A DNA stretch of 64,000 nucleotides, taken from NCBI GenBank assembly GCA_937901125.1, contig CALCGT010000059.1, positions 1,154 through 65,153 on the forward strand. Direction: 5' to 3'. The notes below the pieces were generated by a model, which made no database searches, was not told the origin of the DNA, and worked only from the letters and a program-made list of their open reading frames with translations. The DNA comes from an uncultured Clostridia bacterium (GTDB taxonomy: Bacteria; Bacillota; Clostridia; Lachnospirales; Anaerotignaceae). The position numbers were made by a program, and so were the translations under genes. This document shows, piece after piece, positions 1 through 64,000 of the stretch. How positions within the stretch are numbered: the stretch's first letter is position 1; each line of letters opens with the position of its first letter.

Positions 1-1378
1 CATTGTGCTGACCATTATCAATAAAGAGGAAAGCCCTGAAACAAAGCTGATGTGGACCATCATAACGATGCTGCTGCCTTTGGTGGGCGGGGCGTTATAT
101 TTGTATGTAAAAATGCAGCCGGGATATCGATTCTTGGAGAAACGTCTAAACAGCATTTACAAGCAGACGAAAGATTATGTGCAGCAGGACAAGAGTGTGC
201 TGCAGGCTTTGGAAAATGCGGACAAGGGCACGGCAAGGCTGGCAGGATATGTACATAAAAACGGGAATTTTCCTGTGTATCAGAATACTAAGGTGAAATA
301 TTTCCCTTTGGGCGAGGATAAATTTGAAGCTATGCTGGAGGAACTGGCAAAGGCGGAGAAATTCATCTTTATGGAATACTTTATTCTGAAGGAAGGATAC
401 ATGTGGGAAAAAATCCTGGAGATATTGGAGGAGAAAGCAAAGACAGGCGTAGAGGTGCGAGTGATGTACGACGGGACCTGCGCTATGTTTGATCTGCCTT
501 ACAAATATCCGGAGGAATTGAAGGCGAAGGGCATCCAATGCAAGATGGTTGCGCCGATTCGCCCCATTCTTTGCACCCATTACAATAACCGTGACCACCG
601 AAAGATTCTTGTCATTGACGGGAAGGTGGGCTTTACGGGAGGCATCAACATCGGGGATGAATACATCAATCGGGTGGAGAAACACGGCCATTGGAAGGAT
701 ACGGCGGTGATGCTGAAAGGGGACGCAGTGCAGGGACTGACCATGATGTTTTTGCAGATGTGGAGTGTTTCCGAAAAACAGGAGGAATATGGAGAATATC
801 TGGAGAAAGAAGGAAAAGACCAGCAGGCCATGGGGTTCGTTATGCCTTATGGGGACAGCCCCTTTGATGACGAGCTGATTGGGGAAACGGTTTACATGGA
901 CATCCTGAACCGGGCCAAGGACTATGTGCATATTATGACGCCATACTTGATTATCGACCAGAGGATGATCACGGCACTGAGCTTTGCTGCAAAACGGGGA
1001 GTGGAGGTGAAGCTGATTCTGCCCCATGTGCCCGATAAGAAATTTGCCTTTGCTTTGGCAAAGAATCATTACCCTGCACTGCTGAAGGCAGGGGTGAAGA
1101 TTTACGAATATACACCCGGTTTTGTTCATGCAAAGGTATTTACCAGTGATGATGAGAAGGCTGTGGTAGGAACCATCAATCTGGATTACAGAAGCCTGTA
1201 TCTGCATTTTGAATGTGCAGCATTTTTATATCAGGTGGATGAAATCGAAAATATTGAGAGGGATTTTCAGGACACACTGGAGAAATGTCAGGAGATCACC
1301 TTGGAGAACTATAAACGGGGGACACTGCTGCTGCGGTTGGAGGGGTGGCTGCTGAAGGTGTTGGCCCCATTGATGTGA
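1..1378 (+). CDS. cls: cardiolipin synthase (phospholipase D family), 5-prime end cut by window edge
   Basis: The ORF is open to the window edge. It has two HKD motifs (HRKILVIDG and HAKVFTSDD) and an N-terminal TM helix. Stop is TGA at 1376-1378. Confidence 0.85.
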   Translation, partial: IVLTIINKEESPETKLMWTIITMLLPLVGGALYLYVKMQPGYRFLEKRLNSIYKQTKDYVQQDKSVLQALENADKGTARLAGYVHKNGNFPVYQNTKVKYFPLGEDKFEAMLEELAKAEKFIFMEYFILKEGYMWEKILEILEEKAKTGVEVRVMYDGTCAMFDLPYKYPEELKAKGIQCKMVAPIRPILCTHYNNRDHRKILVIDGKVGFTGGINIGDEYINRVEKHGHWKDTAVMLKGDAVQGLTMMFLQMWSVSEKQEEYGEYLEKEGKDQQAMGFVMPYGDSPFDDELIGETVYMDILNRAKDYVHIMTPYLIIDQRMITALSFAAKRGVEVKLILPHVPDKKFAFALAKNHYPALLKAGVKIYEYTPGFVHAKVFTSDDEKAVVGTINLDYRSLYLHFECAAFLYQVDEIENIERDFQDTLEKCQEITLENYKRGTLLLRLEGWLLKVLAPLM

Positions 1379-1402
1379 AACCAAGCGGAGAAACCCATTT
1401 TT

Positions 1403-1455
1403 CTTATATAAAACCCGTTCGGTTTGCTTGCAAAAACGAACGGGTTTTATATAAG
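1403..1455. terminator. 19-bp perfect inverted repeat hairpin after cls
   Basis: CTTATATAAAACCCGTTCG (1403-1421) pairs with CGAACGGGTTTTATATAAG (1437-1455). U-rich tracts lie on both sides. Confidence 0.6.
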
Positions 1456-1770
1456 AAAATAGTTTGGGAGCAAATGCATGTGTATGCTCATAGGAGTTAT
1501 GAATGAGTTTTTGAAAATTTCATTTTAGCTCGAATGGGTGGAATTCGAGTAGTTTAGAGGTCGAGAGACTTCAGATAAAACATATTGCCGAAATAAGAAA
1601 GCCGTTCCTTTTTCAACAGCGAAAAAGGGCGGCTTTTGCTGATGAAAAAGGGGCTGCGACGACAGCGTTTGACAGGATATGCAAAGAAGAAATGGTATCT
1701 TTGTAGACAGGAATGGAAAGATACGATTTTCAGTCTGAGCAACGAGAACAACGCAAAAGGAGGAAGCAGC

Positions 1771-2952
1771 ATGCAATATTTTTTTGACGGCGACAGCAAT
1801 TTATACGGCACGGCGGGAAAGGAAATTTCCATGCCTACGCGGACAAAGCAGATGGGGAGCATTGAAAACCATGTGAAGATCTTCGTGGAGGATTATGTTT
1901 ATACATATCTGTATCAATATGGCAGAAGCGGCGGCGGGAAGGAAAAGCTGGCGGCGCTGATCGGGAAGCATTACGTGATCGAAGGGCAGGAGGTGCTGGT
2001 GATCTCCGGGGCTATTCAGGGGAAAGGAACGGTGCAGCAGAACGGCGTGGAATGCTTCAGTGAAGAGACATGGGAATACATCGGCGGACAGATGCAGACC
2101 TATTTCAAGGGGATGACCATTGTGGGATGGGTTCATTGCCAGCCCAGCTTTGGGTCATTTTTGATGGCACGGGACGAGGTGTTTCATAAGGAATACTTTA
2201 AGGAAAAATGGCAGGTGCTGTTTGTAGTGGATACCATGGACAAGCTGGACACTTTCTATATCTACAATGAGGACGGAACAGGGCTTCGACAGGCCAGAGG
2301 ATATTTCGTTTACTATGACAGAAACCGAGAGATGCAGGAATATATGCTGGAGAACAGCATGATCCGCCCCAGAGAGGAAGCCAAGGAAGGGACAAGCCCA
2401 CAGGCAGAAACTGAGGTTTTTGCGGCAGAACAGGCAGAAGGCAGAGAGCGGCAGAGAAGAAAGCCCTCGGCAGAGGAACGGATGGATGCGGCGAAGGAAA
2501 TCCGGCGGGTGCTGCAGAAGCGGGAGAAGGAAGTGAAGCAGGCCAAGAAGGAGCATGACCGATTGCTGGCGACGGTAAGTTGTGTGCTTTGTGCTGTTTG
2601 CGTCTGCATGGGGCTGGCGATGATGCAGAGCTTGGACAGATTGAAGATGGTGGAGACGGAGCTGCTTGCTATGCAGACTTCTTATCAGAACCTAGCAGAG
2701 GATTTCGAAGGGGTAAAGGTGCAAAGCGTTTTTGCCGTACAGCAGGCAAAAGACGCACAGGCAACGGAACCTGCAACAACAGAAAAGGTGACAAACAAAA
2801 AATATATTGTGGAAGGCGGAGATAGCTTAGGGTACATCAGCAGAAAATTTTATGGAGATAATAGCGGGATCGTACGGATCATGGAGGCCAATGGGCTGAA
2901 AAATGCCGATATGATCTATGAAGGACAGGCACTTTGGATTCCGGAAGCATAA
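1771..2952 (+). CDS. membrane protein with degenerate MPN/JAB-like N-domain, coiled-coil, one TM helix and C-terminal LysM
   Basis: Start chosen at ATG 1771 behind AAGGAGG (1757-1763). The MPN core GWVHCQPSFGSFLMARD resembles the JAMM core GWYHSHPGFGCWLSGVD. TM helix is LLATVSCVLCAVCVCMGLAMM. LysM is YIVEGGDSLGYISRKFYG...IYEGQALWIP. Confidence 0.7.
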   Translation: MQYFFDGDSNLYGTAGKEISMPTRTKQMGSIENHVKIFVEDYVYTYLYQYGRSGGGKEKLAALIGKHYVIEGQEVLVISGAIQGKGTVQQNGVECFSEETWEYIGGQMQTYFKGMTIVGWVHCQPSFGSFLMARDEVFHKEYFKEKWQVLFVVDTMDKLDTFYIYNEDGTGLRQARGYFVYYDRNREMQEYMLENSMIRPREEAKEGTSPQAETEVFAAEQAEGRERQRRKPSAEERMDAAKEIRRVLQKREKEVKQAKKEHDRLLATVSCVLCAVCVCMGLAMMQSLDRLKMVETELLAMQTSYQNLAEDFEGVKVQSVFAVQQAKDAQATEPATTEKVTNKKYIVEGGDSLGYISRKFYGDNSGIVRIMEANGLKNADMIYEGQALWIPEA

Positions 2953-2958
2953 TAGAGA

Positions 2959-3000
2959 GAGGACCTCAAGTTCAAAAGGACTTGGGGTCTTTATTTTTTT
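2959..3000 (+). terminator. rho-independent terminator
   Basis: GACCTCAAG (2962-2970) pairs with CTTGGGGTC (2981-2989), followed by TTTATTTTTTT. Confidence 0.7.
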
Positions 3001-3159
3001 GAAAAAAGGGGAAGATTTTTGTCGCATTGTATGAGATAGTCTCAATCATCTCATTTGCTATTGACAGCATGGAATGGAAAATGTTAGAAGTAGATAAGAA
3101 CAGATGTTCTTTATATTTCTAAAACAGGAACAAATATTTGCATTTAGGAGGAGAAGAGA

Positions 3160-3618
3160 TTGGGCTGGAAGGCATATGTGAAAGGGAGAATGGACAGCGA
3201 CAAGGGGCGTATGAAGATGCGGCTGTTGGACTGGGGATGTGCGGCAGAACGATGCGGACGGAGACAGGAAGAGATGAAACGGATTATCAAGCTGCGGAAA
3301 GAGCAGGGGGAATTGATTGGGGAGAATGATTCCGCAGCGGTGGCTCAGATGTTGGAGGAGATTGAACAGCAATACGAAGGAGACATGGCCAAACTGCAGG
3401 GCGAGATCATGGGAATCATGAAGCAGAAAAAGCAGGTGGATGGGCTGTTGCGGGGGCTGACGGAAGAAGAACGGGAATACATCCAGATGCGATACGAGAA
3501 AGGGTATGGCTTTGATTTCATTGGGATGAAGCTGCATATAAGCCGGGCTACGTTATTTCGGATGCAGGATCGGATTTTGGAAAAGTTGCTGCAGATGGAA
3601 AAAGATGAGACTGCATAA
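3160..3618 (+). CDS. phage-type transcriptional regulator with sigma-70 region-4-like HTH
   Basis: TTG start lies 8 nt after AGGAGG (3146-3151). The C-terminus LTEEEREYIQMRYEKGYGFDFIGMKLHISRATLFRMQDRILEKL has the region-4/LuxR-like HTH pattern seen in phage late regulators. It is the first gene of the cluster. Confidence 0.6.
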   Translation: MGWKAYVKGRMDSDKGRMKMRLLDWGCAAERCGRRQEEMKRIIKLRKEQGELIGENDSAAVAQMLEEIEQQYEGDMAKLQGEIMGIMKQKKQVDGLLRGLTEEEREYIQMRYEKGYGFDFIGMKLHISRATLFRMQDRILEKLLQMEKDETA

Positions 3619-3671
3619 GAGTTGGAAGGGGATATATTGAAGGAGCAGTGGAGAAAGGAGGCGATGCAAAT

Positions 3672-4070
3672 GTGGCAGAGAGAAAATTGACGGAACGGCA
3701 GAGGGAATTTTGCAGGCTTTGCGCCGCAGGAATGAAACCTTTGGATGCGGCAAAGCTGTTGGGGTATCGAAATATCAGCAGGACAGTGGGCGATATGCTG
3801 CGGATGGAGAAGGTCCAGAAGGAGATCCAAAGGAGGAAGGAAACAAAGGCTGAGCAGGCAGAAAAAACTATGCAGAAATCTGAAGAGGAAACGGCAGTGG
3901 CGGAGAAGGAAGAAATCCTGTGTTTTCTGACGGAAATGATGCGAGAGGATGATGACCCGAAGATGCGAATGAAAGCGGCAGAACTTTTGGGCAAACGGGA
4001 GAGCTTGTTTGAAAAGGAAAAAAAAGCCGAGGAAAAGAGTCCCATCTTCATCGTGGATGATCTGCCATGA
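3672..4070 (+). CDS. terminase small subunit
   Basis: LTERQREFCRLCAAGMKPLDAAKLLGYRN matches the Terminase_2-type N-terminal HTH pattern. GTG 3672 lies 10 nt after AAAGGAGG (3654-3661). The in-frame GTG at 3648 is an alternative start. The stop overlaps the terL ATG (ATGA). Confidence 0.7.
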   Translation: MAERKLTERQREFCRLCAAGMKPLDAAKLLGYRNISRTVGDMLRMEKVQKEIQRRKETKAEQAEKTMQKSEEETAVAEKEEILCFLTEMMREDDDPKMRMKAAELLGKRESLFEKEKKAEEKSPIFIVDDLP

Positions 4071-5305
4071 AGATGACGAAGCTGAGCCAGTGCATTGGGA
4101 AAGGATTTTACGGCCTGCACAGAGATATCCGAGAAGGGGGACATACCCACTACTGGCTGAAAGGCGGGAGAGGAAGCGGAAAATCTTCGTTTCTTTCCAT
4201 TGAAATCATACTGGGACTGGTGGAGGACGAGGATGCCAATGCAGTGGTGCTGCGAAAAGTGGCGGCAAATCTGCGGGACAGTGTTTTCGAGCAGATGACG
4301 TGGGCCATTCATGCTTTGGGTGTGGAGGATGAATGGGAGAGAAAGATAAGCCCCATGGAGCTGGTACGGAAAAGTACAGGACAAAAGGTGCTGTTTCGGG
4401 GATGCGATGACCCGAGAAAGCTGAAATCCATCAAATTTCAGGGTGGGTATGCTAAATTCATCTGGTATGAAGAGGTGGATGAATTTGGCGGGATGCAGGA
4501 ACTGCGGAATTTGAATCAAAGCCTGATGCGAGGGGGCGAGGAATTTCGCATTTTTTACAGCTATAACCCGCCCAAGCACGCCAGAAGCTGGGTGAACCAG
4601 GAGATGGCAGAGGAACGGAAGGGCAGGCTGGTGCATCACAGCACCTACAAAGAGATGCCGGAGGAATGGCTGGGGAGCCAATTTTTGGTGGAGGCAGAAT
4701 ATATACGGAAGCGGCACCCGGAGATTTACCGACACGAATACTTGGGAGAAGTGACGGGGAGCGGCGGAGAGGTTTTCCGCAACCTGACCCTGCGGGAGAT
4801 CAGCGACGAGGAAATTTCCGCTTTTGACAGAATCAGCCGCGGGCTGGACTGGGGGTATGCCGTAGACCCACTGCATTATACGGTGAACCACTACGACAAG
4901 ACCAGAAGACGGCTGTATATCTTCTTTGAACTGCGGGCCCAAGGCATGAGCAACCGAAGATTGGCAGAGGAGATCGGAAAGGAGAATCCCAACCACAGGG
5001 CGGTCATTTGTGATAGCGCAGAGCCGAAATCCATTGCGGAGATGCGGGACTATGGTGTGGCTGCTGTGGGAGCGAAAAAAGGGCCTGACAGCGTGTATTA
5101 CGGCATCAAGTGGTTACAGGATTTGGAGGAAATCATCATTGACCCGAAGCGATGCCCAGAGACGGCAAAGGAATTCTACGGATACGAATACGAAGGGGAC
5201 GGCAAAGGCAGCTGGAAGGCCGCATTTCCAGACAGAGAAAATCATGCCATTGACGCGGTGCGCTACAGCCGAGAGGATGATATGAGACATGTATGGATCA
5301 GGTAG
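4067..5305 (+). CDS. terminase large subunit (PBSX/XtmB-like)
   Basis: Walker A is KGGRGSGKS. The C-terminal nuclease region ends NHAIDAVRYS. 412 aa. Confidence 0.9.
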   Translation: MKMTKLSQCIGKGFYGLHRDIREGGHTHYWLKGGRGSGKSSFLSIEIILGLVEDEDANAVVLRKVAANLRDSVFEQMTWAIHALGVEDEWERKISPMELVRKSTGQKVLFRGCDDPRKLKSIKFQGGYAKFIWYEEVDEFGGMQELRNLNQSLMRGGEEFRIFYSYNPPKHARSWVNQEMAEERKGRLVHHSTYKEMPEEWLGSQFLVEAEYIRKRHPEIYRHEYLGEVTGSGGEVFRNLTLREISDEEISAFDRISRGLDWGYAVDPLHYTVNHYDKTRRRLYIFFELRAQGMSNRRLAEEIGKENPNHRAVICDSAEPKSIAEMRDYGVAAVGAKKGPDSVYYGIKWLQDLEEIIIDPKRCPETAKEFYGYEYEGDGKGSWKAAFPDRENHAIDAVRYSREDDMRHVWIR

Positions 5306-6768
5306 AGAAAGGAGAAGGGGAATTGTTTATCACAGAAATGGAGCTGCTGAAAGCAAGGCTGGCGGCGGGGAAAAGCCTCAATGACAGCCATATTCTGAAG
5401 GAGATCATTCAGGAGGACAAAAACAGCGACAAGAAAAAGAGGATGGAAGAGGGAGAGCGATATTATCAGGGGAAGCATGACATTTTGCAGAAGGACTTTC
5501 GCAGAAGCCCGGTTTCCGAAACAGGGAGAGACGGGGAAGAAAGCATGCAGATGTTTTTTAACCCGAACCGAAGCAATCACCATTGCGTGAACCCGTTCCA
5601 CCATACATTGGTGGCACAAAAGACCGCCTATCTGGTGGGGAGAGAGCCTACTATCAGCGTAAGGGGGCAGGAAAGCAGGGGATTTGAGGCCATGCTGACG
5701 GATTTTACTGACGAGGGCTTCAACAGTATGCTGCAGAATTGGATCATCGGGGCGGCCAACAAAGGTGTGGAATATCTGCATGTTTATTATGACGAAGAAG
5801 GGACGTTCCGATACTGCATCGTGCCTGCGGAGGAGATCATCGTGGTTTACGACGAGGTCTATCAGCAGGATATTAAGGAAGTCATTCGATATTATGACAT
5901 CAAGGCGCTGGAAGGCGGCAGAGAAAAAACCAAGCGGCGTGTGGAATGGTGGACAGCAGAAAACGTGACTTATTACACGGAGAACAGCCACGGAGAATTC
6001 CTGAAAGAAAACGAAAGCGGTCACTGGACGGTGACAGAACTGTTGGATGGCGAGGAAAGGGAGACCGTGGAACACGGCTGGGGCAGAGTGCCCTTTATTC
6101 CTCTGCGAAACAACGACAGGGAAATGACGGACTTGCAGCTGGTGAAGGGACTCATCGATGCCTATGATTATGTAAGCAGTGAAGGGACAAATAATCTGCT
6201 GGATCTGGTGGATCTGTATTGGGTGATCCAAGGCTACGGCGGAGAGACAGCCAGTGCGGTGGCACGAAAGCTACAGGTAAACAAGGCGGTGCAGATCAGC
6301 GACAGCAGCGGCAGCGTGGAGGCCAAGCAGGTACAGCTGCCTGTGGAGGGCAGACTGGACTGGATGCAGATGTTGCGGAAGGATATTTTCCACTTCGGCA
6401 TGGGGGTGGACACCGACAGCGACGACTGGGGCAAGGCCGCCAGCGGGGTGGCACTGAAATTCCAGTATGCTATGTTTTACCTGAAGATCAACGGCATTAT
6501 ACCGGAAATCAAGAAAGCCATGAAGGAGTTTTTCCGTTTTATAGTGGAGGACTGGAACCGGGAAAATGGCACTGACTGGGATTGGAGGAAAATCCAGATT
6601 ACCCTGAACACCAACGGCATCACCGATGATCTGGAGACGATGCAGATTATTACAGAAAGCAAGGGTATCGTCAGCGAAAAGACACTGCTGGGGAAACATC
6701 CCTTTGTTGAGGATGTGAACAGTGAAATGGAACAGTTGGAAAGAGAAAGAAAGGGGAAAGAAGAATGA
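5293..6768 (+). CDS. portal protein (SPP1 gp6-like)
   Basis: Size (491 aa), position after terL, and portal-like sequence. The start is ambiguous: ATG 5293 overlaps the terL end, and in-frame TTG 5323 follows AAAGGAG. Confidence 0.8.
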   Translation: MDQVEKGEGELFITEMELLKARLAAGKSLNDSHILKEIIQEDKNSDKKKRMEEGERYYQGKHDILQKDFRRSPVSETGRDGEESMQMFFNPNRSNHHCVNPFHHTLVAQKTAYLVGREPTISVRGQESRGFEAMLTDFTDEGFNSMLQNWIIGAANKGVEYLHVYYDEEGTFRYCIVPAEEIIVVYDEVYQQDIKEVIRYYDIKALEGGREKTKRRVEWWTAENVTYYTENSHGEFLKENESGHWTVTELLDGEERETVEHGWGRVPFIPLRNNDREMTDLQLVKGLIDAYDYVSSEGTNNLLDLVDLYWVIQGYGGETASAVARKLQVNKAVQISDSSGSVEAKQVQLPVEGRLDWMQMLRKDIFHFGMGVDTDSDDWGKAASGVALKFQYAMFYLKINGIIPEIKKAMKEFFRFIVEDWNRENGTDWDWRKIQITLNTNGITDDLETMQIITESKGIVSEKTLLGKHPFVEDVNSEMEQLERERKGKEE

Positions 6769-7187
6769 AACTGACACAGATGGTAGAAAGATTTGCCAAG
6801 CAGGGCATGGTAAACGCAGCGGCAAAGGTGGAACTGATGCAGGCTGCGGAAGAGATGGAGAGCCAGATGCAGGAAATGCAGGAGGCACTGGATGGCAAGG
6901 ACGGTGAACTGGCGGAAAATAGAAAGACTGCGGCGGTGGAAAGAGCCATTTTGGAAGCCGGCGGCAAAAATGTGAAGGCCATCATGGCACTGATCGATAT
7001 GGAAGAAGTGTCCTATGATCAGAAGGAAGGCCTGACAGGGCTGGACATGGAGGCGGTGAAGGCAGAAGCGCCTTATCTGTTCCATGAAAAGGCAGAAAAG
7101 AAAAAGGGCACAGGCGCAGCAAAAAGCGGGCAGAAAAAGAGAGAGGACGAGATTAGAGAGGCTTTCAGAAGAGGCCTGGGTAGATAA
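6765..7187 (+). CDS. capsid scaffolding protein (GP20-like)
   Basis: ATGA overlap with portal. It is a helical, Glu/Lys/Ala-rich 140-aa protein immediately upstream of the capsid gene. Confidence 0.65.
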   Translation: MKLTQMVERFAKQGMVNAAAKVELMQAAEEMESQMQEMQEALDGKDGELAENRKTAAVERAILEAGGKNVKAIMALIDMEEVSYDQKEGLTGLDMEAVKAEAPYLFHEKAEKKKGTGAAKSGQKKREDEIREAFRRGLGR

Positions 7188-7199
7188 GGAGGAGGAAAT

Positions 7200-8120
7200 A
7201 TGAGTTTTAACAGTTTTGAATATGCATCTGTTTTTATGGAAGAACTGGATAGCCAGCTGGTGGAAAAATCTACGACAGGCTGGATGGAGGACAATGCGGG
7301 ACAGGTGCAGTACAACGGCGGCGCGGAAGTGAAAATTCCAAAAATGCAGATGAGCGGTCTGGGGGACTATGACAGAGACGGGGGCTTTGCCAAGGGTGCG
7401 GTGACAGTGACCTATGAAACGAAGAAGCTGACCCAGGACAGAGGCAGAACCTTCCAGTTGGACGCTATGGATGTGGATGAAACAAATTTTGCGGCTACAG
7501 CAGGGGCAGTGATGCGGGAATTCCAGAATACAAAGGTCATTCCTGAAATCGACGCTTACCGCTACAGCAAGATCGCTGAGCTGGCGCAGACAGCCCAAAA
7601 GACAAAGGAATACACAGCAACGGTAGATACGATTTTTGAAAACCTGATGAACGATATGACTGCGATTCGGGATACCGTAGGCGACGGCTGTGAAATGGTC
7701 ATTGCCATGAGTGCAAAGGTGGCAGGGATGCTGGATCTGGCAAAAGGCGGTGCAAATGTGCTGGAAAGCGGTGTATTCCAGCAGGGCAGCGCAGAGCTGA
7801 AAGTGAAAGAAATCGACGGCTGCCCTATCATCAGAGTGCCTTCTGCACGATTCCAGACAAAATATACTTTTAAGGATGGCGTGACAGAAAATGAAACTGA
7901 CGGTGGTTTTGCGGCGGCAGAAGACGCCAAGGCTATCAACTGGATCATCATGGTGAAACAGGCACCTGTGGCCATTTCCAAAACAGATGTGACAAGAATT
8001 TTTGACCCTATGACAAACCAGAACGCCAATGCGTGGAAGATTGACTACAGAAAATACCATGATATCTGGATCACAGACAACGGCATGGACGGTATTGTGG
8101 TGAACATCAGCAAAGCATAA
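7200..8120 (+). CDS. major capsid protein (XkdG-position)
   Basis: AAGGAGGAGG RBS, 306 aa, located after the scaffold gene. Size and position match PBSX-type coat proteins. Confidence 0.75.
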   Translation: MSFNSFEYASVFMEELDSQLVEKSTTGWMEDNAGQVQYNGGAEVKIPKMQMSGLGDYDRDGGFAKGAVTVTYETKKLTQDRGRTFQLDAMDVDETNFAATAGAVMREFQNTKVIPEIDAYRYSKIAELAQTAQKTKEYTATVDTIFENLMNDMTAIRDTVGDGCEMVIAMSAKVAGMLDLAKGGANVLESGVFQQGSAELKVKEIDGCPIIRVPSARFQTKYTFKDGVTENETDGGFAAAEDAKAINWIIMVKQAPVAISKTDVTRIFDPMTNQNANAWKIDYRKYHDIWITDNGMDGIVVNISKA

Positions 8121-8137
8121 GGAAAGGCGGCGGAAGG

Positions 8138-8467
8138 ATGCAGGAAAGAATTCTGGCGAAGCTGCAGGAATTGAGAGACGAAGATGACCTTGCCGCCATG
8201 GACTTTGCGGCAGGGCGTAGCGAAGAAATGATGAAAGCCTACTGCAACATTGACGAGCTGCCCGAAGAACTGCTGGGGACAGGTGTAGCACTGGCAGGGC
8301 TGCTGTTGGACAGCAGTGCAGTTGCGACGCCCTCCCAGAAGGCCAAAAGCATTAAGGAAGGGGATGTTTCCATCACCTTTCAGGAGGACGGCTGTGGGGC
8401 AGAGGAGGAAAAGCTGCTGGCTTGCTTTCAGGTGGAGCTTGACCGTTGGAGACGGATGGACTGGTAA
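8138..8467 (+). CDS. head-tail connector protein (gp6-like)
   Basis: 109 aa, acidic, first gene after the capsid gene. Confidence 0.55.
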   Translation: MQERILAKLQELRDEDDLAAMDFAAGRSEEMMKAYCNIDELPEELLGTGVALAGLLLDSSAVATPSQKAKSIKEGDVSITFQEDGCGAEEEKLLACFQVELDRWRRMDW

Positions 8468-8479
8468 GGAGGAAGCGGC

Positions 8480-8842
8480 ATGAAAAAGGAATTTGCAAGA
8501 GCAAAAAAAGCCGTGGAGAGCCTATTCTGGGACACCTGCTATGTGGAGATTTTCCAAGAGGAAAAGGCGGACTGGGGCGAGACTATGCATCAGAAGGGGG
8601 AGGCAGACAACTTCCCCTGCCGCCTGACGGAAAAAAACACCCCTTGTGGGGAAAACGGACTGCTGGCGGAGATGGAAAAAACGGTCATTCTGCTTTATCC
8701 TGCTGAAAAGGACATTCCTGTGGGGAGTGCCCTTCGGGTGCGGAAGGAAAACGGCGAGGAACGGCAGTATTTTGCGGCGGGAGATAGTCAGGTGTTTTTG
8801 ACCCATAAGGCAGTGGGGCTGAGAAGGAGAGATATGGTATGA
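8480..8842 (+). CDS. head-tail adaptor / head closure protein
   Basis: TAAGGAGGAAG RBS, 120 aa. Function assigned by position in the head-tail joining block. Confidence 0.5.
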   Translation: MKKEFARAKKAVESLFWDTCYVEIFQEEKADWGETMHQKGEADNFPCRLTEKNTPCGENGLLAEMEKTVILLYPAEKDIPVGSALRVRKENGEERQYFAAGDSQVFLTHKAVGLRRRDMV

Positions 8843-9297
8843 CAGAGGAAATCAGAAGAGCAGTGATAAAGGCAATCTCTGAAAAATTCGGGCTGCCGGT
8901 CTATGGGCAGGGAGTGCCCCAAGGGGCAAGAAGACCCTGCCTTACGGTGGAGATCAGAGAATTGGAGCAGAAGCGGCTGCTGGGCAGACGAGCGGCAAGA
9001 AAAGTCATGGTGGAGAGTCGGTATTTTTGCGGCGGGGCGAAAACAGCGGCGGAAGGAATGGCGGCGGCGGATGGGCTTTTTGAAGTGCTGAGTATCATTG
9101 GCACAGATGAAAAATTTGCGGCAAGTGGTATGAAGCAGGAAACGACGGAAGACGGCGTGAAAGTCATGGCGGAATATGAATATCACATCATTTTTGACGA
9201 GGAAGAGATCGGGCTGATGGAACGGCTGGAATACAACGGAAAGGAAGCAGTGGGCTATGAAACAGAAGGCGACATTCAGCAGGGAACAGCTGAGTAA
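8839..9297 (+). CDS. head-tail joining / tail completion protein
   Basis: ATGA overlap with the previous ORF, 152 aa. Function assigned by position only. Confidence 0.45.
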   Translation: MTEEIRRAVIKAISEKFGLPVYGQGVPQGARRPCLTVEIRELEQKRLLGRRAARKVMVESRYFCGGAKTAAEGMAAADGLFEVLSIIGTDEKFAASGMKQETTEDGVKVMAEYEYHIIFDEEEIGLMERLEYNGKEAVGYETEGDIQQGTAE

Positions 9298-9421
9298 GAG
9301 CAAGACCTTTGGGTATGGTGCTGACCTGGTGAAAGCGGTGCTGGAGGACAGAGCATACACCAAGGGAGAAGCGGAAAAGAAAATTCAGGCATATTTGACA
9401 GGAAAAAGAAAGGAGTATTGA
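9257..9421 (+). CDS. small conserved-looking phage protein (54 aa), overlaps upstream ORF by 41 nt
   Basis: I translated this by hand; it is below the ORF-track size cutoff. Sequence is MKQKATFSREQLSKSKTFGYGADLVKAVLEDRAYTKGEAEKKIQAYLTGKRKEY. It fills the otherwise non-coding gap before the sheath gene, and its stop TGA (9419-9421) lies 1 nt before the sheath ATG. Confidence 0.4.
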   Translation: MKQKATFSREQLSKSKTFGYGADLVKAVLEDRAYTKGEAEKKIQAYLTGKRKEY

Positions 9422-9422
9422 T

Positions 9423-10715
9423 ATGGCATTAGGCGGCGGCACTTTTTTAGTGCAGAACGAGGTATTGCCCGGGGCATACATCAATTTTGTTTCCAGACCA
9501 AGAGCCATGGGCAATCTGGGAGAAAGAGGCGTGGTTTGTGTCGGTATGGAAATGGATTGGGGCAAAGAAGGGATGCTGACAGTGGAAGCGGCAGGCTTCC
9601 GAACAGACAGCAGAGCCCTGTTTGGCTATAATTATCTGGATGAAAAGATGAAGGACATGCGGGAGCTTTTCCTCCATGCAAAAAAGGTACATCTGTATCG
9701 ATTGAACGGCGGGAAAAAGGCGACCGCAACAGAAGGAAACCTGACGGTGACAGCAAAATACAGCGGCGAGAGAGGTAACGATATCTGCATCGCTATTTTA
9801 GAAAATGTAGACGAGGAAGGAAAGTTCGATGTGGAGACTTATCTGGGGACAGAGATGGTGGACAGCCAGACAGCGGCAAACATCGAAGAACTGGAGGAGA
9901 ATGCGTATGTTGCCTTCAAAGGCACGGGCGTATTGACAGCAGTGGCAGGGTTATACCTTACGGGCGGCACCACAGAGGAGGCAGCAGGCAGCGCATATAC
10001 AGAATTTTTGGAAGCGGCAGAGGCAGAGGATTTCAATGTGCTGGCTTACAAAGGCAGTAATGAGACAACAAAGAAGCTGTTTGTGAACTTTACAAAGCGG
10101 ATGAGAGAGGAAGAAGGCGTAAAATTCGTGACGGTGCTGCATGATTATGCGGAGGCAGACCACGAAGGCGTGATTTCTGTTGGTACAGCCAGTGAACTGG
10201 TGTACTGGGTGGCCGGTGCTACAGCAGGGGCTGAGGTGAACGAAAGCCTGACGAATATGGTCTACGATGGGGAATATGAAGTGAACGCAAAGCGGAAAAA
10301 GAGCGAGTACATCAAGGGCATTCAGGCGGGGCAGTTTTTATTCTATGAAGAGGACGGCAAGCTGCGGGTGCTGCGGGACATCAACAGCTTTACCTCCTTT
10401 GAGGTGGCGAAAAACAGCGATTTTTCCGGCAACAGAGTGGTAAGGGTGCTGGACAGCATCGCCAACGATGTGGCGAATATCTTCAGTAAGTATTATCTGG
10501 GGAAACAGAGCAACAATGCCAACGGCAGAAACCTGCTGAAGGCAGAAATTCTGGCATACCATGAAGAACTGATGAAGATTGAAGCCATCGAGAATTTCAC
10601 AGCGGAGGATCTCACTGTGGAAAAAGGCGTGGAAAAACAGGATGTGGTGGTTTATGAAAACGTGCAGCCTGTGGACGCCATGGAAAAGCTGTATATGAAA
10701 GTCGAAGTTGCGTAA
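9423..10715 (+). CDS. contractile tail sheath protein (XkdK-like)
   Basis: The N-terminus MALGGGTFLVQNEVLPGAYINFVS is the characteristic sheath start. 430 aa. Confidence 0.9.
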   Translation: MALGGGTFLVQNEVLPGAYINFVSRPRAMGNLGERGVVCVGMEMDWGKEGMLTVEAAGFRTDSRALFGYNYLDEKMKDMRELFLHAKKVHLYRLNGGKKATATEGNLTVTAKYSGERGNDICIAILENVDEEGKFDVETYLGTEMVDSQTAANIEELEENAYVAFKGTGVLTAVAGLYLTGGTTEEAAGSAYTEFLEAAEAEDFNVLAYKGSNETTKKLFVNFTKRMREEEGVKFVTVLHDYAEADHEGVISVGTASELVYWVAGATAGAEVNESLTNMVYDGEYEVNAKRKKSEYIKGIQAGQFLFYEEDGKLRVLRDINSFTSFEVAKNSDFSGNRVVRVLDSIANDVANIFSKYYLGKQSNNANGRNLLKAEILAYHEELMKIEAIENFTAEDLTVEKGVEKQDVVVYENVQPVDAMEKLYMKVEVA

Positions 10716-10729
10716 AGGAGGTGCGATAG

Positions 10730-11185
10730 ATGGGTTATTTGAGAGCAAAAGACACCGTCAATGGTGCCCTGGGCACCTGCTTTGCCATCATTGACGGGAA
10801 AAGACACGAACTGATGCAGGTGAAAAACATTAAGGCGAAGGTAAAGAAAACCAGAACCACCATCCCTATTTTGGGGCTGACGGCAAAGCAGCAGAAAAGC
10901 GGTGGCTGGGAAGGCACCGGCACCATGACGGTGTATTATGTGAGCAGTCTGTTCCGTAAGGTGATGGTGGACTACATGAAAAATGGTGTGGACACCTACT
11001 TTGAACTGATGCTGACCAATGAAGACCCTACGGGGGAAGCGGGCAGACAGACGGTGCTGCTGAAGGATGTGAACATTGAAGAAATGCTCATTGGCAAGCT
11101 GGATGTGGACGAAGCGGCCATGGATGAGGAAATGAAATTTACCTTTGGCGGCGTGGAACTGCTGGATAGTTTTAACAAGCTGTAA
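10730..11185 (+). CDS. tail tube protein (XkdM-like)
   Basis: 151 aa, immediately after the sheath gene, with an XkdM-like sequence pattern (DTVNGALGTCFAIIDGKRHE...GWEGTGTMTVYY). Confidence 0.85.
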   Translation: MGYLRAKDTVNGALGTCFAIIDGKRHELMQVKNIKAKVKKTRTTIPILGLTAKQQKSGGWEGTGTMTVYYVSSLFRKVMVDYMKNGVDTYFELMLTNEDPTGEAGRQTVLLKDVNIEEMLIGKLDVDEAAMDEEMKFTFGGVELLDSFNKL

Positions 11186-11211
11186 ACCAATTTGGAAAGG
11201 GAGGGGATTTT

Positions 11212-11574
11212 TTGGGACAGGAATGTTTTTATAGAGAAAACCGAAAGGATAGGGGGGAAAGAGAAGTCCTTCTGACGGAAAGGCTGGCGGAAGACGGAGG
11301 GCAGATGCTTTGGCGCATCCGCCCCATGAGCCAGAGAGAAAACGAGGACATCTGGAAAAGATGCGGCGAGGATGAGAAGAGATATGAAGGGACGGTGCTG
11401 GCGGAAAGCGTGGTCTTTCCAGACCTGAAAGATGCGGCACTGCAGAACAGCTATGGCGTAGTCGGGGCAGAACGGTTGCTGGCGAGACTGCTGCTGGCGG
11501 GGGAATACGACCGACTGCGCAGGGCTGTGGAGGAGATCAATGGAGGTGACAGCGGATGTATCGACTGTATTTGA
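11212..11574 (+). CDS. tail assembly chaperone, copy 1 (XkdN-like), without frameshift extension
   Basis: TTG start after GGGAGGGG. It is a paralog of the 13202-13567 ORF: compare AEDGGQMLWRIRPMS...FPDLKDAALQNSYGV...AGEYDRLRRAVEEING with AEDGAEVLWEVRAVS...KPDLQDKELWESYGV...PGEYIRLLEAVKDING. Confidence 0.75.
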   Translation: MGQECFYRENRKDRGEREVLLTERLAEDGGQMLWRIRPMSQRENEDIWKRCGEDEKRYEGTVLAESVVFPDLKDAALQNSYGVVGAERLLARLLLAGEYDRLRRAVEEINGGDSGCIDCI

Positions 11575-12203
11575 AGCAGGACGGAAAACAAATCCTGCTG
11601 CCTGTGACACCTTCCGAGATGGAAACAAAGACAGGGAACCGAAACAAGACGGTTTATATCCTGAACTTTGGGGAGATGAATCTGGCGAAAAAGCCGGGAC
11701 TGCAGGAGATTCGATTCACGGCGCTGCTGCCGGGGAGACAGTACGGCTTTGTACAGGTGGAGGACGGATTCCATGAGCCGGAATATTTCCTGAATTTTTT
11801 TAAGGAATACAAGGCAGCGGCAAAGCCTGTGCAGATGGTTTTATTCCGAAAGCTGGCAGACGGGACACAGCTTTTTTGCGGGAACATGGAAGTGCTGCTG
11901 GAAGATTACACAGTGACGGAAAAAGGCGGCGAACAGGGGGACTTCTGGGTGGAGTTGCACTGGAAGGAATGGAAAGCGGCGAAGAGCATCCGTTACAGTA
12001 TCAAAGGTAATGCTATGGTGGAGCAGGGGCAGGAGAGACAGGCGAAGCAGCCTGCCGTAACCTATACAGTACAGAAGGGGGACTGCCTTTGGAACATTGC
12101 GAAAAAGCAGCTGGGCAATGGGGCAAGGTATAAGGAAATTGCCCAGAAGAATGGCATTGCCAATCCGGATAAGATTTATCCCGGACAGGTTTTGAAGCTG
12201 TAA
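11556..12203 (+). CDS. XkdP-like tail protein with C-terminal LysM
   Basis: C-terminal LysM is YTVQKGDCLWNIAKKQLGNGARYKEIAQKNGIANPDKIYPGQVLKL. RBS is GGAGG. Confidence 0.8.
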   Translation: MYRLYLKQDGKQILLPVTPSEMETKTGNRNKTVYILNFGEMNLAKKPGLQEIRFTALLPGRQYGFVQVEDGFHEPEYFLNFFKEYKAAAKPVQMVLFRKLADGTQLFCGNMEVLLEDYTVTEKGGEQGDFWVELHWKEWKAAKSIRYSIKGNAMVEQGQERQAKQPAVTYTVQKGDCLWNIAKKQLGNGARYKEIAQKNGIANPDKIYPGQVLKL

Positions 12204-12221
12204 CAGAAAGGGGAGAAGGGG

Positions 12222-13199
12222 ATGACGATTAAGCTTTTATTGCAGCACGGCAGCAATCTTTATGATGCTACACCGATTTTGGAGGGGGGCGTGGAATGGT
12301 ACGCCAGCATCAAGGGAAAGGCCGGAAGACTGAAATTTCAGGTAGCCAGAGACGGTATCGTGAATTTTGTGGAGGGGGACAAGGTTTCCCTTTATGTAGA
12401 TACGATCTTGCGGTTTAGCGGATTTGTGATGACGAAGGAGAGAACCAGCGAACAGATCATCAGCGTGACTGCCTATGACCAGATGTTTTATCTGGTAAGG
12501 AACAAAGCGACATATGTGTTCCTGAACAAAGGGGCAGAGGAGATTATCCAGACCATTGCCGCGGATTATGGCTTGCAGGTGGGAGAGATCACCGACAGCG
12601 GCTGGAAGATTCCCCAGCGGATTGAAGAAGGGGAAACGCTGATGGACATTATCCTTTCTGCCTTGGAGATTTGCGGGCAGGCTATGGGGAAGGAATATTT
12701 CCTTTTTGATAAAGCCGGCTGGCTGACGGTGAAGGAGCGAAAGGAACTGGCGGCAGAGGTAGTGCTGAAATGCGATGGCGGCATCAGCGAGTATACATAT
12801 AAGACGGATATCAGCCAGGATACCTATAATGCAGTGCGGCTTTACCATGCGGGACGGAAGGAGACGGAGCGGAAAGCATGGGAAGTGGAACAGGGAGACA
12901 AGGTGAAAAAATGGGGTAGGCTGCAGTATTACAAGCGGGTGCCCTACACCATGAACAGTGGGCAGCTAAAGGAACTGGCGGAAAGTATTCTGAAAGAAAA
13001 ATGCAGAGTGGTGAAGAAGCTGACCATTGAGAACATCAATGGGGATAGGATGCTTTATGCAGGGAACAGTATTTGGCTGGAAATTCCGGGACTGGCGGAG
13101 ATCAGCCTGAAGGGAAGAGTGCTGATCGAAAGCTGTACCCATATTTTCGCCGATGGGGAGCATCGGATGCAGTTGGAGATTCGGATCGAGGAGGAATAA
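12222..13199 (+). CDS. XkdQ-like / late control D-like baseplate hub protein
   Basis: 325 aa, following the LysM protein as in PBSX-type tails. Confidence 0.7.
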   Translation: MTIKLLLQHGSNLYDATPILEGGVEWYASIKGKAGRLKFQVARDGIVNFVEGDKVSLYVDTILRFSGFVMTKERTSEQIISVTAYDQMFYLVRNKATYVFLNKGAEEIIQTIAADYGLQVGEITDSGWKIPQRIEEGETLMDIILSALEICGQAMGKEYFLFDKAGWLTVKERKELAAEVVLKCDGGISEYTYKTDISQDTYNAVRLYHAGRKETERKAWEVEQGDKVKKWGRLQYYKRVPYTMNSGQLKELAESILKEKCRVVKKLTIENINGDRMLYAGNSIWLEIPGLAEISLKGRVLIESCTHIFADGEHRMQLEIRIEEE

Positions 13200-13201
13200 G
13201 G

Positions 13202-13567
13202 ATGGACTTGAAAAGCTTTTTGAAGGAGAATAATGGATTCCCGGAAAACAGGAAAGCACGCATTTCACCCTGCTTTGCAGAGGACGGCGCAGAGGTGCTT
13301 TGGGAGGTTAGAGCAGTCAGCGAGGAAGAATACCGCAGGGCGGCGAAAGGCAAAAAGGACAAATGGGCGGTGTTGTGTCTGCTTTCTGTGGTAAAGCCTG
13401 ATCTGCAGGATAAGGAACTTTGGGAAAGCTATGGTGTGGACAGCGGGGAAAAGGCGTTGAAGGAAATGCTGTATCCCGGAGAATACATACGGCTTTTGGA
13501 AGCGGTGAAAGACATCAACGGCTTTCAGCAGCGGAGAAAGGCTTGGAAGGAACAGGCAAAAAACTGA
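13202..13567 (+). CDS. tail assembly chaperone, copy 2 (gpG-like)
   Basis: ATG 13202 lies just after the XkdQ-like stop. It is a paralog of 11212-11574. It ends with the slippery heptamer A AAA AAC followed by TGA. Confidence 0.8.
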   Translation: MDLKSFLKENNGFPENRKARISPCFAEDGAEVLWEVRAVSEEEYRRAAKGKKDKWAVLCLLSVVKPDLQDKELWESYGVDSGEKALKEMLYPGEYIRLLEAVKDINGFQQRRKAWKEQAKN

Positions 13568-13725
13568 TTGAGGAGGGTGTGGACGAGGCGGATTATGCCT
13601 GCTATGCCCTCCGAAAATACGGGATACGACCCAGAGAATGGGCGGAAATGACTACACCGGAGCGGATGTTTTGCTGTGCTGTCATCGAGCTTGAAATTAA
13701 AGCTGCGGAGAAGGCCAGAGGATAA
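13202..13725 (+). CDS. predicted -1 frameshift fusion of chaperone copy 2 (gpGT-like)
   Basis: The -1 frame is open from the heptamer at 13558-13564 to TAA 13723-13725. It reads ...AKKLIEEGVDEADYACYALRKYGIRPREWAEMTTPERMFCCAVIELEIKAAEKARG. Confidence 0.6.
13558..13564 (+). other. programmed -1 ribosomal frameshift slippery heptamer A_AAA_AAC
   Basis: It has the X_XXY_YYZ pattern in the zero frame (GCA AAA AAC TGA), 1 codon before the chaperone stop. Confidence 0.6.
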
Positions 13726-13740
13726 GAGGTGAGAAGGGGA

Positions 13741-14388
13741 ATGGAAAAGGAAAAGAAAGGGCTGTTCGTGCGCCTGCTGGATTTTTGGAAGGAAAAGCTC
13801 GGGGCAGGCGAGACGAAGGGCATTGGGTTTTGGAATGGTGCGAAGAACTTGGAAAATCCTTTTACTGAGATGGATGATTCTGTTTCTTTGACCCAAAGGG
13901 AGAGGAAAAGGGATTTCTGGGAAGAAAAAGTCGAAACCGTTTTGGAAGAAAAGAAACGGGAAAGCAGTGTTTTAGAACGGGAGAAGAAGCTCTTTTTTGC
14001 GGAAGAGGAGAAAGAACAAAGAGAACCTATGGAGGCTGTGGAAGAAGGGGAAAGAACGGAGAAACAAAAAGGTTCCAAGCTTTTTACGGCGGAGGTTTTT
14101 CGGGAAGAAAGGCAGGCAGAAGCAGAGATAGGCAGAATAGGGCGGGCTTTTCTTTGGGAGATGCTGGAAATGGAAAAAGAGAGACGAAGCATTGTGCCTG
14201 TGAAGGAAGAAGCGAAGCAGGAGAAAATAGCTGTTGCGGAAAGAAAGCAGGAAATGCCAAAAACGGAAATGATGAAACGAGAAGAACCCCAGACGGGGAC
14301 ACCATTTGACATAGAAAAGCTGATGCAGCAGATGACGAAAAAGCTCTGGGAAGAGCGGGAAAGCTGCGGCAGGCGGCTGAGAGGATAA
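13741..14388 (+). CDS. Glu/Lys-rich 215-aa protein in the tape-measure position
   Basis: It directly follows the G/GT chaperone pair. ATG 13741 follows GAGG/AAGGGGA, and GTG 13729 is also in frame. The sequence is highly charged and predicted helical. Confidence 0.45.
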   Translation: MEKEKKGLFVRLLDFWKEKLGAGETKGIGFWNGAKNLENPFTEMDDSVSLTQRERKRDFWEEKVETVLEEKKRESSVLEREKKLFFAEEEKEQREPMEAVEEGERTEKQKGSKLFTAEVFREERQAEAEIGRIGRAFLWEMLEMEKERRSIVPVKEEAKQEKIAVAERKQEMPKTEMMKREEPQTGTPFDIEKLMQQMTKKLWEERESCGRRLRG

Positions 14389-14400
14389 GGGGGAAGGAAG

Positions 14401-14730
14401 ATGCTTGAAATTATCAAACAGCTGGCATTGGATGCGGCAGAAACGGGTGCGGATTTCTGCGTTGGGACGGTGACAGCGACAGAGCCTCTCTGCATCCGAC
14501 TGGAAGAGGGACTGGAATTGACGGAGCCCTTTTTGGTGCTGACAGAGGAAGTGCTGGAATGGGAAGAAACAGGACGCATCCGCACATGGACGGATACGGA
14601 AGGAGACAGATGGTCTTATTACCGAATGAAACGGGACAGAAAGCTGAAGGTTGGCGAGGCTGTAGCACTGCTGCGGGCGGCTGGTGGACAGCAATATTTG
14701 GTGCTGTGCAGAGTAAGAAAGGAGGAATAG
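14401..14730 (+). CDS. XkdR-like baseplate protein (DUF2577-like)
   Basis: 109 aa. The N-terminus MLEIIKQLALDAAETGADFCVGTVTATEPLCIRLEEGLELT fits the DUF2577 pattern. Confidence 0.7.
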   Translation: MLEIIKQLALDAAETGADFCVGTVTATEPLCIRLEEGLELTEPFLVLTEEVLEWEETGRIRTWTDTEGDRWSYYRMKRDRKLKVGEAVALLRAAGGQQYLVLCRVRKEE

Positions 14731-14731
14731 G

Positions 14732-15136
14732 ATGACACCGATACAGGAAGTGAAACTGGACATGATGAGTATCGAGAAAAAGACCATCCCCAGTCTGACC
14801 TGGAAGGTTAACGAGGAGCGGGCAGAGGTGAGGGGAACGGTGGATGGGCTGGAAGCCATGAAACAGGCGATCCATAAAACTTTACAGACGGAACGATACA
14901 GATATGCCATTTACGATTGGAATTACGGCATCGAGTTGGAAGAATTGTATGGGAAGAATGTGACCTATGTGATTCCAGAACTGAAAAAGAGGATCGAAGA
15001 TGCGCTGCTGGCAGATGATCGAGTGACAGCGGTGACGGATTTTTCCTTTCAGCAGGAAAAGGACAGTGTGACGGCAGGATTTCTGGTGCATACTATTTTC
15101 GGTGAGATCACAGCGGAAAGGACGGTGGACATTTGA
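14732..15136 (+). CDS. XkdS-like baseplate wedge protein (DUF2634 / gp25-W-like)
   Basis: VDGLEAMKQAIHKTLQTERYRYAIYDWNYGIELEELYG is the typical DUF2634 core. Confidence 0.8.
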   Translation: MTPIQEVKLDMMSIEKKTIPSLTWKVNEERAEVRGTVDGLEAMKQAIHKTLQTERYRYAIYDWNYGIELEELYGKNVTYVIPELKKRIEDALLADDRVTAVTDFSFQQEKDSVTAGFLVHTIFGEITAERTVDI

Positions 15137-16206
15137 TGGTGAAAAGCTATGAGGAACTGATGGAGCGGAAGCTGGATCAGATTGATGACAAAAGAGACAA
15201 GCGGCAGGGCAGCCTGATCTATGATGCCATGGCACCCAATGCGGCGGAAACGGCCACCTTTTACGCTGATTTGGATATGCTGGAGGGCAGAACATTCGCA
15301 GATACAGCAACGGGGGACGACCTGACCAGACGAGCGGCAGAACGGGGTATCGCTAGAAAGCCTGCGGTAAAGGCGACATTTTACGGACGTTTTTTCAATG
15401 AAGACGGTGAGGAATACCCCGTGGAAGCGGGCATGAGATTTTTTTTGGAGGAATACTATTATGTGGTGCTTTCCAAAGAAGCAGACGGGCGATATGTGCT
15501 GGAATGTGAAACGGCAGGTGCCTGCGGAAATGATTACTTAGGGAATTTGCTGCCTTTGGAAAACATAGACGGATTAGCGGTTGCCATGTTGGAGGAACTG
15601 CGGACGGACGGCGAGGATGAAGAAGGGGACGAGGAACTTCGGAAACGGTATTTTGCCAGCTTTGACGCAGATGCCTTCGGTGGAAACATCTCTGATTACC
15701 AGAGAAAGGTCAGCGCACTGCAGAGCGTTGGTGGGGTAAAGGTATACCCTGCATGGGACGGCGGCGGCACGGTGAAGCTGGTCATCATCGACCAGGGCTG
15801 GCGTTCCCCTACGGAAACGGAACTGGCAGAGCTGCAGAAGGAGATCGACCCGGAAAGCAGAGGTGACGGATATGGGATTGCGCCCATTGGACATCAGGTG
15901 ACGGTGGAAGGAGTTAAGGAAGTGACCTGCAACATTACCATGGGAATTTCTCTGGCGGAAGGAGCGGTGCAGGAGACGGTGCTAGCGGATATCCAAAGCA
16001 GATTTGAGTTATATTTTCAGGAACTGCGGAAAAGCTGGGCAGAAAGCGAATATTTGACGGTACGGATCAGCTATCTGGAATCCAGAGCTTTGGAGGCAGA
16101 TGGCGTAGTGGATATTTCCGATTGCATGGTCAACGGCGCTGGAGGAAATACGGTGCTGGGGGCTGATGAGATCCCTATTTTGGGTGAGATCGGGGTGACA
16201 GCATGA
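15136..16206 (+). CDS. baseplate J-like protein (XkdT-like)
   Basis: DKRQGSLIYDAMAPNAAETATFYADLDML...AERGIARKPAVKA is a baseplate-J family pattern. ATG 15136 overlaps the previous stop (TGATG). TTG 15133 is an alternative start. Confidence 0.85.
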   Translation: MVKSYEELMERKLDQIDDKRDKRQGSLIYDAMAPNAAETATFYADLDMLEGRTFADTATGDDLTRRAAERGIARKPAVKATFYGRFFNEDGEEYPVEAGMRFFLEEYYYVVLSKEADGRYVLECETAGACGNDYLGNLLPLENIDGLAVAMLEELRTDGEDEEGDEELRKRYFASFDADAFGGNISDYQRKVSALQSVGGVKVYPAWDGGGTVKLVIIDQGWRSPTETELAELQKEIDPESRGDGYGIAPIGHQVTVEGVKEVTCNITMGISLAEGAVQETVLADIQSRFELYFQELRKSWAESEYLTVRISYLESRALEADGVVDISDCMVNGAGGNTVLGADEIPILGEIGVTA

Positions 16207-16772
16207 AGGAAAACAGATACAGCGGGTATTTACCCGATACGGTAAAAGAATTACAGGAATTTCAGAAGCTGGCGGAGATTGAGGGGCAAATTCTGGAGGA
16301 AGAAGCGGCAGCAAGAGACAAGGTGGTGAATAACCAATGGATCCTGACGGCGGAAAGAAGCGGGCTGCTGCGGCTGGCGAAGATGATGGGATTTCTGGGG
16401 GCAGAGGTACTGGAAACGGAGGCGCTGCGGAAAGAGATCCTGTATCGTTGGAACAGCCGAGGCCCGTATACCCGGTTTCATTTGCTGGATTGGCTGGATG
16501 GCTGCTGCGGGGAAGGCAAATACACTGCAGAACTGGAACGAGAGAAGTTTTTCCTGCATCTGGTATTGGAGCTGAGCATAAAGGGGAAAAGAGACTTTTT
16601 GCAGAAGCATCTGCGGAAGATCATCCCAGCAAATTTGACCCTGAAAGTAGATTTGAACACGAATACTTACGGGAAGGTGGGCGTGATGACCCACGGGAAG
16701 ATGAAGGAACTGGGCTGGACTTACGGGCAGATTCCTTTTGAAGACCTGACACCTTACCGGACAAAAGAATGA
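16203..16772 (+). CDS. XkdU-like tail protein (DUF2313-like), last gene of cluster
   Basis: ATGA overlap with the previous ORF. The N-terminus YSGYLPDTVKELQEFQKLAEIEGQILEEE fits the DUF2313 pattern. Confidence 0.75.
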   Translation: MKENRYSGYLPDTVKELQEFQKLAEIEGQILEEEAAARDKVVNNQWILTAERSGLLRLAKMMGFLGAEVLETEALRKEILYRWNSRGPYTRFHLLDWLDGCCGEGKYTAELEREKFFLHLVLELSIKGKRDFLQKHLRKIIPANLTLKVDLNTNTYGKVGVMTHGKMKELGWTYGQIPFEDLTPYRTKE

Positions 16773-16777
16773 GAGAA

Positions 16778-16816
16778 AGCCTTAAGCAAAAAAACATTGC
16801 TTGGGGCTTTTTTATT
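16778..16816 (+). terminator. rho-independent terminator closing the phage-like cluster
   Basis: AGCCTTAAGCAA (16778-16789) pairs with TTGCTTGGGGCT (16797-16808, two G-U pairs), then TTTTTTATTT. Confidence 0.75.
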
Positions 16817-16966
16817 TGTAAAAATGGTTTTTTGGAAAAAAATGAGGATGCAGTGAGGCTTGAAGACGAAGCCGATCCATGTGGAAGATACCGGTGGGAA
16901 TTGCCTTGCTCTTCTATTTTGGGGGTGGTATGATAAAAAATGAAGAAAACAAAGGGAGGAAGAAGG

Positions 16967-18334
16967 ATGGAACAGGCGATGAAGCAGGAAAATCCCTTGA
17001 ACTATGCGCCTTTGGGCGGTTTGATACGGAAATTTGCCATACCGTCTATCATCGGCATGCTGGTGTCGGCGGCTTACAATATTACAGACCAGATCTTCAT
17101 TGGGCATACGATAGGGATGCTGGGCAATGCGGCTACCAATGTGGCTTTCCCTACGACAATGCTGCTGATGGCTTTTGCCCAGTTGATCGGCGTGGGGACC
17201 GCGGCGAATTTTAATATCAATCTTGGGGCGAAACAAAAGGAAGAAGCAGAGAGTTTTATTGGCAACGGTCTGATGCTGATGTTTTTGGTGGGCATTTTGT
17301 ATATGGCGGTGGTTTTGCTGCTGAAAACACCCATTTTGATCCTCTGCGGGGCAACGGATACGGTTTTGCCCTATGCGCAGGCATACTTGGGCATCACGGC
17401 TGTTGGGATACCTTTCCTGCTGTACAGCGGTGCCGCAAGCGTTATCATCCGTGCAGATGGAAGCCCTTCCTATTCCATGTTTTGTACCATAGTGGGGGCA
17501 GTGTTGAATGTTTTTCTGGACTGGCTGATTCTATTCGTACTTGACTAGGGTATTCAGGGGGCGACTGTGGCAACGATTGCCGGGCAGATCGTTTCTTTCG
17601 TGCTCTGTATCCGTTATTTCCCAAAATTCAAGACATTTCCTATCCGAAAGGATATGCTGAGATTGAACGGAGCTTATGTTGGACAGATTGCAAAGCTGGG
17701 GACCGGTAATTTCATTAACCATACGATCATGATGCTAGTGAATATCGTGCTGAATAATTCCCTGACGTATTATGGGGCATTGTCCATTTACGGCAGTGAC
17801 ATTCCCCTGGCGGTTTCCGGCGTAGCGGCGAAGCTGAATATGATCATGATTTCCTTTGTGGTGGGGCTTGCTCAAGGGTGTCAGCCTATTTTGGGCTTCA
17901 ATATTGGGGCAAAGCAGTATGACAGAGTAAAGGCAACCTACAAAAAAGCTGTGAAGATCGGGCTTTGTTTCAGCATCACGGCGTTTTTGCTGTTCCAGTT
18001 TTTCCCCAGACCGATCATCGGCATTTTTGGAGTTGGGGAAGAATTATATTTCCAGTTTGCGGAAAAATATCTGCGGATCTATATGTTTATGGTATTTACC
18101 TTTGGGATGCAGCCCATCACGGTAAATTATTTCACCAGCATCGGCAGTGTGAAACAGGGCATTTTCCATTCTGCCTCCAGACAGGGATTTTTGCTGCTGC
18201 CGCTGCTGCTTTTGCTGCCTTTGAAATTTGGCTTGAACGGCGTTCTTTTCGCAGGGTCCATTGCAGATGGCTTGGCGGCGATCCTTTCCATCACCATGAT
18301 TGTTATCAATTTCCGCAGCCTCACCAAATTGTAG
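16967..18334 (+). pseudogene. MATE family efflux transporter interrupted by a single in-frame TAG (17546-17548)
   Basis: ORFs 16940-17548 and 17567-18334 are in the same frame. The sequence reads through as ...NVFLDWLILFVLD*GIQGATVATIAGQIVSF..., crossing the conserved MATE G-x-G-A-x-x-A-T motif. ATG 16967 follows AGGGAGGAAGAAGG. Confidence 0.8.
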
Positions 18335-18382
18335 GCGGCCCTGAAAGAAGCGGAAGGAACTTGAGTTTTGGGCAAAAAACTG

Positions 18383-18411
18383 TTGCGAAGAGGGAGAGAA
18401 TGTGCTACAAT
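18383..18411 (+). promoter_or_regulatory. putative sigma-A promoter of secG
   Basis: TTGCGA (18383-18388), a 17-nt spacer, then TACAAT (18406-18411) with a TG extended -10 element. Confidence 0.5.
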
Positions 18412-18489
18412 ATACAAATCGTGGGATGGAGTGTCCTCGTAAACTGAAGATGTTACACTCGGAAGAGTGAAAATACAGGAGGTTTTCGT

Positions 18490-18729
18490 ATGTCTACAAT
18501 CGGTATGGTATTAACAGTTGTTTTGATGATTCTGGCAGTTGTTCTGGCAGCTATTATCCTGATGCAGTCCAAACGTTCCGCTGGCCTGGGCGCAGTGAGC
18601 GGCAGCAGCAGCGATTCTTACTGGAGCAAAAACAAAGGCAATTCTGTGGAAGGCGCACTGGAAAAATACACAAAAATTGGCGGCGCACTGTTCATGATCA
18701 TTGCGTTCATCGTAAATCTGGTAGGTTAA
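18490..18729 (+). CDS. secG: preprotein translocase subunit SecG
   Basis: 79 aa with two TM helices. MQSKRSAGLGAVSGSSS is the typical SecG loop. Confidence 0.85.
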   Translation: MSTIGMVLTVVLMILAVVLAAIILMQSKRSAGLGAVSGSSSDSYWSKNKGNSVEGALEKYTKIGGALFMIIAFIVNLVG

Positions 18730-18743
18730 GAAAAAGCGAAGGA

Positions 18744-18772
18744 AAGAGATGCCGAAAAGGTATCTCTTTTTT
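18744..18772 (+). terminator. rho-independent terminator after secG
   Basis: AAGAGAT pairs with ATCTCTT, followed by TTTTT. Confidence 0.6.
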
Positions 18773-18943
18773 GTTATATAGCAGAGAGAGCCATTTTTAT
18801 TTCATAGAGACATTTCTTTTGCTTGTAAAGGAGAATGGCGCTATGGAATAAAAGGCGATTTGCGGAGCAAATTCATTTGTAAGACGAAGTCCTGCGAATG
18901 GTTTTAGGGGAAATCGGAAATACTAGGAAAAAAGGAGAATTTT

Positions 18944-21100
18944 ATGGAAGAGATGGATATTCTGAAGGAAAGAAAAGAGAGAATCTTAGCATATATCGAA
19001 AGTGAAGACTATATACCCATGAAACGCAGGGACATGCGTGCCATGCTTTCTGTGCCTGCGGAGGACAGGGGAAAGTTTGAGTTGCTCATCAATGAACTGA
19101 TCGAGGAAGGACGGGTTTTTGAAACAAAAAAAGGTAAGCTGGCTTCTCCACGGAATCTGCAGATGGCGACAGGTACCTTTATTGGTCACGCAAGGGGCTT
19201 TGGTTTTGTGACGCCTGAGGAAGGCGGCGATGATATCTTTATCCCTGCCAGCGAGACCTTGGGTGCTATGCAGAAGGATAAAGTCCTTTACAAAGTGCTG
19301 CATAAAGCAGAAAAAGGCAAGAAGGCCGATGGTGTCATCGTGCGGATATTGGAACGGGGACAGCAGCGCATCGTCGGCACCTTTGAAGCGGGCAGCAAGG
19401 GCTATGGCTTCGTCGTAGCCGATGATAAAAAGATTGCCAAGGATATTTTTGTTTCCAGAGACCATACGAAAGGCGCGGTGACCGGACATAAGGTCGTTGT
19501 GGAGATCATCGATTACGGCGAGGATAGACGCAATCCTGAGGGGAAAGTGGTAGAGATTTTGGGGCATGTGAATGACCCCGGTGTGGATATTCTGTCTGTC
19601 ATCCGTAGATATGACCTGGCGGTGGAATTTCCCGATGCAGTCTATGAGGAGATCGAAACCATCGGTGCGGAAGTGGCAGAAGAGGACAAAAAGAGCAGAG
19701 AAGACCTGCGAGACCTGCGGACCATCACCATCGACGGCGAGGATGCCAAAGACTTGGACGATGCCATTTCCCTGAGAAAGTTGGGGAATGGCAATTTCGA
19801 ACTGGGCGTGCATATTGCCGATGTTTCCCATTATGTAAGGGAACATACGGAATTGGACAAGGAGGCCTATGCCAGAGGGACAAGCGTGTATCTGGTGGAC
19901 AGGGTCATTCCTATGCTGCCCCATAAGCTGAGCAACGGTATTTGTTCTCTGAACCCCCATGTGGACAGACTGGCCCTTAGCTGTATCATGGAGTTGAACC
20001 AGAAAGGGGAAGTGGTGAGCCACCGCATTGCGGAAACCCTCATCAATTCCGATTATCGTATGACCTATACAGCGGTGCGTGAGATTTTGGAGGATGAGAC
20101 CCCTGAACTGCAGGAACAGTATGGGGAAATTTTGCCTATGCTGGAGGATATGGAAGAGCTGCGCCAGATTTTAGGGGCAAAGAGAAGAAAAAGGGGTTCT
20201 GTGAATTTTGATCTGCCTGAATCCAAGATCATTCTGGATGAAAACGGCAAGCCCATCGATATCAGACCCTACGAAAGAAGCATTGCTACAAATATGATCG
20301 AAGAATTTATGCTGGTGTGCAACGAGACCATCGCGGAAAATTCCTTCTGGCAGGAAATGCCCTTCATGTACCGCAGCCATCAGGAGCCTGATGAGGAAAA
20401 ACTGGAAAAAATGGAACAGTTCCTGAGGGGCTTTGGCTATTATCTGCGGAAGAAGGACGGCGAGATCCACCCTCGTGAAATTCAGAAGGTGCTACAAAAG
20501 GCAGAGGGGACAGATGAAGAACGCATCATCACCCGTATGGTGCTGCGGAGTATGATGCAGGCCAGGTATACGGCAGAAAACGGCGGACACTTTGGGCTGG
20601 CGGCGAAATATTACTGCCACTTCACTTCCCCAATTCGCAGATATCCTGATTTGGAAATCCACCGTATGATCAAAAAAATGCTCCATGGTGAGCTGGATGA
20701 AAAATCCTCTCTGGAATATCTCAGAAAAATGCCCGATTGGGCAAAGCATTGCTCCAAACAGGAACGCATTGCGGAGGATGCGGAACGGGACACCGATGCG
20801 TTGAAAAAAGTGGAATATATGGAAGATAAAATCGGTCAAATTTACGAAGGCATCATTTCCGGCGTAACCAACTGGGGCATCTATGTGGAACTGCCCAATA
20901 CTATCGAAGGGATGGTTTCTCTGGCGCAGATGGATGATGATTATTATGAATTCGATGAAAAAAATATGCTGGTGTTTGGCAAGCGGACGAAGAAAAGTTA
21001 TCGCCTCGGGGATCGGGTGACGGTTTCTGTGGCGAAGGTAGACCGCATGATGGGTACCATCGATTTTGTCTTTGAGGAAGAATTGGAAGATTTTATGTAA
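18944..21100 (+). CDS. rnr: ribonuclease R
   Basis: 718 aa with cold-shock-like N-domains, an RNB catalytic domain (ITIDGEDAKDLDDAIS) and a C-terminal S1 domain. Confidence 0.95.
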   Translation: MEEMDILKERKERILAYIESEDYIPMKRRDMRAMLSVPAEDRGKFELLINELIEEGRVFETKKGKLASPRNLQMATGTFIGHARGFGFVTPEEGGDDIFIPASETLGAMQKDKVLYKVLHKAEKGKKADGVIVRILERGQQRIVGTFEAGSKGYGFVVADDKKIAKDIFVSRDHTKGAVTGHKVVVEIIDYGEDRRNPEGKVVEILGHVNDPGVDILSVIRRYDLAVEFPDAVYEEIETIGAEVAEEDKKSREDLRDLRTITIDGEDAKDLDDAISLRKLGNGNFELGVHIADVSHYVREHTELDKEAYARGTSVYLVDRVIPMLPHKLSNGICSLNPHVDRLALSCIMELNQKGEVVSHRIAETLINSDYRMTYTAVREILEDETPELQEQYGEILPMLEDMEELRQILGAKRRKRGSVNFDLPESKIILDENGKPIDIRPYERSIATNMIEEFMLVCNETIAENSFWQEMPFMYRSHQEPDEEKLEKMEQFLRGFGYYLRKKDGEIHPREIQKVLQKAEGTDEERIITRMVLRSMMQARYTAENGGHFGLAAKYYCHFTSPIRRYPDLEIHRMIKKMLHGELDEKSSLEYLRKMPDWAKHCSKQERIAEDAERDTDALKKVEYMEDKIGQIYEGIISGVTNWGIYVELPNTIEGMVSLAQMDDDYYEFDEKNMLVFGKRTKKSYRLGDRVTVSVAKVDRMMGTIDFVFEEELEDFM

Positions 21101-21102
21101 AA

Positions 21103-21143
21103 GAAAACCCTCTTGTCCAATAGGATGAGAGGGTTCTTTTTTT
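21103..21143. terminator. bidirectional terminator between convergent rnr and RDD gene
   Basis: AACCCTCT (21106-21113) pairs with AGAGGGTT (21128-21135). It is flanked by an A-run and a T-run. Confidence 0.7.
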
Positions 21144-22323
21144 ATGTTTCAGTTGAGGCAAGTTCCATGTGCTGTTCCAGGGTGAAGGTCAGGGAATAAT
21201 AAGTTTCTTCTGCATCATCATCGGCGAAAAGATAATAGCTATCGTGCTTCTGTGCGTCATCATAGCCAATGAGGGTCACTTTCTGAGAGATGCGGAGATT
21301 TCCTGTTTCGATGGTGTAGGTGCTGTAGGGATGCTCTTCGATATATTCCATGACAGAAGGAATATAGGCGGGAGATTGTTCCTCTGCATCATCGTATGGT
21401 AAGACATGACCCTCCACCTTCATGAGGTCGGGATAGTAAAAGCCGATTTGCGTCCGCAAAAGAGCGGCGGTCAGCCATGTTTTTTCGGGGGAAGGGGCTA
21501 GAAGATCACCTTCGGTATCTTCCGCAGTAAAGGAGAAGGACAGCAGTTTCCCACTCAATTCTTTAACGGTAGGTTCTGAGAGGGTGATGGAGGAAAGGAA
21601 GATAGGGCCCTGTTGCGGTTCTTTCCATTTCCCTTCGGGTGTCAGCATGTAGACATCTTCGACTTCGAAGTATTTTAGTTGATGGTTATAATTTTTCGCA
21701 AATTCTGCAACGCTCAGACAGCCTTTGTTGGGTGGAGTCATCTGCCAAAAACCAATGCCGATCATAAGGAGCGTAGTGGCGGCTATAACCCCTAGATAGC
21801 TAAAAACAGAAATGGCACGGAAGGGCTTTGCTTCGTAGCGGAGTTCTTTGTCCCACTCCATGATGCCATTATCCCGACAGATTTTATAGGACTGATAGTT
21901 GCGATAAAGGTTATAGAAGGGGATACCATAGCCTTCCCCTTGGAAGAATACCTGTTTTGTTCGTGCAAAGGCTTCTTGTCGGGTCAGCAATCCGCCGTCT
22001 TTATTATGGATAGAAAGTCCGAAAAGCCATTTGCCCGGTGTTTTGCCCCATTTGGCAAGGAAGAATGGCTCCAACAGGAAAACAATGCCCCAGCAGAGAT
22101 AACTGTCAAGAATTTCCAGAAGAAGGTTTCTGTCAGAAAAATTGATACCCAGAAAGACCGCAAGGATAACCTGATACACCGTCTGGATCAGCCCAAAATC
22201 CAACCCGCGGGCAAAATATCGCCGCCAGGGATAGGGTGCCTTCGGCGGCACGAAAGCCGATTCCCGTTCGCAGGGTTCCTTGAGCCAAGGTGCAAGAGAA
22301 TTTGTTGTAGGTTCCATTGTCAT
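21142..22323 (-). CDS. RDD family membrane protein with C-terminal extracytoplasmic domain
   Basis: The N-terminal region RRYFARGLDFGLIQTVYQVIL with multiple TM helices is an RDD-domain pattern. The C-terminal roughly 200 aa has no recognisable family. Confidence 0.7.
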   Translation of the reverse strand: MTMEPTTNSLAPWLKEPCERESAFVPPKAPYPWRRYFARGLDFGLIQTVYQVILAVFLGINFSDRNLLLEILDSYLCWGIVFLLEPFFLAKWGKTPGKWLFGLSIHNKDGGLLTRQEAFARTKQVFFQGEGYGIPFYNLYRNYQSYKICRDNGIMEWDKELRYEAKPFRAISVFSYLGVIAATTLLMIGIGFWQMTPPNKGCLSVAEFAKNYNHQLKYFEVEDVYMLTPEGKWKEPQQGPIFLSSITLSEPTVKELSGKLLSFSFTAEDTEGDLLAPSPEKTWLTAALLRTQIGFYYPDLMKVEGHVLPYDDAEEQSPAYIPSVMEYIEEHPYSTYTIETGNLRISQKVTLIGYDDAQKHDSYYLFADDDAEETYYSLTFTLEQHMELASTET

Positions 22324-22596
22324 AAATATACCCCCTTTCTTTTTGAAACATCAAACTTTTCCACTCTCATTATAGCAGAAAAAGTTGGGCTGCGGGTAAA
22401 ACCTATGTAAATTTAAGGTAACCGTAAGAATTGGCATTTTGCGGAGGAGAAAAATGGAAAGAAGCTTGAAAAATGGACATTCCTTGTAAATAAATTGAAA
22501 TATTTGTCATCGAATCGTCATTTGATTTTTTTCATATTCTATGGTATAGTTATTTCTACAGTAAGAGTGGAAAGACAAAGAAGCAGGTGATTCTGT

Positions 22597-23070
22597 ATGG
22601 CAAAGGCGAAGGGAACAAAGCTGATTGCTCAAAACAAAAAAGCATATCATGATTATTTCATCGAAGAAACCATACAAGCCGGCATTTCTTTGGCAGGGAC
22701 AGAGGTGAAAAGCCTGCGGGCGGGCAAGTGCAGCCTGAAGGAAAGCTACATCCAGATCAAGGATGGGGAAGCCTTCATCTATAACATGCACATCAGCCCC
22801 TATGAACAGGGCAATATTTTCAATAAAGACCCCCTGCGCCCTAGAAGGCTGCTGCTGCATAAGGTACAGATCCGCAAATGGGACCATGAGGTTCGTGCTG
22901 CGGGCTATACGGTGGTTCCTCTGAAGGTTTATTTTGATCGTAGCTATGTGAAAGTAGATGTTGCGCTGGCAAAGGGTAAAAAACTCTATGATAAGAGGGA
23001 TACCATTGCGAAAAATGATGTTCGCCGTCAGGCGGAAAAAGACTTTAAAATCAGAAATCTTACTTTGTAA
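22597..23070 (+). CDS. smpB: SsrA-binding protein
   Basis: 157 aa. KAYHDYFIEETIQAGISLAGTEVKSLR is the canonical SmpB N-terminus. It lies directly upstream of the tmRNA. Confidence 0.95.
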   Translation: MAKAKGTKLIAQNKKAYHDYFIEETIQAGISLAGTEVKSLRAGKCSLKESYIQIKDGEAFIYNMHISPYEQGNIFNKDPLRPRRLLLHKVQIRKWDHEVRAAGYTVVPLKVYFDRSYVKVDVALAKGKKLYDKRDTIAKNDVRRQAEKDFKIRNLTL

Positions 23071-23142
23071 AGATTTGTCGTTTCACACCATTTCTCTTTT
23101 GTGAGCGGAGAGATTCCAAAACGGAAAAAACTTCACTACCAA

Positions 23143-23498
23143 GGGGATGCAATGGTTTCGACGGGAGTCTTGAAAGTAGGGATAGCCATCCGCGGACCAG
23201 TGAACCGCGTCATCAAGCTGGAACCTTTTTTAAAAAGAAACGACAAAAATAATTTTGCACTGGCTGCCTAATTAACGGCGCCTGTCGGCCTCCGGTTTCT
23301 CACCGCCGGAGAATCCGGCATCGACTTGGTGGGGCACTTTTCTGCCTAAGCTTTGCGGTAGGAAAAGATTCATGAAGCTACTGAGGGACAAAGCCTGTCA
23401 TTCGGCGTTGTAACGAGGGAATGTCAAAAGACTGACTGTGATGGGAGAAGTTCTTATGGATGGGTTTTCGGACAGGGGTTCAATTCCCCTCATCTCCA
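23143..23498 (+). ncRNA. ssrA: transfer-messenger RNA
   Basis: The 5-prime end is GGGGATGCAATGGTTTCGACGGG. The 3-prime end GGACAGGGGTTCAATTCCCCTCATCTCCA forms a tRNA-Ala-like acceptor with a G3-U70 pair. The tag ORF ends ...GAC AAA AAT AAT TTT GCA CTG GCT GCC TAA (..DKNNFALAA). CCA is not encoded. Confidence 0.92.
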
Positions 23499-23502
23499 TT
23501 CA

Positions 23503-23540
23503 AAAGCCTTGAAAATAATATGTTTTCAAGGCTTTTTCTT
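23503..23540 (+). terminator. terminator after ssrA
   Basis: AAGCCTTGAAAA (23504-23515) pairs with TTTTCAAGGCTT (23523-23534), then TTTTC. Confidence 0.75.
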
Positions 23541-23785
23541 TTATGGCAGGAAAAGAGAGCAAAATCGATGAGGAAAAGAAAAACATAGCAGTGTTTTTTG
23601 TGAATACAGCATGCGATTGGCGGAGGATATGCGGGATGTCCTGAAAGATTTTCTTGATAATGTTATCAAAAAATGTCACATAATGGAATTGATTTCAATT
23701 TTTATTATAGAGAAAGTATTATCAATAATCCGCATATATACACTGGTTTTTTATTCAAATTGAATATATTGTTTCTCTGGAAGTA

Positions 23786-23815
23786 TTGACATTTTGGCAC
23801 ATTTGAGTATATACT
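23786..23815 (+). promoter_or_regulatory. putative sigma-A promoter of the polyol ABC operon
   Basis: TTGACA (23786-23791), an 18-nt spacer, then TATACT (23810-23815). This leaves a 185-nt leader. Confidence 0.45.
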
Positions 23816-24000
23816 TAATAAAAATAAGTACAATCTCAAAATATCATATAAAGGTTCTACGAAAAATAAGCACAATGGGAAAGCGTTAAAATGCAGCCAT
23901 GTGTAACGTAATACTCAAAAGCTTATTTCTAAAAAGTAACACAATCAACAAGTACTAACGGGCTTTTTTATATGGTCTGTATTACGGAAGGGAGGAACCT

Positions 24001-25509
24001 ATGGGGGACGATATCAAACTTCGGGTTTCAAAAATTGAAAAATCTTTTCCGGGTGTAAAGGCGTTGGACAAAATTGACTTTACAGTTAGAAAAGGGACTG
24101 TACATGCGCTTTGTGGTGAAAATGGTGCAGGTAAGTCCACACTGATGAAAATCATTAACGGGATCTATAAACCCGATGCCGGCGAAATCTATATCGATGA
24201 ACAGCCGGTAAAAATCAAAGATCCTATCAAAGCGAGATCCCTGGGGATCGCTATGATCGCACAGGAATTGAACTATGTACCTGAGATGTCTGTAGAAGAA
24301 AATATCTTCTTGGGACGTCTGCCTGTGGATAAGCTAGGCAGAGTTAAGTGGAGAGAAGTGCGGGAAAAAACAGTAAAACTGCTGCAAGACGAGCATCTCC
24401 CTTATAAACCTACAGATAAGCTGAAAATGCTGACAACATCTGATATTCAGATGCTGGAGATCATGAAGGCTATCTCCAATGATGCATCCATCATCGTAAT
24501 GGATGAACCTACTTCCTCTATCACACAGAAAGAAGTAGAACTGCTGTTCAAGAAAATCGAGATCTTGAAGGCGAAGGGCTGTGCCATCATCTATATTTCC
24601 CATAAGATGGATGAAGTATTCCGTATCGCTGATGATATTACAGTATTCCGTGATGGTACTGTAGTCAAGAGCATGCGGGCGGAAGATACGAATATCGACG
24701 AGGTCATCGCACTGATGGTAGGCCGTCGTATGGAAAATGTATATCCGAAAGAAGAGATCGAGATCGGCGAACCTCTGCTGGAGGTAGAAGGTCTGAAGAG
24801 TGGTCAGCTGTTCGAGGATGTTTCGTTCCATGTTGGCAAAGGTGAGATCGTTGGCTTTGCAGGTCTGGTCGGTGCCGGCCGTACAGAAGTAATGCGTACC
24901 TTGTTTGGTCTGGAACATATTGATGCTGGTACTGTAAAGGTACATGGCAAAGAGGTCGACATCAAAAGAGTATCTGACAGTACAAAAGCAGGCATGGTAA
25001 TGCTGTCTGAAGACCGTCGTCGTTATGGTATCATTCCCATGAGAAGTGTTCGGGAAAACGCCAGCCTGTCCTCTTTGGAAAAATTCTTCTATGGCGGTCG
25101 TGCCCATAGAAGAGAAGAAGAGGAGATGGTTGCAAAATATTTTGAAAAAATGAGCGTGAAAACACCTTCTCAGGAAACAGCGATCCAGTCTCTGTCCGGT
25201 GGTAACCAGCAGAAAGTATTGCTGGCAAAATGGATGATGCGTGATCCTGAAGTCATGATCTTGGACGAACCTACAAGAGGGATTGACGTAGGTGCGAAAT
25301 TTGAAATCTATAAACTGATGACTGAAGTGGCACAAGCAGGTAAAGCAGTAGTAATGGTTTCCTCTGAGCTGCCGGAATTGATCGGTATGTGTGACAGAAT
25401 CTATGTTATGAACCAGGGACATATCGCTGGTGAACTGAAACGAGAGGAATTCTCTCAGGAAGCGATCATGGTTTATGCTACTGGTACACATAGCATTATT
25501 CAGGAATAA
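24001..25509 (+). CDS. sugar ABC transporter ATP-binding protein (duplicated ATPase, RbsA/MglA type)
   Basis: Two ABC cassettes with Walker A GENGAGKST and signature LSGGNQQK. 502 aa. Confidence 0.9.
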   Translation: MGDDIKLRVSKIEKSFPGVKALDKIDFTVRKGTVHALCGENGAGKSTLMKIINGIYKPDAGEIYIDEQPVKIKDPIKARSLGIAMIAQELNYVPEMSVEENIFLGRLPVDKLGRVKWREVREKTVKLLQDEHLPYKPTDKLKMLTTSDIQMLEIMKAISNDASIIVMDEPTSSITQKEVELLFKKIEILKAKGCAIIYISHKMDEVFRIADDITVFRDGTVVKSMRAEDTNIDEVIALMVGRRMENVYPKEEIEIGEPLLEVEGLKSGQLFEDVSFHVGKGEIVGFAGLVGAGRTEVMRTLFGLEHIDAGTVKVHGKEVDIKRVSDSTKAGMVMLSEDRRRYGIIPMRSVRENASLSSLEKFFYGGRAHRREEEEMVAKYFEKMSVKTPSQETAIQSLSGGNQQKVLLAKWMMRDPEVMILDEPTRGIDVGAKFEIYKLMTEVAQAGKAVVMVSSELPELIGMCDRIYVMNQGHIAGELKREEFSQEAIMVYATGTHSIIQE

Positions 25510-25527
25510 AAAAGGAGGAGATCTAAA

Positions 25528-26547
25528 GTGAAAAATAGTAAAGCTAGTCAATTGATGACGAAATACTCAATTTTCTTTGTTCTGTTGATAATGATCATCA
25601 TTTCTACTTTGATGAACCCCAACTTCTTGAGCGGGAGAAACTTGACAAATATTGCTGTGCAGTTGGCAGTAGGCACGATTCTGGCCTATGGTGAAATGGT
25701 GCTGATCGTCAGCGGTCTGCTGGATCTGTCTTCCGGTGCGGTATTGGCTTTGGCCGGCGTATTGTCTGTCAGCGTTTATAAAACTACGGGCAATCTGCTG
25801 CTGGCTATCATCGTTTCTCTCGTTGTTGCGATTATTTTCAATATGATCAACGCATTCTTTGTAGCAAACTTTGCGATGCCGGCCTTTATCGTGACCCTGG
25901 CAACGCAGATGGCTGCCAGAGGTCTGGCTCTGCTGTATACATCCGGTCAGAATATTCTGCAGATTGGCAACTACGCAAAGCTGGGGCAGGGCAAGCTGGG
26001 TCCTGTTCCCATTCCTGTAATCTTTATGATCGTCGCCACTTTAGCGATCGCATACATAATGAACCACACCAAGCTGGGACGTTCCTTCTATGCTATCGGC
26101 GGTAATGAAGAAGCATCTATCGCTTCTGGTATCAATGTTGTAAAATCCAAATATCTGGCATTCCTGATCAATGGTGTTTTGGTTGGTATCGCTGGCGTAT
26201 TGTTCATGGCTCGTGTAAACGCTGGCCTGCCCAATGGTGCGGTTGGTTACGAAATGGAAGGTCTGACAGCTGCCATCGTTGGTGGTACAAGCTTCTCCGG
26301 CGGTGTTGGTACAACATCCGGTACACTGATCGGTTCCTTCATCATCGGCTGTCTGAACAACATCATGAACCTGAAGGGCGTAGACTCCTATGTTCAGCAG
26401 GTTGTTAAGGGCGGTATCATCGTAGCGGCTGTTCTGTATGATACTCGTTTCAAAAACAAAAAAGCACCGAAAGTGATCCTGCAGAAAAAGGATGAAAATA
26501 CGGATAATACAGAAAAGAAAGACGAAACACCTGCAGCAAAAGCATAA
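25528..26547 (+). CDS. sugar ABC transporter permease (RbsC type)
   Basis: GTG start after AAAAGGAGGAG. It is polytopic, with the Bpd_transp_2-like pattern. Confidence 0.85.
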   Translation: MKNSKASQLMTKYSIFFVLLIMIIISTLMNPNFLSGRNLTNIAVQLAVGTILAYGEMVLIVSGLLDLSSGAVLALAGVLSVSVYKTTGNLLLAIIVSLVVAIIFNMINAFFVANFAMPAFIVTLATQMAARGLALLYTSGQNILQIGNYAKLGQGKLGPVPIPVIFMIVATLAIAYIMNHTKLGRSFYAIGGNEEASIASGINVVKSKYLAFLINGVLVGIAGVLFMARVNAGLPNGAVGYEMEGLTAAIVGGTSFSGGVGTTSGTLIGSFIIGCLNNIMNLKGVDSYVQQVVKGGIIVAAVLYDTRFKNKKAPKVILQKKDENTDNTEKKDETPAAKA

Positions 26548-26646
26548 GCCTCATTTCCTTGCAAAGGCTTTTATTTGAGCATTCAAATTCAAATAGAGCA
26601 AAAATTTCTCACAAGAAAATTTCAAAAAAGAAAGGGAGAGAGTAAC

Positions 26647-27627
26647 ATGAAAAAGTATTTAGCAGCATTTATGGCACTGGCTATGGCAGCAACTGCACTG
26701 ACAGGTTGTGGCGGTGGTGAAACAGCAACTGAAGAAACATCCGGTGATGTTTACAAAGTGGCTTATATCGCAAGAGCACAGTCCGACTCTTTCGCAGCAT
26801 GGCTGGCAAACGAAATGGTAGCAGCAGCAGAACAGTATCCTGATATTGAACTGACTGTATTCGATGGCCAGGCTGACGATGCCAAGGAAAACGCAGCAAT
26901 CGAAAATGCAATCGCTAACGGCTTCGATGCAGTTATCGTACAGCCCAACAACGGCGAAGCACAGAGACCTTATGTAGAACAGGTTGTAGCAGCTGGTCTG
27001 ATTGCAATCACAACAAACTCCAGAATCGCTGATATCGAAGGCGCATCCTCTGTTGATGCTGACCCTTACAAACAGGCTCAGGTAAACGCTGAACTGGCTC
27101 TGGAACAGGTTCCTGAAAATGCTAAAGTAGTTGTACTGAATGGTCCTTCTGGCAACTTCCACGCTGACGAAAGACGTGTTGCATGGCAGAAAGTATTCTT
27201 CGATGCAAGACCTGACGTAACAATCGTAGGCGAAGATTTTGCTAACTGGAACAAAGATGAAGCTATGGCTCTGATGGAAGACTGGACAATCGCTCACGGC
27301 GACATCGATGCAGTTATCTCCATGAACGACAACATGGCTGCTGGTGCTCTGGAAGTAGTAAAAGACAACGACATGTACGACGATATGCTGGTATACGGCG
27401 TTGACGGTACAGCAGAAGCTTGTCTGCTGATCGAAGAAGGCAGAATGACATCCACATGTCTGCAGTCCGCTATCGACCTGGCAGCTCTGAACCTGGAAAC
27501 AGTACACAAACTGCTGACAGGCGAAGAAACACAGATCGACACAGATATCGCAGAAGTTCTGATCACAAAAGACAATGCAACAGAATATGTTGAAATGTAC
27601 AGAGAAAGAGGCCAGATCACAGACTAA
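26647..27627 (+). CDS. sugar ABC transporter substrate-binding lipoprotein
   Basis: ATG 26647 follows AAGGGAGAGAG. The signal peptide has the lipobox LTGCGG. The rest is a periplasmic-binding-protein type I fold pattern. Confidence 0.85.
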   Translation: MKKYLAAFMALAMAATALTGCGGGETATEETSGDVYKVAYIARAQSDSFAAWLANEMVAAAEQYPDIELTVFDGQADDAKENAAIENAIANGFDAVIVQPNNGEAQRPYVEQVVAAGLIAITTNSRIADIEGASSVDADPYKQAQVNAELALEQVPENAKVVVLNGPSGNFHADERRVAWQKVFFDARPDVTIVGEDFANWNKDEAMALMEDWTIAHGDIDAVISMNDNMAAGALEVVKDNDMYDDMLVYGVDGTAEACLLIEEGRMTSTCLQSAIDLAALNLETVHKLLTGEETQIDTDIAEVLITKDNATEYVEMYRERGQITD

Positions 27628-27877
27628 TTGCAGGTAATTACATAGTAATGTATACTGTGATTTTTGATTGATGTAATCTCGGATTTTTAGAGGTACCATT
27701 TTCGGTTCGGCCGGAGGTGGTACCTCCTTTTTTGGAATTCTTCCTGTTTGAAAGGCAGAAATATTGCATAATTTCTCTGATACTGGTATTATAAAAAGTA
27801 CAGATTTGTATGAAAACAAATCCAATAGAAGGTATTTTCAAAAGATAATAGAATCAAGTGAAAGAGAGGAGATAAAA

Positions 27878-28912
27878 ATGAAAAATAGACAGGCATATAT
27901 GGTAGGTCTGAACAAAATGGAAATTCGTGAAACAGCAGTGCCCGAACCTAAGGAAGGCGAAGTTCTGGTAAAAGTGGAATATGTTGGTATCTGCGGTTCC
28001 GATGTTCATTATTTTAAAGACGGCAGATGCGGTGACTTCGTGGTTGACGGCGAACTGATGCTGGGTCATGAAGCTGGCGGTGTTGTTGTAAAAGTTGGTG
28101 AAGGCGTAACAAATCTGTTGGAAGGCGATAAAGTTGCACTGGAACCCGGTATCACCTGCGGTCAGTGTGAATTCTGTAAATCCGGCAGATACAATCTGTG
28201 CCCCGATGTTGTATTCCTGGCTACACCTCCTGTACAGGGCTGTAACGAAGATTATATTACATTCCCTGCAAATATGTGCTTCAAACTGCCTGAAGGCATG
28301 ACAACAAAAGAAGGTGCTCTGATTGAACCCTTTGCAGTTGGCCTGCACGCGGCAATGCAGGGCAAGGTTGGTATGGGTGACCAGTGCATCATTCTGGGCT
28401 CCGGCTGTATCGGTCTGATGACACTGCTGGCTTGTAAGGCTTGCGGCGCTACAGACATCACAGTAGTAGATATGGCACAGAAACGTCTGGACTTTGCAAT
28501 GGAACTGGGCGCAACTCGTGTCATCAATGCAAAGGAACAGGATGTTCTGAAAGTAGTAGAAGAACTGACAAACGGCGCCGGTATTGAAAAAGTATTTGAA
28601 ACAGCCGGTTCTCCTGTAACCATTGCGCAGACGCCTTACCTGGTAAAAAATGGCGGTACCATCACTTTGGTTGGTCTGTCTGCAAACCCTGAAATTACAT
28701 TCAACTTTGGTCAGATCATGGCAAAAGAAGCAAGAATCGAATCTGTATTCCGTTACAGAAATCTGTATAAGAAAGCAATTGCAGCAGCGGCAAACGGTCT
28801 GGATATTGGCAGAATCGCAACACACGAATTTCCATTCGAAAACATTCAGGAAGCTTATGAAGCTGCAATCAGAGATAAAGAAAATATCGTAAAAGCAGTC
28901 ATCAAGCTGTAA
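27878..28912 (+). CDS. zinc-dependent polyol dehydrogenase (sorbitol/xylitol dehydrogenase-like MDR)
   Basis: ATG 27878 follows AGAGAGGAG. Zinc-binding motifs are GICGSDVHY, GHEAGG and CGQCEFCKSGRYNLC. Confidence 0.85.
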   Translation: MKNRQAYMVGLNKMEIRETAVPEPKEGEVLVKVEYVGICGSDVHYFKDGRCGDFVVDGELMLGHEAGGVVVKVGEGVTNLLEGDKVALEPGITCGQCEFCKSGRYNLCPDVVFLATPPVQGCNEDYITFPANMCFKLPEGMTTKEGALIEPFAVGLHAAMQGKVGMGDQCIILGSGCIGLMTLLACKACGATDITVVDMAQKRLDFAMELGATRVINAKEQDVLKVVEELTNGAGIEKVFETAGSPVTIAQTPYLVKNGGTITLVGLSANPEITFNFGQIMAKEARIESVFRYRNLYKKAIAAAANGLDIGRIATHEFPFENIQEAYEAAIRDKENIVKAVIKL

Positions 28913-28936
28913 TCTCCACAGAATGGCGGTGTAACT

Positions 28937-30460
28937 ATGGAATATTTACTGGGTATTGACATTGGCACTTCTGGCACAAAGACAGTCCTCTTTGATAGAG
29001 ATGCCAATCCTATCACAGCAAAAACCTTTGAATACCCTCTTTATCAGGAGCAGAACGGCTGGGCAGAGCAGGAGCCCAACGATTGGTGGGACGCTGTTGT
29101 GAAAGGCGTGCAGTGCGTGCTGCAGGATTCCGGTGTGGCTTCCTCGGATATCAAAGGCATTGGCCTTTCCGGTCAGATGCATGGTCTGGTCATGCTGAAT
29201 GAAAATGGTGAAGTGCTGAGACGCTCTATCATCTGGTGCGACCAGAGAACAGGTGAAGAAGTAGAAGATATGAACCGTATGATCGGTGCGGAAAAGATTA
29301 TTCAGATTACAGCAAACCCTGCGGTAACAGGCTTCACAGCAGCGAAGATCCTGTGGGTGAAAAAGCACGAACCTGAACTCTATGCAAAATGTGCCCATAT
29401 CCTGCTGCCGAAAGACTATATCCGTTATAAACTGACTGGCGAATATGCCACAGAAGTATCCGATGCTTCCGGTATGCAGTTGATGGATGTTGCAAAGCGT
29501 ACATGGTCGGATGAGATTTTGGAAGGTCTGGGGATCGAGAAAAAGCTATTGGGGAAAATGTATGAATCCCAAGAAGTGACAGGCACGGTACACAAAGAAG
29601 CAGCGGCTTTGACAGGCTTGGCGGAAGGTACCATCGTTGTGGGCGGTGCTGGGGATAACCCTGCGGCAGCCATCGGTACCGGTATCGTTTCTCAGGGCAA
29701 AGCCTTTACTACCATTGGTACCTCTGCGGTGGTTTATGCTGTATCCGACCAGATGGCACTGGACCCCAAGGGCAGAGTGCACACCCTTTGCGCTTCTGTT
29801 CCTGGCAAATGGACAGTAATGAGCTGCACACAGGCGGCGGGTCTGTCCTTCCAGTGGCTGAGAAATAATGTCTGCACGCCTGAAATGGCAGAAGCGGCGG
29901 AAAAAGGCGTTGACCCTTATGAGATCATGACAGCGGAAGCGGCACAGGTGCCGATCGGCTCTGAAAAACTGCTGTATTTGCCTTATCTGATGGGGGAACG
30001 TTCTCCTCATCCTGACCCTGATTGCCGTGGTGTATTTTTCGGCTTGTCCGCAATGCACCAGAGACCTCATCTGATCCGTTCTGTTCTGGAGGGCATCTCT
30101 TTCTCCCAGTGGGAATGTGTAGAGGTATTCCGTGAAATGGGCGTGCCCATCGAAGACATGATGATCTGCGGCGGCGGCGGGAGAAGCCCCTTCTGGAGAC
30201 AGATGCTGGCAGATATGTATGGCTGTCCCGTCAGCACAGTGCAGTCCGACCAAGGCGGTGCATTAGGTGCGGCCATTTTGGCTGGTGTAGGTGCAGGTAT
30301 TTATCCTGACTTGGAAACTGCATGTAATGAACTGGTGCGAAAAAAAGACGTTTCCCAGCCGGATATGGCGGCAAACGGCGAATATGCGAAGTTCTTCACA
30401 TTGTATAAAGACGTGTACAAAACACTGTTCAGCAACTTCAAAGAACTGAAAAATATCTAA
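28937..30460 (+). CDS. xylB: xylulokinase (FGGY family)
   Basis: N-terminus YLLGIDIGTSGTKTV and the GLSGQMHG motif. 507 aa. Confidence 0.8.
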   Translation: MEYLLGIDIGTSGTKTVLFDRDANPITAKTFEYPLYQEQNGWAEQEPNDWWDAVVKGVQCVLQDSGVASSDIKGIGLSGQMHGLVMLNENGEVLRRSIIWCDQRTGEEVEDMNRMIGAEKIIQITANPAVTGFTAAKILWVKKHEPELYAKCAHILLPKDYIRYKLTGEYATEVSDASGMQLMDVAKRTWSDEILEGLGIEKKLLGKMYESQEVTGTVHKEAAALTGLAEGTIVVGGAGDNPAAAIGTGIVSQGKAFTTIGTSAVVYAVSDQMALDPKGRVHTLCASVPGKWTVMSCTQAAGLSFQWLRNNVCTPEMAEAAEKGVDPYEIMTAEAAQVPIGSEKLLYLPYLMGERSPHPDPDCRGVFFGLSAMHQRPHLIRSVLEGISFSQWECVEVFREMGVPIEDMMICGGGGRSPFWRQMLADMYGCPVSTVQSDQGGALGAAILAGVGAGIYPDLETACNELVRKKDVSQPDMAANGEYAKFFTLYKDVYKTLFSNFKELKNI

Positions 30461-30469
30461 GAGTTCAAT

Positions 30470-30503
30470 GGGCTCCGATCCGTAAGGATCGGGGCTTTTT
30501 TCT
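30470..30503 (+). terminator. terminator after xylB
   Basis: GGCTCCGATCC pairs with GGATCGGGGCT, then TTTTTTC. Confidence 0.7.
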
Positions 30504-30628
30504 TTTCAAAAAATTCAGGACTTTTTAAGAAACTGTTTCTTGATTCTTACGTTCTCCTTCCTTATAATACATAATGAGAAGAAATAGAAAGTTCTGACAA
30601 ATACTTTTTGAATAAAAGGAGAATGGAA

Positions 30629-31621
30629 ATGAAAAAACAGATCTTTGGGGCTTTGCTTTTTTGCCTGATGCTGTTTTGCTTTGCGGGGACAGCAATGGCG
30701 GCGGAAAAGGACGAGCATCCTTATTACATAACGGTAAACCTGACAGACAACATCGTGACGGTTTATGAAAAGGATGCAGCGGGGGAATACACGGTTCCCA
30801 TCAAGGCATTTTATTGCAGCGGCGGGGAATCTACGCCGGAGGGCACCTTCCAGACCATTGAAAAATATGAATGGAGAGCGTTGTTTGGGGATGTATGGGG
30901 GCAGTATGCCACACGTATCACCGGGCATTATCTGTTCCATTCTGTGCCTTATCTGGAAAAGGACAAGACTACATTGGAATATGATGAATACAACAAGCTG
31001 GGGTCTACAGCTTCCGCAGGCTGTATTCGCCTGTGTGTGAAGGATGTAAAATGGATCTATGATAATTGTCCTATTGGCACCGCTGTGAAAATGTACCGTG
31101 GGAATGTGGAAGAACCTTTGCAGCCCACGCCTGCGAAGAAGATCAATACCGCAGACCTGAAACGCCGTGGCTGGGACCCTACAGACCCTGATCCTGCCAA
31201 CCCCTGGAGAAAGGGAGAACTGCGGGAAATGACAGTGCAGCCTTCTTTGCTGGGCAGCATTGTGAAGGCGTACCATGAAAACAATACCTATTACCTGACG
31301 GCGGAGGATGGAAAGAAACTATTCTCCCATCTGGGTATGGCATTGAGTCTGCCGGAAGCTGCAGGACAAGTTGTTGATGATGAAATAAAAGTTTTTTATA
31401 AAGGAACAGAACACCAGCTTTCCTGCCGTGTGAAAGAGGGTACCGTATATTATAAAATGAGGGATCTGGCGACAATGGTCTGTGCGGAGATGACCTGGAA
31501 CAATGACACCCAGGAAATCGGGATTTTCTATGGTGGGAATACGATCACTGTCAGCCCTGCGCCCTTGGTCCGTGATGGGGTATCTTTCCCTGCGCAGATT
31601 GCGTCCTTCTTTGGGGCATAA
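30629..31621 (+). CDS. secreted L,D-transpeptidase (YkuD) with C-terminal copper-amine-oxidase-N-like stalk domain
   Basis: ATG 30629 lies 7 nt after AAAGGAG. It has a signal peptide. The catalytic motif is HSVP...GSTASAGCIRL. Confidence 0.8.
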   Translation: MKKQIFGALLFCLMLFCFAGTAMAAEKDEHPYYITVNLTDNIVTVYEKDAAGEYTVPIKAFYCSGGESTPEGTFQTIEKYEWRALFGDVWGQYATRITGHYLFHSVPYLEKDKTTLEYDEYNKLGSTASAGCIRLCVKDVKWIYDNCPIGTAVKMYRGNVEEPLQPTPAKKINTADLKRRGWDPTDPDPANPWRKGELREMTVQPSLLGSIVKAYHENNTYYLTAEDGKKLFSHLGMALSLPEAAGQVVDDEIKVFYKGTEHQLSCRVKEGTVYYKMRDLATMVCAEMTWNNDTQEIGIFYGGNTITVSPAPLVRDGVSFPAQIASFFGA

Positions 31622-31702
31622 AAGTTGATTTTTCATGGAAAGATTGCAATTTGTCCTGTAGTATGGTATGCTTTCTGAGTTAAGACAGAAAGAGGGAAAA
31701 AC

Positions 31703-32722
31703 ATGACATTTAAAAAAGTTTCGGTTATAACGATTGCGGGGGCTGCCCTGCTGGCGGGTGCCATTGGTATCGCCATCAGCCTGACAAGCCCCAACGAAAT
31801 AGAAATAGAAGTCCCTGAGACGCCTGTGGAGCAGGAGATGGAACTTTCGGAAGACGGCATCAAGACTCTGGAAAATATGGAAAATATGCCCATTTATTTT
31901 GATGATTCCGAGGTACTGCTGTTGCCCTTGCGAAACGTAATGGAAGGGCTGGGCGGTTCTGTAAAATGGGATGCGGAGACTAGAGCTGTAGAGGTTTCCT
32001 ACCGTGGCAGAACCCTGGCGATGCAGCCCGGTGAAAAAGACGCAATGCTGAATGGCTTTGAAGTGACACTGCCCCAGGGGGTAGAAATGATTAATGGCTG
32101 CCTGTATGCCGATGAAAAGCTGATCTCTGCGTATTACACAGGGGAAGTGGCATTCAACCGAGAGACTAGACAGGTGACTCTGCAGACGAAGGACAGCACG
32201 GTGCCTTTGCTGGCGGTGAAGGAATTTTTCGGTGAAAAGGATGGCAGAAGCTATCAGGTGGAGGTGCCTGTTATCGTTGGTCTGAATGACAGCAATTTCG
32301 AAAAGAATCTGAATAAAAGCATGATGGAAAAAATGCAGGCGTATGTAGAAACATACCTGGCGGCAGAAGAACAAAGCGGGAAGCTGCAGCTGACTATGCA
32401 GACGGGTATGTGTACGAAGGATTTCCTGTCCTTCTGGTGGGAAGGCACGGAAGATGGCGTTTCTGTAAAGATGGCGGAAAATATCGATCTGCTGGGGCAG
32501 AAAACCGTGTCACTGGCAGATCTGCTGGAGGAAGTATCTCTGAAAGAAGTGAAAACATTTGCAGGAGAAGGCTGGATGGCAGAGCATTTCTTCCTGACTT
32601 CCGAAGGCGGGCTGGTTCTGCTGAAGGGCAGCAAGGAAGGCGGCTTGGAATTGCATTATTGGACAACAGAAGGCAAACAGCTTGTCTGGAAGGATGCCTA
32701 TAAGGAATTGTTCCAGAAATAA
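31703..32722 (+). CDS. membrane-anchored protein with copper-amine-oxidase-N-like domain and C-terminal DUF3298/RsiV-like region
   Basis: N-terminal anchor is VITIAGAALLAGAIGIAISL. The stalk-like segment is LLPLRNVMEGLGGSVKWDAETRAVEVSY. The C-terminal family assignment is tentative. Confidence 0.55.
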   Translation: MTFKKVSVITIAGAALLAGAIGIAISLTSPNEIEIEVPETPVEQEMELSEDGIKTLENMENMPIYFDDSEVLLLPLRNVMEGLGGSVKWDAETRAVEVSYRGRTLAMQPGEKDAMLNGFEVTLPQGVEMINGCLYADEKLISAYYTGEVAFNRETRQVTLQTKDSTVPLLAVKEFFGEKDGRSYQVEVPVIVGLNDSNFEKNLNKSMMEKMQAYVETYLAAEEQSGKLQLTMQTGMCTKDFLSFWWEGTEDGVSVKMAENIDLLGQKTVSLADLLEEVSLKEVKTFAGEGWMAEHFFLTSEGGLVLLKGSKEGGLELHYWTTEGKQLVWKDAYKELFQK

Positions 32723-32738
32723 AACAGAAAAAGACTGG

Positions 32739-32773
32739 AAAGAGAGCGAGAATGGATCTTCGCTCTCTTTTTT
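32739..32773 (+). terminator. rho-independent terminator
   Basis: AGAGAGCG (32741-32748) pairs with CGCTCTCT (32761-32768), then TTTTT. Confidence 0.7.
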
Positions 32774-33186
32774 GATGTAAGGAGAGCAGATGATGCACAA
32801 GGTGGAATCCACTTACAGATAGGGTTTATTTGGCAGGAAACAAAAAAGAGATGTCTGAATTTTGGAAATCAGACATCTCTTCTTGTTGCATTGCAACTTT
32901 TTTTGTATGATTTTTGCAGAAAAAAGATGGATTTTCGCAGATATGTTCATGTATAAATACACTGTATACACCCTGTTCGTTTTTTTCTTAACGAACTTTT
33001 TTGCGTGGGGGATTAAAAAGTATAAATTTTTGTACAAAATTCAATCTTGTCAGACAATAAAATGAAGGTAGAACAACAAAATAAAATAAAAATGCATAAA
33101 AATATTTATAAAAACATAGATATAAACAGAAAATATAACAAAAGGTATCTTGTTAGAAACATAACGGGTGTTTTTTCATTTTGCTG

Positions 33187-33215
33187 TTGAAAAGAAAATG
33201 AATTGATTGTATAAT
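33187..33215 (+). promoter_or_regulatory. putative sigma-A promoter of nifJ
   Basis: TTGAAA (33187-33192), a 17-nt spacer, then TG-extended TATAAT (33210-33215). Confidence 0.5.
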
Positions 33216-33313
33216 AATCAAGTAAAAAATCCCGTTTCACGTTTCCAGGAGAATGGACTGATTGTCAGACAACCAGTTTGATAAACTTTCTTACATGACT
33301 TGAATCAGGGTGA

Positions 33314-36928
<3,615 letters not shown>

Positions 36929-36962
36929 TTTTGTATAAAGTATCCTTATCTGAATAAAGTAT

Positions 36963-37006
36963 AAAAAGACGGTAAGATTTTCGGGTCTTACCGTTTTTTG
37001 TATGCA
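36963..37006 (+). terminator. nifJ terminator; copy A of a roughly 45-bp direct repeat
   Basis: ACGGTAAGA pairs with TCTTACCGT, then TTTTTTG. It is nearly identical to 38221-38266. Confidence 0.8.
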
Positions 37007-37175
37007 GATAAGAAAAATATATTTAAATTTTTATAGTTTTTTGTCGTTTTTTATTTAAATAAAAGAATTTACACTTGTTTTGATTGACAAAATCAAAATG
37101 ATTAGATACGATGTATCACATAAAGTACAATTTGCTTTTGTGATAATGATGGATTATAAAAAGGAGGCGAACTTT

Positions 37176-37922
37176 ATGAAACGGTGTGCTAGATGATTTG
37201 TTGCATTGGGTTTATGTTTTTCTCTTGTTTTCAGTATACCAGTATTTGCATCAGATACGGTTACTGCCCAAAATCAAGAAATGGTTGCAGGTAAAGTTGA
37301 TGATTATGTATATGAAATGATTGAAGATTACGAAAGCGGAGTCTTTGTGGAACGAAATGATGTTGAAACGATAGAAATGTCGACATTATTCAATGAAGCA
37401 GCTACTTATTCAAGTGATGATATGAATGTTACTTATCTTTATGATAATAGAAAAATTGGATCAAACACTTATGCGGCAACCCAAATTGCTATTACGGAAG
37501 GTGAGGAAGATTCTATGACGGATATTCATTACGGAGTAAAAGCCGTATGTGTAATAGAATATAATTTGATGGACGTGGGTGATTGGTATGATTATATTAT
37601 GCTTGTCAATGTAAAGGGTGCTATTCTGTATGAAAATGATGATTATGATTGTACAAAATTGCAACTTAGGTATAAAGTACAGGGTGACGCATATGACAAA
37701 AATGGGAATAGATATGGGTGGAAAGGTAAAGAAACTTCCCTTGATAAGCGGACTATATACAATCCATTGGTAGGGTTTTACTATTTAGAGTCAGGACCTA
37801 AAGATTATTATTATTGCATGGGGACTGTTGGTTCGTTAGTAGCAGGATTTCTTTTAGCAGAAATTGAAAATTCTGCTGGGACTGTGAAATATTTGGACTG
37901 TAATCCCGGTTTCCAAGCATAA
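37176..37922 (+). pseudogene. AT-rich secreted protein of unknown function with in-frame TGA (37194-37196) inside its signal peptide
   Basis: AGGAGG (37162-37167) lies 8 nt before ATG 37176. Reading through gives MKRCAR*FVALGLCFSLVFSIPVFA/SDT, a complete signal peptide. The tracked ORF starts only at TTG 37206. Confidence 0.6.
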
Positions 37923-37937
37923 TAAGGGGGGGAGGTT

Positions 37938-38204
37938 ATGTTTCATTTAAAGAAAATATACTGCGGATTTGATGTAAATAAATTTTGCCAGATAAAGGAC
38001 TTTTTAGAAAAAGAAGGAATTGAAAAAAAGGTTAAAATTTCAAATCCGGTTCAAGAACGTTTGCATAAGAACATATTGTTGGGAGGAAATCCTTTAGTTT
38101 TGAATACATTAGGAGTAAATTCGGAACAAGCGGAATATACCATTTGGGTGGATAAGGCAAACGTTGAACGGGTAGAGGATTTTTTGAGAAATCTTTGTGA
38201 TTAA
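37938..38204 (+). CDS. small cytoplasmic protein of unknown function (88 aa), AT-rich
   Basis: GGGGGGAGG RBS before ATG 37938. It is co-transcribed with the upstream secreted protein. I do not recognise a family with confidence. Confidence 0.55.
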   Translation: MFHLKKIYCGFDVNKFCQIKDFLEKEGIEKKVKISNPVQERLHKNILLGGNPLVLNTLGVNSEQAEYTIWVDKANVERVEDFLRNLCD

Positions 38205-38220
38205 AGTTAAATTTTGATTC

Positions 38221-38266
38221 AAAAGGCGATAAGATTTTCGGATCTTACCGTCTTTTTTCTATGCAA
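38221..38266 (+). repeat. copy B of the nifJ-terminator direct repeat (also a terminator hairpin)
   Basis: AAAAGGCGATAAGATTTTCGGATCTTACCGTCTTTTTTCTATGCA compared with copy A AAAAAGACGGTAAGATTTTCGGGTCTTACCGTTTTTTGTATGCA. Confidence 0.8.
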
Positions 38267-38412
38267 ACGGAATGAAATATGACAAAAGCGGAAAAGTATG
38301 GTATGATATAAAATACATAAAGAAGGAATAAAGAAAAGATAAGGAATAGTTCGATTGGAAAAAGCCGGATTAGTTTGATATTTCTTCGGGGGCGGGAAGG
38401 AAGTAGAGGCTT

Positions 38413-38700
38413 ATGTTACGGAACTTATATTACTTATTGGAACTTGTCGCGGGATACGCAATCTTTGTATTCGACTTTATCGGTGTCATGATCTTGCTTT
38501 GGATCGGTACGGCAGGGGTCTATCATTTCCTGAAGAAAGACCCGCGGACGGGGCTGAGGCTGGCGCAGGGGATGGCGACATCCCTGCGGTTTAAGATCGG
38601 CAGCGAGATCCTCCGAACGGTGATTATCCGTGAGATCAGCGAAATTTTTCTGTTCGGTGGTATCATCGCTCTGCGTATCGCGCTGATAATCCTGATCTAG
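38413..38700 (+). CDS. small membrane protein (DUF1622-like)
   Basis: 95 aa with two or three TM helices. The LRFKIGSEILRTVI segment is typical of DUF1622. Confidence 0.6.
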   Translation: MLRNLYYLLELVAGYAIFVFDFIGVMILLWIGTAGVYHFLKKDPRTGLRLAQGMATSLRFKIGSEILRTVIIREISEIFLFGGIIALRIALIILI

Positions 38701-38909
38701 TGGGAGATCAAAAACGAAAAACGGGAAAATCCTATGGATGAAGAGGAAGTCGTTGTGAAAATGAAGAAACGCTCCTTTGTCGCTGTATGCAGGGCCATTT
38801 TCGGGAATGGTCGGCGTACCGAGGAAGAACCTGTTGCAGAACCGGAGGAAAAGGAAGAATGGACAAAGCCGAAAGTGGTGAAAAGAGAGGTTGGAGGGAG
38901 CGAATAAGG

Positions 38910-39347
38910 ATGAAAAAGAAACTGATGGCATATTTGATGCTTTTGCTGCTTTGCATGACGTTTGTCAGCGGCTGCGGCACTACGGTGCAGGGGACGGACG
39001 ATGCGGCGACCATTGCGGAAGACGGATGGTATTACAGCACAGAGGACGTTGCGCTGTATCTGAACACTTATGGAGAATTGCCGGATAATTTTATCACCAA
39101 AAAAGAAGCGCAGGCGATGGGCTGGGATAACAAGAAGGGCAATCTTTGGGAAGTGGCAGAAGGCAAGAGCATTGGCGGCGACAAATTCGGCAACTATGAA
39201 GGGATTTTGCCTGAAGAAGACACTTACCACGAATGTGATGTCAATTACGAAGGCGGCTATCGCGGCGGTGAACGGATTGTCTATTCTCAGGATGGCGATA
39301 TCTATTATACCGCCGACCATTACGAAAGCTTTGAACAGCTATATTGA
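38910..39347 (+). CDS. barnase-family extracellular ribonuclease, predicted lipoprotein
   Basis: ATG 38910 follows GGAGGGAG. The lipobox is FVSGC. The sequence aligns with barnase along its length (YLNTYGELPDNFITKKEAQAMGW...KSIGGDKFGNYEGILP...ECDVNY..GYRGGERIVYS...YYTADHYESF), with the Glu, Arg, Arg and His catalytic residues conserved. Confidence 0.9.
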   Translation: MKKKLMAYLMLLLLCMTFVSGCGTTVQGTDDAATIAEDGWYYSTEDVALYLNTYGELPDNFITKKEAQAMGWDNKKGNLWEVAEGKSIGGDKFGNYEGILPEEDTYHECDVNYEGGYRGGERIVYSQDGDIYYTADHYESFEQLY

Positions 39348-39359
39348 TGGGGGATTGGC

Positions 39360-39611
39360 ATGAAGATCGTTTTAGATGGAAAAAAGATGACTTCCAAAGA
39401 GGAAGCCCATGCATATCTAAAAAAAGCTTTCGGTTTCCCCGAATATTATGGGAAAAATCTGGATGCCCTCTACGATTGCCTGACAGATATGGGCGAAATG
39501 AAAGTGGAATTTTGGCATACGGATGCAATGAAAGCTGTTTTGGGAAAATATGGTGAGAGCCTGCTACGAGTGTTCCGTGATGTGGATAATATAGCGGTGG
39601 AAATGAAATAA
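39360..39611 (+). CDS. barstar (barnase inhibitor)
   Basis: FGFPEYYGKNLDALYDCLTD matches the barstar motif LPEYYGENLDALWDCLTG. 83 aa, directly downstream of the RNase. Confidence 0.9.
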   Translation: MKIVLDGKKMTSKEEAHAYLKKAFGFPEYYGKNLDALYDCLTDMGEMKVEFWHTDAMKAVLGKYGESLLRVFRDVDNIAVEMK

Positions 39612-39640
39612 AAAAAGAGTCCGATGGACTCTTTTTTTAT
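39609..39640. terminator. bidirectional terminator between barstar and metA
   Basis: AAAAAAAGAGTCC GATG GGACTCTTTTTTT. Confidence 0.75.
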
Positions 39641-40554
39641 TTGATCTGTGTGATGTCATAAGGAGTGGTCTGGTAGACGAAGTAGTTCAGCCAGTTGGAA
39701 TACAGCAGGTTGGCATGGGCTCTCCATGTGACCACGGGGTTCTGGGTATCATCATCGTTGGGATAGTAGTTTTTCGGTACTTCGATGGGCAGACCTGTGT
39801 TCTTATCCCGCAGATATTCCTTTTCCAGGGTGCGGGGGTCGTATTCGGAGTGACCCATAATGAAGATCTGACTGCCGCCGTCGTTATGGATGGCATAGAC
39901 GCCTGCTTCTTCAGAAGAAGCGATGATCTTCAGGCGGGGATCCTTTTCGATATCCTCTCTCAGTACTGTTGTGTGTCTGGAATGGGGCACATAGAAGACA
40001 TCATCGGAGCCGCGGAAGAGGATAGATTTCTTTTTATCCAGCTTATGAGGGAATACGCCGAACATTTTTTCCTTCATCATGTGTTTTTTAATGCCGTAAT
40101 GATAATACAGACCGGCTTGGGCACCCCAGCAGATATGGAAGGTGCTGTGGACATGGGTCTTGCTCCATTCCATGATCTCTACCAGTTCATCCCAATATTC
40201 TACTTCTTCAAATTCCATCTGTTCCACAGGCGCACCTGTGATGATAAGACCATCCCAGTTCTGGTCTTTCACTTCGTCAAAGGTTTTATAGAAGGACAGC
40301 AGATGATCTTCGGGGGTGTTTTTGGATTCATGGCTCTTGGTATGGATCAGTTCCAGTTCGATCTGCAGTGCTGTATTGCCCAGCAGGCGGGAAAGCTGTG
40401 TTTCCGTATCGATCTTCGTGGGCATCAGGTTCAGCAGAAGGATCTGCAGAGGGCGGATATCCTGTGTCATGGCACGGAATTCCGTCATGATAAAAATATT
40501 CTCATCCGTCAGCACCTTGGCTGCGGGTAATTCATTCGGTATCTTAATTGGCAT
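39637..40554 (-). CDS. metA: homoserine O-acyltransferase (MetA family)
   Basis: The N-terminus [23 protein letters not shown] is the canonical MetA start. 305 aa. Confidence 0.92.
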
Positions 40555-40580
40555 TTTCTTTCACCGCTTTCGTATATTGT

Positions 40581-41870
40581 TTATTTCTTAATTGCTTCCA
40601 GCGCCTGAGCGATATCATCGATCAGATCCTGTGCGCTTTCCAGACCACAGGAGAGACGGACCATATCGCCGGGAACACCTGCAGCTGCCAGTTCTGCGTC
40701 GTTCATCTGTCTGTGGGTGGAACTTGCGGGATGCAGACAGCAGGTGCGGGCATCAGCAACGTGGGTTTCGATGGCTGCTGTTTTCAGGTGGCCCATGAAG
40801 GCTTCTGCTGCCTTTCTGCCGCCCTTTACGCCGAAGCTGACAACGCCGCAGGTGCCGTTGGGCATATATTTCTGTGCTACTTCATAGTATTTATCGCCTT
40901 CCAGACCGGGATAGGTTACCCATTCGATCTGATCGTGAGCCTTCAGATATTTTGCTACAGCCAGACCGTTTTCGCAGTGACGGGGCACACGAACATGGAG
41001 ACTTTCCAGGCCCAAATTCAGCAGGAATGCAGACTGGGGAGAAGGAGTAGATCCGAAATCGCGCATCAGCTGTGCGGTCGCTTTTGTAATGAATGCACCT
41101 TCTTTGCCGAATTTTTCCGCATATGTAATGCCATGGTAGCTATCATCGGGGGTACACAGGCCGGGGAATTTTTCCGCATGAGCCAGCCAGTCAAAGTTGC
41201 CGCTGTCTACGATGCAGCCGCCAACAGCAGCACCGTGGCCGTCCATGTATTTTGTGGTGGAGTGGGTCACGATATCTGCACCCCATTCGAAGGGTCTGCA
41301 GTTGATGGGGGTTGCGAAGGTGTTATCCACGATGAGGGGAACGCCATGGGCGTGGGCTGCTTTCGCGAAGCGTTCGATATCCAGCACGGTCAGGGAAGGG
41401 TTGGCGATGCTTTCGCCGAATACTGCTTTTGTGTTGGGCTTGAAGGCAGCTGCCAGTTCTTCATCGGAGCAGTCGGGGGCAACGAAGGTAAAATCGATAC
41501 CCATTTTTTTCATGGTTACCGCAAACAGGTTGTATGTACCGCCGTAAATAGTGGAAGAGGATACCACATGGTCGCCGCAGTTTACGATGTTGAACATAGC
41601 GTAAAAATTGGCTGCCTGACCGGAAGAAGTCAGCATAGCTGCTGTGCCGCCTTCCAGAGCGCAGATTTTTGCAGCTACATAGTCACAGGTAGGGTTTTGC
41701 AGTCTGGAATAGAAATAGCCTTCTGCTTCCAGATCGAACAGTTTGCCCATATCTTCGCTGGTGCTGTATTTGAAGGTTGTGCTCTGGTAAATGGGAATCT
41801 GTCTGGGTTCGCCGTTGCCGGGGGTATAGCCGCCCTGTACGCATTTTGTTTCGATACGATAATCTCTCAT
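40581..41870 (-). CDS. metY: O-acetylhomoserine aminocarboxypropyltransferase / sulfhydrylase (PLP-dependent)
   Basis: 429 aa in the Cys/Met metabolism PLP family. It has the HSTTKYMDGHG lysine motif. Confidence 0.9.
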   Translation of the reverse strand: MRDYRIETKCVQGGYTPGNGEPRQIPIYQSTTFKYSTSEDMGKLFDLEAEGYFYSRLQNPTCDYVAAKICALEGGTAAMLTSSGQAANFYAMFNIVNCGDHVVSSSTIYGGTYNLFAVTMKKMGIDFTFVAPDCSDEELAAAFKPNTKAVFGESIANPSLTVLDIERFAKAAHAHGVPLIVDNTFATPINCRPFEWGADIVTHSTTKYMDGHGAAVGGCIVDSGNFDWLAHAEKFPGLCTPDDSYHGITYAEKFGKEGAFITKATAQLMRDFGSTPSPQSAFLLNLGLESLHVRVPRHCENGLAVAKYLKAHDQIEWVTYPGLEGDKYYEVAQKYMPNGTCGVVSFGVKGGRKAAEAFMGHLKTAAIETHVADARTCCLHPASSTHRQMNDAELAAAGVPGDMVRLSCGLESAQDLIDDIAQALEAIKK

Positions 41871-42029
41871 TTTGTTTTCCTCCTTGGTGTGTTTTATTTC
41901 GCGTTAAAACCAATTCGTAAGGCTGTGCCTTACTCATTGATTTGCTCCGCAAATCAAATTCATACTATATGAAAAGTGATTTTTGCAAGCAAAATCAGCT
42001 TGCATATAAGATGAATTTGGTTTTCTATG

Positions 42030-42445
42030 CTTATAACAAAAAAAGCCGTCTCAAAGAAACCCTTTGAGACGGCTATAGTTAACCGCGGTACCACTCAAAT
42101 TGCATATCTGAAATATGCCACCTCTTCGGGCTCCAGCAAGCCCTATGCTTTTACGCAGCAATCACGGGAGGAGCCTACCGATGGGAAACCATTATAAAGA
42201 ACCAAGACATTTGGAAAACACTTTGTGTTTTCCAAATGATGGCTTTCGCCAAATGGATTTATGCAAATAGATTCACTTGTATGCAAGCATCCAATGATCC
42301 ACTTGCATAAATCCGCTTGGCTCTGAAGCTTCACACTTTCGAACCTCCGGCTCTGAAGCCATAGGCTGTTGAGTGAAATTGTTATCGGTTCGCAGCGACC
42401 ACCGACTCTCTGGAAACGCAGGCACTCAGCCCTCTTCGTCATAGC
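42030..42445 (-). promoter_or_regulatory. T-box riboswitch leader of metY-metA
   Basis: On the minus strand: the Stem I AGAGAG-TCGGTGG...TGCGAACC box (plus 42385-42412); the conserved T-box AATTTGAGTGGTACCGCGG (plus 42083-42101); and the terminator AGCCGTCTCAAAGG...CTTTGAGACGGCTTTTTTT (plus 42039-42075). A candidate AUG specifier is at 42362-42360. Confidence 0.8.
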
Positions 42446-42504
42446 CTTTTGTATGCATTTTATTTGGGCGGGGAAAGTTTTCTGACTCCACCGTATTGCA
42501 AATT

Positions 42505-42532
42505 ATTATAACACCCAAAAAAAAATTGTCAA
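42505..42532 (-). promoter_or_regulatory. sigma-A promoter driving the T-box leader
   Basis: On the minus strand: consensus TTGACA (plus 42527-42532), a 16-nt spacer, then consensus TATAAT (plus 42505-42510). Confidence 0.6.
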
Positions 42533-42683
42533 TCTCTTTTTTGAGATTTGTTTTCGATTTTATACAATCCTTCTGGGGCTTTTGAAAAGAAAATTAAAGA
42601 AAGATTAAGAAAGCATGCCGCTGTTCTTCCAATTTTATCCGTATAATGGTAGTTATGAAAAAGATCGGAGGAGGTTTTAAACT

Positions 42684-43862
42684 ATGAAGTTGACGAAAAA
42701 GAAAAAAATCATCCTTGTTGCGGCAATCGCTGTGGCAGTTACGGCGGGAGTGAAGCTGGCACTGGGCAGCGGAGAGCCTGCAGGGGAAATGGTCAGTACC
42801 GCCTTGGCGGAAAAGCAGGATTTACAGGAAACACTGCGGCTGAAAGCTGTGCTGGAGGGGACGGAAAGCACAGAAGTTGTCTCTCGTCTCCATTATGAGG
42901 TGAAGGAGTTGTTGGTAAAGGAAGGCGACCGAGTGAAAAAAGGGCAGTTGCTGGCGGTTTTGGACAGCACAGACCTTTCTCAGGAGATGTCCCTGAAAAA
43001 AGGCAGCCTGACTCTGTTGCAGAAGCAGCAGGCAGAGACCTTGCGGGACAGACAGGTGGAATATGATAACGCCAAAAAGGCCTATGACGATACGAAAGCC
43101 CTCTTCGATATCGGCGCAGCCAGCAAGGCGGAGTTGGATGATGCCAAGGAAAAATTGGATGCCATCCCTGCGGAAAATGGAAAGGCAGTGCTTTCTGCTG
43201 TGGAGAAGCAGACCCTTGCCAATACCAACCAGGAAATCAGCATCCAAGCCAGCACCATGGATGACTGTCAGATCCGCAGTATGATCGACGGGACAGTGAC
43301 CCGTGTGAATACGAAGGTAGGTCGCTTTGCTGATGAAACAGAGGACGATAAGCCTATGTTTGTCATTGAAAATGTGGATACCCTGCAAATGAAGGTTATG
43401 GTCAGCGAAAATGATATCGCTAAGGTTTCCGTAGGGCAGAAGGTGGATATCACAGCGGATATTCTGAACGGCGAAAGTGTGCAGGGGGAAGTCATCCGCA
43501 TTTCTCCCACAGGGGAATTGAAGGACGGCACTACATCGGAACGGGTCATCCCTGTTTATATCAGTGTGAAGGAAAAGAATGATAAGCTTATCGCCGGCAT
43601 TACTGCGAAAGCCACCATACATATCGCGGAAGCAAAACAGGCATTGACTGTGCCTTATGAAGCCGTAGGCGAGCTGGAGGACGGCAGCACGGTGGTTTAT
43701 GTGGTCAATGGGGACAATACCATCCATATTGTGCCTGTGAAACTGGGGCTAGAAACAGACTTGTATGTGGAGATCAAAGGCAGCGAACTGAAGGAAGGGC
43801 AGACTATCGTACTGAATCCCAGCCCTGCCTTGACCGAGGGCATGGCCGTCGTGCCGCAGTAA
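42684..43862 (+). CDS. efflux transporter periplasmic adaptor (HlyD/MacA family)
   Basis: N-terminal anchor, coiled-coil hairpin region and beta-barrel. It sits upstream of MacB-type ABC genes. Confidence 0.85.
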   Translation: MKLTKKKKIILVAAIAVAVTAGVKLALGSGEPAGEMVSTALAEKQDLQETLRLKAVLEGTESTEVVSRLHYEVKELLVKEGDRVKKGQLLAVLDSTDLSQEMSLKKGSLTLLQKQQAETLRDRQVEYDNAKKAYDDTKALFDIGAASKAELDDAKEKLDAIPAENGKAVLSAVEKQTLANTNQEISIQASTMDDCQIRSMIDGTVTRVNTKVGRFADETEDDKPMFVIENVDTLQMKVMVSENDIAKVSVGQKVDITADILNGESVQGEVIRISPTGELKDGTTSERVIPVYISVKEKNDKLIAGITAKATIHIAEAKQALTVPYEAVGELEDGSTVVYVVNGDNTIHIVPVKLGLETDLYVEIKGSELKEGQTIVLNPSPALTEGMAVVPQ

Positions 43863-43875
43863 GGAGTGATGCCAT

Positions 43876-44571
43876 ATGAAGGAGATCATCAAGATCGAAC
43901 ATTTACATAAAACTTACGACACGGGGGCGGTGCAGGTACATGCCCTCCGAGATGTGAACCTGACCATTACCGAAGGGGAATATGTTGCAATCATGGGGCA
44001 GTCCGGCTCCGGTAAATCTACCTTGATGAATATTTTGGGGTGCATGGACAGACGGTTTGAAGGGACATACCTTTTGGACGGCATCAGTATCGAAGATCAG
44101 GAAGAAAACGAGCTTTCCCGCATCCGTAATAAAAAGATTGGTTTTGTTTTTCAGGCGTTTCAGCTGATCCCTCGCACCTCTGCATTGAAAAATGTGGAGA
44201 TCCCCATGATCTATGCGGGGATGAAGGGAGAAAAACGCAGGAAAAAAGCGGAAGCCTTGCTAGAAAAGGTAGGCTTGGGGGAACGCATCCACCATATGCC
44301 CAATGAGCTTTCCGGCGGGCAGAAGCAGAGAGTTGCCATTGCCAGAGCCTTGGCAAACGATCCTGCTATCCTCCTTGCCGATGAACCGACGGGGAATCTG
44401 GATACAAAAGCATCCCATGAAATCATGGAATTTTTCACAAAGCTGAATGAGGAAGGGGCAACAGTCATCGTGGTTACCCACGAGGAGGATATCGCCCAAT
44501 ATACGAAACGCATCGTCCGTTTTCAGGATGGACAGATCATCAGTGATACAAAGGTGGTGAAGGAAGGATGA
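43876..44571 (+). CDS. MacB/LolD-type ABC transporter ATP-binding protein
   Basis: Walker A GQSGSGKST, signature LSGGQKQRVAIARAL, Walker B LLADEPTGNLD. Confidence 0.92.
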   Translation: MKEIIKIEHLHKTYDTGAVQVHALRDVNLTITEGEYVAIMGQSGSGKSTLMNILGCMDRRFEGTYLLDGISIEDQEENELSRIRNKKIGFVFQAFQLIPRTSALKNVEIPMIYAGMKGEKRRKKAEALLEKVGLGERIHHMPNELSGGQKQRVAIARALANDPAILLADEPTGNLDTKASHEIMEFFTKLNEEGATVIVVTHEEDIAQYTKRIVRFQDGQIISDTKVVKEG

Positions 44572-45773
44572 TATTTGAAAACATCAAGCTGGCATTTTCT
44601 GCGATCCGTGCCAATAAAATGCGTTCCTTTCTGACCATGCTGGGCATGATCATCGGTATCAGCTCCGTTATCGCCATCGTTTCTTTGGGGGATACTATGC
44701 GGAGCATGTTTGCCAAGGAATATGAAAATGTTGGCATTGGTCTGGCCTATGTCTATATCATTACGGAGGACGGCTATTATACGGAGAATGAGATGTTTAC
44801 CCAAGAGGATGTGGAACGGCTGAAGGAGGCCATGGGAGACGACCTGACCTATGTGGGCTTTGAAACAGGCGAGCGCACCGACCTGCAGGCAGGACGAAAA
44901 AAAGAAAAAGTCATGATAAAGGGGCTGGCAGAGAATCCAACTGCCATGGAAGATCCCAAGATTGTTTACGGGCGGATGCTCAACGACAGAGATATCCATG
45001 GGGAGAGGAATTATGCTGTTTTGGATAAGGAAACGGCTCTAAATCTTTTCGGTGTGGAAAACGCCGTGGGCAAGACTGTAAAGACTACTATCAACCAGGA
45101 AGGCACAGAGCTGATGGTTGTGGGTGTCTATGAAAACACCGATTCTGCCTTGGTGCGGATGTTGGGCGGCAGTGGACCCAAATCCGTTTATGTGCCAGAA
45201 AGCATCATGGTTTCTGCGGATTCCAGTAACTGGACCATAGATTTCTGTATGAATACGGAAGGAGATATGGAAAAGACCCTGGAACGGGTAAAGACCTTTG
45301 TAGCAAGGATGAAAAACCATGATCTGAGCGAAGTTCGTTCAGAATCTGCTATGGAAGAAATGGGCATGATGGACAGTATGCTTGGCTCTCTTTCTATGGT
45401 GGTGGGGGCCATTGCTGCGATCTCTCTGCTGGTAGGCGGCATCGGCATTATGAATATCATGCTGGTTTCTGTGACGGAGCGTACCCGTGAAATCGGTATC
45501 CGAAAGGCATTGGGTGCCCAGACGAAGGATATTTTGATACAATTCCTGATTGAAGCGGCGGCCATTTCTGCCGCAGGGGGAATCATCGGCACGGCCCTGG
45601 GCATTTCCATCGTTGCCATCGGCGGCGCGCTGGTGGGCATTACCGCCGTGGTGAAGCCTACCGTTGTGGCGGTGGCGGTCATCTTTTCCGCAGTAGTGGG
45701 CCTTGGCTTCGGGCTGTATCCTGCTAGAAAAGCGGCCAGAAAAGACCCTGTGGAAGCCCTGCGGTATGAATAA
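44568..45773 (+). CDS. ABC transporter permease (FtsX/MacB type)
   Basis: ATGA overlap with the ATPase gene. MacB periplasmic domain plus the FtsX-like C-terminus ERTREIGIRKALGA. Confidence 0.9.
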   Translation: MIFENIKLAFSAIRANKMRSFLTMLGMIIGISSVIAIVSLGDTMRSMFAKEYENVGIGLAYVYIITEDGYYTENEMFTQEDVERLKEAMGDDLTYVGFETGERTDLQAGRKKEKVMIKGLAENPTAMEDPKIVYGRMLNDRDIHGERNYAVLDKETALNLFGVENAVGKTVKTTINQEGTELMVVGVYENTDSALVRMLGGSGPKSVYVPESIMVSADSSNWTIDFCMNTEGDMEKTLERVKTFVARMKNHDLSEVRSESAMEEMGMMDSMLGSLSMVVGAIAAISLLVGGIGIMNIMLVSVTERTREIGIRKALGAQTKDILIQFLIEAAAISAAGGIIGTALGISIVAIGGALVGITAVVKPTVVAVAVIFSAVVGLGFGLYPARKAARKDPVEALRYE

Positions 45774-45986
45774 AAAGAAAATATAAATGGGGCAAAAGCT
45801 GCCCGATGGGACGAAAAATCTGTAAATTTTATGCGTTTTGCTGAAAATTTGCGGATTTTTTTCATTTGATTTTCTGTTTTGAAAAGTTGAATTTGGAATG
45901 ATTTTATTTTGCTGGATAAGAAAATATGGTATACTTAACCATGGTGTAGAATCGAAATTTTTAGAATATGATAGGAGGTGCGCTAA

Positions 45987-48900
45987 ATGGAACAGGATGA
46001 AATGAATATGGAAATCAAACCCTTTACGCATCTCCATGTCCATACGGAATATAGCCTGCTGGATGGTTCTGCCAAGATCAAGGAGCTGGCGCAGCGGGTG
46101 AAGGAACTGGGGATGAACAGCATCGCCATCACAGACCATGGTGCCATGTATGGCGCGGTGGAATTTTATAAAGCGGCTCTGGAGGCAGGCATTAAGCCTA
46201 TCATCGGCTGTGAGGTTTATGTGGCGGAAGGTTCCCGGTTCAAAAAGGAAGGCAAGGGCGGCGGCTATTATCATCTGGTACTGCTGGCGGAGAATAATGA
46301 GGGCTATCAAAACCTGATCAAGCTGGTTTCCTATGGATTCACAGAAGGGTTTTATTATAAGCCCCGCGTGGATAAGGAGCTTTTGCGGAAATACAGCAAG
46401 GGACTGATCGCTTCCAGTGCCTGCCTTGCGGGGGAAGTTCCCAGAAATATCCTGAATATTTCTTACGAAAAGGCCAAAGAGGCGGCTTTGGACTATCTGG
46501 AAATCTTTGGTGAGGGCAATTACTTTTTGGAATTGCAGGATCACGGGATGCGGGAACAGAAAATCGTCAATGAAGCATTGGTACGCATGAGCAGGGAAAC
46601 GGGTATTCCCCTGATCGCCACCAATGACAGCCATTATATCTATAAAGAGGACGCAGAACCCCACGATATCCTGCTGTGCATCCAGACGGGGAAAACAGTG
46701 CTGGATGAGGACAGGATGCGCTACGAAGGCGGGCAGTTTTATGTGAAAAGCCCCGAGGAGATGTACGATCTCTTTTCCTTTGCCCCGGAAGCCTGCGAAA
46801 ATACGGCAAAAATTGCGGAACGCTGCAATGTGACCTTTACCTTCCATGAATTGAAGCTGCCCCGGTTCGATGTGCCTGACGGGAAAACAGCAGAGGAATA
46901 TTTAAGAGAACTTTGTTATCAGGGTTTTGCGGAAAAATACTCCGACCCCAAGGCGGAATGGAAGGAACGCTTGGAATACGAGCTTTCTACCATTGTAAAT
47001 ATGGGTTATGTGGATTATTTCCTTATTGTTTGGGATTTTATCAAATATGCTAAGGACAACGGCATCATCGTTGGACCGGGACGTGGTTCTGCGGCGGGCA
47101 GTATGGTTTCCTATTGCCTTTCCATCACGACCATCGACCCTTTGAAATATGACCTGATCTTCGAACGTTTTTTGAATCCTGAGCGTGTCAGCATGCCCGA
47201 TATTGATATCGACTTCTGCTATGAAAGGCGGCAGGAGGTCATTGACTATGTCATTCGAAAATATGGGGAAGCCAATGTTGCCCAGATCATTACTTTCGGT
47301 ACGCTGGCGGCAAGGGCTGCCATCAAGGACGTGGGCCGTGCCCTGGCAATGCCCTATGCGGATGTGGACCGCATTTCCAAGATGATTCCTACAGAATTGG
47401 GCATTACCATCGAAAAAGCCCTGAAAATGAACCCTGATCTTAGAAAGGCTTACGAAGAGGAAGAGGATACGAAACGCCTCATTGACACATCCATACGTCT
47501 GGAAGGTCTGCCTCGCCATTCTTCCACCCATGCGGCGGGGGTTGTCATCTGTCGTGAGCCTGTTATGGAATATGTGCCCCTCAGTGCCAATGACGGGCAG
47601 GTCAACACCCAGTATACTATGACGCTGCTGGAGGAACTGGGACTGCTGAAAATGGACTTTTTGGGTCTGCGGACTTTGACAGTCATCCAGAGTGCTGTGC
47701 AGGAAATTGAGCGTATCCACGGTGTGAAGCTGGGTATGGATCACCTGCCGGAAAACGACCCTGCTGTCTATGATATGATTTGTCAGGGGAAAACGGAGGG
47801 CGTGTTCCAGCTGGAAAGCGGCGGCATGAAGCAGTTTATGAAGGAATTGCAGCCCCGCTGTCTGGAAGATATGATCGCCGGTATTGCATTGTATCGCCCG
47901 GGCCCCATGGATTTTATCCCCAAATACATCAAAGGGAAAAATGCCGGCGGCAATGTGCAGTATACCCATCCGAAACTGGAGCCGATTCTGGAAAATACTT
48001 ATGGCTGTATTGTTTACCAGGAACAAGTTATGCAGATTGTGCGGGACTTGGCGGGATATAGCTTGGGTCGAAGTGATCTGGTGCGTCGTGCCATGAGTAA
48101 GAAAAAGGCTTCCGTCATGGCGGAGGAGAGAAAAAATTTCGTGTACGGCGATGGCAAGGATGTGCCGGGATGTGTGAAAAACGGCATTCCCGCGGAAGCG
48201 GCGGAGAAGATTTTCGATGAAATGACAGACTTCGCCAAATACGCTTTCAATAAGAGCCACGCCGCCTGCTATGCGGTGGTCGGCTATCAGACAGCATGGC
48301 TGAAAGCCCATTATCCCGTGGAATTTATGGCAGCACTGATGACCAGCGTTATGGATAACGCAGCGAAGGTTTCCGGCTATGTGGAGGAATGTAAAAAAAT
48401 GGGCATCCGGCTTTTGCCTCCCGATATCAATGAAGGCTACCGACAGTTTTCCGTATCCGATGGGAAAATCCGCTTTGCTTTGGCGGCCATCAAAAATGTC
48501 GGCAAGGGTGCGGTGGATGCGCTGGTGGCGGAACGGGAAAAGAATGGCCCCTTCACTTCCATGACGGATTTCTGCAACCGTATGGAGGGCGGCGAATGGA
48601 ACAAGCGGGGCATGGAAAGCCTCATCAAAGGTGGCGCTATGGACAGTCTCGGCGGCTTCCGCAGCCAATATATGGTGATTTATAAAAGCATTCTGGATGG
48701 CATTGGTCAGGCCAGAAAAAATAATATCGAAGGGCAGCTGAACCTGTTCGACATGGACGGAGGAGATGAATCCTTCCAGCAGCAGGATGAACTGCCGCCC
48801 ATCCAGGAATATCCTCTTCGGGAAAAACTGGCCATGGAAAAGGAAGTGTTGGGCATCTATGTCAGCGGGCATCCTCTGGCAGAATATGAGGAACAGCTGA

Positions 48901-49466
48901 GAAGAAAGATCAGCCACAGCAGTCTGGATTTCCTACCGGCGGAAGAGGGGGAAGATCGCCTGCAGGTGGAAGAAGAAACAAAGGTCATCGTTGGTGGTAT
49001 GGTAGCAGGCATTTCTGTGAAATATACTAGAAACAACGATAAAATGGCCTTTGTGACGCTGGAAGATTTCCAGGGTAGTATAGAAATCGTGATTTTCCCG
49101 AAGGTCTATGAAAAATGCGCGGCTTCTCTGAAGGAGGATGAAGTCCTTCTCATCAAAGGCAGAGCCAATGTTTCCGCCGATGGGGAAGGGAAGGTCATTG
49201 CCCAGGAAGTGAAGCCTTTGGTGCTGGGAGAAAAAGAATCGCCAAGCTCCGTCTGGCTGAAACTGGCGGCGGGGCAGGAAGTGCCCTTCGGGCAGATCAC
49301 TGCGATTTTAGGAAAATATCACGGGAATGTTCCCGTATATATCTATGATGAAAAAACAAAGCGGAAAATGAAGGCGGACCGCATCAACTGGGTCACAGGG
49401 GAAGAGGAACTCTGTGAAGAGCTGCGGCTGCTCCTTGGTGAAAAAAACGTTGCGTTGAAATATTGA
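45987..49466 (+). CDS. dnaE: DNA polymerase III alpha subunit (DnaE type)
   Basis: 1159 aa. The PHP domain starts FTHLHVHTEYSLLDGS. The palm has GRGSAAGS...PDIDIDF. An OB fold lies near the C-terminus. Confidence 0.97.
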   Translation: MEQDEMNMEIKPFTHLHVHTEYSLLDGSAKIKELAQRVKELGMNSIAITDHGAMYGAVEFYKAALEAGIKPIIGCEVYVAEGSRFKKEGKGGGYYHLVLLAENNEGYQNLIKLVSYGFTEGFYYKPRVDKELLRKYSKGLIASSACLAGEVPRNILNISYEKAKEAALDYLEIFGEGNYFLELQDHGMREQKIVNEALVRMSRETGIPLIATNDSHYIYKEDAEPHDILLCIQTGKTVLDEDRMRYEGGQFYVKSPEEMYDLFSFAPEACENTAKIAERCNVTFTFHELKLPRFDVPDGKTAEEYLRELCYQGFAEKYSDPKAEWKERLEYELSTIVNMGYVDYFLIVWDFIKYAKDNGIIVGPGRGSAAGSMVSYCLSITTIDPLKYDLIFERFLNPERVSMPDIDIDFCYERRQEVIDYVIRKYGEANVAQIITFGTLAARAAIKDVGRALAMPYADVDRISKMIPTELGITIEKALKMNPDLRKAYEEEEDTKRLIDTSIRLEGLPRHSSTHAAGVVICREPVMEYVPLSANDGQVNTQYTMTLLEELGLLKMDFLGLRTLTVIQSAVQEIERIHGVKLGMDHLPENDPAVYDMICQGKTEGVFQLESGGMKQFMKELQPRCLEDMIAGIALYRPGPMDFIPKYIKGKNAGGNVQYTHPKLEPILENTYGCIVYQEQVMQIVRDLAGYSLGRSDLVRRAMSKKKASVMAEERKNFVYGDGKDVPGCVKNGIPAEAAEKIFDEMTDFAKYAFNKSHAACYAVVGYQTAWLKAHYPVEFMAALMTSVMDNAAKVSGYVEECKKMGIRLLPPDINEGYRQFSVSDGKIRFALAAIKNVGKGAVDALVAEREKNGPFTSMTDFCNRMEGGEWNKRGMESLIKGGAMDSLGGFRSQYMVIYKSILDGIGQARKNNIEGQLNLFDMDGGDESFQQQDELPPIQEYPLREKLAMEKEVLGIYVSGHPLAEYEEQLRRKISHSSLDFLPAEEGEDRLQVEEETKVIVGGMVAGISVKYTRNNDKMAFVTLEDFQGSIEIVIFPKVYEKCAASLKEDEVLLIKGRANVSADGEGKVIAQEVKPLVLGEKESPSSVWLKLAAGQEVPFGQITAILGKYHGNVPVYIYDEKTKRKMKADRINWVTGEEELCEELRLLLGEKNVALKY

Positions 49467-49489
49467 ATTCGTATGGAGGAGGAATTTGT

Positions 49490-49738
49490 ATGGCTGAAAA
49501 AATTGGGACAGATACTTCCTATATCTGTGTGAAAGCCTTGGAAAAGGGAGTCAACATCATTGGTGTGACCCGCGGTGAGGTGACAAAGATCCACCATACG
49601 GAAAAGCTGGATCGGGGTGAAGTGTTGATTGCCCAGTTTACAGAAAATACCTCTGCTATGAAGATTCGAGGCAATGCGGAAGTATATACCCAGTTTGGTG
49701 TGATTCGTGCCGGCGAAGTGGATATTGAAAGAAAATAA
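49490..49738 (+). CDS. mtrB: trp RNA-binding attenuation protein (TRAP)
   Basis: ATG 49490 follows [62 protein letters not shown] aligns by eye with B. subtilis MtrB as I recall it ([54 protein letters not shown]). Confidence 0.85.
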   Translation: [82 protein letters not shown]

Positions 49739-49825
49739 AAATATTGGGGTAGAAATATTTTCGTGAAAAGCGAAGAAGACTTTTTTAAGATGAAGCTTTT
49801 CATGGGAAATTGAGGAGGATTTCGA

Positions 49826-50821
49826 ATGATGACAGAAATGAATGAAACAAAGAAAATCAAAAAAATCGGCGTACTGACCAGTGGAGGCGATGCCCCCGGC
49901 ATGAATGCTGCTATCCGTGCCGTTGTCAGAACAGCAAAATATCATGGTGTTGATGTGGTAGGCATCCGCAAGGGTTATACAGGACTCATCGGCGGTGAGA
50001 TCAAAGAGATGCACAGCAAGGATGTTTCCAATGTAATGAATCTGGGCGGTACGATCCTGCATACGGCACGCTGCCCTGAAATGATGACAGAAGAAGGTCT
50101 GAATAAAGCGGCTGCCATCTATAAGATTTTGGGGCTGGATGCGCTGGTGGTAATCGGCGGCGATGGTTCTTACCGTGGTCTGGCGGAATTGGCAAAACGG
50201 GGCGTGAATGGCGTTGGTATTCCTGCTACCATCGACTTGGATATGCGTGGCACAGAATATACCATCGGCTTTGATACAGCAGTAAATACCGGTATGGATG
50301 CCCTGAATAAGCTGCGGGATACCTCCAATTCCCATGAACGTTGCTCTGTTGTAGAAGTGATGGGAAGAGACGCAGGCTATATCGCTGTTTGGTGCGGTAT
50401 GTGCGGCGGTGCGGAGGAAGTTATGTTCCCAGAAGAAAAGGAAGTCATCGACAGCAACAGAGTCATCCAGCAGGTTTTAGAGAATAGAAGCATCGGGAAA
50501 CGCCATAATCTTATTGTAGTGGCAGAAGGCGTTGGCGGCACCCAGAAGCTGGCGAAGGATATCCAGGAGATCACAGGGATCCAGACCAGAGCCACCATCC
50601 TAGGCCATCTGCAGAGAGGTGGTAGCCCCACAGCAACAGACCGTATGCACGCTTCCATGATGGGTTATCATGCTGTAAAAGCCATTCTGGGCGGCAGAGA
50701 AAACATTGTCGTTGCATATAACAGAGGCCGATATGAAATTCTGGATCTGTTTGAATCCCTGGAAATGAAGAAGTCTCTGGATCCGGAAATCTATGATGTT
50801 ATCAAAATCTTATCCATCTGA
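49826..50821 (+). CDS. pfkA: ATP-dependent 6-phosphofructokinase
   Basis: IGVLTSGGDAPGMNAAIRAVVR, GGDGSY, and TILGHLQRGG motifs. Confidence 0.95.
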   Translation: MMTEMNETKKIKKIGVLTSGGDAPGMNAAIRAVVRTAKYHGVDVVGIRKGYTGLIGGEIKEMHSKDVSNVMNLGGTILHTARCPEMMTEEGLNKAAAIYKILGLDALVVIGGDGSYRGLAELAKRGVNGVGIPATIDLDMRGTEYTIGFDTAVNTGMDALNKLRDTSNSHERCSVVEVMGRDAGYIAVWCGMCGGAEEVMFPEEKEVIDSNRVIQQVLENRSIGKRHNLIVVAEGVGGTQKLAKDIQEITGIQTRATILGHLQRGGSPTATDRMHASMMGYHAVKAILGGRENIVVAYNRGRYEILDLFESLEMKKSLDPEIYDVIKILSI

Positions 50822-50857
50822 TTCGTGGATACAGAAGAAAAGAGGAGGTAACGCAAT

Positions 50858-52612
50858 ATGCGTAGAACGAAGATCGTCTGCACGTTGGGTCCTGCAACGA
50901 ATGATGTGGAGATCATGAAAAAACTGATCGAAAACGGCTTGGATGCCGCGCGTATCAATTTTTCTCATGGAACCTATGAAAGCCATGCAGAAACCATTGC
51001 GAAGCTGAAGCAGGCCAGAGAGGAACTGAATGCCCCTATTCCTCTGATCCTGGATACAAAAGGCCCTGAAATCCGTATCAAGACCTTTAAGGAAGGCAAA
51101 ATAAGACTGGAAGAGGATGCCCAATTTACCCTGACCACAAGGGAGATGGAAGGGGATGAAACCATCGTTTCTGTGACCTATGCAGATTTGCCGAAGGATC
51201 TGCAGAAGGGCTCCCGTGTCTTGATTGATGATGGGCTGATCGAATTGAGGGTAGACAGCATTGAAGACACGGATGTCCATTGTACAGTCATCAATGGCGG
51301 CAATGTCAGCTCCCGCAAGGGTGTGAATCTGCCTGGGGTGAAGGTGAATCTGCCTTCTTTGATGGAAAAAGATATTTCTGATTTGAAATTTGGCGTGGAA
51401 AACGGATTCGATATCGTAGCGGCATCCTTCATCCGCTCTGCGGCAGATGTTGTGAATATCCGCAGGGTGTTGGAGGAAAACGGCGGTGAAAATATGCATA
51501 TCATCTCCAAGATTGAAAATCAGGAAGGTGTGGAGAACATCGACAGTATTCTGGAGGTTTCTGATGGGATCATGGTTGCCAGAGGCGACCTAGGGGTCGA
51601 AATTCCCCCGGAAGAAGTACCTCTAGTTCAGAAAAGACTGATTGCCAAAGCCAATATGCGGGGCAAACCGGTGATCACAGCTACACAGATGCTGGAAAGC
51701 ATGGTACACAGCCCCAGACCCACCAGAGCAGAAGCCAACGACGTTGCCAATGCCATCTTTGATGGCAGCGACGCCATCATGCTTTCCGGGGAAACGGCAG
51801 CAGGTGCCTATCCGCTGGAAGCAGTAGAAACCATGGCTCGTATCGCCAAGAAAACGGAAAGCAGCATTGATTACGGCAGCAAGATGGTAGGCATTACGGA
51901 GCCTGCCAGAGTGAATATCACAAATGCCATCAGCAGAGCAGCCTGCAATGCGGCAGCAGAGCTGAATACGGCGGCAATTTCCACCATTACCCGTTCTGGC
52001 TTTACGGCAAGGATGATCTCCAAGCATCGTCCCATCTGCCCCCTGCTGGCAAGCACATCCGATGAACGGGTATGGAGACAGATGAACCTGATCTGGGGCT
52101 GCAAGCCCTTGCTGTATCATGGGGAGCTGCCCAAGGGCGGTGTATTCGATACAGCCCTGAAAATCGCAGTCAGCAGCGGCATGCTGAAAAACGGCGATAC
52201 CGTCGTATCTGCCCTGGGGATGCCTCTGGGCTTCAGCGGTGCCACAAACACCCTTCGTGTGGATATTGTGGGTGATGTTCTTTGCAAAGGCAAGGGTGTT
52301 GGCACAAAGAAGGTCAGCGGCACAGCCAGAGTCATCACCACCCGCGATGGTGTGGAACGCACCTTCCACAAAGGTGATATTCTGGTGACCACAGCCACAG
52401 ACAACAGCTTTATGCCCTATATCCAGAAAGCTGCTGCCATCGTGGTAGGTCCGATGGATCAGAATGTGGATTGCCATGCGGAGATCGCCGGCAGTGCGCT
52501 GGATATCCCTGTCATCGTCTGCAATGCCAAGGTAGTGGATTTTATTCCTGCCCACTCGCTGATTACGGTAGATGCAGAGAAAGGCTTTGTTTATAAAGGG
52601 ATTCCCAAATAA
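50858..52612 (+). CDS. pyk: pyruvate kinase with C-terminal PEP-utilizer mobile domain
   Basis: The start is MRRTKIVCTLGPA. 584 aa with the extra C-terminal domain typical of Firmicute Pyk. Confidence 0.95.
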   Translation: MRRTKIVCTLGPATNDVEIMKKLIENGLDAARINFSHGTYESHAETIAKLKQAREELNAPIPLILDTKGPEIRIKTFKEGKIRLEEDAQFTLTTREMEGDETIVSVTYADLPKDLQKGSRVLIDDGLIELRVDSIEDTDVHCTVINGGNVSSRKGVNLPGVKVNLPSLMEKDISDLKFGVENGFDIVAASFIRSAADVVNIRRVLEENGGENMHIISKIENQEGVENIDSILEVSDGIMVARGDLGVEIPPEEVPLVQKRLIAKANMRGKPVITATQMLESMVHSPRPTRAEANDVANAIFDGSDAIMLSGETAAGAYPLEAVETMARIAKKTESSIDYGSKMVGITEPARVNITNAISRAACNAAAELNTAAISTITRSGFTARMISKHRPICPLLASTSDERVWRQMNLIWGCKPLLYHGELPKGGVFDTALKIAVSSGMLKNGDTVVSALGMPLGFSGATNTLRVDIVGDVLCKGKGVGTKKVSGTARVITTRDGVERTFHKGDILVTTATDNSFMPYIQKAAAIVVGPMDQNVDCHAEIAGSALDIPVIVCNAKVVDFIPAHSLITVDAEKGFVYKGIPK

Positions 52613-52627
52613 GATTGATGAGGAAAA

Positions 52628-52668
52628 CGGTAAAAACCTATGGATTTTGGGTTTTTACTGTTTTTTTA
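52628..52668 (+). terminator. terminator after pyk
   Basis: CGGTAAAAACC pairs with GGTTTTTACTG, then TTTTTTT. Confidence 0.75.
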
Positions 52669-52977
52669 TATTTTTTGGCTAAGGATTCAAAATAATGAAT
52701 GAAAAACAATGCAAGAAAAGTACATGCAGAGCATACAAAAGTCCTTGCTATGTGGTCGGAATTTGTTCGGATTGCCTGTTTTTTTGTATAAAAATATTAG
52801 AATTGAAGAAGTTTTTTGTCGAAATGACGAATTGACGGAATCTTTACAGAATGTTAACATATATGACATAAGTTCAGGATATTGAATTCATTCATCCATT
52901 CAAATGAATTTATCGCAATTATAAAAATATCCAGAGCTTATAAATAAAAATCTTATATTTTTTAGGAGGGGAATTTT

Positions 52978-54189
52978 ATGAACACATTGATTAGTGGCGA
53001 CAACACATGGGCTTTGATGGCTATCACATGTGGCTGGGCTGCATTCTCTATTTATGCAGAACAGACATGGAAATGGGCATCCAAAGTATCCGGGGCCATT
53101 GTTGCACTGCTAGGTGCACTGGTTCTGACAAATCTGGGTATCATCCCTACAAACTGCGTATGGTTCGATGATATTTGCTGGGGCTTCGCAGTTCCTATGG
53201 CGATTCCTATGCTTCTGTTGAGCTGCGACATCCGTAAGATTGGTAAAGAAGCAGGGAAGATCCTGATCCTGTTCCTGATCGGTGCCGTTGGTACAACAGT
53301 CGGCGCTATCCTGGGCTTCAAGCTTCTGGGCGGCATGGTAGATCATCTGTCCGGCGTAGCTTCTATTATGACAGGTTCCTACATCGGCGGTACAGTAAAC
53401 TTTGCGGCTCTGTCCGACTCTTTCAACGTACCCGGTGAAACCGTATCTGCTGCAGTAGTAGCCGATAACCTGCTGATGACACTGTACTTCTTTGTACTGA
53501 TCATGATTCCCAGCATCAAATTCTTTGCAAACAAATTTAAACATCCCCACATTGACGAAGTCAATGCAAGAGGCGTGGATGAAGAAGCAAAAACACAGGC
53601 TGCTGCTTACTGGGGCAAAAAACCCATCTCTCTGATGGATATTGCCATCAACGTAGCCATCAGCGTTATCATCGTTTGTGTTTCTACACAGATCGCAGGC
53701 GTTCTGTCCAATGTGATCCCTAAAACAAACGTTGTAACAAGGATTCTGAACGGTCTGTTTGGTAACAAATACCTGATCCTGACAACACTGGCAATGATCA
53801 TTGCAACAATCTTCTCCAAACCTCTGGAAGGTCTGTCCGGCTCTCAGGAAATCGGTACATACCTGATCTACCTGTTCTTCTTTGCTATCGGCGCACCTGC
53901 ATCCATTAAGGCGATTTTCCTGAACGCTCCTCTGTTGCTGGTATTCTGTGCCATCATGGTAATCGTAAACATGCTGTTCTGCTTCATTTTCGGCAAGCTG
54001 CTGAAATTCGACCTGGAAGATTGTATCCTGGCTTCCAACGCATGTATCGGCGGCCCTACAACAGCTGCTGCTATGGCGATCTCCAAAGGCTGGGTAAAAC
54101 TGGTTGGTCCTATTATGTTGGTAGGTACACTGGGTTACGTAGTAGGTACATATTTCGGTACATTTGTAGGTCAGTTCCTGGGTGCGTAA
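52978..54189 (+). CDS. polytopic membrane protein (DUF819 family, putative transporter)
   Basis: 403 aa with about 12 TM helices. The N-terminus NTWALMAITCGWAAFSIYAEQTWKWASKVSGA fits DUF819. Confidence 0.7.
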   Translation: MNTLISGDNTWALMAITCGWAAFSIYAEQTWKWASKVSGAIVALLGALVLTNLGIIPTNCVWFDDICWGFAVPMAIPMLLLSCDIRKIGKEAGKILILFLIGAVGTTVGAILGFKLLGGMVDHLSGVASIMTGSYIGGTVNFAALSDSFNVPGETVSAAVVADNLLMTLYFFVLIMIPSIKFFANKFKHPHIDEVNARGVDEEAKTQAAAYWGKKPISLMDIAINVAISVIIVCVSTQIAGVLSNVIPKTNVVTRILNGLFGNKYLILTTLAMIIATIFSKPLEGLSGSQEIGTYLIYLFFFAIGAPASIKAIFLNAPLLLVFCAIMVIVNMLFCFIFGKLLKFDLEDCILASNACIGGPTTAAAMAISKGWVKLVGPIMLVGTLGYVVGTYFGTFVGQFLGA

Positions 54190-54232
54190 GCATAGACTGA
54201 TTAAGGTCTGAAAAAGAAAGAGGGCAAAAATC

Positions 54233-55204
54233 ATGATTTTCGATGGACATAGTGATATTTTTACGGACGTGACCGTTCGTAGACTGAAAGGTGAAACTCA
54301 GGTACTGAAAAATCACCATCTGCCTCGTCTGAAAGAAGGGAATATTGAAGGGAGTTGCTTTGTTCTGTGGATCGATCCTCCCTATCATGCAAATCCCTCC
54401 AAAAGATTGGGCGAACTGATGCAGTGCATCAAAGACGAAATGGCCGAATGTGATGAAGCCGTTATCGTAAAGAATATCAAAGAAATCGAAGAAGCGAAAG
54501 AAGCTGGCAAATTTTATATTCTGCCCGGTCTGGAAGGCCTTTCTGGTATCGGTGAGGATGTGGATAAAATCGATGAGCTGTATGAGTTTGGTTGCCGCCA
54601 TGCCATGCTGTCCTGGAATGAACAGAATGACTTGGCAACCGGTACAAAGGGCGACCCCAACCGTGGGTTGACAGAGCTGGGCAAGAAAGCTGTAAGAAAA
54701 CTCCATGATAAGCACATGTTGGTGGACGTTTCCCATACCAATGAACGTACCTTCTGGGATATGGCAAAGGTGGGCGGCGGCCCTCTGATGGCATCCCATT
54801 CCAATGCAAGAGCCTTGGCAGATGTGGTAAGAAACCTGACAGATTGTCAGCTGCTGGAAATCAGAGATACCAACGGTATTGTTGGGATGAATTCCTTCAA
54901 TATGTTAGTGCATAAGGAAATTGCGGAACAGACAGTAGATGGTCTGATCAGACACGCAGATTACATTGCAAACAAGATTGGCGTGGAACATTTGGCCTTT
55001 GGCTTTGATTTCTGTGAATTTTTGGATGATGAAGCTGCCGGTTCTTTCAGCGATCAGGAAAATACCTTTACGGTAGGCCTGGAGGACTGCACACACGTTC
55101 CTTTCATGGTAGAACAAATGAAGAAAGCCGGTTTCAGTGACAAGGAACTGGAAATGATTTCTCGTGGCAACTGGATGAATCTGATTCAGAGAGTCATCGG
55201 CTAA
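54233..55204 (+). CDS. membrane dipeptidase family protein (peptidase M19), copy 1
   Basis: MIFDGHSDIF start, and the DVSHTNERTFWDM and ASHSNARAL motifs. Confidence 0.88.
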   Translation: MIFDGHSDIFTDVTVRRLKGETQVLKNHHLPRLKEGNIEGSCFVLWIDPPYHANPSKRLGELMQCIKDEMAECDEAVIVKNIKEIEEAKEAGKFYILPGLEGLSGIGEDVDKIDELYEFGCRHAMLSWNEQNDLATGTKGDPNRGLTELGKKAVRKLHDKHMLVDVSHTNERTFWDMAKVGGGPLMASHSNARALADVVRNLTDCQLLEIRDTNGIVGMNSFNMLVHKEIAEQTVDGLIRHADYIANKIGVEHLAFGFDFCEFLDDEAAGSFSDQENTFTVGLEDCTHVPFMVEQMKKAGFSDKELEMISRGNWMNLIQRVIG

Positions 55205-55226
55205 GCCGAACTTTTTCAAAAGGATA

Positions 55227-55267
55227 AAAAAGACCGAGAGGCTCGATGGAGTTTCTCGGCCTTTTTG
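55227..55267 (+). terminator. hairpin/terminator between the two dipeptidase genes
   Basis: GACCGAGA pairs with TCTCGGCC, then TTTTTG. Confidence 0.55.
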
Positions 55268-55325
55268 TACAAGCGAAGCCTTACGAATGGCTTTAAGGTG
55301 AAACAGAAGAGAAAAGAGGGGTACA

Positions 55326-56297
55326 ATGATTTTTGATGGACATAGCGATATTTTCAGTGATGTTAGATATAAAAGAGAAGCAGGCGAAACAAAGGTGCTG
55401 AAAAACCACCATCTGGAAAGACTGCAGAAGGGTGGCATCGGCGGTGCTTGTTTTGTAATCTGGGTAGATACCTTCAATGGATTTGATCCCAAGGATGAAA
55501 TGGATGCCATTGTGAAAGCGATACAGGCAGAAATGGCAGAAACAGAAGATTTTGTTTTGGTACATAACAGAGAAGAGGCGGAAGCAGCACAGAAAGCAGG
55601 TAAATTTGCTGTCCTGCTGGGAATTGAGGGCTTGGCCGGCATCGGCGAGGATCTGAGCAAGATCGACGCCCTGTATGAAGTGGGCGCCCGCCACGCTATG
55701 CTGACATGGAACGAAGAAAACGCTCTGGCAACAGGCGTAAAAGGCAACCCCGACAGAGGGGTAACAGAGCTGGGCAGAAAAGCCATCAAGATCATTCAGG
55801 ATAAGAAAATGATCCTAGACGTTTCTCATCTGAATGAAAAATCCTTCTGGGATGTGATCGATGCTTCCAATGGCCCTATCCTGGCATCCCATTCCAATGC
55901 AAAAGCTTTGGCAGGCGCAGCGAGAAACCTGACAGACGATCAGCTGAAAGCTATCCGTGATACAAATGGTCTGGTCGGTCTGAATGCCTTTGGCGATTTT
56001 ATCAGCGATATCAAAGAAGAACAGGATGTAGACCATCTGGTGCATCATGCATCTTACATTGCAGATAAGATTGGTGTGGAACATCTGGGCTGCGGTTTCG
56101 ACTTCTTTGAATTTTTAAATGCGGATTCTATGAAGAGCTACAGCGATCAGGACGATTCTCGCCTGAAGGGCATGGAGGATTGCTCCAAAGTTCCTGTTCT
56201 GTTGGAAAAAATGAGAAAAGCAGGCTTTACAGAAAAAGATCTGGAAATGATCAGCGGCGGCAACTGGCTGAATCTGATCCAGAGAGTGATGGGCTGA
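55326..56297 (+). CDS. membrane dipeptidase family protein (peptidase M19), copy 2
   Basis: It is colinear with copy 1 and the same length (323 aa): MIFDGHSDIF, DVSHLNEKSFWDV, ASHSNAKAL. Confidence 0.88.
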   Translation: MIFDGHSDIFSDVRYKREAGETKVLKNHHLERLQKGGIGGACFVIWVDTFNGFDPKDEMDAIVKAIQAEMAETEDFVLVHNREEAEAAQKAGKFAVLLGIEGLAGIGEDLSKIDALYEVGARHAMLTWNEENALATGVKGNPDRGVTELGRKAIKIIQDKKMILDVSHLNEKSFWDVIDASNGPILASHSNAKALAGAARNLTDDQLKAIRDTNGLVGLNAFGDFISDIKEEQDVDHLVHHASYIADKIGVEHLGCGFDFFEFLNADSMKSYSDQDDSRLKGMEDCSKVPVLLEKMRKAGFTEKDLEMISGGNWLNLIQRVMG

Positions 56298-56304
56298 AAA
56301 GAAT

Positions 56305-56345
56305 AAAAAGGAACCCGAGGCTTTCCTCGGGTTTTCTTTTTCTCT
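56305..56345. terminator. bidirectional terminator
   Basis: GAACCCGAGG CTTTC CTCGGGTTT, flanked by A- and T-runs. It lies between convergent genes. Confidence 0.75.
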
Positions 56346-56348
56346 TTT

Positions 56349-56900
56349 TTAGAAGAACTTGGGCGTCATGGCCCAGATAGAGACACAGTCTTCTTCTCCA
56401 TTATTGATGTATTTATGGGGCAGGGAACTGTCAAAATAGATACTGTCCCCTTTATGGAGGATATAGTCCTTGCCATTGAGGAAAACAGTGAGGGTGCCTT
56501 TCAGCACATAGCCGCATTCTTCCCCTTCGTGGCTGATGGCTTTCTTTTCATAGGAATAGCCGCTTTTCAAAGTGATTTCCACCATATCCATGGCACGGTC
56601 GGAACGGGTGGAGTGGAGCAGCTTATAATGGCTGCTGTCGTGATGGGTGACGATGGTTTGATGTTCCCCTTTTCGGGTCACAAAATGTTCTTCTACGGGC
56701 TCTTCGTGGAAGAAATAGTTGATATTGGTATCCAGTGCCTTCGCCAAACGCCACAAACTGGTGACGGAAGGAACGACAAGATCCCGTTCGATCTGGCTGA
56801 TGAGGCCTGTGCTGACATCGGAAAGCTTGGAAAGTTCGGCAATACTCAGCTTTTTTTCTGTTCTAAGTTGCTTTAATTTTGCACCAATCAAAATTTCCAT
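56349..56900 (-). CDS. XRE-family HTH transcriptional regulator with C-terminal cupin domain
   Basis: N-terminal HTH is IGAKLKQLRTEKKLSIAELSKLSDVSTGLISQIERD. The C-terminal cupin has HEGEECGYVLKG...GDSIYFDSSLPHKYIN. Confidence 0.88.
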   Translation of the reverse strand: MEILIGAKLKQLRTEKKLSIAELSKLSDVSTGLISQIERDLVVPSVTSLWRLAKALDTNINYFFHEEPVEEHFVTRKGEHQTIVTHHDSSHYKLLHSTRSDRAMDMVEITLKSGYSYEKKAISHEGEECGYVLKGTLTVFLNGKDYILHKGDSIYFDSSLPHKYINNGEEDCVSIWAMTPKFF

Positions 56901-57109
56901 AGAAGCTTCCCTCCTTGTGATTCATACAATATGTTTAATTCATTTTATCACTTTTGGAAAATGGGAGCAACCATTTTTTCCATGAAGAAAAGATGGAAAC
57001 AAAGAAAGAGAGCAGGAAAGGGATTTCCCTGTTTTCGTTGCAAATTGGGGATTTCTATGCTATGATAAGAAAGATTATATTGAGAAAGAATACACAGAAG
57101 GAGAATATT

Positions 57110-57409
57110 ATGTTAACAAGCAAACAGAGAGCATTCCTGCGTGGGATGGCAAATAGCATCGACGCAATTTTCCAGGTAGGCAAAAACGGCGTGACGCCTG
57201 AATTGAGAGATACCGTACACAATGCATTGGAAGCCAGAGAACTGGTAAAGATCAGTGTTTTGGACAATAATATGCTGGGCGCAAGAGAAGCGGCAGAAAT
57301 GCTGGCAAGCAGAACAGGAGCAGAAGTGGTGCAGGTCATCGGCAACAAATTTGTGCTGTATCGCCCTGCGAAAAAACCTGTGATCGAATTGCCTCCCGTA
57401 AAAAAATAA
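57110..57409 (+). CDS. yhbY: YhbY-like CRM-domain RNA-binding protein
   Basis: ATG 57110 follows AGAAGGAG. LTSKQRAFLRGMANSIDAIFQVGKNGVT...LEARELVKISVL is the YhbY/YqeI pattern. Confidence 0.85.
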   Translation: MLTSKQRAFLRGMANSIDAIFQVGKNGVTPELRDTVHNALEARELVKISVLDNNMLGAREAAEMLASRTGAEVVQVIGNKFVLYRPAKKPVIELPPVKK

Positions 57410-57431
57410 AATCAAAAAAGAGGGGGAGACT

Positions 57432-58556
57432 ATGGCAAATATGTTCGACTATCTGACTTGGCGGGGAGACCTGACTTTGTCCCAGTCTCCTTTTCAGGAT
57501 GTGGATTCCTTGATTTTATCCACATTGGCATACGTATTTTTTGATGGCATCGTATCGGAAAGTATGGAAGAGACCATTCCCATTGCCCAAGTGGCAGAAT
57601 TGTATTTTGCCCGTCCCCGGGAGATCTGGAAATCCAGAGTGGAGGAAGACTGGGAACTGCTGAAGTATCTGGCAGAAAACGAACGCTTTTCCAAAATGGA
57701 ATTATGCGGCTATGTGAATAAGCTGGATTTTGCGGTGGAAAAACAGTTTTCTGCCTTGACTATACTGACAGGAGACGGCATGGCTTTCGTAGCTTATCGG
57801 GGAACAGATTCCTCCTCTGTAGGCTGGAAAGAGGATTTCAACATGAGCTTTATGGATACGGTTCCTTCTCAGCAGGAAGCAGGAATTTATCTTTGTCGGG
57901 CGGCAGAGCATTTCAAAGGAAAGCTGCGGGTGGGCGGTCATTCCAAGGGCGGCAATCTTGCAGTTTTTGCGGCAGCCATGTGTCCGGCAAAGGTGCAGGA
58001 ACGCATCGTGGCAGTGTATAACCATGATGGCCCCGGCTTTCGGGAAGGGATGCTGCAAAGGGAAGGCTACCGAGCTATGCTGCCGCGGGTGCAGACCTTT
58101 GTGCCCCAGTCTTCTGTGATCGGCATGCTGTTGGAACATGAAGAGGAATATGTAGTCATCCGCAGCAGCCAAAAAGGCATTATGCAGCACGATCCTTATT
58201 CCTGGGAGATCATCGGGAAGGATTTTGTGCGGCTGGAAGCCCTGACGGAAAAGAGTCGATTGCTGGATCGAACGGTGAAAGCATGGCTCAACGGTTTGCC
58301 GGAGGAACAGCGGGGAAAATTTGTTGATACGGTGTATGAAGGCATTTCCATCCTTCCGGTGGATGCCTTTAGGGAAATACAGATCTCTCCCAAGATCGCG
58401 TTGCAGGCACTGCGTACCTGGGGCGATGAGGAGGAAGAAACGAAAAAGATTATCGGGGATTCTTTGAAGCTGCTGCTGCAGGCAGCAATAGAAACCGCCC
58501 GGGAATATACGACCCTACCCAGATTGGGCAATTGGGAAAGAAGGAACGAAAAATGA
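57432..58556 (+). CDS. DUF2974 (Mbeg1-like) alpha/beta hydrolase
   Basis: N-terminus [31 protein letters not shown] and nucleophile elbow [10 protein letters not shown]. Confidence 0.75.
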
Positions 58557-59785
58557 GAAATGAAATTGCGAATTTTAAAGATTGCAAGAGTATTGCCATT
58601 ATGGGCGGTACCTTCGACCCCATCCATCACGGGCATTTGGTAACGGCGGAAGCGGTGCGCCACAGATTTAAAGTTGACAAGGTGATTTTTATGCCTGCGG
58701 GGCAGCCTGCCCATAAGACCAACAAAAAGGTGACCCATAACGAACACCGCTATCTGATGACGGTGCTGGCGACGATGCGAAATGAAAACTTCGAAGTTTC
58801 CCGTATCGAGATCGACCGCCCCGGGGTGACCTATACCATCGATACCATCGAAGCCCTGAAAAAGATGTGCAGACCCGATGTGCGTCTTTATTTTATCACA
58901 GGGGCCGATGCCATCCATCAGATCATGACCTGGAAGGAACCGGAACGGCTGCTTAGCCTGTGCGACTTTGTGGCAGTGACAAGACCCGGCTATGATAGAT
59001 CTAAGCTGTTTGCGGATATTGGCGAAATCAGAGAAAAATTCTCCAGCCGTATCCACTATATGGAAGTGCCTGCCCTGGCCATCTCTTCCTCTGATATCCG
59101 GGAAAGAGCAAGAAAGGGCGAACCGATCAAATATCTGCTCCCCCAGGAGGTAGAGGATTATATCCATAAATTTGGGCTATATCAGGATGATGCAAAGGAT
59201 GAGGTGAAATTTATGCTGCCCATTGAAACAATGCAGGAAAAACTGCAGTCTGCCCTTTCCGTAAAACGTTATATCCATACCATGGGCGTAGCGGAGGAAG
59301 CGGTGAAGCTGGCGGAGATCTATGGTACTGCAGCAGACCGACAGAAGGCGAGAGTAGCTGGTCTGCTCCATGATTGTGCCAAGGATTATCCTGTAAACAT
59401 GAGACTGCGTTTTTGTAAAGAATATAAGGTGAAAACCGATGAAATCATGGAAAAACAGACGGATCTGATCCACCCCTTCCTTGGGGCAGAGGTCGCTAAG
59501 AGGGAATATCAGGTCATGGATGAAGATATCCTGAACGCTATACGTTTCCATACCACAGGGCGTGCGGGCATGTCCATACTGGAAAAGATCATTTTCATTG
59601 CGGACTATATCGAACCCAACCGGGAAAAATTCGGTGGCTTGGATGAAGCAAGAAGACTGGCCTATCTGGACTTGGATCAGGCTATGGAATATATTTTGGA
59701 AAATACCATTGCTTACGTGAAGGCGAGAGGCAGACTGCTGCATCCCCTTTCTCTGGAAGCATTGGAATATTATAAAAATCGTTGA
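58553..59785 (+). CDS. nadD: fused nicotinate-nucleotide adenylyltransferase (NadD) and YqeK HD-domain phosphohydrolase
   Basis: The ATG overlaps the upstream TGA. The N-terminal half has [12 protein letters not shown] and ISSSDIR. The C-terminal half has [16 protein letters not shown]...GLLHDCAK...ADYIEPNR (HD). It is one uninterrupted 410-aa ORF. Confidence 0.85.
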
Positions 59786-59800
59786 GAAGGAGGGAATATA

Positions 59801-60133
59801 ATGAACGCATTGGAAGCTGCAAAGGTTGCCCAAGCAGCCTTGGAAGATAAGCTGGGAGAAGATATCAAGGCGCTGGATCTGAGAGGTCTGTCTAATATTG
59901 CGGACTGCTTTGTGATCGCCAGCGGGAAAAATGTGAACCAACTGAGAGCTATGGCAGATGAAGTGGAACAGAAGCTGTTCAAGGAAGGCGTGAAGCTGCA
60001 CCACAGCGAAGGCTACAGCGGTGGTACATGGATTTTGCTGGATTTTGGCAATCTGCTGGTGCATTTGTTCAATAGAGAAGAAAGAGACTTCTATGGTCTG
60101 GATCATGTTTGGGGTGACGCAAAAAGCCTGTAA
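59801..60133 (+). CDS. rsfS: ribosome silencing factor
   Basis: 110 aa. DIKALDLRGLSNIADCFVIASGKNVNQLRAMADEV...WILLDFGNLLVHLF is the RsfS/iojap pattern. Confidence 0.9.
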   Translation: MNALEAAKVAQAALEDKLGEDIKALDLRGLSNIADCFVIASGKNVNQLRAMADEVEQKLFKEGVKLHHSEGYSGGTWILLDFGNLLVHLFNREERDFYGLDHVWGDAKSL

Positions 60134-60185
60134 TAAGTAGTTATTATAACAAAAATAGCAAAATCGAATAGTTGGAATTCGACAG

Positions 60186-60214
60186 AAAAAGCCCTCGATT
60201 GAGGGCTTTTTTTG
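60186..60214 (+). terminator. terminator after rsfS
   Basis: AAAAAGCCCTC GATT GAGGGCTTTTTTT. Confidence 0.8.
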
Positions 60215-60413
60215 TGAAAAATGACGTTTTTTTGATTTGGATTTGTAAAAATTTTTTGCCTTGAAACCATTCATCTGCTGAATTTGACAAGATTTTTTTG
60301 GGGACACAAAAAATACTTGAACATGAGGAAATTTTGCAGTACAGTTAATTTGTTAGGACAAGAAAATCCTCTTAAAATCGTGTTTTTTGAAATAAGAAAG
60401 GACGGAAACAATA

Positions 60414-61094
60414 ATGGAAAAGATTTATCAGGGCAAGACAAAAGACGTTTACAAACTGGAAAATGGCAACGTGCTGCTGAAATTCAAAGACGACTGCACA
60501 GGCAAAGACGGCGTATTCGATCCCGGTGAAAACTCTGTTGGTCTGACAATCGAAGGTATCGGTAAAGCGAACCTGGAAACATCCATCAAATTCTTTGAAG
60601 TGCTGAAAGAAGCTGGTATCAAGACACATTATGTTTCCGCTGATTTGGATAACGCTACAATGGAAGTTCTGCCTGCAACAGTATTTGGCAAAGGTCTGGA
60701 AGTTATCTGCAGACTGAAAGCAACAGGCAGCTTCATCCGTCGTTACGGTGATTATATTGAAGACGGTACACCCATCGAAGGCGGCTATGTTGAAACAACA
60801 TTCAAAAACGACGCACTGGGCGATCCTCTGGTAACAAAAGACGGTCTGGTTGTACTGGGTATCATGACTGGCGAAATGTACGACAGCATGAAAGAACAGA
60901 CGCTGAAGATCACAAAGATTGTTGCTGCTGAACTGGCAAAGCTGGGTCTGGATCTGTATGATATCAAATTCGAATTCGGTTACAACAACGATGAAGTTAT
61001 CCTGATCGATGAAATCGCTTCCGGTAACATGCGTGTATACAAAGACGGCAAATATGTTGATCCCGTTACACTGACAAAGATCATTAACGGCTGA
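60414..61094 (+). CDS. purC: phosphoribosylaminoimidazole-succinocarboxamide synthase
   Basis: The start [27 protein letters not shown] is typical of SAICAR synthetase. 226 aa. Confidence 0.9.
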
Positions 61095-61113
61095 TTCAAA
61101 TAAGCAAAAGTAA

Positions 61114-61146
61114 GGCGGTGCACACGGAAGCACCGTTTTTCTTTTG
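61114..61146 (+). terminator. terminator after purC
   Basis: CGGTGC ACACGGAA GCACCG, then TTTTTCTTTT. Confidence 0.7.
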
Positions 61147-61174
61147 GAAAAAGAAAACCCTCTTTAATGTAGTG

Positions 61175-61250
61175 GCGGCTTAAGAAAACATACTTGGATT
61201 TTACTGATTTCTTAAGCCGCACTGGGAGGATGTCCCGCCTTAAGAAAACA
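61175..61250. repeat. 13-bp perfect inverted repeat plus a third direct copy of CTTAAGAAAACA motif
   Basis: GCGGCTTAAGAAA (61175-61187) pairs with TTTCTTAAGCCGC (61208-61220). CGCCTTAAGAAAACA (61236-61250) repeats CGGCTTAAGAAAACA (61176-61190). Confidence 0.6.
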
Positions 61251-61263
61251 TTTTGCAAAAATG

Positions 61264-61310
61264 AAAAACCGAAAGAAATCTTGAGGATAAAGATTTCTTT
61301 CGGTTTTTTG
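61264..61310. terminator. bidirectional terminator
   Basis: AAAAACCGAAAGAAATC pairs with GATTTCTTTCGGTTTTTT. Confidence 0.8.
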
Positions 61311-61347
61311 TTTTCTTATAGGGACTCCTCTTACGGAGAGGGTATTT

Positions 61348-61644
61348 TTATTGCTTTTTATATTTTCCGTCAATCTTAGATAAGAAATACACGCAAACCA
61401 GAAGCACCAGCAAAAAGCCATAGAGCAGAGGGCGGCTGCCGGGAAAAAGCACATCCAAAATGGCCTTTGCCACAAAAACGGCACCGACGATCAGGTGCAT
61501 CCTGCCGATCTCTTTCAAATAGGCGGGCAGATTTGCTTCATCGATATTTTCCAGACTGCGCTTGGTATAAAAGGTCGTATGACCATAGAGGGCAAAAACG
61601 CCTCTGGCAAAGAAATAAATACCTGCGAGAAAAAGCAGACTCAT
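61348..61644 (-). CDS. small membrane protein of unknown function
   Basis: ATG at 61644 follows AAGGAGGA on the minus strand. 98 aa with three hydrophobic helices. Confidence 0.6.
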   Translation of the reverse strand: MSLLFLAGIYFFARGVFALYGHTTFYTKRSLENIDEANLPAYLKEIGRMHLIVGAVFVAKAILDVLFPGSRPLLYGFLLVLLVCVYFLSKIDGKYKKQ

Positions 61645-61728
61645 GACGTTCTTTCCTCCTTGCGGGCGGGGCAAAATCTTGCAACAGAGCCCGTTTCATG
61701 GTAAACTAAAAAAGATATACGGCAGGGA

Positions 61729-62184
61729 TCAATAGGAGCGTTTGTTGGCTCTTTTGTTCAGGCTGGTCTGACGGTCGTTGGCCTGTTTCATCCATTCCTT
61801 CATCTTTTCTTCAAAATCGGAAGAAGCATTGACAGAGGACTGGGGACGGAAATATTCTTGAGCGGGGTTGGATGTTGTTTCTGTATGCTGTCTGCGGGGC
61901 TGCTTTTGGAAGGGCTTGTCGCTCTTGGGGCGGCGTTCTTCTTTCGGCAGGGCATCTCTGATGGAAAGGGCGATCTTATGGTTTTCTTCATCGATGGAAA
62001 GGACTTTTACTTTTACCATATCGCCAACTTTCACATGGTCGTTGATATCCTGAACGAAGCTGTTGGCTATCTGAGAGATATGCACCAGACCCTGTACATT
62101 GCTGAGGGAAACGATGGCACCAAAGGGTTTGACACGGACAACTTTACCTTCTACGATACTGCCTACTTCTAATTTTTCAGACAT
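61729..62184 (-). CDS. S1 RNA-binding domain protein (general stress protein 13 / YugI-like)
   Basis: GSIVEGKVVRVKPFGAIVSL...GLVHISQIANSFVQDINDHVKVGDMVKVKVLSID is an S1 motif. ATG 62184 is preferred over the in-frame GTG 62196, which overlaps the AGGAG RBS. Confidence 0.85.
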   Translation of the reverse strand: MSEKLEVGSIVEGKVVRVKPFGAIVSLSNVQGLVHISQIANSFVQDINDHVKVGDMVKVKVLSIDEENHKIALSIRDALPKEERRPKSDKPFQKQPRRQHTETTSNPAQEYFRPQSSVNASSDFEEKMKEWMKQANDRQTSLNKRANKRSY

Positions 62185-62327
62185 TCCTGTATACACTCCT
62201 GTTCAATTCGTTATGGTTTAAAAATTTGGCAAAATCAGCATATGCGTCAATTTTGCGTTCACTGATTCAGTATATCATAGAACGGAATGGAATACAAACA
62301 AAATTCAGATACATTTTGGAGGCAATT

Positions 62328-63695
62328 ATGAAGAAAAAAGACGAAATCATTCTGGAAATTCAGGATGTAAATTTTCCCAATAAAGCCTATGGCTACTGCG
62401 AAGGGGAAAAGGTCATTGTAAAGAATACGGTACCCGGCCAGAAGGTGAAGGCGCAGGTATTCAAGAAAAAATCCAGTGGCGTCGAAGCTCGTCTGCTGGA
62501 AGTCATGGAACATTCCCCCCTGGAGCGGACAGAAGGAATGTGCTCCCATTATGAGCTTTGCGGCGGCTGCACCTACCAGACCCTGCGCCATGAAGAGGAA
62601 CTGAAGCTGAAGGAACGCCAGGTGAAGCGTCTTTTGGAAAATGCCAATATCAATATCGGCAGTTGGGAAGGCATTGTGCCTGCTCCTTCCGAAACAGGCT
62701 ATCGCAATAAATGCGAATTTTCTTTTGGGGATGAAGAAAAAGATGGTGCGCTGGCTTTGGGCATGCGAAAACGCATGAGCTACTACGAAGTGGTAACGCT
62801 GAAAGACTGCAATATCATCGACAAAGACTATTTGAGGATCGTGGAAGGCACATTGGTATTCTTTCAGGAAAGAAAGGTACCTTTCTATCATAAAGCTCGC
62901 CATGATGGCTGCCTGCGTCATTTGGTAGTCAGAAAAGGCGCGGTAACTGGCGAGATTTTGGTGAATCTGGTGACTTCCTCCGAAGTCCCTTTCGTTGTGG
63001 AAGAATTCAAAGATATGCTGCTGGCGCTGCCATTGGAAGGCAAGATCGGCGGTATCCTCCATTCCGTAAATGATGGTTTGGCAGATGTGGTAAAAAGCGA
63101 TGAAATGCACCTGCTTTACGGCAGAGATTATTTCATGGAAAAACTTTTTGACCTGGAATTTAAGGTTTCCGTATATTCCTTCTTCCAGACCAATTCTGCC
63201 GGTGCGGAAAAGCTCTATTCCATCGTTAAGGATTTTGCCGGGGATGTAGCAAATAAGATGGTCTTTGATCTTTACTGTGGCACAGGCACCATCGGTCAGA
63301 TTATGGCAGAGGCCGGCTCCAAAAAGGTAGTGGGCATCGAGCTGATTGAAGAAGCAGTTGTGGCTGCCAATGAAAATGCAAAGCGCAATCACCTAGAAAA
63401 CTGTACTTTTATCGCAGGGGACGTTTTGCAGAAGGTGGATGAACTGGAGGATAAACCTGATTTGATTATCGTAGATCCTCCCAGAGATGGGATCCATCCC
63501 AAGGCCATCGGCAAAATCATCGGCTTTGGTGCCCCTGAGATCGTTTATGTTTCCTGCAAGCCCACTTCTCTGGCAAGAGATCTGGAAATTTTCCAGCAGG
63601 AAGGCTATAAAGTAGAAAAAGTGAAGCTGATGGATATGTTCCCCAGAACGGTACATGTGGAAGTCGTGTGTTGTCTACATCGGGTGAATTCGTAG
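62328..63695 (+). CDS. rumA: 23S rRNA (uracil-5-)-methyltransferase, RumA/TrmA family
   Basis: ATG 62328 follows TGGAGG. TRAM-like N-domain, Fe-S cysteines CSHYELCGGC, SAM motif DLYCGTGTIG, and catalytic YVSCKP. Confidence 0.88.
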   Translation: MKKKDEIILEIQDVNFPNKAYGYCEGEKVIVKNTVPGQKVKAQVFKKKSSGVEARLLEVMEHSPLERTEGMCSHYELCGGCTYQTLRHEEELKLKERQVKRLLENANINIGSWEGIVPAPSETGYRNKCEFSFGDEEKDGALALGMRKRMSYYEVVTLKDCNIIDKDYLRIVEGTLVFFQERKVPFYHKARHDGCLRHLVVRKGAVTGEILVNLVTSSEVPFVVEEFKDMLLALPLEGKIGGILHSVNDGLADVVKSDEMHLLYGRDYFMEKLFDLEFKVSVYSFFQTNSAGAEKLYSIVKDFAGDVANKMVFDLYCGTGTIGQIMAEAGSKKVVGIELIEEAVVAANENAKRNHLENCTFIAGDVLQKVDELEDKPDLIIVDPPRDGIHPKAIGKIIGFGAPEIVYVSCKPTSLARDLEIFQQEGYKVEKVKLMDMFPRTVHVEVVCCLHRVNS

Positions 63696-63945
63696 AAGTG
63701 CTGAATTTTAGGCACTTTGCGAGGTATATGAGTTTCACACCCACAGGCAAACAAGGCAAGAAAAAGCAGATTATGAACGGCATTGAAGTGTCGGTAGTAT
63801 TGCATCTGGTATGAGGAAACACATTCGGATGAAAGTAACATTTTTTATTCAATAGCATAGAAAAGAACCGAAAGGACGCTTATTTTCAGAGTTTCTGAAA
63901 GATGAGAGTCCTTTTTTTTATCCAGAATGAAAGGAGCAGATGAAA

Positions 63946-64000
63946 ATGGCAAGGAAAAAAGAAATGTGTTCATTAAAGAGCAACGAGCTGGGTGCAGGTA
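63946..64000 (+). CDS. 5-prime end of an unidentified ORF running off the window
   Basis: AAAGGAGCAG RBS before ATG 63946. Only MARKKEMCSLKSNELGAG is visible. Confidence 0.3.
   Translation, partial: MARKKEMCSLKSNELGAG

Follow-up and report, generated by a model that had tools for sequence, protein, structure and literature searches.

A probable domesticated phage-particle cluster at the secG-rnr locus of an Anaerotignaceae bacterium

A block of phage head and contractile-tail genes flanked by housekeeping genes in an uncultured Anaerotignaceae bacterium raises the question of whether it is a decaying prophage, an element that still moves or a particle producer maintained by its host. Within the window (the whole 64-kb stretch of DNA analysed), this phage-derived block spans positions 3160-16772 (13.6 kb) and comprises 21 plus-strand genes and one frameshift product, with many gene junctions overlapping by 4 bases or slightly more. 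It encodes a sigma-region-4 regulator, TerS, TerL, an SPP1-type portal, scaffold, capsid, connectors, sheath, tube and an XkdP-U baseplate. We consider it probable that positions 3061-16813 form a single operon of phage origin that was fixed in an ancestor of the Anaerotignaceae, has been inherited vertically and is kept by selection for function, and which would thus constitute a domesticated PBSX/GTA-type particle cluster. Its purpose is probably the production of DNA-carrying particles under the host's own command.

Gene content and boundaries

The cluster lies between two intrinsic terminators (on the plus strand, as are all genes below). That of the upstream LysM gene (2959-3000), with a 15-bp stem and a T run, marks the left boundary; one at 16773-16813, a 17-bp stem (dG -21.6 kcal/mol, z -5.65) with a T run behind it, marks the right. 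The left flank carries cls and the LysM protein gene, the right flank MATE, secG, rnr, smpB and tmRNA genes. A preliminary description of this DNA had placed terminators on both sides, as was found, and housekeeping genes beyond them, which holds for all but the MATE gene, a pseudogene in the present genome (TGG to TAG). The ORFs, protein families and plus-strand arrangement given there were borne out by ORF and profile analysis.

The first gene (3160-3618) encodes a small sigma-70 region-4 protein resembling the late-gene activators RinA and Xpf (PF04545, E 1.4e-6; phrog_36, E 1.4e-11); it also weakly matches the family NF005385 ('positive control sigma-like factor'; E 0.0046). It is followed by genes for a 140-aa small terminase subunit, TerS (3648-4070; phrog_51, E 2.2e-10), and a large terminase of the PBSX/Terminase_3 type, TerL (4067-5305; PF04466, E 7e-38; PF17288, E 2.6e-15), whose ATPase and nuclease parts are represented by a Walker A motif, GGRGSGKS, and an RNaseH-like nuclease domain. 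An SPP1 gp6-type portal (5293-6768; PF05133, E 1.4e-112), a short scaffolding protein of 140 aa (6765-7187; PF06810, E 2.8e-17, profile positions 54-167 of 170) and the major capsid protein (7200-8120; phrog_422, E 4.3e-111) are encoded next, together with a head-tail adaptor (8138-8467; phrog_132, E 4.7e-12), a further adaptor or head closure protein homologous to CDMH1 gp10 (8480-8842; phrog_615, E 2.5e-21) and a tail terminator (8839-9297; PF20765, E 1.8e-22). The prohead protease previously reported as missing is indeed absent, but this is no deficiency, since scaffold-type heads of the SPP1/PBSX kind normally go without one. Two proteins found in related phages, a neck protein of the HK97-gp10 type and a minor head protein of the SPP1-gp7 type, are also missing from the cluster; their absence counts against a domesticated particle cluster.

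The tail module begins with a conserved 54-aa protein homologous to CDMH1 gp13 (9257-9421; phrog_966, E 1e-14), a contractile sheath (9423-10715; PF17482, PF04984, PF17481 and PF22671) and a tube (10730-11185; PF09393, E 2.9e-48). An XkdN-type chaperone, TAC1, without a frameshift extension (11212-11574; PF08890, E 2.8e-22; dN/dS 0.07-0.08) precedes an XkdP-like LysM baseplate protein (11556-12203; PF01476; phrog_380, E 8.9e-68) and an XkdQ/YqbQ-like hub (12222-13199; PF24032, E 3.7e-89). The hub has no C40 peptidase domain, and CDMH1 gp24 (629 aa) aligns with it over its first 324 residues only. A second XkdN-type chaperone, TAC2, the 'G' form (13202-13567; PF08890, E 1.7e-18), carries a -1 slippery heptamer, A_AAA_AAC (13558-13564), immediately 5' of its stop codon, leading into a -1 frame extension (13564-13725; phrog_33439, E 5.4e-28) that would yield a 'GT'-type chaperone fusion. 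Outgroup prophages and all orthologs keep this slippery site, the ASF356 clade in the form A_AAA_AAG, whilst a contig of the same species (L226) has A7 at the site and encodes a fused 174-aa product.

No tape measure gene of normal length was found in the cluster; directly after the G/GT pair, its position is held by an ORF of 219 aa from GTG (13729-14388; 215 aa from the ATG at 13741). This putative mini tape measure shares a C-terminal motif with the C-termini of full-length tape measures, and its length is better conserved among orthologs than its sequence, being greater in the ASF356/Coprocola clade (316-439 aa). An AF2 model is almost entirely helical, at low confidence. The remaining genes encode an XkdR-like DUF2577 baseplate protein (14401-14730; PF10844, E 1.7e-19), an XkdS-like, gp25-like sheath initiator (14732-15136; PF10934, E 1.6e-31), an XkdT-like baseplate J protein (15133-16206; PF04865, E 1.7e-52) and, last, an XkdU/Mu gp48-like baseplate protein (16203-16772; PF10076, E 8.4e-14; phrog_521, E 1.7e-34). 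The module is rearranged, in that XkdP and XkdQ precede the second chaperone rather than lying 3' of the tape measure, and this order occurs only in the syntenic lineage; in the closest canonical relatives, a single chaperone is followed by a gap of 2.0-2.7 kb (presumably the tape measure gene) and then XkdP. Thus, the tail and baseplate families listed in the preliminary description are correct, but the mini tape measure, second chaperone, frameshift site and rearranged order had been overlooked.

As had been claimed, the cluster contains no integrase, replication, fibre, holin or endolysin genes, and no att-like direct repeats were found flanking it; in the rest of the 64-kb window, none of these genes was recognised either. 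The search for unlinked fibre and lysis genes likewise recognised none within the window. Since neither fibre or receptor-binding genes nor holin/endolysin genes turned up in these 64 kb, the system may be incomplete.

Promoter and predicted mechanism

Upstream of the regulator gene is a putative sigma-A-type promoter (3061-3090, plus strand), with a -35 element TTGACA (3061-3066), an 18-nt spacer and a TG-extended -10 element TAGAAG (3082-3090). Alignment of 12 orthologous upstream regions revealed conservation of the TTGACA and of an AAATGnTAG block, consistent with promoter function. A putative LexA/Cheo-type box, AGAACAGATGTTCT (3097-3110, no strand assigned), conforms to the GAAC-N4-GTTC consensus (PMC4234289). 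A second, variant box, GAACAAATATTT (GAAC-N4-ATTT; 3128-3139, no strand assigned), aligns with GAA(C/T)-N4-(G/A)TT(T/C) in orthologs. The half-sites of box 1 are kept around a variable N4 spacer in the orthologous loci L002-L004, L008, L009, L012 and L015; since two perfect GAAC-N4-GTTC sites occur in the 64-kb window against 0.72 expected by chance, it is solely this conservation that gives box 1 its weight. From these features we infer that LexA may bind at both boxes, which the preliminary description had overlooked whilst correctly naming the sigma-region-4 protein.

The cluster has no linked repressor in the present genus. In relatives, including the ASF356/Coprocola clade, an XRE-HTH and LexA-like S24 repressor gene lies divergent from the sigma gene, which points to an ancestral SOS switch; no GAAC-N4-GTTC-type box was seen upstream of the cluster in the ASF356/Coprocola clade.

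Taken together, these features suggest the following mechanism. Upon DNA damage, the host LexA would leave the two boxes, which would overlap the predicted transcription start of the sigma-A promoter, and the small sigma-region-4 protein would then drive or boost transcription of the 20 downstream genes, probably also activating unlinked lysis and receptor-binding genes. TerS, the Terminase_3 TerL and the SPP1-type portal would package host chromosomal DNA into capsids built on the scaffold, using the headful mechanism, since the element cannot excise or replicate. A short contractile tail would assemble on the XkdP-U baseplate, its length set by the mini tape measure, chaperoned by the G/GT pair that -1 frameshifting would produce; assuming about 1.5 angstrom per residue, a ruler of 215-219 aa predicts a tail of approximately 30-35 nm. 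Lysis genes encoded elsewhere would release the particles. In the present organism, known from its genes alone, the cargo would be random host DNA, either delivered to recipients, as in a GTA, or carried by particles that mainly kill, as in PBSX.

Conservation, selection and rival explanations

The cluster was found in approximately 40 species representatives of the Anaerotignum, ASF356 and Coprocola lineages and Chakrabartyella, with identical gene order and mostly at the identical secG-rnr site. In one related species of the human gut, identified by rnr alone, 24 of 25 metagenome contigs with enough upstream sequence carry it beside secG-rnr; the cluster is thus fixed in that species and not strain-specific. 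In the lineage L105-L107 (rnr 78% identical), neither secG nor the cluster lies upstream of rnr, which appears to count against a domesticated cluster. Across dozens of species, with protein divergence reaching approximately 40%, the 21 genes remain intact, internal stops being confined to a small number of low-quality assemblies. The structural genes, including those of the head, have dN/dS values of 0.03-0.2 (terL 0.05, portal 0.05, capsid gene 0.07, sheath 0.05-0.09, tube 0.04), as compared with 0.03-0.05 for cls and 0.02-0.04 for rnr, indicating that selection is not relaxed.

These values bear upon the strongest rival, according to which the cluster makes a PBSX-type killer particle whose contractile tail is a selected bacteriocin against related strains and whose packaged host DNA is an undelivered by-product. 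PBSX, the closest architectural precedent, is described as acting in this way (PMC12946183), the sheath, tube and baseplate genes are all strongly constrained, and tailocins and PBSX typically have an SOS-type switch. However, the head and packaging genes are constrained like the tail genes throughout the family, which would be puzzling were the heads of no use; moreover, the tail predicted from the 219-aa ruler would be very short for puncturing a Gram-positive wall, and the fibre gene expected to give a bacteriocin strain specificity is absent from the 64-kb window. We consider a killer particle unlikely. Since head and packaging genes are constrained like housekeeping genes, we lean towards DNA carriage, rather than killing, as the selected trait of the domesticated cluster.

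Divergence of the cluster proteins closely follows that of RNase R (Mantel r 0.94, a value reached by none of 2000 permutations), and dS is similar in cluster and flanks. Together with synteny and dN/dS, this supports the earlier proposal of a host-maintained particle producer rather than a decaying prophage. Conversely, the claim that its composition matches the flanks was wrong: GC3 is 0.60 in the cluster and 0.53 in host genes, and RSCU correlates at 0.70 between cluster and host but at 0.97 between halves of the host. This difference in synonymous codon usage counts against domestication. Across relatives, the cluster GC3 follows that of the host from 0.19 to 0.63, and its GC exceeds that of the host in most, but not all, genomes. 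GTAs have been described as GC-elevated relative to their hosts (PMC7360931).

The partly host-like codon usage would suit a helper-dependent or still-mobile element (a satellite or split prophage) that obtains replication, lysis and fibres from another phage and continues to spread horizontally. The missing functions must indeed be supplied from elsewhere, and IMG/VR classes orthologous stretches as viral. All IMG/VR matches with sheath identity of at least 59% are on contigs of at most 18.7 kb, and no full-size phage nearer than approximately 59% was found there. Such an element is nevertheless highly improbable: the chromosomal position is fixed with no integrase or att site, and co-divergence with RNase R, flank-like dS and host-following GC3 do not fit horizontal spread; furthermore, known capsid-forming satellites have no tail module but do encode integrase and replication functions. 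Least credible is a decaying, functionless prophage remnant kept by chance, which would account for the missing lysogeny, replication, lysis and fibre modules, the truncated tape measure and the rearranged tail, but is contradicted by the intact genes and low dN/dS across dozens of diverged species, by conservation of both truncation and rearrangement, and by the nonsense mutation gained by the adjacent MATE gene but not by the cluster.

Comparison with known systems

The closest named phages are the Clostridioides difficile myophages phiCDMH1, phiC2 and phiMMP01, with identities of 44% for the sheath and 42-47% for tube, XkdS and XkdT, and the same head-to-baseplate gene order as far as the chaperone. 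Unlike the cluster, these are full temperate phages of 44-57 kb: they encode fibres, a holin and an amidase, possess a minor head protein and an additional neck protein, and have a single chaperone, a tape measure of 780 aa and an XkdQ with a fused C40 peptidase.

GTAs of the RcGTA type (Alphaproteobacteria) resemble the cluster as compact head-tail sets of approximately 14-15 kb, vertically inherited under purifying selection and host regulation, with accessory functions elsewhere. RcGTA, however, has a non-contractile siphovirus-type tail and an HK97-type head with protease, and is controlled through CtrA/GafA and quorum sensing instead of SOS; as no sequence relationship exists beyond shared folds, the two would be of independent origin. 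FpGTA of Faecalibacterium, near-ubiquitous in that genus, is also a GTA-like operon of gut Bacillota (Firmicutes) with terminase and capsid genes, but it is podovirus-like, comprises ten ORFs in 10.5 kb, packages 8.4-8.9 kb and has no sheath, tube or baseplate module (PMC12946183).

PBSX of Bacillus subtilis (with the related skin-element region) and the cluster are both myovirus-derived, with head and contractile tail. In each, a sigma-like late activator (Xpf in PBSX) is encoded directly upstream of TerS and a Terminase_3 TerL, and the tail and baseplate proteins are of the XkdN/P/Q/R/S/T/U type, from Pfam families that bear the names of PBSX/skin proteins. Both are chromosomally fixed, without replication functions, and SOS-linked (for the cluster, as read from sequence). 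PBSX, though, is about twice as long and holds its own Xre repressor, full-length tape measure XkdO, fibre XkdV and lysis cassette in one locus, whereas in the cluster the tape measure is the 219-aa mini version, there are two chaperones, XkdP/XkdQ come before the tape measure, fibre and lysis genes are not linked and, in the present genus, neither is a repressor. The likeness to PBSX is one of protein families and gene content; the phages nearest to the cluster are clostridial, not Bacillus.

The preliminary description knew of no contractile-tail GTA in gut Clostridia, which needs qualifying, as a candidate GTA has been proposed, with independent wet-lab data, in Coprocola, also Anaerotignaceae. 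According to the accessible part of a July 2026 preprint (bioRxiv 10.64898/2026.07.08.737213), a 14-kb 'core GTA cluster' of terminase and structural genes lacks integration and replication genes, reads from virus-like particles (VLPs) cover host DNA genome-wide with no bump at that cluster, and holin/endolysin genes form a separate 3.6-kb cluster; sheath, tape measure, synteny and selection are not described in that part of the text. Among our orthologs are those of Ca. Coprocola pullicola (L028) and of genomes in the ASF356 clade, with clusters spanning approximately 14.6 kb; this clade differs from the present cluster in its longer mini tape measure, retained S24 repressor and lack of a LexA-type box. 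Sharing the family, TerS, TerL and structural genes, and the absence of integration and replication genes, the Coprocola candidate is, judged purely by family, size and content, probably the same element.

Gene content and boundaries of the cluster

The phage-derived block comprises 21 tightly packed ORFs on the + strand (3160-16772), bounded by a strong terminator after the LysM-protein gene (2959-3000) and a second after the last gene (16773-16813; dG -21.6 kcal/mol, z -5.65). Genes were assigned by profile searches against Pfam, PHROG and NCBIfam. A small sigma-70 region-4/RinA/Xpf-like regulator (3160-3618, +) is followed by TerS (3648-4070, +) and by a TerL of the Terminase_3 ("PBSX family") type (4067-5305, +), in which both the ATPase and the RNaseH-like nuclease domains were recognised, in line with its earlier description as complete. 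An SPP1-type portal, a short scaffold (140 aa) and a phrog_422 capsid protein come next, then two adaptors, a tail terminator and a conserved 54-aa protein ahead of the sheath and tube. The tube is succeeded by an XkdN-type chaperone (TAC1), XkdP (LysM) and XkdQ/YqbQ, after which stand a second XkdN-type chaperone (TAC2) and a 219-aa ORF (13729-14388) with no match in Pfam, PHROG or NCBIfam. XkdR (DUF2577), XkdS (sheath initiator), XkdT (baseplate J) and XkdU (Mu gp48-like) complete the + strand series.

Host genes flank the block on both sides, with cls and the LysM protein to the left and MATE, secG, rnr, an RDD protein, smpB and tmRNA to the right. No integrase, excisionase or replication genes were found in or around 3001-16820, and a search around the same interval revealed no flanking att-like direct repeats. 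Homologs of fibre, holin, endolysin, minor head and neck proteins were absent from the 64-kb window, as assessed by tblastn with all proteins of the Clostridioides difficile myophage phiCDMH1 (CDMH1) together with reading of all long ORFs. Compared with CDMH1, the cluster lacks the SPP1-gp7-like minor head protein and the HK97-gp10-type neck protein; its XkdQ is without the C40 peptidase half, and that phage's fibres and lysis genes are missing as well. These results confirm the preliminary description, which had reported a structural-only head and contractile-tail cluster set among housekeeping genes with no disrupted ORF: profile assignments, terminators and flanks agree, and all 21 phage-derived genes are intact. 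The integrase, replication, fibre and holin/endolysin genes that it had recorded as absent were neither found in the cluster nor recognised in the remaining 47 kb.

The MATE efflux gene beside the cluster (16940-18334) contains an in-frame TAG at 17546-17548; the corresponding codon in related loci of the same clade (L001-L004 and L009) is TGG (Trp). The gene is split in the same way in L226, a same-species contig from another sample that is 99.5% identical to the window over 20.7 kb. Thus, the MATE gene is a real and recent pseudogene lying beside a fully intact phage-derived cluster. The product of the LysM gene (1636-2952, +) is a 438-aa protein in which Pfam recognises LysM only; by eye it possesses an MPN/JAB-like N-terminal region (GWVHCQP...), a charged linker, a membrane segment and the C-terminal LysM. 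The tmRNA gene (23143-23498, +; tag peptide DKNNFALAA) follows directly after smpB. Genes for tmRNA are common phage integration targets; this one is unoccupied, the cluster lying 6 kb upstream. Within the window, GC content per kilobase reaches its minimum at 37001-38000 (0.327 versus about 0.46), a stretch that includes a 238-aa ORF (37206-37922, +) with a signal-peptide-like N-terminus and no NCBIfam match.

Distribution and inheritance in the Anaerotignaceae

With the sheath protein as query, a scan of one genome per species identified 43 loci. They belong to Anaerotignum, A. lactatifermentans among them, to the lineages of ASF356 and Coprocola, to Chakrabartyella piscis and to related MAGs. 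The whole cluster was present in identical order at every one of these loci. It adjoins secG-rnr in the same arrangement in about 40 species, and the XkdU-secG-rnr right junction is retained down to 59-64% sheath identity; on the left, the neighbour in most genomes is the same LysM gene (43-96% identity). An rnr-anchored metagenome search located the cluster in 24 of 25 informative contigs of a related human-gut species, showing that it is fixed within that species and not strain-specific. In the exception (L099, 1-2058; rnr 90% identical), small minus-strand ORFs replace secG directly upstream of rnr, which may reflect insertion of another element at the junction, on a contig too short to show whether the cluster follows. 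In three contigs of a more distant lineage (L105-L107; rnr 78% identical), the 2-10 kb upstream of rnr contain thymidine kinase and K+ transporter genes in place of secG and the cluster; loss, relocation or a different genus could account for this.

Divergence of the cluster follows that of its hosts. Between A. lactatifermentans and the window, identities were 71% for TerL, 69% for portal, 76% for capsid and 72% for sheath, as against 71% for cls and 74% for RNase R. When 13 genomes were compared pairwise, the divergence of seven cluster proteins correlated with that of RNase R (r = 0.94, slope 1.15), a value reached in 0 of 2000 permutations of a Mantel test. The dS of the cluster is the same as that of cls, rnr and the LysM gene, and dN/dS (Nei-Gojobori) of all structural genes ranges from 0.03 to 0.2, some of the smallest values being those of head and packaging genes; there is, then, no relaxation of selection. 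The few assemblies with internal stop codons are of low quality, and rnr is broken in them too. The GC3 of the cluster tracks host GC3 from 0.19 (ASF356) to 0.63. Its codon usage is set apart from that of host genes (RSCU r 0.70 vs 0.97 between host halves). Within IMG/VR, all matches at 59% sheath identity or above were on contigs of at most 18.7 kb, and those at 47% or below were ordinary 37-74-kb prophages. The nearest named phages are C. difficile myophages, at 44% sheath identity.

Synteny, co-divergence, constraint, intactness, host-tracking GC3, prevalence and the lack of a close full-size phage in IMG/VR, considered jointly, lead us to reject both a prophage remnant and a mobile element. 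The conserved synteny, the Mantel correlation, the low dN/dS and the intact genes instead uphold the earlier proposal of a host-maintained particle cluster as opposed to a decaying prophage.

Tail rearrangement and predicted upstream regulation

In related phages, one XkdN chaperone and a long tape measure precede XkdP, XkdQ and XkdR. The CDMH1 tape measure is 780 aa in length, and the closest canonical relatives of the cluster have a gap of 2.0-2.7 kb at the tape measure position. The order in the window is tube, TAC1, XkdP, XkdQ, TAC2, 219-aa ORF, XkdR, and this rearrangement is confined to the syntenic lineage. Such an order could arise if the chaperone-to-hub segment was duplicated in tandem and two deletions then followed.

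The 3' end of TAC2 reads ...GCA AAA AAC TGA, within which A_AAA_AAC (13558-13564) is a canonical -1 slippery heptamer; beyond it, the -1 frame is open through 13725. All orthologs retain the heptamer, which reads A_AAA_AAG in the ASF356 clade, and outgroup prophages have it too. The sole indel between the window and L226 falls within this slippery run, with A6 in the window (13558-13563) and A7 in L226 (about 14136-14142). The extra A results in exactly the predicted fused protein, ...EQAKKLIEEG..., so that the long fusion is encoded directly; it could be either a genuine homopolymer polymorphism or an assembly artefact. Taken together, the frameshift site, the open -1 frame and the L226 fusion indicate that TAC2 and its extension constitute a G/GT-type chaperone pair. 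The 219-aa ORF lies directly downstream of this pair, with its predicted programmed -1 frameshift, and hence at the tape measure's place.

Orthologs of the 219-aa ORF share a C-terminal motif, ...IGQVRETADVD.IME.MTKKLWEAR..., and their last ~30 residues alone can be aligned colinearly with the C-terminal ends of full-length tape measures of outgroup prophages (44% over 34 aa between the loci L041 and L040; E 9e-6, database of 4 sequences). A profile HMM of the family found no match among four full-length tape measures, the short C-terminal BLAST matches being the only ones obtained. Near relatives keep the ORF at 212-232 aa with identities of only 68-74%, adjacent genes being 90-95% identical, and the dN/dS of 0.33-0.36 is the highest in the cluster. 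A single-sequence AF2 model, used for helix content only, was nearly all helix at low confidence (pLDDT 55). A helical protein whose length is conserved over its sequence is what is expected of a tape measure, and the C-terminal motif, held length, dN/dS and helicity support this identity for the 219-aa ORF. The homolog in the ASF356/Coprocola clade has 316-439 aa. Tails extend by about 1.5 angstrom per tape measure residue, from which we infer a tail of ~30-35 nm for the window and of 50-70 nm in the ASF356/Coprocola clade.

A locus in Tissierella simiarum (L040, 8650-21277) possesses a sigma-like gene about 1.1 kb upstream of its sheath gene, which is 57% identical. No matches to the head genes of the cluster were seen there, the tail genes stand in canonical order and baseplate-J is present in a second copy (20324-21277); the locus may represent a tailocin that has no head and is akin to the cluster's tail module.

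In the clades of A. lactatifermentans and ASF356/Coprocola and in L041, a gene divergent from the sigma-like gene lies between it and the LysM gene (2526-3164, -, in L020; 2614-3258, -, in L033; 2606-3316, -, in L041). Its product, 50-99% identical among relatives, combines an XRE-HTH with a LexA-like S24 autoprotease domain and, judged by this architecture, looks like an SOS-cleavable phage repressor. It is not the host LexA itself, since the N-terminus is an XRE-type HTH and only the C-terminal S24 domain aligns to the lexA model (99 bits, below the 111-bit cut-off). The repressor gene is missing from the window, from its whole clade (L001-L015) and from Chakrabartyella (L038).

The 208-bp intergenic region before the sigma-like gene contains a conserved putative sigma-A promoter (TTGACA at 3061-3066, separated by 18 nt from a TG-extended -10 element) and two predicted LexA-type boxes, AGAACAGATGTTCT (3097-3110) and GAACAAATATTT (3128-3139). 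Both match the Bacillus/Clostridium LexA operator GAAC-N4-GTT(C/T) (PMC4234289); their half-sites are conserved across the clade and their spacers vary. A perfect box occurs twice in the 64 kb, with 0.72 expected by chance, which is not significant alone. Two boxes are present in each repressor-less lineage (the window clade and Chakrabartyella), compared with one in the A. lactatifermentans clade; the ASF356 clade lacks them. We read this pattern of predicted sites as suggesting that direct host LexA control has replaced the phage's own SOS sensor.

Function and comparison with known systems

The cluster encodes intact, constrained machinery for capsid formation, DNA packaging and assembly of a contractile tail, without the means of self-replication or excision. 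A Terminase_3 TerL combined with an SPP1-type portal is typical of headful packaging, and host DNA would be packed by this mechanism. Induction would occur through the SOS response and release via unlinked lysis genes. The short scaffold may hint that the packaged DNA is shorter than the particle gene set itself.

A July 2026 preprint (bioRxiv 10.64898/2026.07.08.737213) reports on mouse gut, where the VLP fraction was enriched for every one of the 25 contigs of a Coprocola MAG (Anaerotignaceae). The sole phage-like regions described there are a 3.6-kb holin/endolysin cluster and a 14-kb cluster of TerS, TerL and structural genes, neither of which produced a bump in VLP coverage. Since Ca. Coprocola pullicola (L028) is among our orthologs, as are clusters of about 14.6 kb from the ASF356 clade, the 14-kb cluster is probably the same element as that in the window. 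By analogy, the coverage pattern would lend indirect support to the packaging of random host DNA, and the cluster would provide a genetic basis for Anaerotignaceae DNA in mouse-gut virus-like particles. The accessible portions of the preprint text and supplement contain no sheath or tape measure wording.

The particles might be selected for killing only, as in PBSX, the defective phage particle of Bacillus subtilis. We lean towards DNA carriage as the selected trait because head and tail genes are equally constrained, the predicted tail is very short and no fibre is linked. It is possible, if on balance unlikely, that the cluster specifies a true GTA with a miniature contractile tail: old, family-wide and SOS/LexA-wired, moving random chromosomal DNA between gut Anaerotignaceae cells, independent in origin of all described GTAs, and with a tail shortened by internal deletion of the tape measure after tandem duplication of the chaperone-to-hub segment. 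Were this so, it would provide the first demonstrated case of transduction, as opposed to killing, by a contractile-tail particle.

To our knowledge, detailed characterisation of GTA-like elements is confined almost entirely to Alphaproteobacteria. In the 2026 literature, Gram-positive GTA-like systems amount to PBSX and FpGTA, the latter being the second after PBSX (PMC12946183), and a literature search for Anaerotignum/ASF356 prophage, GTA or PBSX-like reports yielded nothing specific. The family had already been glimpsed, in that the Coprocola preprint flags Anaerotignaceae. New here are the family-wide domestication, the putative mini tape measure with duplicated chaperone and the proposed switch from repressor to LexA boxes. 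The cluster would represent a third, independent GTA-like lineage in Gram-positives, bearing a full domestication signature across a whole gut family (fixed locus, host co-divergence, housekeeping-level constraint and host-tracking composition). The putative ~220-aa tape measure, conserved frameshift site and predicted LexA boxes are testable features, for which cultured hosts exist in A. lactatifermentans, ASF356 and Chakrabartyella piscis. It also offers a natural experiment in tail-length miniaturisation and in the proposed yielding of a phage SOS repressor to host LexA control.

Considered against GTAs as defined in PMC11841831 and PMC12946183, the window holds a phage-derived structural cluster without its own excision and replication functions, inherited vertically under purifying selection in the host lineage as evidenced by synteny, Mantel r, dN/dS and GC3. 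Production may be under host control, to judge from the two predicted LexA-type boxes at a conserved putative sigma-A promoter and the loss of the S24 repressor in the clade. Slightly raised GC3 relative to the host in most genomes is a further likeness to GTAs (PMC7360931). The PBSX-like complement of sigma-like activator, TerS, TerL, portal, scaffold, capsid, sheath, tube, XkdN and XkdP-U baseplate is present; a full-length tape measure, fibre and lysis cassette are absent from the locus, which has only the putative 219-aa tape measure homolog. The cluster resembles PBSX in its sigma-like activator, Terminase_3, Xkd-type tail and inferred SOS control, yet differs from it in that the PBSX locus is self-contained, including lysis genes, a fibre and a complete tape measure. 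Its likeness to RcGTA lies in a compact core cluster that is inherited vertically, with accessory genes presumably dispersed.
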